This document shows, in pieces, positions 1 through 39,022 of a stretch of DNA of 39,022 bases. Position 1 is the first letter of the stretch; each line of letters opens with the position of its first letter. The notes beneath the pieces are model-generated. The model worked only from the letters and a program-made list of their open reading frames with translations, was not told the origin of the DNA and searched no databases. Position numbers and translations under genes: made by a program. Source of the DNA: Candidatus Bathyarchaeia archaeon (GTDB taxonomy: Archaea > Thermoproteota > Bathyarchaeia > Bathyarchaeales > Bathycorpusculaceae); NCBI GenBank assembly GCA_049516875.1, contig JBEKSS010000015.1, positions 1 through 39,022 of the forward strand, written 5' to 3'.

Positions 1-335
1 ATTATTCCAACCAGCTTGTTATCCTTTATTACGGGAAGTCGTCGGATTCCTTTGTTGACCATTCTTCTGGCAGCTTCTTTTAGTGGAGCTTCTGGATCGA
101 TTACTCTGAGGGGTGTGGTCATTACCTCTGAAACTTTGATGTTTAGCGATTTTCTCTCCGCCAAGACTCTCCTTACGAAATCCCGTTCAGTGACGATCCC
201 TACAGGCGTATTTTTGTCCATGACCACCAAATCGCCTACGTTGTTTTGCGACATTAGGTCTGCGGCTTCAATAACAGTTTTGCTAGCGTCGATGGTTACA
301 ACATTCTTCGTCATGAAATCCTTGACTGTCGGCAT
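1..335 (-). CDS. CBS-domain protein (3' end runs off the window)
   Basis: Manual translation, absent from the ORF track: MPTVKDFMTKNVVTIDASKTVIEAADLMSQNNVGDLVVMDKNTPVGIVTERDFVRRV...RRLPVIKDNKLVGII, two tandem CBS motifs. Confidence 0.9.
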   Translation of the reverse strand, partial: MPTVKDFMTKNVVTIDASKTVIEAADLMSQNNVGDLVVMDKNTPVGIVTERDFVRRVLAERKSLNIKVSEVMTTPLRVIDPEAPLKEAARRMVNKGIRRLPVIKDNKLVGI

Positions 336-750
336 TACTTTTCAAATGTGTTTGATTGCATAAAAGTTTTTTGCATGCGCACATCTTCCTGTTCTAGATT
401 CTACCAAAATGCCAGTAAATTGCTCGCAAAAAGGGCGCAGAAAAATCCTTGTAGGCACAGCCTCTGGCACTGAAACCAAATGCCTACAGCTTTTGTTTTC
501 TAAACATCTGTAAGGAACCACAATAGTGGCTTGTTTTATTTGTTTCATCAAGATTGTTGCAATTTGACAGACAGATCCCCTTTGTCTCATAAGTCAAAGC
601 TTCAAGAACTTAAGCATGTATTGACGCAGGTGCTATTACAGGAAAAGAAAAAAAGAGGGAGTTGCGGGTGACATCGCCACTGCGGTGTAGCGCGCGCGTC
701 GTCTCGCGTTGCAGGCTTTCGGATTTCCTTCGTGTTAAGAATGAGAGGTT

Positions 751-1863
751 TTATGAAGCTGTGTCTGAGGAAGAGTAGGCTTCTTCCCCAGATTGGCTTA
801 AGTCAAGCCCCTGTTCCTCTTCTTCTGGTGTTACTCTCAGCTTAGAGAATCTGTTGACGATTTTTAGGAGCACGAACGATACGAAGAAGCTGGTTCGGAT
901 TTCCATAGAACAGCCCATTCGCGCCAGCAGAGTTCACTGTAATTGTTGCAAACAGGCCCGTGGCTATGGAGCCCCATATTCCGCTTACGCCGTGGCATGC
1001 AAAAACGTCGAGTGTATCATCCAGACGTGTGCGCGCTCGCCATGTCGAGACCAAGTTTGATAGGACCCCTGCGACCAGACCTATGACGATTGCTGAGGCA
1101 GGAGTGACAAAACCCGAAGCAGGGGTGATTCCTACGAGTCCGCAGACGGCGCCGATTGCAATTCCCGTTGCAGACGGCTTGCCCTTCACTAGGGTATCCA
1201 TGATCATCCAGCTGACTGCCGCGGCTGATGCTGACAAGTTAGTTACGACAAAAGCGCTTACGGCAATTGGGCTTGCAGACAAGGCACTGCCTGCGTTGAA
1301 ACCGAACCATCCGAACCACAATAGCGCTGCTCCCAAAATCACGTATGGGACATTGCTTGGTTTTCCCTCTATTTTCTCCCGCTTAATTCTCGGTCCCACG
1401 ACGATGGCTGCGGCCAAAGCGGTAACTCCGCGTAGACTATGGTTGACCAGAGTATGACAAAGATGAGCAGCGAACGAAACTTTATTCGTTCAGCGAACGC
1501 TCCCACGATCAACGCGGGCGTAATAGCCGCGAACATCAGTTCAAAAGCAAAGTAGAGCAGCTCCGTGATTCCAGGCGCATTATACTGCACGGGAAGAACT
1601 GTCGTCACGCCAACGTTGTTCAACAGCACTTTGTCTAGGTTTCCAATGTATCCGCCAATAGATGGACCGAAAGCAAGGCTGTAGCCCCAAAGGGTCCACA
1701 CCAAACCTACGACGGCGAAGATCGCAAAGCATTGCATTATCGTGTTGGAAAGGTTCTTTTTTCTAACAAGGCCCCCGTAGAAGAATCCCAAGGCAGGCGT
1801 CATAAGCATGACGAGCCCAGTAGCCATCAACACCCAAGACGTATCTCCCGCGTTTACCGACAT
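751..1863 (-). pseudogene. amtB: Ammonium transporter AmtB, disrupted by two internal deletions/frameshifts
   Basis: ORFs 1369-1884 (GDTSWVLMATGLVMLMTPALGFFYGGLVRKKN) and 842-1417 (LWFGWFGFNAGS, DDTLDVFACHGVSG), plus a C-terminus in another frame (LKIVNRFSKLRVTPEEEEQGLDLSQSGEEAY, stop 751-753). The conserved HWVWGGGW...DFAGG.VVH segment is missing at ~1430. Confidence 0.88.
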
Positions 1864-1953
1864 TTTCCTTCCTTCTCCAATCATTCCAGCCAGTGCAGAA
1901 ACTTTTTTGTGTCTCTATTTGTTATATATAGCTTTCGAGCGCGCTGCGCGCGC

Positions 1954-2115
1954 ACGGTCAAACTGAAGATTATGTCTTGAGTGCGGGATTGTCCGTATAT
2001 CCACAACCTTCTGAACACTATTCCCCTGTAAGAGACTAATGAAAACCTCCAACGTACGAGTCGAATGTCCGGCAGTAAGAATAGCATTCGCCGCTTCGAG
2101 CTCGACTTCATTCAT
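1954..2115 (-). pseudogene. DUF488-family N-terminal fragment truncated at a GCGCGC motif
   Basis: TAGHSTRTLEVFISLLQGNSVQKVVDIRTIPHSRHNLQFD matches the DUF488 N-terminus. Similarity stops at GCGCGCGC 1946-1953. Confidence 0.75.
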
Positions 2116-2414
2116 TGTATCTGCGCCCTTTACTTAGAGCCTATCAGTGACAAATACAGACAAGCGCGCGCGTTCCTCTTCTTGGGACACGTTCTCTCAA
2201 CCAGTATATTCTTTACGCCTTTTCTTTTTTGGCACAATCCGCTTCTGTGCGTCCTTCTCTGGGATGTATTCGCTTTGTTTCTCTTCATTCCCTTCATTGC
2301 TCATGTTTTCACTAGACTGTTCTATCTTCTTGGTTGTTCTATAAGTTTTCCGCTTTGTTAGAAGTTCGAAGGTTTTTATACACAATTGAAAGACATTAAC
2401 ATAGGGGCACACAG

Positions 2415-3007
2415 TTGGATAGATTTAGTGAAGTCATAGTTGGCGTGATAATAGGAGTTGTAACGGCAGTTATCGCTACCGCCCTCACTTTCTACCTTAG
2501 GGACTACTTGAAAGAAAAGGCAAAATTCAAAAAGTTTAAGGAGAAACTGGAACAGATTGCGGGCAAGAACGCTACAATTATTATCCCCGATATTGGTCAA
2601 GTCGAAATAACCGAAATCAATAAACAAGGAATAACGGTGAAAAATGAATTATGCACTACTTTCATACCGATGGAAAAATGCTTCGAACCAATATTGCTTT
2701 GCCCGTTGAGAACTACGAAGAATTACTAAAAATAACACTCAGAAAGAACGTTGAACAATCTCTTGACGCTGTTTTTCCCCCGCTCATGGAGAAGTTGAAA
2801 GAAGTCTTCGTGAGAGAATTTCTTAAGGATGATAGCGAAGTGAGTGCAATATTGGCTGTCAAGGTAAGAGGGGAAATGAAGGAGCAAGGCTATCAGGTCA
2901 AAGAATTATCAGAAGAGAAAAAAGTGACTTTCAGACAGATAGCGGAAAAAATGAATGAAGAAGAGAAGGATGGACAAAAATCCCAGCCAAAGGGAAAAAA
3001 GGCTTAG
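2415..3007 (+). pseudogene. Membrane-anchored hypothetical protein, frameshifted
   Basis: Overlapping ORFs 2415-2729 (N-terminal TM helix) and 2651-3007 join by a frameshift near the A-run at ~2673. Confidence 0.55.
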
Positions 3008-3411
3008 GGTGATAGTATCAGTCTCATAGAGCTAGTTATACTTGCTTTCGTAGGTTTGCTTATTGCGTTAGGTGCTAATACGCTGATTTGGTCAATTACA
3101 CGCAAAACGCAAAAGTCGTCCTCAATTAAACAGAAACAGATTATAATTTTCGCTTTGAGTCTGATAGCATACACATTGGCTTTGAGCATAATACTTTCTA
3201 TTCTTCCTAGATGATGCTTGACCTACTATCCACACGCCTTTGTCCTAGTCAGCACGCTTTAGAAAAAGGTCTGGCTCTAACTCAAAAATCAGTCTGAGTG
3301 AGCCTTCCTATTTTTATCTAGTCGTGCAGAACGCGCGCTTTGTCTTGGCGTCCTACAGTTCTGTGAAAATGTTTATTAAGTCTTAATATACACCTAAGCA
3401 CTTGACCAAGA

Positions 3412-3591
3412 ATGAAAGACGAACTAAAAGACGCCTGCATCAACGATCAATTGCCATGCACTACAATATCTCTACAAATCGGAGAAGAGAAAATCGTACG
3501 AATGCCTCATGCAAAATCCTTGAAAGATATCACATCAGAAGAGAGGAAGAAGGAGGCAAGCAAGCCAATCTACCTAGTTCGATACGAGTAG
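3412..3591 (+). CDS. Small hypothetical protein (59 aa)
   Basis: MKDELKDACINDQLPCTTISLQIGEEKIVRMPHAKSLKDITSEERKKEASKPIYLVRYE. An AT-rich TATA-like element lies upstream (~3366-3380) and GC motifs flank it at 3332 and 3619. Confidence 0.4.
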   Translation: MKDELKDACINDQLPCTTISLQIGEEKIVRMPHAKSLKDITSEERKKEASKPIYLVRYE

Positions 3592-3827
3592 ACTCTTGAT
3601 TCGTTCAGTTATTGATTAGCGCGCGCGCTTGTTTGTCAACACAAGTCCTATGGTCTGATATTGTATGCCTCAAGGAAGAAATTGTCAGTTAATGGTTCAA
3701 TGGCTATACCAAGATTCTTAACCATTGCTTTGAAGAGTTCGAGAAGCTTTTGATTTACTTCTTGGGTAGTTCGGGTTGGTCTCATTGCTATCTGGTGAAA
3801 CGCCATCAAAGTTCCAGCTGAGGCAGA

Positions 3828-4169
3828 CTACGATCTCCTCATGAAGGACACGTTGTGAATGATTACTAATAGAAAATAGAGGTCTGCCATTAGAACGGCA
3901 AAGTACGTCACCGTTAATAGCGCTCTCAAGAACCAACGGGAATCATCAGTTTTTCCTGTCAGGTAAACATCGAGTTTGTACAGCACTAGTGGAAAACCAA
4001 GAATGAGCACAAACTTGAGAGGAATCCACAAGTAAGGGTAGTCGACAGCAAAGGAGTTTGATTCAACTCCAGCTCTCAGGAAAGAGATGGTCTGAACCAA
4101 ATCTATCGCGTTTAGTAGGCTGAAGGTAACTAGCAAACTCGTCTTGAAAAGTGTCTTAAGCTTTTCCAT
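3828..4169 (-). CDS. Small multi-pass membrane protein (DUF5658-like, tentative)
   Basis: 113-aa ORF with 3 hydrophobic segments and an N..DL..T...L..G..E.N pattern. Confidence 0.65.
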   Translation of the reverse strand: MEKLKTLFKTSLLVTFSLLNAIDLVQTISFLRAGVESNSFAVDYPYLWIPLKFVLILGFPLVLYKLDVYLTGKTDDSRWFLRALLTVTYFAVLMADLYFLLVIIHNVSFMRRS

Positions 4170-4338
4170 AGAGGCCCGCCCTTACATACTGTGGTTTGTA
4201 ATAGCAGGGGGAAGCAGTAATAGAGGATTTCTCCATAGATGATATCTGATAGTTAAGCCATAACTAGATTGGAGAGGAGAATCATTGAGCGCGTGCTATG
4301 CTGTTTCTTAATTGTTCCTCGAACCGTGCAAAAGCTTC

Positions 4339-4526
4339 TAGCGCGCATGCCTGTTCCGAAAATGGTTAAAAATGGTTTTACTTCCGTTCTGCACACTTCT
4401 GCTTGTTCGAGAAGGCTGGTTGCCGCAAGGAATTCAGGAACAAATGCGAAGTCCAAAACTGTCCCCAAATCGCAAAAGGCGAATAAAAACCATTTTTGGC
4501 CAATTTAGGAACACACATGCGCGCTA
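4339..4526. mobile_element. MITE-like inverted-repeat element, copy 1 (188 bp)
   Basis: ~41-bp imperfect TIRs: TAGCGCGCATGCCTGTTCCGAAAATGGTTAAAAATGGTTTT versus reverse complement of the right end TAGCGCGCATGTGTGTTCCTAAATTGGCCAAAAATGGTTTT. The interior is homologous to 11408-11592. Confidence 0.85.
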
Positions 4527-4790
4527 TTAATTCAAATTCACAATTCTAGGAACCCAAACATGTTTTTCATTTCTCAGGTATTGAACAAACAGTAAAGCTT
4601 CTTCGTTGATCAAAGTTTCAATTTCCTGACGCTTACCCATCCTCACCCTTGAAACATCAACCTTGCTCTGAAAGAGCCGATTCAAGCTTTTGGCTAAACT
4701 GTTCGTCAAAGAATCATTAAGAAACTCTCTCTTACCCTTCCTATTACTTGAATAGTTTTCATACTTCATAACGAAATCGTTCTTGCCAAG
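4527..4790 (-). pseudogene. cas1: C-terminal remnant resembling stand-alone archaeal Cas1 (casposase-like) endonuclease
   Basis: KNDFVMKYENYSSNRKGKREFLNDSLT...FQSKVDVSRVRMGKRQEIETLINEEALLFVQYLRNEKHVWVPRI resembles, from recall, the C-terminus of Cas1 proteins annotated in Bathyarchaeia. Catalytic core absent; not verified by search. Confidence 0.62.
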
Positions 4791-4888
4791 TCTGAAGGAA
4801 CGCAAATTCTATGGAACCTACCATATTGCAGAAGTATACCGTGCCTGCGTGGCTATCGATGATGAAGAGGAGCCAGAGGCGCTCAATC

Positions 4889-4902
4889 TTAGCGCGCGCT
4901 AA
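4889..4902. repeat. Perfect 14-bp palindrome TTAGCGCGCGCTAA (full form of the junction motif)
   Basis: Read directly. It equals the two termini of the MITE-like elements fused with a GCGC overlap. Confidence 0.85.
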
Positions 4903-4990
4903 TCATCAAAGAAAAACCTTCCTGTCAGACAACGCTCAGGAAGGAGAGTAATAGATAAATTACCAATTGGAAGAACTAAGGTTGAGGCTT

Positions 4991-5899
4991 ATGGCCGCCA
5001 GGATTAGAAGACTTCAAGGCTCGGATCGGAACGACATAATAGAGATTTCGAGGCACGTGTGGGAGGGGCATGATTACCTGCCGTCTGTTGCAGACCAGTG
5101 GCTACAGGATCCGAACAGCCACTTCTACGGCGTAGAAGTTCAGGGCCACATCATGGCCGTGGGCAACATCGAGGTTATCGAAGACGGTCGAACAGGCTGG
5201 ATGGAAGGCCTCAGAGTGCACCCTGATTACAGGGGCAGAGGATTTGCAAAAGACATCACGCGGTACTTTGTTGAAAAAGCTGAAATGCTTGGTGTGCAGA
5301 GGCTCCGCTACACTACATCCAACAGGAACGTTGCCTCTCTCAAGCTTGCCAAGATGACCGGATTCACAAGAATCCTGAGAATGGCCGTTTGTTGGCAGTT
5401 CAAACCCAAACCGATGCCCGACTGCATAGACTATCCTCCAATAAGGAAGCAGAGTCCGAAAAGAGCGTGCAGCCTGCTTAGAACCGCGCCGAATATTGTC
5501 CCACACGGTATCCTAACCTACGATTGGAAGGCTCTGGACAACACCTCCAAAAACATTGAAGAGATTAGCAAGACCCACACGTTCTACATCGCTTTGAAAA
5601 ATGAAAAAGTGGACTCGCTGTCGTTTGGCCATCTGAGACAGGAACCAAGCCGGACGTGGAGCTTCACAACCTACGCCAATGATTCGCTCGGTTTTCTCTC
5701 TCAACTCTATCACAACGTGGCAATAGCCATGAATAAGGGTCTCAACTCAGTTGCATGCACACATGAAACGAAGTTTGTGAAAACTCTGAACGAGGTGGAC
5801 TCGGGATCAGCAGAACGCGAGGGAACTCAACTAGTCCTGCTCGAGAAACAGGTGGGTCTCCGAAAACGGCGTTCCTATGGTGACACGAAAATGCCTTGA
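4991..5899 (+). CDS. GNAT-family N-acetyltransferase
   Basis: GWMEGLRVHPDYRGRGFA motif A and N.ASLKLA.K.GF. ATG at 4991 chosen over TTG at 4967. Confidence 0.88.
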   Translation: MAARIRRLQGSDRNDIIEISRHVWEGHDYLPSVADQWLQDPNSHFYGVEVQGHIMAVGNIEVIEDGRTGWMEGLRVHPDYRGRGFAKDITRYFVEKAEMLGVQRLRYTTSNRNVASLKLAKMTGFTRILRMAVCWQFKPKPMPDCIDYPPIRKQSPKRACSLLRTAPNIVPHGILTYDWKALDNTSKNIEEISKTHTFYIALKNEKVDSLSFGHLRQEPSRTWSFTTYANDSLGFLSQLYHNVAIAMNKGLNSVACTHETKFVKTLNEVDSGSAEREGTQLVLLEKQVGLRKRRSYGDTKMP

Positions 5900-6023
5900 C
5901 CAGGACACCTCCGAGAGTATTTCGTCTCAGGCCGAAGTGCGCTTCAAGATCCTGTTCTGCAAAAGACTCAAGAGTTTCTCTGATCCAAAATGGTTCAGGA
6001 TACTAGAATCGAGTTGATTCGTA

Positions 6024-6347
6024 ATGAAAGAGTATATTCAGATATTCACAACGACTGGAAGAAGGGAAGATGCTGAAAGAATAGCGCAGGTCTTGACACA
6101 GAAGAGACTCGCAGGCTGCGTCCAAGTAATCGCCAACCTGTCGAGTACGTACTGGTGGAAAGGCAAGATCGAAAAGACCGAAGAATGCCTTTGTCTCATC
6201 AAGAGCGAAAAGACTCTCTATGAGCAGGTTGAGAAAGTCATCAAAGAAATCCATCCCTACGAAATACCAGAAATCACGGCTGTACCCATCGTGGCTGGAA
6301 GCAAAGAATACTTCAGATGGCTTGATCAGGAACTCAGAGCGCGCTAA
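6024..6347 (+). CDS. cutA: Divalent-cation tolerance protein CutA
   Basis: RLAGCVQV, STYWWKGKIEKTEE, IHPYEIPEI motifs. Its stop codon lies in the motif AGCGCGCTAA. Confidence 0.93.
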   Translation: MKEYIQIFTTTGRREDAERIAQVLTQKRLAGCVQVIANLSSTYWWKGKIEKTEECLCLIKSEKTLYEQVEKVIKEIHPYEIPEITAVPIVAGSKEYFRWLDQELRAR

Positions 6348-6408
6348 GCATATAAGGGGCTCAAGATTTACCTCCAGAAGCATGGAATAACGTCTGAGAG
6401 GTGGGCAC

Positions 6409-6915
6409 TTGAGCATCCAGTTGAATCCTATAGGCTTTGTAAAAACGAAGTTTGCTGGTGAAGAGATGAGAAATCAGCCAGTTGAGGAACTGGAAGCGGA
6501 TATTGAAATTCTCGACGAATACGCCGATGGTTTAGAAGCCATTGATGGTTTTTCTCATCTGCTAATTCTCTTTTACATGCACAACATCACCGCGGAAAAC
6601 AGAAAACGTCTCAAAATCAAGCCTAAAATCGTTGTCAGGTATGGACTGAACCTGGAAGAGGTCCCCTTGGTTGGAGTGTTCTGCTTGGACTCGCCTAACA
6701 GACCAAATCCTATAGGCTTGTCTGCAGTGAGACTACTATGGAGGAAGGACAAAATCCTTCATGTCAAAGGGATAGATGCTCTTAATGAAACGCCGGTACT
6801 AGACATCAAACCCTACTCTCCAGCAAGAAAAATCGAGAAATTCGAATTACCCGAATGGTACAAAAACATAATAGCCAAAGCAAGAGCAAAAGGCCACAAC
6901 ATAACCGATTTCTGA
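6409..6915 (+). CDS. tsaA: TsaA/TrmO (UPF0066) SAM-binding tRNA methyltransferase-like protein
   Basis: PIGFV, GL..IDGFSHL.ILFYMH, GVF..DSP.RPNPIGLS, GIDALNETPVLDIKPY. Confidence 0.88.
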   Translation: MSIQLNPIGFVKTKFAGEEMRNQPVEELEADIEILDEYADGLEAIDGFSHLLILFYMHNITAENRKRLKIKPKIVVRYGLNLEEVPLVGVFCLDSPNRPNPIGLSAVRLLWRKDKILHVKGIDALNETPVLDIKPYSPARKIEKFELPEWYKNIIAKARAKGHNITDF

Positions 6916-6968
6916 ATGGTCTTTAACCCGTCCAGAGCGCGCGAGATAACATCGGTATACAATGCGCG

Positions 6969-8231
6969 TTACCTATCATCTGTTTCCTTTTTCTCAAATG
7001 GCGCTATCATTCTTTCTAGCTTGTTCTCGTTGAGAAGACGGATCGCTTCCTTGAGTTCAACCTGTTCTGGAAGAACAAATATCTGAACAAGGTTGTCTCT
7101 CAATAGGTGAAACGGACCCTCACCCATACCCCCTGAAAGCACCGCGTCAACTTTTTCGTCTACTAAGAATTGAGCAGCACCTATTCCTTTCTTCATCGCT
7201 ATTCTCGCTGCTTTATTGACCTTGACATAGACATACTTTGTTTGGTTATTCTCCAGTTCTATGAAGACAAAAAAGGGTACATTGCCAAAATGAGCAGAAG
7301 TCCTTGATTCTGGTCCTTTGTCCTCTAACGTTGGAATGCCGACCTTGATTTTCTCTTTGTGTCCTGGTTCTACATGAATTGTAATTGATTCAATATCCTT
7401 GAATCGCTGTCTAATCTTCTCTTCGATCTCATCTGAAATCTCGTGTGCTTTCTCGAGACGAAGGTCTTCTTGCACCTCTATATGCATCTCTCCAAAGGAC
7501 ACAGGTCCGGACTTATGCAATCTAAGATCATGCACTCCCCTAACTCCTCTTACTCCCTCCGCTATTTCCTTCATTTCCCTGGCCTTTTGCGGACTCAAAC
7601 AAGCATCCATGAGAACCAACACCGCATCTTTTCCAAACCACAACCCCACTTTCATAACGTACAGCCCAATAGCCAAGCCCGCCAAAACCTCAGCCACCGG
7701 ATAACCTAGGCTGGCAAACAAGACACCTATGAAAACCAGCAATGAGGTATACACGTCTACGAGGGAATGCTGTCCTTCACCAACAAGTGACTGAGAGCCG
7801 ATAAGGCTTCCCACGTTCTTCTTGTACCGGCCAAGAAAGTGAGAGCCTAGCCCTGAAAAAGCGGCCACCGCGAGAACGACAGAAGGAAACAGGACGACGC
7901 TGGGCTCAAACAGTTTATCCACAGCCTCTCTCAGCATCAAAACACCTGATACAACGATCGTCACGGCGACTATCAGCAAGGCCAAGGTTTCTGCTTTGTA
8001 ATACCCGTATGGAAATCTTTCGGTAGGTTTTTTCTGAACTAGCTTGAGTCCAGCCCAGACTGCAATCGAGGAGAAGATGTCAGCAAAGGAATGAATCGAG
8101 TCTGCGAGTAATGCCACGCTCCCAGAGATCACCGACACTGTGCCTTTCAGAAGGCTGAACGCTAGGAGAACAGCTGCAGAAAGAATCGCGGCTCTTTCTC
8201 CTTTTCTAAAAAGCTGGTTCTTCTCGTTCAT
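6969..8231 (-). CDS. Cation diffusion facilitator transporter fused to a C-terminal NifB/NifX-like domain
   Basis: SGSVALLADSIHSFAD, FPYGYYKAETL, HSLVD and ZT-dimer ITIHVEP, followed by SAHFGNVPFF...GGMGEGP. Confidence 0.9.
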   Translation of the reverse strand: MNEKNQLFRKGERAAILSAAVLLAFSLLKGTVSVISGSVALLADSIHSFADIFSSIAVWAGLKLVQKKPTERFPYGYYKAETLALLIVAVTIVVSGVLMLREAVDKLFEPSVVLFPSVVLAVAAFSGLGSHFLGRYKKNVGSLIGSQSLVGEGQHSLVDVYTSLLVFIGVLFASLGYPVAEVLAGLAIGLYVMKVGLWFGKDAVLVLMDACLSPQKAREMKEIAEGVRGVRGVHDLRLHKSGPVSFGEMHIEVQEDLRLEKAHEISDEIEEKIRQRFKDIESITIHVEPGHKEKIKVGIPTLEDKGPESRTSAHFGNVPFFVFIELENNQTKYVYVKVNKAARIAMKKGIGAAQFLVDEKVDAVLSGGMGEGPFHLLRDNLVQIFVLPEQVELKEAIRLLNENKLERMIAPFEKKETDDR

Positions 8232-8260
8232 TCTAAAACCCAGCTCTTAGAGTTCTCATC

Positions 8261-8635
8261 CTAGTGATGGTGTGCGTGATGGCAGCCTTCGGTAAGCTCT
8301 TGAAGCTTGTCATCATTGAATGCAGCAATTACGTCTTTGACCGTATCTGCGTTCGCCTTCAGCACAGCTACTCCTGCTTCTTGGAAGCCACTCAAACCTC
8401 TTGGGCCCATTCCGTAGGTTATTATCGCGTTCGGTTTCCGCTCCAGAATGTGGTCGTGCATGTGTCCTTCGCCCCCAAAATGTTCGCCTTTGTTTTCCAG
8501 CGTCTCGACGTTTTCGACTTTTCCGTCCTTGTCCAAAGCCACAACAGCATAGAAAGGCGCTCTTCCGAAATGCTCCGCTATCCTAGCGTTCAAACCGTTG
8601 TTATCTGACACAGGTACGATTACTGTAGTTTTCAT
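8261..8635 (-). CDS. NifB/NifX-family (FeMo-co binding domain) protein
   Basis: IAEHFGRAPFY, IITYGMGPRG, His-rich C-terminus. Confidence 0.88.
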   Translation of the reverse strand: MKTTVIVPVSDNNGLNARIAEHFGRAPFYAVVALDKDGKVENVETLENKGEHFGGEGHMHDHILERKPNAIITYGMGPRGLSGFQEAGVAVLKANADTVKDVIAAFNDDKLQELTEGCHHAHHH

Positions 8636-8654
8636 TGCGTCACCTCCTTTTCCA

Positions 8655-9512
8655 CTACTTCTTCGCCTTCTGTTTCAGGAAATCTTCGATTTTCCTGACA
8701 ATTTCCATGAAGGACTTCGAAGCTGCAGAGTTTGGATGCTCGACGATGAATGGTTTCCCTCTGTCAGCATCCTCACAGATTTCTTGATCTATCAGAATGC
8801 TTCCAAGAAACGCGATATTCAATTCTTCAGATATCTTTCGCCCGCCGCCAGACTCGAATATGTCAGATTTTTTTCCACATTGAGGACAGATGAAGCCGCT
8901 CATGTTTTCGATGACGCCGATGATGGGCATTCCGAGCTGCCGAGCAAAGGTGACAGACTTCTTAACGACCACTTGTGAGACCTTGGAGGGAATTGTTACT
9001 ATTATGACGCCGTCCATTTCTGGTAATAGCTGAGCAATGCTTAGAGGTTCATCGCCTGTCCCGGGAGGAAGATCAATCAGCAGAATGTCCAAGTCTCCCC
9101 AGACTATCTCTGACAGAAACTGGCGAATCGCAGTCATCTTCAGCGGTCCACGCCAAATCACTGGCGCATTTTCATCAGGCAGTAGGAAGTCCATTGAAAC
9201 AACTTTTATCCCTAACGTGCCTGAGGCTGGAAAGGCTCCAGACGGGCCCACTTGGAGTCTTTGGCCTGTCAGTCCGAGCATTCTCGGTACGCTGGGGCCA
9301 TGTATGTCTGCGTCAAGAATCCCGATTCGGTCGGCGTGTCCGTGCATCGCGAGGGCCACGGCCAGGTTCACTGCTACCGTGCTTTTGCCCACGCCTCCTT
9401 TGCCGCTTATCACGGCTATTTTATGTCTGACCTTGCTCATTTTGGCTCTGAGCTTCTGCTCCTGGTTCGAAAACTGTTTTGCTCTCTCTGTAACTTCCTG
9501 CATACTTGTCAA
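8655..9512 (-). CDS. mrp: Mrp/NBP35 Fe-S cluster carrier ATPase
   Basis: SGKGGVGKST, DADIHGPS, VIWRGP, DLPPGTGD, ENMSGFICPQC. Start is TTG 9512 or ATG 9503. Confidence 0.93.
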   Translation of the reverse strand: MTSMQEVTERAKQFSNQEQKLRAKMSKVRHKIAVISGKGGVGKSTVAVNLAVALAMHGHADRIGILDADIHGPSVPRMLGLTGQRLQVGPSGAFPASGTLGIKVVSMDFLLPDENAPVIWRGPLKMTAIRQFLSEIVWGDLDILLIDLPPGTGDEPLSIAQLLPEMDGVIIVTIPSKVSQVVVKKSVTFARQLGMPIIGVIENMSGFICPQCGKKSDIFESGGGRKISEELNIAFLGSILIDQEICEDADRGKPFIVEHPNSAASKSFMEIVRKIEDFLKQKAKK

Positions 9513-9525
9513 TTCGAAAACTCCT

Positions 9526-9987
9526 TCATATTTTAAAATGGCCCTTGTGGCCTCTTCCGAGTCGAGCGTACCCTCTGTCCTGGGGAGCCCTGTGGATGTT
9601 CTTGCTTCCGCATTTGGGACAGCCGCCGGGTCTTCCTCTTCCATGCGGTTCCTCCCACTCGTGGCTACAATCAAGGCATTTGAATTTCCTACTTGCGTCC
9701 GACATGTATTCTCCTCCTTCTATTCGTATTGCTTTGCCATTGACCAACGCATCTGCCACCTTCTTTCTTGCCGCCTCTATGACTCTGTGAAATGTCGGTT
9801 GCGATATGCGCATACTGTCAGCCGCAGCTGTCTGCTCCAATCCCTCGAGATCCTTCAACCGTATCGCTTCAAATTCATCTACGCTCAGGCCGACGCTTTC
9901 TAAGGAGGTCATTGGAACTCCTCTGGGTTTGAAATACGTCACGCCTGGTTCGCAGCATACTCGCCGACAGATTCTGGGTCTAGGCAT
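9526..9987 (-). CDS. DUF134 (UPF0251) HTH protein with C-terminal Zn ribbon
   Basis: MPRPRICRRV, FKPRGVP, EFEAIRLKDLEGLEQ..AA..M.ISQPTF.R, CLDC...CPKCGS. Confidence 0.9.
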   Translation of the reverse strand: MPRPRICRRVCCEPGVTYFKPRGVPMTSLESVGLSVDEFEAIRLKDLEGLEQTAAADSMRISQPTFHRVIEAARKKVADALVNGKAIRIEGGEYMSDASRKFKCLDCSHEWEEPHGRGRPGGCPKCGSKNIHRAPQDRGYARLGRGHKGHFKI

Positions 9988-9989
9988 GA

Positions 9990-10009
9990 TTATGAATAAA
10001 TATTCATAA
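9990..10009. promoter_or_regulatory. Perfect inverted repeat TTATGAATA-AA-TATTCATAA just upstream of the DUF134 start; putative operator
   Basis: 9-bp arms with a 2-bp spacer, separated by 2 bp from the start codon of an HTH gene heading a 4-gene operon. Confidence 0.6.
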
Positions 10010-10124
10010 CTCTCTTAAAGGTTTCGCAACGCAAGCTGGAAACACAACATTCCGAAAACATTAAAACAAAACAATAGCTTTTCATAGCGGTCAATTACTT
10101 CAGCGCCTCTTAATGGTGAAAGGT

Positions 10125-10664
10125 ATGAGTGAATATCCTCTTGGAAGTCGGGAAGACCGTAAGATACTAGCAGAAATGCCCATGGAGAAACTGTTTGATT
10201 ATTTCTTTCTGCAGATTCGCAATATTTGGAGAGTTGATGGCCTGTATTTTCTGGGCATCGAAAAGAAGTTTGGGACTGAAGCGGCAACTGAAATTGATGC
10301 TCAGGTTTGGGAGAACATGGCTGCAATTGAGGCCAAGAGCCTGCAACGAATGTTCAAGGTTGGAGAAAACCCAGATGTGGCAACGATTATTGGTCTTTTG
10401 CGCAAATCCAGTTGGGCGCTGGATCAACCTTTCAAGACCATCGAAATTGGAAACAAGCGGGCTACCCTTAGTATTGATAGGTGCAGGACTCAAGAGGCTC
10501 GTCTGGACAAAGGTTTATGCGAATTCCCATGCAAGAAAGTACGGTTTGGATATTTGAAGAATTTCGCGAAGACTCTCAATCCAAGAGTAGAAGTAAACTG
10601 TTTGGTCTGTCCACCAGACAAGCACCCGCTGGACTCGTGGTGCAAATGGGAATTCACAATGTGA
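10125..10664 (+). CDS. DUF6125-like protein
   Basis: DGLYFLGIEKKFG.EAA..ID..VW, CRTQEARL.KGL.EFPCK, CLVCPPD.HP....CKWEF. Confidence 0.75.
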   Translation: MSEYPLGSREDRKILAEMPMEKLFDYFFLQIRNIWRVDGLYFLGIEKKFGTEAATEIDAQVWENMAAIEAKSLQRMFKVGENPDVATIIGLLRKSSWALDQPFKTIEIGNKRATLSIDRCRTQEARLDKGLCEFPCKKVRFGYLKNFAKTLNPRVEVNCLVCPPDKHPLDSWCKWEFTM

Positions 10665-10725
10665 CGCGTGCGGGTAAGACATAAGTTCTGCAGAAACAAC
10701 GTCATCCTATTCGCGGGGAAAGATC

Positions 10726-11394
10726 GTGGTTAAATGTAGCAAATGTACCGTTTTCGTGTGCGAACACCCTCAACGAGCTCGAGTTACTTCCAAGCTGGAT
10801 TTTTGTCCGATGAACGTTGAAAAAGGTGTCCTGAGGAAAGCTAGGGAAGAATATGAAAAACTTGGCGTGGGAAGATTAGCTCATGCTTCTGCTCTGGTGG
10901 AGTCAGAAGGTTATATGAAGTGGACCAGAGTCGAAGACACGATGGAATTTGCCAGAAGGATGAATTTCGACAAGCTTGGTGTTGCCTGCTGTGTGGGATT
11001 GGCCGAGGAGGGAAGAATGCTGACTGATATTCTCGAATCCAATGGTTTCGAGGTGACTTTTGTATTCTGCAAGACTGGTGGTGTTCCAAAGGAGGAGTTG
11101 GGACTGAAAGACAGCGAGAAAGTACATCCCGGCACCTTCGAGCCTATTTGCAACCCAGTAGCACAAGCTCTAATCATGAACAAGGCGAAAACAGAGCTGA
11201 ACATAATTGTAGGACTCTGCGTAGGACATGACTCAACCTTCATCAAGTATTCCAAAGCACCCGTAACAGTCTTAGTTGCTAAGGACAGAGTCCTGTGCCA
11301 CAATCCTGTTGGAGCATTATACACTGCAAAGGGATACTACAAACACAAACTCTATGACATGCACAGAGCACGCACCAGAATCAAAGCGCCCTAG
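10726..11394 (+). CDS. DUF1847 family metal-binding protein
   Basis: TRVEDTMEFARRM...KLGVACCVGL, CKTGG, CNPVAQA, GLCVGHDS.F, KDRVLCHNP. Confidence 0.88.
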   Translation: MVKCSKCTVFVCEHPQRARVTSKLDFCPMNVEKGVLRKAREEYEKLGVGRLAHASALVESEGYMKWTRVEDTMEFARRMNFDKLGVACCVGLAEEGRMLTDILESNGFEVTFVFCKTGGVPKEELGLKDSEKVHPGTFEPICNPVAQALIMNKAKTELNIIVGLCVGHDSTFIKYSKAPVTVLVAKDRVLCHNPVGALYTAKGYYKHKLYDMHRARTRIKAP

Positions 11395-11407
11395 ATTTGC
11401 AGTATAT

Positions 11408-11592
11408 TAGCGCGCATGCCTGTTCCGAAATTGGCTAAAAATGGTTTTTGTTCGCTTCTTGCGTTTTTGGGTCGGTTTTGGGCTTCGCATTTGTTCTTCA
11501 TTTCTTTGCGGTAACAGGCCTTCTCGAACGCGTAGAAGTGTGTAAAAACGAATTAAGACCATTGACCATTTTAGGAACACGCATGCGCGCTA
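11408..11592. mobile_element. MITE-like inverted-repeat element, copy 2 (185 bp, opposite orientation to copy 1)
   Basis: Ends TAGCGCGCATGCCTGTTCCGAAATTGG...CCATTTTAGGAACACGCATGCGCGCTA. The reverse-complemented interior matches copy 1 (acacttct..gttcgagaaggc..gaacaaatgcgaag). Confidence 0.85.
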
Positions 11593-11637
11593 AGATAGTC
11601 TAATAAATGTACGTGAATAGACAAATTGGGGGTTTGT

Positions 11638-12588
11638 ATGTCAGAAATCGCTGAAGTTGCGGCTCATGGCGGTGCTGGTTGGTCTGCCAGAATGAAGTCA
11701 CTACGTGATGAGATTGGAGAGATATGGAGAGCGTGTGGTGTCGAATCCGAGTGGTCCTGCCTCAAGGCAGTTTTGATGCACCGACCAGGACCTGAGATTG
11801 AAACTGTTGCGGACGCTAACAAGGCACTAATGCTTGATGTGCCAAACCCTCTTCTAGCCAGATGCCAGCATGATAGCTTGGTTGCAGCTTATCGGAACGC
11901 CGGTATCACTGTGTTCTATGTTGAACCATGCAGTACACCTCCACCCAATCAGATGTTTGTGGCTGACCTCTTTTTCATGACACCTGAGGGAGCGGTTTTG
12001 GCACGCCCGGCATCTACTGTCCGTGCTGGCGAGGAGGGATTCGTTGCTCAGAAACTTGCTGAATTGCGCATTCCGATTCTGCGCTACATACGAGGAAGAG
12101 GAGTCTTTGAAGGCGCAGATGCCGCATGGGTTGATTCTACCACTGTCATTCTAGGAACAGGACTGCGTACTAACTTGGAGGGGGCAGTTCAGGTGAAGAA
12201 CCTTCTTCATGAGATGGGTGTTAAGGTTATCAAGGTAGTTTTGCCTGAAGGAGTAATGCATCTAATGGGAACCTTGCGTCTTGTGGACCGAGACCTTGCT
12301 GTTTGTTGGCGAACCCGAATTCCTCAAGCAGCTGTCAAAGCTCTTCGAGATCATGGGTATGATATTGTCTATGTTCCTGACGAAGAGGAAGCAATACGGG
12401 GGATGGCTCTTAACTTCGTGACGTTAGGTCCAAAACGGATCCTAATGCCGACTGGTAATCCTAAAACCCAATCCTTCTATGAAGACATGGGCATCAAATG
12501 TGTAACAGTCAAAGTAGATGAACTTCACAAGGCCGCTGGAGGGGTTGCCTGCCTTACAGGCGTCCTCGAACGGGAGCCAAGCAGATAG
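11638..12588 (+). CDS. Amidinotransferase / arginine deiminase-DDAH superfamily protein
   Basis: SEW..LKAVLMHRPGPE, NQMFVAD, R.GEE, FEGAD, MHL, ELHKAAGGVACLT. Confidence 0.9.
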   Translation: MSEIAEVAAHGGAGWSARMKSLRDEIGEIWRACGVESEWSCLKAVLMHRPGPEIETVADANKALMLDVPNPLLARCQHDSLVAAYRNAGITVFYVEPCSTPPPNQMFVADLFFMTPEGAVLARPASTVRAGEEGFVAQKLAELRIPILRYIRGRGVFEGADAAWVDSTTVILGTGLRTNLEGAVQVKNLLHEMGVKVIKVVLPEGVMHLMGTLRLVDRDLAVCWRTRIPQAAVKALRDHGYDIVYVPDEEEAIRGMALNFVTLGPKRILMPTGNPKTQSFYEDMGIKCVTVKVDELHKAAGGVACLTGVLEREPSR

Positions 12589-12898
12589 AGCGGACGGCGC
12601 GACAAGGCACATGTCGCCCTCAATTTCTGATTGAGGGCTTTGGTGGTTCCATTCTCACTTTTGTTTCAGTCACTTCATCAAACTCTTTCTTCACTTGTTC
12701 CTCAACTTGTGTCGCTGTCAGATTGGCCTTTCCAACCGACATATCACCATCAACAACAGTGTTCGCGCGCTTTCGGTTTGTTGATAGAAAAATGAACTAT
12801 CCTTTCTTTTTATAGCGTGTCCTAGTTCTGTAATCAACTCGAAGGGTAAAATCCTTTTTAGCCTGGGCGCTACAATTTGGAAACTGAGTTGAATTCTC

Positions 12899-13555
12899 TT
12901 GTCTGATAACAATAGGCGGTCTAGTCCGCGACCACGGATTGAGAGTCTTTCAGATTTGATATTTGGCCTGGCGTTATCATTGAGTGCTTACTCGCTTCTC
13001 ACCAGACCACCAACGCAGTTGACAGGCCTCGCAAGCGATATGCTTGCCTTCACTTTCAGTTTTCTCATACTGATTTCGGTTTGGATACGTTACACTGGCA
13101 TAATGTCTGTGCTTCCGATGGAGAACAGGACGACCAGAATGCTTAACGTGGCAATGCTGTTCTCGGTGTCTCTTGTGCCCTACCTGTTCAACCTCGTCAC
13201 ATTGTATGGGCACACAAACGAAACAGTCGTCGTAGAATATGCCTCTGTTTTTTTCGCGGCAGATATGGCGGCGCTGGTTGTCATATTAGCCTTCTTCATC
13301 CATGAACTTACCGTAGAAGAAAAACAGCTCATCTCAGCAGAACTCATGGGGCCTTACAAAAGAGTAAGAAACTCAATGGTGCTCGCGGCTCTTCTTTTCC
13401 TGCTAACAATGGCTCCTCAACTCTGGCAATGGGAAATCCAAAACGTTCCGTTACGATTCTATCTGTGGCTCATACCAATCGCCCTATTCTGGATCGGAAG
13501 GCTCCCCGAAGAACCAAACAAACTCGGAAGTCCAGCGGATCCTATTCGAGACTAG
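12899..13555 (+). CDS. TMEM175 (DUF1211) family K+ channel-like protein
   Basis: RIESLSDLIFGLALS (RxxxFSD-like motif) and about 6 TM helices. Confidence 0.8.
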   Translation: MSDNNRRSSPRPRIESLSDLIFGLALSLSAYSLLTRPPTQLTGLASDMLAFTFSFLILISVWIRYTGIMSVLPMENRTTRMLNVAMLFSVSLVPYLFNLVTLYGHTNETVVVEYASVFFAADMAALVVILAFFIHELTVEEKQLISAELMGPYKRVRNSMVLAALLFLLTMAPQLWQWEIQNVPLRFYLWLIPIALFWIGRLPEEPNKLGSPADPIRD

Positions 13556-13628
13556 AATTCCTAGCGTGTTCTATAAAATACCTTGCATCTTTGCGTTATA
13601 GCTGCCTGATATGGAGGAAGGCGCGCTA

Positions 13629-16082
13629 CTACCATCTTATCTCTGTTTTTTTCACTAGGAGAAACTTGACTAGATCATTGAACAACAATGAGAAAGCAGC
13701 AGAGCAGGATACAACAAGAAGAGTTTGAGTTAGAGATATGGGTTTGAATCCCGGAAGCCCAACTGTAGTCACCACTATTGCGGCTATCATGCTCAGTATT
13801 ATTGCGATGAGCAGGGTTCTGCTTGGCCTAGAGTTCCAGAAGTGTCCTCTTTCTCTGACATTGAATATCAGGAACATGGCCGAGTAGAACAATATTTCGA
13901 ACGTGAATGTGAAAAGGGTCTGGTCAGCTACGGTAAGCTGAAAGATGTTGAGTGCGACATAAAGCAGAGCAAACGATTCGACGATAATGAGCGCACTAAG
14001 TATTGAGGATACTTTCACCAAACCGACTACGTTCCAGGTATCGGGTTTTCTGGACCAGTTCTGATTGTCCGTGGACAATGCAATCTTGACAAAATCGGTC
14101 ATGAAGAAGTACAGTATTATCGCGAAGGCTGACACCACGTAATTCCCCGTTAGAAGGTAGGACAGAACAACAAACGTGGCTATCTGTAGAGTTCTGACTA
14201 TTTTGCTCAGAATCCATGCAGTTATCCTCTCATAAATCACTCGTCCATTCTTGACCAAATCTACTATGCTGGTTAGCCCTTCATTCATCAGCACGACGCT
14301 GGCAGCACCCTTTGCCACGTCCGTAGCGCTACTGACAGCTATACCCACCTCTGCTTGCCTAAGCGCTGGTGCATCGTTCACGCCGTCGCCCGTCATCCCG
14401 ACCACATGCTTTGCGGCTTGGAGGCTTTTGACTATAGTGTACTTGTCTTCAGGATAGATTTCAGCGAACCCGTCACTCTTATCAGCTGCATCTGCCGCTT
14501 CTATCGCATTTTCCTTGATGAATTCTTTGAGGTCTGAAGCTCTGATCACGTTGTCGCCGAGACCAACATCTGCAGCTATCTCTTTTGCTATAGGAAGCGC
14601 ATCGCCAGTCAGCATTTTGACAGATATGCCCAGCTCTCTGAGTTCCTGTATGAGCTGTTTTGAGTCGAGTCGGGGCGGGTCGTGAAGCGTTACCAAACCG
14701 ACAAGTTCAGGCTGCTCCTCGGCGTTTGTCTTGGCAACCGCAAGGGTTCTGTAGCCTTTTCTAGCGAATTCACTCATTTGTGACTCTAATTGCTCCAAAG
14801 TCTTACCGTCGAGTCCGCATGCCCGGGCAATAACGTTGACAGCTCCCTTCATTACTCTGAATTCATGGTTGTTCTTCTGCACCAAAGCCTCAGTTCTTCG
14901 TGTTTTCGGATCGAATGGAGTGAAGTCTTTCTGTTTGAATGAGGGGTCTAAGAGGTTTTGTTGTTTGACCATCGTTAGGAAGGATAAATCAATGGGGTCT
15001 TGATTCGCCTCTTGTGAAGCTAGAGCTCCGTAGAAGAGAACTTGCTGTTCACTGAATCCCTTTGATGGTATCACTTTTGCGATTGAGAGTCTGTTCATTG
15101 TTATTGTGCCTGTCTTGTCTGCGCAAAGAACATTCATGGTTGCTGCGTCTTCGGAAGCGCTCAGTGTCGTTACTAGAACGCCTTTTTTGGCAAGTTCCAT
15201 TGAGCCTATTGCCATGCTGACAGTGAACATTGCTGGCAGAGCAACAGGTATTGCTGACAATAGAAGGACCAAGACTATGGGCAGAAGGTCAACCAAGTTC
15301 TTGGTTTCAAGTACTGAAAAGACAAGGGCAAGCGCAACTAACAAGACGACAATTACGAGGAGCCATCTGACGACGTTTGAGACGACTTCTTCCATGTGTA
15401 GCTTGGGTTTGGCCAGTTGGACGAGTTGGACAGTTCTACCAAAGTAGGTGTTTACTCCTGTTGAGACAACTATGCCGTTTGACTCGCCTCTCTTTACGAT
15501 AGAACCGGAATAGAGAATCTCTTCAGACTTCTTTTCTTGGTTCACCGATTCGCCTGTTAAGGCTGATTGGTCGACTTCAAGCTCGCCCGTTGCTATTTTA
15601 ATGTCGGCAGGCACAAAGTCTCCTGACCTGTTTCTGACTATGTCCCCTGGCACAAGTTCTCTAGCGGCTACTACTTTCCATGAGCCGTCTCTAAGGACTC
15701 TTGCGCTAACCTGAAGTCTTTTCTTCAGGGCTTCCACCGCGCTTGACGCTCTCTGTTCTTCCGCAAAACCCAGTACTGAGTTAAAGACAAGCAGCCCTGT
15801 AACTATAAATAAGTCGGGGTATCTGTGCAGGAACCATGAGATGATTATTATAATCTCAAGCATCCATGCGGTGAGACCCCAGAACCTCTTGGCAAACCTC
15901 GCTAGAGGGTTTGCCTTCTTTTCAGGAACTTCATTGTGCCCGTACTGTTTCAATCGGGCTTCAACTTCAAAGCTATTGAGCCCAATACTCAGGTCCGTAT
16001 GGAGTGACCTCAATACTTCTTCGGTTTTGGTCTTGTCAAAGGCTGGGTCTTTTTCTGTCAGTCGGAATTTCTCCTTGAACAT
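13629..16082 (-). CDS. P-type IIIA plasma-membrane H+-ATPase
   Basis: DQSALTGES, IPVALP, DKTGT, KGA, MLTGD, GDGVNDAPAL. Start taken at ATG 16082. Confidence 0.93.
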   Translation of the reverse strand: MFKEKFRLTEKDPAFDKTKTEEVLRSLHTDLSIGLNSFEVEARLKQYGHNEVPEKKANPLARFAKRFWGLTAWMLEIIIIISWFLHRYPDLFIVTGLLVFNSVLGFAEEQRASSAVEALKKRLQVSARVLRDGSWKVVAARELVPGDIVRNRSGDFVPADIKIATGELEVDQSALTGESVNQEKKSEEILYSGSIVKRGESNGIVVSTGVNTYFGRTVQLVQLAKPKLHMEEVVSNVVRWLLVIVVLLVALALVFSVLETKNLVDLLPIVLVLLLSAIPVALPAMFTVSMAIGSMELAKKGVLVTTLSASEDAATMNVLCADKTGTITMNRLSIAKVIPSKGFSEQQVLFYGALASQEANQDPIDLSFLTMVKQQNLLDPSFKQKDFTPFDPKTRRTEALVQKNNHEFRVMKGAVNVIARACGLDGKTLEQLESQMSEFARKGYRTLAVAKTNAEEQPELVGLVTLHDPPRLDSKQLIQELRELGISVKMLTGDALPIAKEIAADVGLGDNVIRASDLKEFIKENAIEAADAADKSDGFAEIYPEDKYTIVKSLQAAKHVVGMTGDGVNDAPALRQAEVGIAVSSATDVAKGAASVVLMNEGLTSIVDLVKNGRVIYERITAWILSKIVRTLQIATFVVLSYLLTGNYVVSAFAIILYFFMTDFVKIALSTDNQNWSRKPDTWNVVGLVKVSSILSALIIVESFALLYVALNIFQLTVADQTLFTFTFEILFYSAMFLIFNVRERGHFWNSRPSRTLLIAIILSMIAAIVVTTVGLPGFKPISLTQTLLVVSCSAAFSLLFNDLVKFLLVKKTEIRW

Positions 16083-16173
16083 TGGTCTAGCGCGCGCTGA
16101 TCTTAAATGGGTAAAATAACAATCTGCATTTAGAGATATAAAAAAGGGATTAAGTTGGCGGCATTCTGTGATC

Positions 16174-16479
16174 CTACAAGGTTTTTGCCACTTCGCTGAA
16201 GAGTACAACGGGTCTTATGTCAACTGTCATTGGACCAAAGAACTTTGTGACGGTTGGGGCACTGTCGGCGTCTATGATGAAGAACCCTTTATGCTCTGTA
16301 CTTTTGTCTTTGGGACAACTGACATAGGCTCCGACTATTTTGAGACCCGATTTCCTAACGTTTTCGTCTGAAAAGAGCTTCTTTATCATTGTTTTCCCTT
16401 CAGGCGTTTCTAATGGGCATTTTGCGGTAGGATGGGTATGGGCAGCGACAAATAGCAAAGACTCATCTCCCTTTTGCAT
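16174..16479 (-). CDS. Small hypothetical protein (DUF3303/GYD-like)
   Basis: HTHPTAKCP, EHKGFFIIDADS; co-oriented downstream of the OsmC gene. Confidence 0.65.
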   Translation of the reverse strand: MQKGDESLLFVAAHTHPTAKCPLETPEGKTMIKKLFSDENVRKSGLKIVGAYVSCPKDKSTEHKGFFIIDADSAPTVTKFFGPMTVDIRPVVLFSEVAKTL

Positions 16480-16503
16480 TTCAACTTGAAGTATCTGCTC
16501 TGA

Positions 16504-16920
16504 CTATTTTGGCACCACTTCAAATTCCACTTTCAGTGGTATTGGCTCCTTAAATATCGAGAGAACTGGGCAGTTTGCTTCTGTTCTTCTCCAAGCGCTT
16601 TCCAATAGTTCCTTTCTTGCCGTTGCGCAGACTTTTGTTTTGATTGTCACTCCAGTCAGTATCGGGGAGTCAGCAGGTTTTTCAGCTTCCGCGACAGCTT
16701 CGATCTTGGCGAGTTCGATTTTGCTTTGTTTGCAGACATCGGCGAATATTGTCACGGCACAATCAGCCAAGGCCATTAGAGCCAATTCAATGGCAGTCGG
16801 GCCTTTATCGTCCCCGCCTGCGGGAGTAGAAAGGTCGCAGACTATGCTGTGTGTTCTTGAATTGTCAACCACCGAACGGACATTTTCGATCCATTTGGCT
16901 GTAGCCTTATACTTCGGCAT
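16504..16920 (-). CDS. OsmC/Ohr family protein
   Basis: D....GGDDKGPTAIELALMALADC...NCPV two-Cys pattern. Confidence 0.88.
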   Translation of the reverse strand: MPKYKATAKWIENVRSVVDNSRTHSIVCDLSTPAGGDDKGPTAIELALMALADCAVTIFADVCKQSKIELAKIEAVAEAEKPADSPILTGVTIKTKVCATARKELLESAWRRTEANCPVLSIFKEPIPLKVEFEVVPK

Positions 16921-16973
16921 TCTTTCACCAGAAACAATCTCTACACCGCCGACAAATTAAGAGTTGCGCAAGC

Positions 16974-17060
16974 TAGCGCGCATGGTTGTTGCCAAAATGG
17001 CCAAGAATGTTTTTATTCTTATTTTGAGGAGCAAGGATAGCGCGCGCATGTGTTCCGAAA
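16974..17060. repeat. Two isolated, co-oriented TIR ends of the MITE-like family
   Basis: TAGCGCGCATGGTTGTTGCCAAAATGGCCAAGAATGTTTTT (16974-17014) and TAGCGCGCGCATGTGTTCCGAAA (17038-17060). Confidence 0.7.
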
Positions 17061-17103
17061 ACAATAAGACGTACATTTCTGTGCTGGATGATCGTGGAGA
17101 ACA

Positions 17104-17553
17104 ATGTCTAAACCTGAGAAGAATGTGGGTATATTGATCTGTGATCGTTACCATACTTGCGCCGGCGGCAAATGCTTAAGAGCATTGAAGAACAAGGAAG
17201 GAGCTTTCAGCTTGTACGCCCATCAGGAAGTGAAGCTCGTGGGATACACCACTTGTGGAGGATGCCCTGGGGGAAACGTTGAATACTGTATCGAAGAAAT
17301 GAAGAAAAACGGCGCTGAAGTGGTTCACTTTGCCACAGGGATGGTCGTGGGTTATCCACCGTGCCCCTACATTGACCAGTTGCGCGACTTTGTAAAGCAG
17401 AAATACGGTATAGACGTGGTTATCGGAACACATCCAATTCCACAGAAATATTACCTGACTCACGAAGCCTTGGGAACTTGGAAATCGCCTGAATGGAAAG
17501 AACGAATCAAGCATGTGCTGACGGATGAGCAGACACGATCAAAATACAATTGA
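17104..17553 (+). CDS. CGGC-domain protein
   Basis: CDRYHTCAGGKC, TTCGGCPGG, YPPCP, VVIGTHPIP. Confidence 0.9.
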   Translation: MSKPEKNVGILICDRYHTCAGGKCLRALKNKEGAFSLYAHQEVKLVGYTTCGGCPGGNVEYCIEEMKKNGAEVVHFATGMVVGYPPCPYIDQLRDFVKQKYGIDVVIGTHPIPQKYYLTHEALGTWKSPEWKERIKHVLTDEQTRSKYN

Positions 17554-17600
17554 ACAAAAACCTTTTTCATTCTTAATATCTTGTAACAATCGATTTCACA

Positions 17601-17906
17601 GAGCGCGCTGCCTTGTCCCGAAATTGGTCTAAAATGGTCAATATTCCTATTTTCGGGTTTAGGGACAGTTTTGATGCATATATGTGTTTTTAGCCCTCCT
17701 GTGTGCCTCGACGTGCCAGACGGACTAGATTAGGCTTCAACGGCTTATGGTAAAACTCTACTTCCATCGAGGTTTGATGGAACCCCGTGATTTGCCATCT
17801 TTCAACGCAGTCAAGATTATCAGTCAAACAAGCCCAAATCACGCTCCAATAGACAAAAGAGGAATAAACACCATTTTTAACCATTTTAGGACAAGCCAGC
17901 GCGCTA
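17601..17906. mobile_element. Longer (~305 bp) element with the same TIR family
   Basis: Left AGCGCGCTGCCTTGTCCCGAAATTGGTCTAAAATGG versus reverse complement of right TAGCGCGCTGGCTTGTCCTAAAATGGTTAAAAATGG. Subterminal similarity (gggacagttttg; caaaag.g.gaataaa) to one end of copy 1. Confidence 0.78.
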
Positions 17907-18030
17907 CCTAATCGAAGAAGGCCGAGCCAACGCACCGTCAGAGTCATTCCAAGCCGTCCTCAAGCTCGCCGAACAAGTGCTCAGCCCCAACGACTGGGCA
18001 GCCCTAAAGTCGAAGGCCGGCATCAAATAG
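17905..18030 (+). pseudogene. Startless C-terminal gene fragment beginning at the TIR end
   Basis: Open frame YLIEEGRANAPSESFQAVLKLAEQVLSPNDWAALKSKAGIK* begins right after GCGCGC. Confidence 0.35.
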
Positions 18031-18180
18031 CAGCCGGACCTCAGCATCGCACTTGGGACATTTTAATCATTTCATAACAACCGTCACCGACGATATGTGA
18101 AACGTAGAGTCCACAATCCCTTCTTGTCTGCTTTGTCGCGGGATAGCCAGTCTGCAAAAGACATGATTGCTCGCATTCAC

Positions 18181-19305
18181 CTAGACAGGGCGTAAGTCGC
18201 GATTCTTCTTTCGCCATCGCCTCGCCAACAGGAAGGGAAGAAGCGAAGCTGCTCCTAGCACAGTTGTGATTACTGGGAGGAAACGCCGCGCAAGTGCGGT
18301 TAAAGCTTGACTTTCGGACGCAAAGTGCGTGGTTGCAGTGTTGTTGATGCTTGAAACATCCCAAAGAACTCTTCCAGGAGTCAACGTGTGCCCACTGTAG
18401 TAAAAAATGATCTCGTGCGGGTCTTGAAGCGGATGTTTATAGTATTGGACGTCTACGCCAGCGTACGCTGCACCTCCCCACATTAAGTCATGATCAAGGT
18501 AAGAGTGGTCGCCTTGAAGTGACCAAGACTTATCGACCAAAGTCCAGCCTGTCTGTCTGAGCATTTCGGGTTCTTTAACGTCTACTTGCCAATGAGTGTC
18601 AGTTATGGCTTGGCTGCTTATGATGCCGAACTGAAAATAGTTGATGTATCGACTGTACGGAAAAGGGTCAATAATCACGTTTCCCGCGTAAAACCTCGGT
18701 ATCATGTTTTGGCAGTTGGGCATGCCAATCACGTTCACTGCAATGAGCGTTTCCTCATGTCCAGAAACGGATATCGAGTAGTCTACAAAGCCATTGTTAT
18801 CCCAATTCTGAAGCAGAGTGATCGGTGTTGATCTGTCGATTCCAACGATTTGCCAGGTGTAAGAGTAAACAAGGCTGGACGTACACGTTTGAATTGGAAG
18901 CGTGGCCTCCTCTGTTTGATGCAATCCCAAATCGATGAACAGCTTGCCCGAAGCGTCGAGCACAAGCATCATGTAGAAGCCATAATCCACGTTGCGAAAC
19001 ACATGATCCTGGGCTTGAACAAACATGCCGCCTCCGAGCCAACAACCAGAAGGCAAGAACTCCGGCTCAGTTGAAGGAAAGCTAATCGTAACTGCAGTAG
19101 CATTAACGGTTTCGCGCAGGCTCAGATCATCAGCGATCACATGGAAACCCGCTATGTAAGGCATGTTAGAATTCAGTCTAGCAACATGATGTTCAGACGT
19201 TGGGTTTAACTCAGGCAAATCGAAACCCTCCACTTGAGAAACAGCCAGCGAACTAACAATAAGCATCAAGATGACTACAGCGAGCCCGCATCGTCTCAGC
19301 AACAT
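18181..19305 (-). CDS. Secreted/membrane-anchored hypothetical protein
   Basis: Signal-like MLLRRCGLAVVILMLIVSSLA, beta-rich body, C-terminal TM plus basic tail. Confidence 0.75.
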   Translation of the reverse strand: MLLRRCGLAVVILMLIVSSLAVSQVEGFDLPELNPTSEHHVARLNSNMPYIAGFHVIADDLSLRETVNATAVTISFPSTEPEFLPSGCWLGGGMFVQAQDHVFRNVDYGFYMMLVLDASGKLFIDLGLHQTEEATLPIQTCTSSLVYSYTWQIVGIDRSTPITLLQNWDNNGFVDYSISVSGHEETLIAVNVIGMPNCQNMIPRFYAGNVIIDPFPYSRYINYFQFGIISSQAITDTHWQVDVKEPEMLRQTGWTLVDKSWSLQGDHSYLDHDLMWGGAAYAGVDVQYYKHPLQDPHEIIFYYSGHTLTPGRVLWDVSSINNTATTHFASESQALTALARRFLPVITTVLGAASLLPFLLARRWRKKNRDLRPV

Positions 19306-19386
19306 GACCCGTTCCGTGAACAGTTCTGAACCGCATTTGATAAGACTTGCGCAAATCTTAACTTCGACAGGAACAAACCTGTTTCC

Positions 19387-19890
19387 ATGACCCCGCCCTA
19401 TACAAAACGCCGCAAACCCGTCTCCACTGATGCCACCTACCGCGTCTACAATCGACATGGGCTCGGTTCGGGCGCCAAAACTGCTTACACATACGCCGCG
19501 GGCACGATGATGATCGTGGCCACGACGGGTTCGATGATTATTTTCATCCTCTCAGTAGCTGCTCTGCAAGGCATCTATGGATGGTACCCCCAATTCGTCG
19601 CTCAACAATGGTTCATCTACGATCAACTATTCACCACTTTTTCATTCCTAGGACTAGCATCAGGAGCACTAGCAACCACACTCATACTGTCCAAAAGAAG
19701 CCACAGAGCAGCAGCCGCATCAGCAACAGCCTGCACCCTGTCCGGCACAAGCCTCCTCATCATCTCATTGATCCAGCCCCTGGCAGTACTATGGCAATCA
19801 ATACTCTACTACTTCCTACCGCTATTCATAGCACCATTAACTGGAACTCTCTTAACCATCTTACAAGAAGAAGAGACGGAACACAGTTGA
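19387..19890 (+). CDS. Hypothetical 4-TM membrane protein
   Basis: 167-aa ORF with four hydrophobic segments; start uncertain. Confidence 0.65.
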   Translation: MTPPYTKRRKPVSTDATYRVYNRHGLGSGAKTAYTYAAGTMMIVATTGSMIIFILSVAALQGIYGWYPQFVAQQWFIYDQLFTTFSFLGLASGALATTLILSKRSHRAAAASATACTLSGTSLLIISLIQPLAVLWQSILYYFLPLFIAPLTGTLLTILQEEETEHS

Positions 19891-20181
19891 CCATTTGAGC
19901 CTCAAAAAAATCACGGATTAAACCAAGTTTATTAGTGTTTATCTGTATACTGCTTAAGTGTTTATTCCTTGTTCCATGATGATACTAAAGCATGAATCAA
20001 CCAAGTTTACCATGCTCACTAAAGAACTGATGAACTAATGAACTAAAAACTAAAGAAAAAAAGAAGGGAAGGAATGGCTAGTCATTGTCTAACTAGCTAT
20101 CAACATTATGTCGAAAGCGTAGAACTGAAAAGCGATTAAGGTTAGACTCCTATTCTGACATACAACCATGAAGGTGCGGAT

Positions 20182-20943
20182 GTGGACTGTGAGGACAATG
20201 ATATAATTGAGAGACTGCAAAAAGAACTCGAGAACCGCAAGAATGATTTGCAAACGTGGACAGATTCGTTAGAGGAACTATCAGAAATTGAGGATGCTTT
20301 CGAACCAGACGAAAGGAATAAACTAGACGGAAAAACCATTTTGGATATTGGAACAGATTGCGTTAAACCTCTGTTTGTCGCTCTCAAATTCAATCCCAAG
20401 AAAATTGTGGGAATAAACGAAGAATTTCCGTATTCTTACACATCAGAGATTGAACAAAAGTCCAAACTTTTTGCAGGAACAAAGATTAGGTTTTACAATT
20501 GTAGCTTGTTTGACAAAGAAACACTCAATAGAATCCTCAAGAAAGAAGAAATAAGAAAATTCAACTTCGTTTTAGTGAGCAAAACCTTACATCACCTTAG
20601 AACAGGGAAATGTGTTGAGAAACATAAATGTCGAGATGATGAGAAATGTTGTAAATATGGATTTGAGACACAAGACATTTTCAAGGATTTGCTTCAATTA
20701 GGGGATAGAGTGATAATTTATGAATTTTTCGACCCAAACGACCCAGATAATGACAAAATAAGGGGAAGAGGTGGGTACTTCATTAAGGAAGAATGGGGAC
20801 GAATATTCGATTATTTTCGGAAGAAAAACTACAACGTCAAGTTCATTAGACCAGAAGGATTCCTTCTCGACAAGGAAAAACCAAACAAGGTTGATTCGAC
20901 ACTCAGAAAAGTGGATACTATCTGTTTCTACGTGGAGAAATGA
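20182..20943 (+). CDS. Class I SAM-dependent methyltransferase-like protein
   Basis: KTILDIGT motif I-like and SKTLHHL; AT-rich. Confidence 0.6.
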   Translation: MDCEDNDIIERLQKELENRKNDLQTWTDSLEELSEIEDAFEPDERNKLDGKTILDIGTDCVKPLFVALKFNPKKIVGINEEFPYSYTSEIEQKSKLFAGTKIRFYNCSLFDKETLNRILKKEEIRKFNFVLVSKTLHHLRTGKCVEKHKCRDDEKCCKYGFETQDIFKDLLQLGDRVIIYEFFDPNDPDNDKIRGRGGYFIKEEWGRIFDYFRKKNYNVKFIRPEGFLLDKEKPNKVDSTLRKVDTICFYVEK

Positions 20944-20969
20944 AAACAGGGAATCCAAAAAGATGAGGG

Positions 20970-21368
20970 TCAAAGTGGTTTTACTAGAAGAATGATATAG
21001 TCATCGTGAACCTCGGAAACAACCACCTCAATACCTAAAATATCATACGTCTGTCCTTGTGTTGCTGGAAGAGTCTTCTCGATTCCTTGCACGTCAATTT
21101 CAATAGGCTTTTGAGGGTCGTAGGTTCCCCACCATTTGTAGAGGAAAGTGTAAGTGTAATTATTCAGCGTAGCGTGTGCTGTGCTATCGCTGAAGACTTG
21201 GACTCGTGTATATTCAGACTGTCTTGTTTGTCCCATCCACAAAATTCCAATTACTGCTCCCATGCCGATTATGCCCATAAGCAACACAATTGTGAGAATT
21301 TTCCATGGATTTGACTTCTTGACTTCTGAAGATGGCGGTGGTTGAGGCATAGAAGTCTGTTGAGTCAT
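20970..21368 (-). CDS. Membrane-anchored hypothetical protein
   Basis: Pro-rich N-terminus, one TM helix, beta-rich C-terminal domain. Confidence 0.7.
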   Translation of the reverse strand: MTQQTSMPQPPPSSEVKKSNPWKILTIVLLMGIIGMGAVIGILWMGQTRQSEYTRVQVFSDSTAHATLNNYTYTFLYKWWGTYDPQKPIEIDVQGIEKTLPATQGQTYDILGIEVVVSEVHDDYIILLVKPL

Positions 21369-21482
21369 GTCCTTTCCTCAGATAACGATAGGTTGAACTC
21401 GGATAATAGGTTTGCTACAGTTCTCCCAAAGATAGAAATCTTTAATCACTACAGCAACAGAAGACAAACTAGAGGTTCAAAA

Positions 21483-22073
21483 ATGAGTGAAAGGAAAGTT
21501 GTTAGAAGAAGTGTCGCTGTGGCAGTTGGAATAGTCTGCATCCTCTTATTAGCCGGCTTAGGTGTAGTAATGGCATACTACACGATGCAAATCAACAACA
21601 AGGATTCAACATACAACGACTACGTATTAACACACAGTCATACAAATTCCGAATATGATTCACTGCAATCTAGTCATCATCATAGCGATTCTGAATATAA
21701 CGCTCTGCAAAATCAAGTGAATGACCTTACTGATACTCTCAACTTAGGCAAATCCACGACTTGGATTAATGATGAAACCATAAGCCAGTCAGCGAGTTCT
21801 TACACATACTGGACTTTTACAGCCAGTTCAGGCTTTGTTGCGAATTATGCCGGATATATCTCGGTTAATGTTCAATCGTCAACAACTGATAAGACATACG
21901 TTCAAGTCATCTACTCTTCGCATGGCGTAAATTACAATAATCAGATAGGTGTTGGCTCAAGTGGAACGGCAGTCTTTCCCGTCCTACCCTCTTCAAGCAC
22001 AGAAATCAGAGTTGGCAATAACAACATTTTCAACGGAGCAACCGAAACCGTGACGATAACATACTACTACTAA
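21483..22073 (+). CDS. Membrane-anchored coiled-coil/surface protein
   Basis: MSERKVVRRSVAVAVGIVCILLLAGLGVVMAYY, internal repeat HSHTNSEYDSLQ/HHHSDSEYNALQ, T-rich terminator-like tract after the stop. Confidence 0.8.
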   Translation: MSERKVVRRSVAVAVGIVCILLLAGLGVVMAYYTMQINNKDSTYNDYVLTHSHTNSEYDSLQSSHHHSDSEYNALQNQVNDLTDTLNLGKSTTWINDETISQSASSYTYWTFTASSGFVANYAGYISVNVQSSTTDKTYVQVIYSSHGVNYNNQIGVGSSGTAVFPVLPSSSTEIRVGNNNIFNGATETVTITYYY

Positions 22074-22246
22074 ACCCACTCTTTTTTCTGGTTTAAGCCA
22101 TGCAGTATAAAAGGCTCTTGCACGACTCAGAGAGGATTATGAGAAAGGGAAAACCTAGCTGGAAATTGCGCGCGCGTCATTTGGCACGAAGTGCAAATCT
22201 CGGTGACCTCATTGTTCTTAAGTGGCTTCGGTTCTAGTTTTTCATC

Positions 22247-22717
22247 ATGAGCGTTGAAAGAGTCAATGCAAGCGATATCGAATTGGTTCTGTACGTAATC
22301 AACACGAGCAACAGCGATGCTTACAGAAGCTTGATCCCACTGGAACAGTTCAAAGACCCGATTTTGACGTTGGAGGAACTGATGAGGGAATTTAGTAATA
22401 TGAGGTTCTACGCTTACAAGTCAAGGAACAAGTTCGTCGGTGTTGCGGCGTTACGAATCGATGAAGGCGAGACCGGGATAGTCAGGTGGGTTCACGTCCT
22501 TCCCGAACACAGGCGAAAAGGTGTCGGCTCCTCTTTGATGGAGCACGTCGAAAGCGAAGCCAAGTACTTGGGGCTGAAAAGACTGAGAGTCGTCTACGTT
22601 TGGGAGAGAGCGTACTGGGCTAAAAACTTCTACGCAAAGCTGGGGTATCAGAAGAGAGACACGGTTACTCTGCCATGGGGAGACACAGCGCATATTTACG
22701 AACGGATTCTTCATTAG
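22247..22717 (+). CDS. GNAT-family N-acetyltransferase
   Basis: VHVLPEHRRKGVGSSLM, AKNFYAKLGY. Confidence 0.88.
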   Translation: MSVERVNASDIELVLYVINTSNSDAYRSLIPLEQFKDPILTLEELMREFSNMRFYAYKSRNKFVGVAALRIDEGETGIVRWVHVLPEHRRKGVGSSLMEHVESEAKYLGLKRLRVVYVWERAYWAKNFYAKLGYQKRDTVTLPWGDTAHIYERILH

Positions 22718-22794
22718 GTGACCATCTGCCCCTTTCTCTTGAGTTGAAACAGCCATGTTTCTGGCATCGGTTATTTCGCTGATTCGCAGTGTTT

Positions 22795-22860
22795 GTTGAC
22801 AAGAACAGGTAGTCCATCATGATTTGTAGTGCTTCCGTTCCATAACCTTTCCCCATTTCT
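22795..22860 (-). pseudogene. Short internal fragment of a RimJ/RimL GNAT (same family as 34320 and 36508)
   Basis: GKGYGTEALQIMMDYLFLS versus GKGYCTEAAQLMVDYLFLS in the paralogs. Confidence 0.7.
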
Positions 22861-22987
22861 TTTGCGCGAGCAGCAAAAATGTAGCACCTAAGGCTCTATC
22901 TCTGCACGGGTGAAGCATCACAACCCCGCAAATTGGGGCAAAACTGAAGTGCAGGCAGTGCTCTGATGGTTAGGAAGGTGTCGATTC

Positions 22988-23392
22988 GTGGAGGACTGTG
23001 TGTTTTGCAGGATAGCACGAGGCGAGGAGCATGCGAGCCGCATCTACGAAGACAAAGACATTTTGGCATTTCTGGATGCAAGGCCCGTTAATGAAGGGCA
23101 CACGCTTGTAATTTCAAAGAAGCATTACGAGAACATATTTGAGATTCCAGACAAGGAACTTGCAAACATCTTCAAAATCGTGAAGAAAGTGGCCGCCGGC
23201 ATCATGAAGAGCGAGAAGGCCGCTGGAATAAGAATAGTTCAAAACAACGGAAGTGCAGCTCACCAAATCGTATTTCATTTTCACGCCCACGTCATCCCTG
23301 AGCATGAGGGACAGAACTCGCACAGGATTCGTGAAGCTTCAGACGCGGAGGAATTGGAACGGATTGCAGCCAAAATAAGAAAGTTCATGTAG
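22988..23392 (+). CDS. HIT-family hydrolase
   Basis: DCVFCRI, AFLDARPVNEGHTLVI, HFHAH histidine triad. Confidence 0.92.
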   Translation: MEDCVFCRIARGEEHASRIYEDKDILAFLDARPVNEGHTLVISKKHYENIFEIPDKELANIFKIVKKVAAGIMKSEKAAGIRIVQNNGSAAHQIVFHFHAHVIPEHEGQNSHRIREASDAEELERIAAKIRKFM

Positions 23393-23650
23393 CCCCAAGC
23401 GCGCATCAGCGCACTGCCCATGCCAAGGATACCACAACAAAAGCTAAACCCCTGCCCGCCCTGAAAAACATCGATCCATCGCCCGCCAAACACATCATCG
23501 AGCCCCTTGCCCAACAACACCCCTCACCAGAGCCTCGCGCTACAAACATCAACCATCCCAACGCAAAACCACCAACCTCCCAGCCGCTCCGAGAAAACAA
23601 AGTCTCAAAACCCAGCATCGCAGCCAACACGCCACAACAACGTTTTAACC

Positions 23651-23770
23651 CTCAAAAGCCTCGCGGAATTGAGTAAAAAAAAGCTTTGAACCAACATGCT
23701 TCAACAATGTTTTGACACTCAAAGAAATCACGGATTGAGTACTCAAACACAAGGGCTCACAAGCCAACAT
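23651..23770 (+). repeat. ~120-bp long inverted repeat, left copy
   Basis: ctcaaaagcctcgcggaattgag...aaccaacatgcttcaaca...ttttgacactcaaagaaatcacggat.gagtactcaaacacaa.ggctcaca is the reverse complement of 27154-27272. Confidence 0.9.
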
Positions 23771-23863
23771 ACCCACAACAAAAAATGCACAAAGTGTCAA
23801 CATGAATAGAAAGACGAAGCTCAGCAAAGCACGTTTCGCAGCCGCGCATTCTAAGGCACAGGT

Positions 23864-25222
23864 TCAAGGTAACGCCTTGTAGACAACGTCTGTGACACGT
23901 TCAAAAGGTCTGCCCAGCACGCCGTACCCTCTTCCCCCGAAGTATTTCCGCACGTAAAACTGTGCCATACCCTTGAAAACGGCGAACTTTAGCTTGTTCT
24001 CCGAGAAAGAAGAACGAAACAGCAGCTTGTGCTTCACGATGTGAAACCCTTCAGGCTCCTCCCAATCCTCACACACCATCCGATCCTTCACCCTCCCAAA
24101 CAACGGTGTTCCAGGAATCGGATACGGAAAAGTGAAAGAAAGATAATCCAAAGGAAGAGAAGACGCAAAATCAACCGTGTCCAACACGGTTCCATCGTCC
24201 TCACCAGGGTAGCCCAGAATGAAGAACGCGCCAGTCTGAACCCCAACCTTCCTGAAAACGTTAACAGCGTCTCTAGCCTGTTTCACCGTGGCCTGTTTCC
24301 TCATCACCTTGAGGATTGAATCATTACCCGATTCGATTCCGAAAAAAACTCTGACGCACCCCGCCATCTTCATCCTCTCCGCCACCGCCAAATCCACGGT
24401 GTCAACCCTGGACAGACACTCCCAACCCACGCCTACGCGCCTGCGAACCAGCTCATCACAGATGCTCAGCAACCTGTTCCGGTCCAACGTGAAACAGTCA
24501 TCAGCAAACCATACCCTCTCGTAACCCAGCATCCGAACCGCCTCAACCTCATCCACCACGTTCCCAGCAGTTCTCGACCTGAACCTGTTGCCGAACACGG
24601 GCCTGCTGCAAAAATCACACCGGAACGGACAGCCCCTCGAGGTCATAACCGACGTGGTCGTGTAACCGAACCTCTTCATGTAGTAGCTCTCGTAAGCTCG
24701 GTTGTCAAACATCTCCCTGGACGGAAACGGAACACCATCAAGATCCTCTATAAACCCTCGAGCAGACGTGAACCTGACTTCGCCCTTTTCCTTGAAAGCG
24801 ATGCCCGGAACGTTCGCCAAACCCGTGCCGTCCTGCACCGCCCGGACCAGTTCGAGCATGGTCTCCTCGCCCTCGCCAATCACCACCACGTCGAAGGCGG
24901 AGAGGAACTCTTCCGGAGCAGATGTTGGAAGCGGTCCGCCGGCGACGAGAAGCTCACAGTTCTTCCTGAGAAGCCCTGCGAACTGAAGGGCTTTTTCCTT
25001 CATCGAAAACATCACCTGCACGCCGATTATCCGCGGTTGCGAACGCCTGATCCGGTCCAACGCTTCTTCCTCGCTGGCAAACGTGCAGTCCACGAGCTGA
25101 ACCGAGACGCCGTGACTCTTCAGGCAGGCAGCTATGTAGCCCAGTCCCAACGGCGGAAACCTGAAAATCGAATTGTCATTCGAAGGCTGAAAGTACGGGT
25201 AAACCAGCGTCACCGTCGTCAA
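23864..25222 (-). CDS. B12-binding-domain radical SAM protein
   Basis: PPLGLGYIAA, VAGGP, GEGEET, TSRGCPFRCDFC, GIESG. Confidence 0.93.
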   Translation of the reverse strand: MTTVTLVYPYFQPSNDNSIFRFPPLGLGYIAACLKSHGVSVQLVDCTFASEEEALDRIRRSQPRIIGVQVMFSMKEKALQFAGLLRKNCELLVAGGPLPTSAPEEFLSAFDVVVIGEGEETMLELVRAVQDGTGLANVPGIAFKEKGEVRFTSARGFIEDLDGVPFPSREMFDNRAYESYYMKRFGYTTTSVMTSRGCPFRCDFCSRPVFGNRFRSRTAGNVVDEVEAVRMLGYERVWFADDCFTLDRNRLLSICDELVRRRVGVGWECLSRVDTVDLAVAERMKMAGCVRVFFGIESGNDSILKVMRKQATVKQARDAVNVFRKVGVQTGAFFILGYPGEDDGTVLDTVDFASSLPLDYLSFTFPYPIPGTPLFGRVKDRMVCEDWEEPEGFHIVKHKLLFRSSFSENKLKFAVFKGMAQFYVRKYFGGRGYGVLGRPFERVTDVVYKALP

Positions 25223-26094
25223 CGCCTCTCACCGCCCAGAACGTCAATCACGTACTCAAAAACATCAACCTTGCGGCTGATCTCGTAGTCCAGGCCAACC
25301 CAGTCCAGAGAGCCTTTCAGAAACTCGCGGCCTCTGCGCAAGACGCCGCCTCTAGCTCTCCAAAGCCGGAAGCCGATTTCGCCCCTTAACGTTTTTAGAC
25401 AAGCCCATTCACCGCCCGTTCCGTCCCAAGCTCCTATCTCGCTGTCCATCAATTCAGTGCCTGTGGAATCGGTGTATTTCCTGAAGACTTGTGAGCCTTG
25501 TTCGTTCAGCATGAAGATTCTGCAAAGACGCTTTTTTTCGAGGGTTTTGAAGTCTGCTTTCACCGTTGTGCGCGTGTTTTCGACGGTGTAGGTTACTGTG
25601 ACGTTGCCCATGGGCGCGGCTTTTGGAAAGGCTTTGCCGATGCCCGTTTTTTCGGTGAGGCCCTTCAAGGCTAGAAGCCTGAGTTGCAGATGCTTCTGAT
25701 ACGCGTCTGAGAGGTGTTCGATGAAAGTGCGGGCGGCACGGTTTTCCAGCGTGACGTTTCTGAAACTGTTTCTGGCAACCCTGTCCATCGTGAACTCTTT
25801 AATGATGATGCATCGATTGCTCCGATGGGAAACGTGCAGTCTTGAGGTTCCTGAAAAGTACGTTTCGTCGGAGTACGCGAGGACGGGGAGGCCGAAGCCT
25901 GTTCCTTCTCCGACGGCTTCTGTTCCGTTGATGACGAGGATGAGGCCTTTCTGCAGGTCGGCTATCTTCAGGTTGTGCGGCTTCGTGCCCGAGTAGATGC
26001 GGAGTGACACAGAGTCTGAGACAGAACACGTGTGCGTGTCAACCTGCACGGGGTCAAGATTGGACTTTGGGGCGTGGGGCTTGGTCAAAATCAT
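25219..26094 (-). CDS. Hypothetical protein, translationally coupled to the radical SAM gene
   Basis: 291-aa ORF with a 4-bp overlap; GEGTGFGLPV, FMLNEQGS. Confidence 0.8.
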   Translation of the reverse strand: MILTKPHAPKSNLDPVQVDTHTCSVSDSVSLRIYSGTKPHNLKIADLQKGLILVINGTEAVGEGTGFGLPVLAYSDETYFSGTSRLHVSHRSNRCIIIKEFTMDRVARNSFRNVTLENRAARTFIEHLSDAYQKHLQLRLLALKGLTEKTGIGKAFPKAAPMGNVTVTYTVENTRTTVKADFKTLEKKRLCRIFMLNEQGSQVFRKYTDSTGTELMDSEIGAWDGTGGEWACLKTLRGEIGFRLWRARGGVLRRGREFLKGSLDWVGLDYEISRKVDVFEYVIDVLGGERR

Positions 26095-26219
26095 CCGGGA
26101 ATCACTTGTTTTAGCCGTGTTACGGTTGCATGTCCATTTGAGTCTGGCGGTTCTTAAGCTTTTAATACTTAACGCGCACTGGGATTAATCAGCTGGTAAG
26201 CAGCGGTGAGGAATGTGGA

Positions 26220-26687
26220 ATGGGGAAGAGAGTGAGAGTTGGCGACAAGTTCAGGGATTTCAGTTTGGAGGATCAGGATGAGGAGGTTTTTGTTCTTTCG
26301 AAGTTTAAAGGGAAGAGGGTTCTGCTTTCTTTTCATCCTCTTGCGTGGACGTCTGTCTGTGCTGAGCAGATGAAGTCTTTGGAGAAGAACAGGGAGGCTT
26401 TTGATTCTCTTAACACGGTGGCCGTGGGGGTGAGCGTGGACACTGTGCCTTCGAAGAAGGCGTGGGCGGAAAGCTTGGGCATCAAGAAGACGAGGCTGCT
26501 GTCGGATTTTTGGCCGCACGGCAGAGTCGCGGAGACGTACGGGATATTCAGGAGCAAGTACGGGACGTCGGAGCGTGCTAACATAGTCATCGACGAAAAC
26601 CAGAGAGTCGTGTTCGTCAAAGTCTACCTGGTTGGACAGCTTCCGGACGTTCAAGAGATCATCGGTTTCTTGAAGAAGCTTTCTTAG
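26220..26687 (+). CDS. Peroxiredoxin (AhpC/TSA, AhpE-like)
   Basis: FHPLAWTSVC, LLSDFWPHGRVAETYG, ERANIVID. Confidence 0.92.
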   Translation: MGKRVRVGDKFRDFSLEDQDEEVFVLSKFKGKRVLLSFHPLAWTSVCAEQMKSLEKNREAFDSLNTVAVGVSVDTVPSKKAWAESLGIKKTRLLSDFWPHGRVAETYGIFRSKYGTSERANIVIDENQRVVFVKVYLVGQLPDVQEIIGFLKKLS

Positions 26688-27090
26688 ACGCTTGGTTCTT
26701 GAAGTATTTTTTCAGGGGTTCCCAGTACCAGTCTTTCCATCCTTGTGCGGTGTCGGCGGCTTGTTCGGCGGGGACGCCTGATTGGGTCATGATGATTTGT
26801 GTGCCGGTTCCTGTTTTTTTGAGGGTGAGTTCGAGGGTTGATGGGGGTTGGTCTTCTGGCCAGTCTGTGGTTTGCCATTCTTGCACTATTCTTTTTGCGG
26901 GTTCGAGCTGCAGGTTTTTTCCTGAGATGTATCCGTCCCACGCTGTGAATTTTCCTCCGACCTTGGGGTCGCAGGTGGCTTTGCTGCCGGTGAACTTGGA
27001 GTGCTTCTTGGGGTCGATGAAGGCTTCGTACACTTCCAGTGGCGTGGCTGGTACGGACACGTTCTGCCTTATTGTTTCGGTCTTCGCCAA
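26659..27090 (-). CDS. SRPBCC/AHSA1-like protein
   Basis: VYEAFIDPKKHSKFTG, VGGKFTAWDGYISG, RIVQEW, GWKDWYWEPLK. Start probably TTG 27090. Confidence 0.88.
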   Translation of the reverse strand: MAKTETIRQNVSVPATPLEVYEAFIDPKKHSKFTGSKATCDPKVGGKFTAWDGYISGKNLQLEPAKRIVQEWQTTDWPEDQPPSTLELTLKKTGTGTQIIMTQSGVPAEQAADTAQGWKDWYWEPLKKYFKNQASKKASSRNR

Positions 27091-27153
27091 GTTGGGCACC
27101 TTGCTTGTTCTGGGGAATTGTGGTGGGGGCGGTATGTAAATGTTGGGTTTCCC

Positions 27154-27272
27154 ATGTTGCCGTGTGAGCCATTGTGTTTGAGTACTCGATCCGTGATTTC
27201 TTTGAGTGTCAAAAGCATGTTGAAGCATGTTGGTTCCGCGCTTTTTTTTCTCAATTCCGCGAGGCTTTTGAG
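27154..27272 (-). repeat. ~120-bp long inverted repeat, right copy
   Basis: Reverse complement of 23651-23770. Confidence 0.9.
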
Positions 27273-27359
27273 TAATCAAAGGTGTCGGCGTGTTGTGTTT
27301 CTTATTGGTTGCAGATAGGTTCATATTGTTGTCGCGAATATTGTGTTGTTGGCGATTTC

Positions 27360-27593
27360 ATGGTTGCTCGCAAGTTCACCGTTTTCTTGGAGCCTGCAGA
27401 GGAAGGCGGCTTCATAGTTAAGTGTGGGGAGCTCCCGGTCGCCACTCAAGGCGAGACAAGGGAAGAAGCCTTAAAGAACATCAAGGAAGCCATAGAAGGC
27501 TACTTGGAAGTTAAGGCAAAACTTTTGGGCAGCAGGATCAAAGGAGAAGCGGCTGAAGTAATTGTCGAAGCTTCCTCTGCTCTCTTGGCGTGA
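27360..27593 (+). CDS. hicB: HicB-family antitoxin
   Basis: FTVFLEPAEEGGFIVKCGELPVATQGETREEALKNIKEAIEGYL. Confidence 0.9.
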   Translation: MVARKFTVFLEPAEEGGFIVKCGELPVATQGETREEALKNIKEAIEGYLEVKAKLLGSRIKGEAAEVIVEASSALLA

Positions 27594-27781
27594 AGTTGTA
27601 AGAAGCCCTCACAAGTGCTGGTTTTCAGGTTGCACGGCAGAAAGGGAGCCATCTAATCCTCATAAAAAACGAACACATTGTGCCTGTTCCAAAACATAAA
27701 GAGATAAAAAGAGGATTATTGATGGAGATAATGTCAGAGGCAGGTTTGACAAAAGAAGAATTTCTAGGGGTTCTAAAATAA
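27562..27781 (+). pseudogene. hicA: HicA-family toxin with a +1 frameshift at ~27603
   Basis: MSKLPLLSWREVVR / ALTSAGFQVARQKGSHLILIKNEHIVPVPKHKEIKRGLLMEIMSEAGLTKEEF with the GSH motif; not in the ORF track. Confidence 0.85.
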
Positions 27782-27954
27782 AATTAATTCTCTCCTGATG
27801 AACCCCACATTCTGAAACGCTCATTTTCCTAAAAGTTTCGGCATACTGAGTTTCTCACGTTGGAATCGAATCACTAGTGTGTCTTCTGTTGCCGTGCAGA
27901 TTAAAGATTTCTGTCTTGTGCGTTTTGGCTTAAGGAAATTTGCACCCAACATCA

Positions 27955-27984
27955 TTTTGCGGAAAAGTTATAGCTGAATCGAAA
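27955..27984 (+). repeat. Cassette-junction/promoter repeat, copy 1
   Basis: ttttgcggaaaagttatagctgaatcgaaa. Confidence 0.9.
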
Positions 27985-28018
27985 CAGTCTACGTTGTTGG
28001 GCAAGCGAGGTGTTATGA

Positions 28019-28486
28019 ATGGTTGGTATAACGGAAATCTCAGCAATAGTTGCAGCAGTGGGCGTGTTGGTAGGTGTTGTCTTCACTGTATTACAGCTGA
28101 GAGACTTGGTCAAAACGAGGCAGACAGACCTTGTTATGAGGCTGTATTCAACTTTTGGCAGCAAGGAGTTTCAGGATGCTTGGACAAGAATAGAATCCAT
28201 CGAATTCAAGAATTACGATGAATACGTGAAGAAATGTGGCTTGGGAGACTATGCCCAATGTGCTACATTCTTTGAAGGAACGGGCGTGCTTCTACAGAAG
28301 AAACTGATAGACATTAATCTGATAGATGCCCTATTCAGCGTACCCTTGAAACATATGTATGAAAGAATGAAGCCTATTATAGAAGGAAACAGGGAACAAT
28401 TTCACGACCAGAGAGTATTTGAGAATTTTGAGTACGTGTACAACGAAATGCAGAAAAGAGAGCAGAAGCTTCAACCAACAGCTTAG
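28019..28486 (+). CDS. Membrane-anchored paralog family member 1 (DUF4760-like, tentative)
   Basis: ITEISAIVAA.GVLVGVV...RQTDLV...FFE..GVL...FEY.YNEM.KREQ shared with 32313 and 37128. Confidence 0.85.
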   Translation: MVGITEISAIVAAVGVLVGVVFTVLQLRDLVKTRQTDLVMRLYSTFGSKEFQDAWTRIESIEFKNYDEYVKKCGLGDYAQCATFFEGTGVLLQKKLIDINLIDALFSVPLKHMYERMKPIIEGNREQFHDQRVFENFEYVYNEMQKREQKLQPTA

Positions 28487-28660
28487 ATTTGTGTGTGTGG
28501 GATAAAACTTTACCTCCTCCTCCTTCCTCCTTTTTGACGACGAATGACGACGCTAAACCCAAAAATAGCACGCGCGCCGATTTCTCTCTTTTAGGTTGAC
28601 CGAGTTTTCCCTTTTTCTTGGCGAGAACAACCACGCTTGAAACAGCAATTGATGCAATGA

Positions 28661-28816
28661 CTAAAGCCATTGCGCGCGCGCACTGACTAACTGCCGGAAG
28701 CATCGTTCGCATAGTTCCTGTCCGGATATTTGAATAATCTCAGATTCTGGGAGCATCTTTCCACACTTATCACAGGCTAATTCCCTTGCAATTGGCGTGT
28801 TTTTTACGTTCTTCAT
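28661..28816 (-). CDS. Small CxxC..CxxC zinc-finger protein (51 aa)
   Basis: Manual translation MKNVKNTPIARELACDKCGKMLPESEIIQISGQELCERCFRQLVSARAQWL; its C-terminus crosses the GC motif. Confidence 0.55.
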   Translation of the reverse strand: MKNVKNTPIARELACDKCGKMLPESEIIQISGQELCERCFRQLVSARAQWL

Positions 28817-28920
28817 AATTTGGATCGTTCATTTCTAGCGCTTAAACGACATTCCGAGGCCTTCAATATATCAAAGTGCGTTCGCCAGCTGGTATTCCAC
28901 GGTATTGAAGGCTAAAGGGG

Positions 28921-29200
28921 ATAACAACGACGACTAAGACGACACAAACAACTATACAACACGGAAACAACACACAAACCCATACAAACACCCAACACTA
29001 TACAACCTCACAACACCATACAAACACTAATACAAACACTGGATACAACTACACGACACGACAACAACTACACTAACTATAACACCATTACAAACACCAT
29101 GCGACACACGCAACACCATACACACAAACAAACACTTTAGCGCACGCGGACAAACCATAGAACAAAACAACACATCAAACCGCGACAACAAACCAATACA
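28921..29200. repeat. A/C-rich low-complexity tract with degenerate CAACACCATACAAACAC repeats
   Basis: ~280 bp strongly depleted in G and T on the + strand; no ORF. Confidence 0.85.
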
Positions 29201-29291
29201 AGCGCGTGCTAGGGTAGATGTACGTGATGAGGATAATGATGATTAAGCGCGCGCTGGAACAATGCTTGCGCGTTCAGCACACACCTATTTT

Positions 29292-29525
29292 CTATTCAAT
29301 CGAGTTGACTACTAACTGATCGGCGAATATGTCTGTGACGCCGTTGTTAAGGTTTATGACGCGAAATTCAAGTCCGTAACTCAAGTAGCTTGGTGTAGTG
29401 AACGCTAACTGGAAGTCTTGCCAAGTGTTAGAGGATGTAAAGTCATTGGCCTTGATGATCATTAATTGAATTACTGTGCCAGCATTGTAGCAGACATCAA
29501 CACGAACAACATTATCAAGCTTTCC
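29292..29525 (-). pseudogene. Startless C-terminal fragment of a beta-rich secreted protein
   Basis: LDNVVRVDVCYNAGTVIQLMIIKANDFTSSNTWQDFQLAFTTPSYLSYGLEFRVINLNNGVTDIFADQLVVNSIE*. Confidence 0.55.
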
Positions 29526-29973
29526 TGTAACGATTAAGTCTAATGTTGTCCAAGGCTACAAGGATTTCTGGAACGACTGTATCCTCGCTTTAGTTGTTCC
29601 AGACGAGAATGTTTTCTATGCACAAAGAGTGAGCGACTTGCAAATTAAGGAGAAATATGACCCTGCCACCGATTTCTGTGGAATACGCGAATTCTTCCAA
29701 GATATAGACGAATACGAATTTCTGCACTACAAAACCTTGACGAGGAACTTGCTGTTAAACTTGAAACAGATGAAGTCTCGCAGGTATTAGGTAACCTTCA
29801 GAAGCGCTCGCTAACCACTATGATATTTCTCAATGTAGTCTAAGTGCGCGCGTTCTCAATCGAGGAAATTGGACAGCTATCAAACTGAAATAACGAAAGA
29901 GTGCGCCGCGGCAAAGTTTTATCCCAACCCCAATTCTGGTTCTGAATTTCCGATTCATAAACGATAAGTTAAA

Positions 29974-31188
29974 TCAATTGGGATACTTAGAGCGCGCGCG
30001 TTTGCTGATTCTCAATTTGTTTTTCCGTACGAGATTGAATATGAAAGCAAGCGTTACCGCAACATAACCATAGAAGAGGCTGATGCTTAGGGAGAGGAAC
30101 AAGGTCGAAGGAACTGATGCCCAAGGCGCTTGGGCTGCAAGTCCCATTGTCAGATTAAGGAGCGAGCTGCTCAGCGGAAGCATTAAGACCCCCAGAATAA
30201 TTCCTTCTGCAATGTATTGGCAAACTGCTAATCTTTGTCTCACTTCGATTAGGGCTTTTTCAATAATACTCACGATTGAAAACATGCCCGCCGCAGTCAA
30301 AAGGATAAGAATCAGGGTTTCAGCTAAAGTTGTCCTAGTAGTAGTTGGGACTGGAATGGTGAAAGTGAAGGTTACGGCAAATACGAAGAGCGATAAACAG
30401 ACTGAAAGTCGATATTCCAGTCTGTCCGGCTTTATGAAGGGAAGACTACCAACAAGAGCATAGCAGATTCCCAACACCACTATGATCAAGTTGGTCGCAG
30501 AAGCTGGTCTAAAGAGAATCATTTTGCAGTTTAGACTTGCATACTCCACTCCCGCCAGTAGTCCCTCTGAAGCCGTCGACAATTCATAGGTTATGTTGGA
30601 AAATTTCGGATACGTTCCTCCTGGTGTTGCAGGGTCGGTTGTCCAGTCAAATTCCCCTACCCGAGAAGCTAGGTTAAACCATGTGTTAGTCTGGTTGATT
30701 ATGGAGCTGGCCGAAACGTTCCATTCCCGAACGCGAAGGGGTAGCACAAACGTAATGTTTAGCATGTAACTGTCAAATGGATAGAGTTGTGTCGGACCAA
30801 CAAGTTGAAAGCTGGTTGTCACGTTGCCTGCATAATTGTTAGGTCCCGGGAATCCCATCATCGAAGAGAATAAAGGAATTTGTACCCCACCATATATTGG
30901 CCCGATCGAGGCGCCTTCGTACCATTGCTGAAGAAAGGGCGCGCGCGCCAAAAATGGGTCGGTTAGGTTGTACGGACAGGCGCTAACATAAATCTCAACA
31001 TAAGCGTCGAATGCGCGTGCGCTCCAGTCTATGCGCGTTAGCCAAACGGAAAACCGGAAAGAAGTGCTTTCTGTTTGCGCTTCAGACTTTTCGGTCGACT
31101 GAGAAAGGCAGCTTGAAACAAAACCCAAAGAGAACACCGTTATCAGAACGAGGGCAAATACAACAGATGGTGTATACCTTAGACCCAT
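29974..31188 (-). CDS. Multi-pass membrane protein with pentameric ligand-gated ion channel (Pro-loop)-like architecture
   Basis: Signal peptide, beta-rich ectodomain containing LYPFDSY, then M1-M2-M3-like helices (..LPFIKPDRLEYRLSVCLSLFVFAVTF..TLAETLIL..). The gene is confident; the family call is tentative. Confidence 0.6.
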   Translation of the reverse strand: MGLRYTPSVVFALVLITVFSLGFVSSCLSQSTEKSEAQTESTSFRFSVWLTRIDWSARAFDAYVEIYVSACPYNLTDPFLARAPFLQQWYEGASIGPIYGGVQIPLFSSMMGFPGPNNYAGNVTTSFQLVGPTQLYPFDSYMLNITFVLPLRVREWNVSASSIINQTNTWFNLASRVGEFDWTTDPATPGGTYPKFSNITYELSTASEGLLAGVEYASLNCKMILFRPASATNLIIVVLGICYALVGSLPFIKPDRLEYRLSVCLSLFVFAVTFTFTIPVPTTTRTTLAETLILILLTAAGMFSIVSIIEKALIEVRQRLAVCQYIAEGIILGVLMLPLSSSLLNLTMGLAAQAPWASVPSTLFLSLSISLFYGYVAVTLAFIFNLVRKNKLRISKRARSKYPN

Positions 31189-31510
31189 ATTACATAATAA
31201 ACACGTTTAGAAGCTTAAACGTTTTTCAGCGCGCGAAGGTTTATAACGTCAGATGGGCGTCGTCGCCCGTAGTCGTTGAGGGAGGAGGAGTTTAAAACTT
31301 TACCCACATACTTAAAAAACACTTGCAGTGATTAGAAACGCGCCCAAAACGATGAAAAGTCGCATTCGCCACCAAGTTGCTGATTTGCTTTTGCGAATCA
31401 AAACTTCAAAAACGACTCCAAGAAACATTGCAGCTATCCCAGAGAATAGGAGCCCTGCATTCATCTATCCTGCCCTAAATCCAGTAGGCAAGAACTATGA
31501 TATCTGCGTT

Positions 31511-31570
31511 TTCTTCTATCAGTCCTTTGAGCCAATTTTGGTTTTGCGGAAAAGTTATAGTTTAACGAAA
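31511..31570 (+). repeat. Cassette-junction/promoter repeat, copy 2 (long form)
   Basis: ttcttctatcagtcctttgagccaattttggttttgcggaaaagttatagtttaacgaaa. Confidence 0.88.
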
Positions 31571-31663
31571 GCATCATTGAGACGTTAGCCGAGAACTGTA
31601 AACGACAGGAGTCGAAGACATATTGAACGTAGAAATACCAAAAGAAGGATTGGGGGAAACGAC

Positions 31664-31897
31664 ATGAAGAATACTGAATGCACAATCTATATCACAACTA
31701 GGCACGGCAAGACACAGAGTTACCGCAAAGGGAAGAACGGCTGGACACAAACCAGTTCAAACGGTATAGTCCGCCCCCTTACCGCAGAACAACTGTTGTC
31801 ACACATCTTGCCACCACTCGCAATCGGACATCTTAGCGTTAGGGTGGAACCCGACAATAGAGGAATAAGAAATGATAAAAAGGAGAGTAACTCTTAG
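31664..31897 (+). CDS. Small hypothetical protein
   Basis: 77-aa ORF (..TAEQLLSHILPPLA..) downstream of repeat copy 2. Confidence 0.65.
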   Translation: MKNTECTIYITTRHGKTQSYRKGKNGWTQTSSNGIVRPLTAEQLLSHILPPLAIGHLSVRVEPDNRGIRNDKKESNS

Positions 31898-31976
31898 AGG
31901 GGCGGGACACATCTCAAACATGGAAACTCCGAGAGAATTGAATGAGGCTGTATTGAGTTTTCTTGTGAATGTCTGA
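31884..31976 (+). pseudogene. C-terminal fragment of an alpha/beta hydrolase
   Basis: RVTLRGAGHISNMETPRELNEAVLSFL, the catalytic-His region only. Confidence 0.6.
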
Positions 31977-32207
31977 GATAACACAGTTATGTTTTTTATG
32001 TTGAACAGTTTAGACATTTGGTTTTTAAGTCAGTTTGACCCGTTGACTACTTCTTCCTTTGAAAACATTCCATGCAGATAGCAACTATCTTGACGTTATG
32101 AATGGGTTGACGCATGACTAGACCTTTCGCGAATACAGTTACGTAACCTAATGGTTTTCCACATTTTTGGCATCTAACTGGTTCAGCGTCATTCATTTCT
32201 TCACCAC

Positions 32208-32277
32208 TAGAGCAATTCTCTATCAGTCCTTTTAAGCCAGTTTTCGGTTTTGCGGAAAAGTTATATCAGAACCGAAA
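32208..32277 (+). repeat. Cassette-junction/promoter repeat, copy 3 (long form)
   Basis: tagagcaattctctatcagtccttttaagccagttttcggttttgcggaaaagttatatcagaaccgaaa. Confidence 0.9.
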
Positions 32278-32312
32278 GAGACTGCGTTGTTAGGCAAACG
32301 GAGGTATTATGA

Positions 32313-32789
32313 GTGATTGGTATAACGGAAATCTCCGCAATAGTTGCAGCAGCAGGCGTGTTGGTAGGTGTTGTTCTGACTGTTCAGGAACTTAGACATC
32401 TTGTAAGGCAGAGACAAACAGACCTTGTAACTAGACTCTCCTATGATATCTCTACAAACAAAGAATTCTTAGAAGCGTTCGTGGATACTCTTGAGGTTGA
32501 GTTTAAAGACTACGATGACTTTGTGAAGAGGTTTGGAAGACCCATTTCTAGAAACCAGGTTCCCATGTCGTTCATGATGATGGGCAACTTCTTTGAGCAA
32601 ATTGGGGTTCTTTTCAGAAATAGGCTCATAGACGTTTCTCTGATTAGTCAACTTTTTCCCATAGACATAGTGTGGGAGAAGATGAAACCTCTTGTGGAAG
32701 GTATGAGAAAGGAATATCATAACCCAGGTTTTTTTGAGTGGTTTGAGTATCTCTACAATGAAATGAAGAAAAGAGAACAACGACAATAG
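32313..32789 (+). CDS. Membrane-anchored paralog family member 2 (DUF4760-like, tentative)
   Basis: Same conserved N- and C-termini as 28019 and 37128. Confidence 0.85.
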   Translation: MIGITEISAIVAAAGVLVGVVLTVQELRHLVRQRQTDLVTRLSYDISTNKEFLEAFVDTLEVEFKDYDDFVKRFGRPISRNQVPMSFMMMGNFFEQIGVLFRNRLIDVSLISQLFPIDIVWEKMKPLVEGMRKEYHNPGFFEWFEYLYNEMKKREQRQ

Positions 32790-32822
32790 AGCATTCTTCT
32801 ATCAGTCCTTTAGAGCCAGTTT
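32787..32822 (+). repeat. 5' half of the junction repeat, overlapping the stop codon
   Basis: tagagcattcttctatcagtcctttagagccagttt. Confidence 0.8.
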
Positions 32823-32945
32823 GACCCTTGATTTTAGCGTTTTCATGTTCTAGGCTTTCAACATATTCCTTATGTGTCTCGGTCTTCACTTTGTTCTTCT
32901 GGCGATATGATATGTCAATCCGAAATCCTACCAAAAGCAGGGTCT

Positions 32946-33134
32946 TCGGGAGCAATTAGTGTCGTTGGCTATACGATCGTACAACCAAGACTGCAAAAGG
33001 CAACAGGGGGAGTTGATACCTGCGGCGTTCATAACCTCCACGGGATGCCAGGCTTATTTGGCGGATTAATCGCATTAACATTGGTTGCGTCTCCATTATG
33101 GCAACTTACTGGCGTGATGATAGTTGTGGCTTGA
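32946..33134 (+). pseudogene. Rh-type (Rh50) ammonium transporter fragment
   Basis: GAISVVGYTIVQPRLQKATGGVDTCGVHNLHGMPGLFGG, the Rh-family DTCGVHNLHGMPG signature. Confidence 0.75.
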
Positions 33135-33495
33135 GGAAAGAGGCTACTGAAACGGCAGTGTAAGCACGATTCAGCATGCAGCCCATTATCTCTGCAAAAG
33201 AGGGGATATAGCGGAAATCAGGGCATAATAGGGTACGTATATAGGTAGTATCGGAATCGAGTATACGGTCGCGTCAATTCCTTTTCAAGAATCTATCATA
33301 GGATGGCTGTATCTTTTTTGAGACGTCTTTATTTTTTCTTATTTGCTTTTTTAGCGCATTGGACACTGCACAAACCAAACCAACAACTACGATTGTACTG
33401 CGTGCGCTTACCCGTGGCTCTGGTCTCGGCATGCTAGATCTAAACCAACTATTGGCATGTCCCTCAAGACCCACGCATGATGGTTCATGAGAGCG

Positions 33496-34191
33496 CTACT
33501 TCAAAGCCTTTTCTATGACTTCCACCGAGAAGGGTTTTCCATGTCCAGGGTAGACCGTTCTAACACCAAGTTTCAACAATTTTCTCCAGCTTTCCTTCAC
33601 CTTCTCCATATCGTCGACAAAGACCGGTAGCCCTGGATTGTGCCTCAACGGAAGCTTGTTCATCGCAAGATCTCCGACAAAAGCCTCTCCTGAATCCAAG
33701 AGCACACTAAGTGAACCTATAGTGTGTCCAGGAGTGTAGACGACTTGCCCATGAATTCCATAATTGGCTAAATCCGCGCCTGTGTCATCAATGGTGACGT
33801 CTACGGCGCAAGTCGCAACTTTGGAATGGCGTAGGGCGACAATCGAATTGGACATCCCTGCAGCTATCGAGCTCCAAAGCCCTGTGCCTTTGAGCCTGTG
33901 TCCTGTGGTATTCCATTCTCCAGTTTCGAGGCACACCTTGTCCAGTTGATGCATAGCGATTCTGGCTCTTGTGATTTCTTTTATGTCCTTGGCAGAACCC
34001 ATGTGGTCTGGGTGCCCATGCGTAATAACATTTAGCTTGATGTCTTGGGGTTCCATCCGAATACTTTTCATCGCTCTTACGAAATCGGTTTTTTTGCCAG
34101 GTACACCAGCATCAATCAATATGACGCCTTGATCTCGGATTACGTAACAATCATTAAACCCAAGAGAAAACGGAAAAATCTCCACGTTCAT
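33496..34191 (-). CDS. MBL-fold metallo-hydrolase
   Basis: ILIDAG, THGHPDHMG, TPGHTIGS, FVGD, YPGHG; ATG 34191. Confidence 0.92.
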   Translation of the reverse strand: MNVEIFPFSLGFNDCYVIRDQGVILIDAGVPGKKTDFVRAMKSIRMEPQDIKLNVITHGHPDHMGSAKDIKEITRARIAMHQLDKVCLETGEWNTTGHRLKGTGLWSSIAAGMSNSIVALRHSKVATCAVDVTIDDTGADLANYGIHGQVVYTPGHTIGSLSVLLDSGEAFVGDLAMNKLPLRHNPGLPVFVDDMEKVKESWRKLLKLGVRTVYPGHGKPFSVEVIEKALK

Positions 34192-34265
34192 TTGAACGAC
34201 CTGCCTGCGCGGCAGGTGTATGAGGTTTCGGATATAAGACTTTACCCCCAAACCCAAAAAAGACG

Positions 34266-34293
34266 TTGCGGAAAAGTTATAGCTGAACCGAAA
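34266..34293 (+). repeat. Cassette-junction/promoter repeat, copy 4
   Basis: ttgcggaaaagttatagctgaaccgaaa. Confidence 0.9.
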
Positions 34294-34319
34294 GTAACTG
34301 TGTGGATTGGTGAGTTGAG

Positions 34320-34865
34320 TTGCTTGAAGGTAAAAATGTGAATCTGAGGGTAATGGAGAAAGAGGACCTACCACAAATTACAGAATGGTTTAACAACACT
34401 GAATTCCTCGGTGAATACATGGGTCCGTTTGCAGTGCGTAGGGCTGAGATGGAGAAGGCATGTTTTCCTGAGGTTGACCCTTTTGAGCGGAAATGGTTTT
34501 TCATCGAGAAGAAAGACGGAAGCAAAATTGGTTACATTTGGCATTCTAACATGCTTAATCCCTATATGAAAATGCTGGAACTAGGCTATGGTCTCGTTCC
34601 AAGTGAGAGAGGAAAAGGCTATTGCACTGAAGCTGCACAGCTAATGGTGGACTATCTGTTTCTCTCGAAGGATATTACACGAATAATAGCAACAACCCAC
34701 ACCAAAAATGTAGCTTCTCAGAAGGCCCTAGAAAAAGTTGGGTTCAAAAAAGAAGGCACTTTGAGAAAAACCTATCTACTCAGAGGAGAATGGACAGACA
34801 TGTTCATCTTCAGCATTCTCAGAGAAGAATGGAAAGAACCAAAAATACTCACAAAAACCATTTGA
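34320..34865 (+). CDS. RimJ/RimL-family GNAT acetyltransferase, paralog 1
   Basis: ELGYGLVPSERGKGYCTEA, NVASQKALEKVGFKKEG. Confidence 0.92.
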   Translation: MLEGKNVNLRVMEKEDLPQITEWFNNTEFLGEYMGPFAVRRAEMEKACFPEVDPFERKWFFIEKKDGSKIGYIWHSNMLNPYMKMLELGYGLVPSERGKGYCTEAAQLMVDYLFLSKDITRIIATTHTKNVASQKALEKVGFKKEGTLRKTYLLRGEWTDMFIFSILREEWKEPKILTKTI

Positions 34866-34963
34866 AGAAAGCCAGTCTCCGATTCCACAGAAGAGCTATA
34901 GCTTGCGAAAGACCTCTTGTGCTTGGGTTTTAAAAAGGAAGGTCGCCATCATATTCTTTCATT

Positions 34964-35548
34964 ATGCATTATTCGTTGGTTCATTATCCGAAGTTTGAAA
35001 GGAAGACTGAGGAGAATATCGAGGCTTTTCGTAGAAAATATGATTCATTCGTAGATTGTTGGAAACCACACATACCGTTCATATTCCCAGTCCCTTGTAA
35101 TGAGATTGAAGAAGGAAAATTCACAGAGCACGTTGAAACCGTATTGAAGAAATGGAAACCTTTCCACATTCAAATAGGAGGCTTTACGAAATCTTGGGAC
35201 CACTGGTTGCTTCTTCTAATGAAAAAAGGAAATGAAAAAGCAATTGCCTTGCATGATGAACTGTACACTGGCATTTTGTCGCCTTACCTAAGGAGAGATA
35301 TTGAGTATATTCCCCATATTGGTATTGGCTTGTTTGTTAAAAAAGACGCTGGTTACAATGCTCTTGACCCAAGAATAGTTGACTTTGATGCGAAACTGTA
35401 TTCCCAAGCATTGAAAGAAGCGGAATCCCTCAGGATAGACAGCTTTGACACTGTTGATAGACTGGTTCTGAACAAAGTAATCTTGAAAGTACACACGTCT
35501 CTCCACATAGAACGAACGGTCGTCAGTTCAAAAGAAATAAAGCTATAA
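34964..35548 (+). CDS. 2H phosphoesterase / 2'-5' RNA ligase family (YjcG-like)
   Basis: FRRKYD, two HxT-like motifs (PHIPF, PHIGI), LHDELY. Confidence 0.78.
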   Translation: MHYSLVHYPKFERKTEENIEAFRRKYDSFVDCWKPHIPFIFPVPCNEIEEGKFTEHVETVLKKWKPFHIQIGGFTKSWDHWLLLLMKKGNEKAIALHDELYTGILSPYLRRDIEYIPHIGIGLFVKKDAGYNALDPRIVDFDAKLYSQALKEAESLRIDSFDTVDRLVLNKVILKVHTSLHIERTVVSSKEIKL

Positions 35549-35561
35549 TACGCCCACGAAA

Positions 35562-35629
35562 TAGAAGACACTTCTATCAGTCTTTTAAGCCAGTTTTCGG
35601 CTTTGCGGAAAAAGCTATAGCTGAACCGA
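35562..35629 (+). repeat. Cassette-junction/promoter repeat, copy 5 (long form)
   Basis: tagaagacacttctatcagtcttttaagccagttttcggctttgcggaaaaagctatagctgaaccga. Confidence 0.9.
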
Positions 35630-35686
35630 CTTAAACAGTTGGATTTGTCTCTATATTGAGGAAAGAGCAAGGAGGCGATATTCATC

Positions 35687-35986
35687 ATGGAAAGGAGTTT
35701 AGAAAATCAACCCTTCAAGAACCGTGAACACGTAATGGCTGAAATCAGAAGATGCGCGTTGATGGGTCTCATTTGTCAATATCTTAGCTTCCTATTCGTT
35801 GCGTTAGGAATCATTGGTGATGCCCTAAACGTTAAACTTGGCTTAGAGTCAATATCTTGGTTTCTGCTGGCAATTGTTGCTGGTCTGAATGCCATAATTG
35901 GTCACACGCATACAGTTGTAGCTAAGCATCTGCTCGGCATAGAAGCTGAAAGCAAAAAAGGCAAAATTGAACTACTTAAGCAGTAG
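35687..35986 (+). CDS. Small 2-TM membrane protein
   Basis: 99-aa ORF with a GGAGG RBS, located between repeat copies 5 and 6. Confidence 0.7.
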   Translation: MERSLENQPFKNREHVMAEIRRCALMGLICQYLSFLFVALGIIGDALNVKLGLESISWFLLAIVAGLNAIIGHTHTVVAKHLLGIEAESKKGKIELLKQ

Positions 35987-36002
35987 GCATTAAGACTGGA
36001 CT

Positions 36003-36072
36003 TAGAAGACTTCCATCAGTTTTATTAAAGCCACTTTTTTTGGTTTTGCGGAAAAGTTATAGCCGAACCGAA
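36003..36072 (+). repeat. Cassette-junction/promoter repeat, copy 6 (long form)
   Basis: tagaagacttccatcagttttattaaagccactttttttggttttgcggaaaagttatagccgaaccgaa. Confidence 0.9.
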
Positions 36073-36091
36073 CAGATGGAGTTTTCGGAGA

Positions 36092-36442
36092 TTGTATTTG
36101 ACTGAGTTTATGGTCGTTACTTGGGCTGTAGTTCAGGGTCGTGTCGAACAACACGAAGAGAGCGTAAAGAGAATCATGGCTTACTGGCATAAGAACGCAA
36201 AAAGGTTCAAGCTAAGGTCTCTGAGATACTATTCACAGGCAATAGGCGGTGACCCATTCACTCTTGGTCGAGTGATGGTTTACGAATATGATTCTCTTGC
36301 AGACTGGGAGTATTTCGAGAAGGAAATGGAAAAAGACAAGAAAGCCATGGCGTTAAAAGACCAACTCTTTGCCAATATTGACCTGAAAACCCGCAGAGTA
36401 GTGGAGTGGCAGGATAAACAAAGAAGCTCTTGGCTAGAATAG
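36092..36442 (+). CDS. Small dimeric alpha/beta-barrel (NIPSNAP-like) protein
   Basis: VMVYEYDSLADWE pattern; located between repeat copies 6 and 7. Confidence 0.65.
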   Translation: MYLTEFMVVTWAVVQGRVEQHEESVKRIMAYWHKNAKRFKLRSLRYYSQAIGGDPFTLGRVMVYEYDSLADWEYFEKEMEKDKKAMALKDQLFANIDLKTRRVVEWQDKQRSSWLE

Positions 36443-36453
36443 CGACACATGCG

Positions 36454-36480
36454 TTTGCGGAAAAGTTATAGCCGAATCGA
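36454..36480 (+). repeat. Cassette-junction/promoter repeat, copy 7
   Basis: tttgcggaaaagttatagccgaatcga. Confidence 0.9.
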
Positions 36481-36507
36481 CTTGAAATGTTGGGTTGGTG
36501 AGTTAAC

Positions 36508-37044
36508 TTGCTTGAAGGTAAAAATGTGAATTTGAGGATTATGGAGAAAGAGGACTTGCCACTAATTGCAGAATGGTTCAACAAGCCTGAGGTCTTTGGT
36601 GAATACAATCCTCTACATCAGGTGTCCAGAACAGAAGCAGAAAAAATGTTTGAGAACCCTCATGAAGAGAAGTCATTCATCATAGAGAAAAAGGACGGAA
36701 GCAAGATTGGTTTCATAGGTCATTTTTATGTCCTACATGTTGCGGGCAAGCAACTAGAAATAGGCTATAGCTTAGTGCCAAGTGAGAGGGGAAAAGGGTA
36801 CTGTACCGAAGCTACACAGTTAATGGTGGATTACTTGTTTCTCTCAAAAGACACAATGCGTATTCAAGCCCAAACTGACCCAAGAAATGTAGCCTCTAAC
36901 AAACTCTTAGAGAAAGTTGGGTTTAAGAAGGAAGGAACACTTCGTAAAAGCTTTTTCATGAGAGGAGAATGGGTAGATTCCTATATCTACAGTATCCTGA
37001 GAGAAGAATGGAAACAACCAAAAATACTAACAAAAACCGCTTGA
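36508..37044 (+). CDS. RimJ/RimL-family GNAT acetyltransferase, paralog 2
   Basis: Near-identical ends to 34320 (MLEGKNVNLR.MEKEDLP ... SILREEWK.PKILTKT). Confidence 0.92.
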   Translation: MLEGKNVNLRIMEKEDLPLIAEWFNKPEVFGEYNPLHQVSRTEAEKMFENPHEEKSFIIEKKDGSKIGFIGHFYVLHVAGKQLEIGYSLVPSERGKGYCTEATQLMVDYLFLSKDTMRIQAQTDPRNVASNKLLEKVGFKKEGTLRKSFFMRGEWVDSYIYSILREEWKQPKILTKTA

Positions 37045-37047
37045 AGA

Positions 37048-37089
37048 AAGCCAGTTTTTGGTTTTGCGGAAAAGTTATAGCCGAATCGA
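37048..37089 (+). repeat. Cassette-junction/promoter repeat, copy 8
   Basis: aagccagtttttggttttgcggaaaagttatagccgaatcga. Confidence 0.9.
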
Positions 37090-37127
37090 GATAGACTACA
37101 TTGTTTGGCAATTGATAGGTGTTATGG

Positions 37128-37598
37128 ATGGTTGACATAACAGAGATTTCAGCCATTGTTGCAGCAGCAGGCGTGTTGGTAGGTGTTGTCTATTACATTC
37201 TGGATATGAGACAACAGATGCAGATTAGACAGACTGACATGGTCATGGGGTTATACGCCACATTTGGAAGCACGGAGTTTCAAAAAGCGTATCAGAAGGT
37301 AACAAACTTGGAATGCAAGGATTATGCCGATTATATGAAAAGATACGCAAAAGATGTTGAAGTTAGGGGTGGAATGTGGACTGTGACAATTTTCTTTGAG
37401 GGAGTAGGAGTGCTCGCCATGAGAAAGCTGATAAAGATGGATTTGGTAGACTTCTTGTTCAGTTCCGTCATTATACGAACTTGGGAAAGAGTGGCACAAT
37501 TCGTGAAGGGATTTAGAGAGGATGAGAAAAGCCCTTCAACTTGTGAATGCTTTGAATATCTCTACAATGAAATGAAGAAAAGAGAGCAACGAAAATAG
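37128..37598 (+). CDS. Membrane-anchored paralog family member 3 (DUF4760-like, tentative)
   Basis: MVDITEISAIVAAAGVLVGVV ... FEYLYNEMKKREQRK; followed by a degenerate repeat half (37596-37630). Confidence 0.85.
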   Translation: MVDITEISAIVAAAGVLVGVVYYILDMRQQMQIRQTDMVMGLYATFGSTEFQKAYQKVTNLECKDYADYMKRYAKDVEVRGGMWTVTIFFEGVGVLAMRKLIKMDLVDFLFSSVIIRTWERVAQFVKGFREDEKSPSTCECFEYLYNEMKKREQRK

Positions 37599-38039
37599 AG
37601 TATTTCTCTATAACGGTTTCAAACCAGTTTGTTAAAAGGCGAGAGTTTAACGAATTCGTTAATTTCAAGCTTCAGTCTCGAAATTACTCGCATGGTCAAA
37701 AAGGCGAGAGTTACTCGCTGTTTCGGGAGATATCTCCCACACCTTAGTTTTTTGTACTATTTTTCCAGTTGTATTCTTGTCCACGGGCCAGAAGATAGAC
37801 TCATCTACGGCTGTCTATGGCCTTGAGGGGAAAGAATGATCAAGAAGAAAAACGGTGAATTAACGGTATAGCATAGCGACTTTGATACAATGATTGAGTG
37901 TCAAAGGTGAATTAATTAATCAGTTGAGTAAAAAGGGAAAAAGTGGATCAGAGACTAAAGACGATAAGAATAAGAGTTGATTCAGACCTAAGATAGGTTG
38001 TTAGACCCTTCGCATCGGGTTTTGATAGGTGGCAAAATC

Positions 38040-38525
38040 ATGAAGCGAAGATTGGCAATTCTTGCAAGACTGCTGGTCATTGCACTTGTTATCCTTGCTC
38101 TTTTCCTCGTTTATTCAGCTGTATCATGGGTGTACGTCTCTTCGGCGCCAACTGTGACGACTGGCGCAGAGCTTTTGATAACGGTTATTCTCTGCCTTTC
38201 TGTTAGTTTATGGGCAGCATTCGTAGATAAGGAGGCGAATCGTTGGGAAGGAGTTTTGGTTTTTGTCGGATTGTTTTTTGGTTCATTGTTGTTTTTATAT
38301 TCATATGTTTCGGAGTCTTTTAGTTTGGATTGGATGATGATGACACAGCAGACTCCTGCGAGTATTAACAGTGTATCCATTGTAGTAGATTGTCTGTTGG
38401 CAATAACCATAATCCTTGCGCTTGCGGCTATTGCAGTTTTCATTCTGGTTCTCAGGCGTCGCGCGCGTGATGTACAAGGCAAACCTATCTTGGTCGAAGC
38501 TGCAAGACTCTTTCAAGAAACTTGA
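38040..38525 (+). CDS. 4-TM membrane protein, 3' end possibly replaced at the GC motif
   Basis: Four hydrophobic segments; the reading frame crosses CGCGCGCG 38460-38467 into unrelated sequence. Confidence 0.6.
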   Translation: MKRRLAILARLLVIALVILALFLVYSAVSWVYVSSAPTVTTGAELLITVILCLSVSLWAAFVDKEANRWEGVLVFVGLFFGSLLFLYSYVSESFSLDWMMMTQQTPASINSVSIVVDCLLAITIILALAAIAVFILVLRRRARDVQGKPILVEAARLFQET

Positions 38526-38631
38526 AGTAAAGAACCTAATCTACATCGAAACTGACGAATCCACTCGTAGAAGAAGAATTCGCCTGACTGAAAGCGGCGT
38601 AATCTTCGTCGCAAGACATAAAAACCACTGA
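38462..38631 (+). pseudogene. N-terminally truncated archaeal winged-HTH regulator
   Basis: RVMYKANLSWSKLQDSFKKLEVKNLI...IRLTESG, a typical (T.IMYKANLS) wHTH; starts exactly at the GC motif. Confidence 0.7.
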
Positions 38632-38648
38632 AGGACCTCTTAAGCAAC

Positions 38649-38929
38649 ATGAAGAAGATAGGCCAGCCCAAGGGCGAGTCTCCATCTCAGCTGATAGACG
38701 CGAAGATCAAGGAGTTGGGCGATTGGCGGGGCGAGACGCTATCTCGGTGAAGATGACCTTCTCCAAGGGCGCCTCGCTGAGGGACCCTTCGGGCCTCTTC
38801 AACTCCAGTCTCGAAGGTAACACAAGGCGCGCCATCGACTTTCACGAGGGTGACAAGGTCGACGGGGAGGCCCTGAAGGCACTTGTTCGCGCAGCGGTGG
38901 CGCTGAACATCTCCTCTAACCGAGTCTAG
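38649..38929 (+). pseudogene. DUF1801 (YdhG-like) protein with internal deletion
   Basis: SPSQLIDAKIKELGDWRGETLSR joined out of frame to VKMTFSKGASLRDPSGLFNSSLEGNTRRAIDFHEGD. The central EEWKW..PVW segment is missing; GC-rich. Confidence 0.8.
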
Positions 38930-39022
38930 TCGACGGGTCCAACGATCGCTCGGTACTCCTCGCCTGCTACCTCTCTCGAACGCCAGCGGCTGTCCGCACG
39001 GCTCTGCCAAGATACGATCAGG

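Follow-up and report, generated by a model that had tools for sequence, protein, structure and literature searches.

IS5 elements use a 4-bp YTAR/CTAG target, and IS1397 targets the PU/REP elements of E. coli, which are repeated extragenic palindromes. For mPing, one report describes excision-site repair that uses the microhomology of the target duplication (PMC4561436). Integrons have been reported in Archaea (bioRxiv 10.1101/2022.02.06.479319). Herein, the window, a stretch of 39,022 nucleotides from the genome of a Ca. Bathyarchaeia MAG (G000), is compared with these systems. The GC palindromes within it look like landing sites and leftovers of a transposon family rather than an integron-like capture system.

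Alternating-GC runs in the window, the genome and the genus

The first-pass annotation of the window described a gene mosaic delimited by a short alternating-GC palindrome. All 13 runs of at least 8 nt and all nine 6-7-mers that it named were found at its coordinates, and another 10 bring the total to 32 maximal runs of at least 6 nt. Table 1 gives the main features. The scarcity expected by chance was borne out. GCGCGCGC occurs 15 times in the window (45.7% GC) versus a mean of 0.30 (max 2) in 100 dinucleotide-preserving shuffles, and GCGCGC occurs 47 times versus a mean of 4.97 (max 13). The placement at gene boundaries was also verified: 25 of the 32 runs are not fully within a gene called by a crude ORF caller, though 72% of the window was called coding. 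The two runs described beside the P-type ATPase gene lie as claimed, and the CutA1 ORF (6024-6347, 5e-34) does have its last codons in a run. The units between runs are indeed unrelated, and include ammonium transporter fragments, GNATs, CutA, TrmO-like, CDF transporter, Mrp/NUBPL, DUF6125, DUF1847, amidinotransferase-like, TMEM175-like, P-type ATPase, OsmC and CGGC genes, among others.

Table 1 Coordinates of GC runs, MITEs and transposon arms in the window, with their state in related genomes (G numbers).
Feature	Position	Strand	Observation
GCGCGCGCG run	690..698	.	Left border of ammonium-transporter fragment; G035 homologue continuous without run; breakpoint 698
GCGCGC	1031..1036	.	Within ammonium-transporter coding fragment
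GCGCGC-T-GCGCGCGC double run	1939..1953	.	Right border of ammonium-transporter fragment; G035 continuous without run; breakpoints 1938-1946
GCGCGCGCG run	2164..2172	.	Intergenic; weak joint from 2169 to 2964 in one metagenome run (side 30)
CGCGCGC run	3332..3338	.	Border of G035-shared segment; homology from 3341, G035 without run
(GC)5 run	3619..3628	.	TA at left; 28 bp past end (3591) of G035-shared segment
MITE (~184 bp)	4339..4528	.	Hexamers 4341-4346 and 4519-4524, TA outside both
TA-(GC)4-TA palindrome	4892..4899	.	Form matching unoccupied target
GCGCGC	6339..6344	.	cutA end; left border of TrmO-like segment; right side same and left sides different in G031, G032, G033, G001, G004; transposon arm at this site in G033, bare run in G000 and G032
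GCGCGCG run	6937..6943	.	Right border of TrmO-like segment in G001, where the equivalent joint has a 12-nt run
MITE (~181 bp)	11408..11594	.	Hexamers 11410-11415 and 11585-11590; left border of 4.8-kb block missing from G004 and G033
CGCGCGC run	12764..12770	.	Intergenic; closest breakpoint 84 bp off
GCGCGC	13621..13626	.	2 bp past P-type ATPase stop (13629-13631)
TA-(GC)4 run	16090..16097	.	7 bp upstream of ATPase ATG (16082); near right border of 4.8-kb block, homology with G004 and G033 back at 16138-16174
Solo transposon arm	16974..17025	+	TA-GCGCGC (16976-16981) before it; breakpoint 16981 with G032
Second solo arm, family D10	17038..17061	+	TA-(GC)4 (17040-17047) before it
MITE (~302 bp)	17601..17908	.	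Hexamers 17603-17608 and 17899-17904; homology with G004, G003 and G001 stops at 17602-17606
GCGCGCGCG run	22168..22176	.	Left border of segment 97% identical to G033; G033 continuous without run here, with a run at the segment's other end, where the window is continuous
GCGCGC run	23399..23404	.	Right border of HIT-gene segment; G035 run 12 nt further
CGCGCGC run	28571..28577	.	Intergenic
(GC)5 run	28672..28681	.	Left border of segment common to G004 and G035; GCGCGC also there in both, next to a different left partner
(GC)4 run	29247..29254	.	No homologous segment in relatives searched
GCGCGCG run	29846..29852	.	Coordinates confirmed
GCGCGCGCG run	29992..30000	.	Upstream flank, reverse-complemented, again at G000 C1:45718 (two-member flank family)
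(GC)5 run	30939..30948	.	Inside 404-codon ORF, no Pfam match
GCGCGCG run	31229..31235	.	Coordinates confirmed
CGCGCGCG run	38460..38467	.	Joins two segments, each run-ended in different G035 contigs (L049, L050)
GCGCGC	38827..38832	.	In short called ORF

The motif is a genome-wide and genus-wide property, not a property of the window. The whole genome of 2.43 Mb holds 1123 alternating-GC runs of at least 6 nt. Called genes span 81% of it and 770 of the runs are not fully within them, at a density of 1.65 per kb outside versus 0.18 per kb inside genes (about 9-fold). Under a Markov-4 model, no hexamer is more over-represented than GCGCGC. Intergenic dinucleotide repeats of length 8 number 198 for GC versus 8-24 for the others, and the intergenic 8-mers have a clear phase (GCGCGCGC 182 versus CGCGCGCG 16). 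The excess over other dinucleotide repeats and the phase indicate that the runs are not generic microsatellite slippage.

GCGCGCGC was found in 168-646 copies in all five genomes of genus g1, and in at most 30 copies in 24 of the 26 genomes from elsewhere in the family and order. The control counts are also high in the two exceptions, G018 and G024. Similarly, the transposon-arm motif numbers 8-70 in the same five genomes versus 0-3 in the other 26. Both the motif excess and the transposon arms are limited to a single genus of Ca. Bathyarchaeia.

Two further properties of the runs were recorded in G000. TA adjoins 31-33% of the (GC)4 runs per side, the two sides being independent, and TA-(GC)4-TA 12-mers number 23; this flanking is not predicted by the transposon model described below. 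Only three runs reach 12-14 nt. Products in which both duplications were kept at an 8-nt run are therefore rare, which also counts against that model.

A transposon family bracketed by GCGCGC

The transposon is a DDE insertion sequence of the IS5/IS1182-like kind. It is ~1.1 kb long and has terminal inverted repeats; its MITE derivatives are ~180 bp long, up to ~300 bp in the window. An intact copy at G000 C7:36804-37906 has a 307-aa ORF that matches DDE_Tnp_1 (6e-14) and DUF772 (9e-9), and a two-ORF copy is located at G033:389080-390159. The transposase has 1767 related proteins; the best 120 of the 1767 are 81-100% identical, many of them on ~1.1-kb contigs. Paired MITEs of 174-480 bp number 17 in G000.

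The transposon ends are arms of 20-45 nt, and the hexamer before 43 of 66 arm-like matches in G000 is exactly GCGCGC. The four bases beside the arm were GCGC on the left in 55 and on the right in 53 of 56 distinct metagenomic insertions, and the next two bases outward were GC in 50 and 48, respectively. Run-length pairs at these 56 insertions were 6+6 in 25, 6+7 in seven, and 8+6 or 6+8 in seven. Nearly every copy of the element is bracketed by GCGCGC.

Target duplication was studied in 40 independent insertions whose flanking hexamers were both intact. Just outside these hexamers, the two bases per side matched as a direct repeat in 4 of 40, versus a shuffle mean of 6.8, so no duplication beyond chance was found outside the hexamers of these insertions. 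TA was present on both sides in three. In contigs of metagenome runs X2 and X8, a MITE-less allele, TAGCGCGCGCTA, replaces the hexamer-MITE-hexamer unit with a joint from 4342 to 4519. The joint depth in X2 is 123, with flanking contigs at 268-295, and the shorter side of the joint in X8 is 83 nt. Two hexamers are thus exchanged for eight bases (6+6-8 = 4), which gives GCGC as the target duplication. The MITE-less allele, and the lack of duplication outside the hexamers, indicate (GC)4-5 runs as the insertion site of the element and GCGC as the sequence that it duplicates. Occupied and empty alleles are found within one population, where the MITE-less allele may be just an unoccupied target rather than an excision product.

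On balance, we lean towards the reading that the (GC)3-5 palindromes are preferred integration sites and leftover sites of this IS5/IS1182-like transposon and its MITEs. An element would land midway within (GC)4-5 and duplicate GCGC, which would leave the copy between two GCGCGC hexamers. Removal of the element would restore, shorten or lengthen the run. Runs would be where DNA breaks because elements enter and leave there, and the breaks would be repaired by Ku-LigD end joining with deletion or capture of other DNA. The expected result would be runs at the borders of horizontally exchanged blocks and of truncated gene fragments. Most of the ~1000 solo runs would have come from insertion-excision cycles, for example from GCGC to GCGCGCGC with both duplicates kept, and end joining at runs would have produced the deletions and captures.

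Of the 1123 runs, only ~47 abut an arm. In 50-kb bins, the numbers of arms and of solo runs are correlated (Spearman 0.41, p 0.003). The distance from arms to solo runs is like that for random intergenic positions (median 451 versus 560 bp, p 0.34), so there is no sign that solo runs arose recently and nearby from these elements.

A complete LigD-PolDom/Ku/ligase-phosphoesterase operon is present on contig C9 of G000, and Ku was found in six of eight run-rich genomes searched. Ku was not found in the run-rich G001 and G003 or in the run-poor G034. G003 is 93% complete and has 253 copies of GCGCGCGC. Ku presence does not track run counts in G003, G001 and G010, an observation that speaks against the transposon model.

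Homology borders and the origin of the runs

The first-pass annotation had proposed that breakpoints between relatives would fall on the motif, and the comparison agreed with it. Nine of 64 homology breakpoints with relatives are within 2 bp of a run, whereas random intergenic positions average 1.6 and never exceed 8 in 2000 draws. Similarly, over 400 kb of G004 versus G000, 11 of 158 alignment ends are within 5 bp of a run (null mean 3.6, max 9, 1000 draws). Runs coincide with homology breakpoints far beyond chance. Their density is 0.23 per kb (47 runs in 206 kb) in G004-alignable DNA versus 0.84 in unalignable gaps. The segments are exchanged horizontally: they are 79-98% identical versus 70-85% for core genes of the same genome pairs. 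Gene fragments are truncated at runs, and segments between runs are in shuffled order in G001.

At about half of the closely inspected borders, the run is in neither genome. At both ammonium-transporter borders, and at 22175, 22818 and 470, GCGC is missing from the continuous sequence where the break falls. In L035, a 9-nt run stands in place of ~490 bp of the DUF6125 gene, and the window is without a run there. Since the continuous allele lacks GCGC, such runs did not come from simple duplication of a resident GCGC. The transposon reading would need extra steps for them, for example the capture or loss of DNA at a run that had been broken before.

These joints are what a transposon-independent origin would produce, for example self-complementary alternating-GC filler, synthesised or templated during end joining, that the element later adopted as its target. 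Every illegitimate joint, whether a deletion or a capture of foreign DNA, would gain a (GC)n run, and partners would be arbitrary. The continuous alleles without GCGC, the DUF6125 replacement and the core-genome deletion and insertion joints with runs on one or both sides fit this origin. So do the 1076 of 1123 runs that are solo, the TA flanks, whose independence would follow from different histories of a run's left and right sides, the PolDom/Ku/ligase operon, and a transposon that clearly targets runs. However, neither a polymerase nor an end-joining system is known to us to add alternating GC. None was found on searching, and a reverse transcriptase gene was found in none of five genomes searched. 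G010 has Ku but only 7 copies of GCGCGCGC. Runs and arms share the genus distribution and scale together, which would be a coincidence unless the element is wholly run-dependent. The GC phase and even-length bias fit duplication of a GCGC unit better than free tailing. We regard a filler origin as rather unlikely, but worth keeping in mind.

Shuffling of cassettes at the palindrome is quite improbable. It would use a site-specific recombinase, or a DDE transposase with GCGCGC pairs as minimal ends, and is close to the integron-like capture first proposed. The part of that proposal that stands is that runs mark the borders of a mosaic; recombination at the palindrome of the integron type does not. 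Several observations have the appearance of shuffling. The same segment end carries a run in several genomes with a different partner beyond it (6339, 28676 and 38460), and at 38460 the window reads X-run-Y, whereas separate contigs of G035 read X-run-Z and W-run-Y. The reordering in G001 and the higher similarity of segments than of core genes are also in its favor. However, at 11 borders, including those inside the ammonium-transporter gene, the run is in one of two genomes only and the other is uninterrupted. The joints were thus not made between two pre-existing sites, and conservative site-specific recombination of the integron type is excluded. Moreover, neither genome has runs at both ends of the segment at 22175/22818, nothing beside the run is conserved except A...T, recombinase families matched none of 40 window ORFs scanned, and the arms that the transposon ends carry are missing from solo runs.

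A host signal under selection (terminator, transcription-factor or chromatin-protein site, Z-DNA-forming element, or methylation/restriction motif) would fit the 9-fold intergenic density, the somewhat higher density per kb of intergenic DNA where genes converge (183 runs in 79.8 kb) than where they diverge (179 in 125 kb) and the shorter median distance to stops (122 bp) than to starts (175 bp), but is very improbable, as no fixed distance to starts or stops was found for the G000 runs, 24 of 26 sister-genus genomes lack the motif, a 6-10-nt run without a loop cannot form a terminator hairpin, cytosine-5 methyltransferase was not found in G000, G001, G003 and G004 (G002 has one sub-threshold match), and the runs are not conserved. 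Three of 11 intergenic runs in alignable DNA are kept between G000 and G004, and most runs are in lineage-specific DNA.

Comparison with known systems

As in integrons, unrelated and mostly single-gene units with a recurrent border sequence are exchanged between genomes. Unlike integrons, the locus has no attC-like hairpin, and its joints are not conservative, with the run often in one partner only. Gene fragments are truncated at runs, and no integrase-family match was obtained for any of the 40 scanned window ORFs.

As with REP-targeting insertion sequences and REP/RAYT systems (PMC2817692), a short intergenic palindrome is dispersed in hundreds of copies and is the specific insertion site of a transposon. 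REPs are imperfect hairpins of 20-40 nt spread by a Y1 (RAYT) transposase, whereas the unit here is a perfect alternating-GC run of 6-10 nt without a stem-loop, and a search of G000, G003 and G033 for Y1_Tnp yielded no gene.

Eukaryotic excision footprints and filler capture (Tc1/mariner, Stowaway, Ac/Ds) also leave short palindromic leftovers at former sites, accompanied there by deletions and captured DNA, and depend on end joining; PMC4561436 provides the footprint contrast. The typical TA duplication of Tc1/mariner/IS630 is not seen here, and no DDE_3 transposase was found in G000. Unlike those eukaryotic systems, this is a prokaryote with bacterial-type Ku-LigD, in which excision is inferred.

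There is also a likeness to IS5-family and PIF/Harbinger-type DDE transposons, with a DUF772 and DDE_Tnp_1 transposase, ~1.1 kb of length, terminal inverted repeats, MITE derivatives and a 4-bp palindromic target duplication. PIF/Harbinger-type counterparts with short palindromic target duplications include Tourist MITEs, for example mPing. Repair of the mPing type (PMC4561436) is the kind invoked for the runs. Unlike IS5/Harbinger, the transposase is below every NCBIfam cut-off (best IS1182, 80.6 bits versus 270, IS5_4 65.5 versus 140), the target is GCGC within a (GC)4-5 palindrome rather than TA-rich, and the target motif is multiplied to ~1000 copies per genome.

Enrichment, placement and distribution of alternating-GC runs

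The window is a complete contig (C15; 39,022 bp, 45.7% GC). Alternating-GC tracts of 6 nt or longer, counted at their maximal extent and referred to here as runs, number 32 in it, and all of those listed by the first-pass annotation were recovered among them. The excess claimed there was confirmed with dinucleotide-preserving shuffles: GCGCGCGC occurs 15 times against 0.30 expected, and GCGCGC occurs 47 times against 4.97 expected. The placement at gene boundaries was also verified: called genes cover 72% of the window, yet 25 of its 32 runs fall at least partly outside them. The P-type ATPase gene has a run on either side, 2 bp after the stop codon and 7 bp ahead of the ATG, CutA1 (5e-34) terminates within the run at 6339, and the genes separated by runs are unrelated to one another. 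No structured RNA at the Rfam gathering score and no tRNA was found in the window. A short tandem array with an 8-nt unit (GAACTGAT/GAACTAAT) is present at window 20016-20054, upstream of the ORF at 20182 (family D14).

The ammonium transporter of the window is in two broken pieces. Contigs from all four metagenomes carry 44 extra letters at window 883/884, and about 105 letters are found in one of them (X8) where the window has 10, at 1430-1441. This indicates that the two-piece transporter is a deletion variant or an assembly fault and not the only form in the population.

The whole genome carrying the window (G000, 2.43 Mb) contains 1123 runs, with 503, 204, 240, 112 and 56 of them at 6, 7, 8, 9 and 10 nt and 8 longer. 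GCGCGC was found at 3.4 times its zero-order expectation and is the top over-represented hexamer under a Markov-4 model; its density across contigs ranges from 0.17 to 1.4 per kb. Genes were called with a crude codon-usage caller (2305 genes, 81% coding). By these crude calls, 770 of the 1123 runs are not fully inside genes, and the run density is 1.65/kb in intergenic DNA versus 0.18/kb in genic DNA, so the preference for intergenic positions holds genome-wide. The phase is strongly biased, with 182 intergenic copies of GCGCGCGC versus 16 of CGCGCGCG. No other dinucleotide repeat is expanded, since their intergenic runs of length 8 number 8-24 versus 198 for GC.

The outward flanks carry a weak signal only (T at +1 in 52%, A at +2 in 32%), and beyond these two positions the composition is that of the background. 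TA lies beside 31-33% of (GC)4 runs on each side, the two sides being independent, and the full palindrome TA(GC)4TA occurs 23 times. A flank common to at least one other run was found for 75 of the 1123 runs, which indicates that more than 90% of runs are solo, touching no transposon arm. The largest flank family is the transposon arm itself (47 flanks).

The runs are a property of the genus. All five of its genomes contain 168-646 copies of GCGCGCGC. Of 26 further genomes from the same family and order, 24 contain 30 or fewer. Both remaining genomes (227 and 53 copies) are rich in the reversed-pattern control as well (209 and 26) and are thus probably just GC-rich. Three further relatives, reached via individual loci, contain 164-210 copies of TAGCGCGCGC each, and a more distant relative contains 9.

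Coincidence of runs with the borders of exchanged DNA

Segments of the window match six relatives at scattered places with 79-98% identity. The core gene for histidyl-tRNA synthetase reaches only 70-81%, and 400 kb of the related genome G004 aligns with G000 at about 85%. The comparison indicates that the segments were horizontally exchanged.

The expectation that breakpoints would fall on the motif was supported at two scales. Of 64 hand-collected breakpoints, 9 are no more than 2 bp from a run (null mean 1.6, maximum 8) and 12 no more than 10 bp (null mean 3.9, maximum 11), the null being random intergenic positions in 2000 draws. Only 13 of the 32 window runs have a known breakpoint within 10 bp, and for many segments no homologue was found in the genomes searched. 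Similarly, across the 400 kb of G004 compared with G000, 11 of 158 alignment ends fall at most 5 bp from a run (null mean 3.6, maximum 9, 1000 draws), and run density is 0.23/kb in aligned DNA versus 0.84/kb in unaligned gaps.

The state of each border was read by eye from 25 alignments. The run is in the window only, with the relative continuous, at four borders (698, 1946, 3341, 22175); in the relative only, with the window continuous, at seven (470, 12854, 22818, 28892 twice, 33493, 34266); and in both genomes at seven (6339, 17602, 23398, 28676 twice, and both sides of 38460). About 20 borders have no run in either genome. The ammonium-transporter fragment is cut by runs at both ends in the window, and the relative G035 is continuous at both points. 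A 9-nt run replaces about 490 bp of a DUF6125 gene at another compared locus (L035). Within the core genome, runs bracket lineage-specific insertions (e.g. G000 C3:85940-86519) and lie at deletion joints (e.g. C1:424034). None of the 47 aligned runs is a pure insertion in collinear G000/G004 alignments, a weak result because these alignments, at about 85% identity, break in intergenic DNA.

The same run can also have different partners. At 6339, one right-hand segment is joined via a run to differing DNA in at least five genomes, and in one of them, the closed genome G033, to a transposon arm. At 38460 the window joins two segments whose ends carry runs on separate contigs of G035. Segments common with the window are found in another order in G001, with a 12-nt run at one joint. 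These data show that the runs coincide with the borders of exchanged DNA and that the joints are non-conservative.

A second kind of junction was observed at window 27941-37654. Single genes of like orientation (three DUF4760, two GNAT, one resembling 2'-5' RNA ligases and one with a metallo-beta-lactamase fold) are set apart here by a promoter-like repeat of 27-34 nt (TTTGCGGAAAAGTTATAGC.GAA.CGA, 8 copies) and by a repeat on the terminator side, and these units recur many times per relative genome, with up to about 10 matches each. In the second half of the window, many borders that lack a run coincide with the 34-nt form of the promoter-like repeat (family D3).

Inverted repeats of 96 nt (90% complementary) and 42 nt, at window 23640-23770 and 27154-27283, surround a GC-richer 3.4-kb block with genes for a B12-radical SAM protein, an unknown protein, a peroxiredoxin and an AHSA1/SRPBCC protein, and with no transposase inside. 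A related short repeat occurs inside the run-bracketed insertion on contig C3. Three other lineage-specific insertions of G000 relative to G004 (C3:160492-170307, C1:259940-262115 and C1:393695-395216) have direct repeats at their edges (73, about 16 and 37 bp) and look like integrated elements with att-type duplications. The first, of 9.8 kb, has 17 GC runs, and a run lies 4 bp from one edge in two of the three.

A transposon that inserts into the runs

Short elements with GCGCGC followed by an arm, the end sequence of a transposon, were identified in the window by repeat finding. The arm following GCGCGC is of the type ATGCCTGTTCCGAAAATGG.

Transposon-derived elements in the window, all identified by repeat finding.
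Feature	Window position	Structure
MITE-like element	4339-4528	GCGCGC then arm
MITE-like element	11408-11594	GCGCGC then arm
MITE-like element	17601-17908	GCGCGC then arm
Solo arm	16974	starts GCGCGC then arm
Solo arm	17038	starts GCGCGC then arm

G000 contains 17 such paired elements of 174-480 bp. They are short, non-coding and multi-copy, with arms of the same type as on transposase-bearing copies, as is characteristic of MITEs. The arm motif shares the distribution of the runs: each of the five genus members has 8-70 copies, against 0-3 in each of the 26 other genomes. The closed genome G033 has 56 arms and a 1.08-kb element with the transposase split over two ORFs (DUF772 and DDE_Tnp_1 domains). 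An intact copy lies in G000 at C7:36804-37906 and encodes a transposase of 307 aa (L076:327-1250), with DDE_Tnp_1 (6.1e-14) and DUF772 (8.6e-9) both over the Pfam cut-offs. A DDE transposase with an N-terminal DUF772 domain places the element in the IS4/IS5/IS1182 superfamily. The transposase falls short of every NCBIfam cut-off, the nearest models being IS1182 and IS5 (IS1182 80.6 vs 270 bits, IS5_4 65.5 vs 140, IS5_3 36.6 vs 110), and the element is assigned at the superfamily level only.

The transposase has 1767 relatives at E <=1e-5. The best 120 share 81-100% identity, many are on contigs close to 1.1 kb long, and one is labelled as coming from a Ca. Bathyarchaeota archaeon. Self-BLAST of G000 returned few repeats of at least 400 bp, a result of little weight since MAG assemblies usually lose multi-copy IS. 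A 1971-bp stretch (C1:76833-78803) was considered as an autonomous element and rejected, as it is not multi-copy and has only winged-helix and unknown ORFs. The winged-helix ORF, of 131 aa (C1:78411-78803, L041:1912-2307; HTH_45, 4e-10), terminates within a transposon arm and is the single full copy found.

The insertion site was determined from 80 metagenomic copies, of which 62 have the inverted-repeat arms TG(G/C)CTTGTCCC.AAA... at both ends, representing 56 distinct insertions. The four bases adjoining the arms are GCGC at 55 of 56 left and 53 of 56 right ends, and the next two bases outward are again GC at 50 and 48. The position past the hexamer is A at 40 of 56 left and 26 of 56 right ends. 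Forty insertions have both hexamers intact; TA flanks both sides in three of them, and a direct repeat of 2 nt outside the hexamers was found in four (shuffle mean 6.8). The hexamer had initially been read as the transposon end and TA as the duplication, since 33 of 43 G000 arms, counted by eye, are preceded by TA-GCGCGC; with these counts that reading was dropped. A DDE transposon must duplicate its target, and the lack of a repeat outside the hexamers indicates that the duplication lies within the run.

The length of the duplication was read from an allele without the MITE. Contigs of two metagenomes (X2 and X8) join window 4342 to 4519, reading TAGCGCGCGCTA, where the window has hexamer, MITE and hexamer. 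The joint has a depth of 123 in X2, where the flanking contigs are at a depth of 268-295, and a shorter side of 83 nt in X8. Two hexamers in the occupied allele against 8 nt in the empty one (6 + 6 - 8 = 4) indicate a duplication of GCGC. The run-length pairs at the insertions (6+6 in 25 of 56, 6+7 in seven, 8+6 or 6+8 in seven) point to insertion mostly at the centre of (GC)4-5; a few copies are at plain or nearly plain GCGC (e.g. L114, L120 and L157). These data show that the transposon inserts into runs with duplication of GCGC, and that occupied and empty alleles coexist in one population. Terminal inverted repeats are therefore combined with a short target-site duplication, which we infer from the alleles and flanks. 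Another joint in X2, from 2169 to 2964, has a shorter side of only 30 nt, may derive from another organism and was left out of account, and the other joints inside MITEs are variant MITE copies elsewhere in the metagenomes.

Origin of the runs and comparison with known systems

We hold with modest confidence that the runs are the targets and leftovers of the transposon, made by insertion, excision and end joining. Run sites would be breakage hot spots because elements enter and leave there. End joining at a broken run would then delete or capture DNA, with part of the run left on each side. An insertion-excision cycle that retains both copies of the duplication would turn GCGC into (GC)4, a better target.

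The corresponding repair machinery is predicted in G000. Adjacent genes on contig C9 encode LigD_Prim-Pol (2.7e-82), Ku (2.3e-40) and an ATP-dependent ligase (DNA_ligase_A_M, 1.1e-37) fused to the LigD phosphoesterase (LigD_N, 7.9e-42), the defining domains of bacterial-type Ku-LigD end joining. Ku was also found in G002, G004, G031, G032 and G033 and in G010, a genome nearly devoid of runs. Searches of G001 (77% complete), G003 (93% complete) and the run-poor G034 returned no Ku. This pattern indicates that end joining is available and does not alone explain the runs.

Several observations are not explained by a transposon origin. Runs lie at joints where the continuous partner has no GCGC, 12-nt runs are scarce, the TA flanks are one-sided, and fine-scale clustering of arms with solo runs was looked for in vain. 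These points make an independent origin the main rival: runs would be made at end-joined breaks, and the transposon would merely exploit them. We regard this as rather unlikely.

More doubtful still is that the runs are the joints of an undescribed genome-building process. Short self-complementary (GC)n tails could let any two DNA ends anneal before ligation, or the DDE transposase could take any pair of GCGCGC as minimal ends, the DNA between becoming a movable cassette. Such a process would explain why runs lie at joints that are uninterrupted in the other genome, why gene fragments are cut short at runs, and why one run is used again with different partners. Either version would be a transposase- or end-joining-based counterpart of the integron in this archaeal genus.

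Restriction cutting at GCGC or GCGCGC with fill-in was weakened by the lack of a PF00145 methyltransferase in G000, G001, G003 and G004, with one sub-threshold match in G002. Telomerase-like or retroelement addition of runs was rejected, as RVT_1 is absent from all five genomes searched.

Bathyarchaeia are abundant, uncultured archaea of peat and sediment. If the transposon origin is correct, one transposon family with a 4-bp palindromic duplication has placed about 1000 (GC)n palindromes in intergenic regions throughout a genus. The palindromes would mark the joins of horizontally acquired blocks and so offer a simple tag by which the edges of accessory DNA can be found. Such a readable accumulation of transposon targets and leftovers, probably owing to Ku-LigD end joining, would be rare among prokaryotes, and the genus would be a natural setting in which to ask whether a transposon can generate and amplify the target that it prefers. 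Full-text searches, with subscription journals and supplements outside their range, returned among the papers listed no published link of the motif to Bathyarchaeia or to archaeal intergenic palindromes.

The integron-like capture proposed in the first-pass annotation was not upheld. Integron attC sites are imperfect hairpins of about 55-140 nt with conserved R/L boxes at cassette ends, and a tyrosine recombinase integrase, attI and the Pc promoter lie next to the array. The recurrent element here, in contrast, is a 6-10-nt alternating-GC run with flanks at background beyond +1/+2, and no Pfam match to a recombinase family, including the integron integrase, was found among the 40 window ORFs scanned. 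Integron recombination is conservative, with a site in both partners, whereas 11 borders here have the run in one genome only and the other genome is continuous.

IS630/Tc1/mariner elements were rejected, with no DDE_3 in G000, G002, G003 and G033 and TA on both sides of only 3 of 40 insertions. The sole DDE_3 match, on contig C58 of G004 (L068, 1927 bp), is a GC-rich IS630-type transposase in AT-rich DNA without MITE arms; the first 127 bases of the contig are repeated at its end (circular or tandem), and it may be contamination or a small replicon. REP/RAYT systems combine a Y1 (IS200-like) RAYT transposase with REP hairpins of 20-40 nt, and were rejected since Y1_Tnp is absent from G000, G003 and G033 and the runs are too short for a hairpin. 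The system resembles target-specific IS with MITEs, the closest known cases being IS5-type elements with 4-bp palindromic duplications and IS elements that target REP palindromes. It is also similar to eukaryotic transposon footprints with filler capture.
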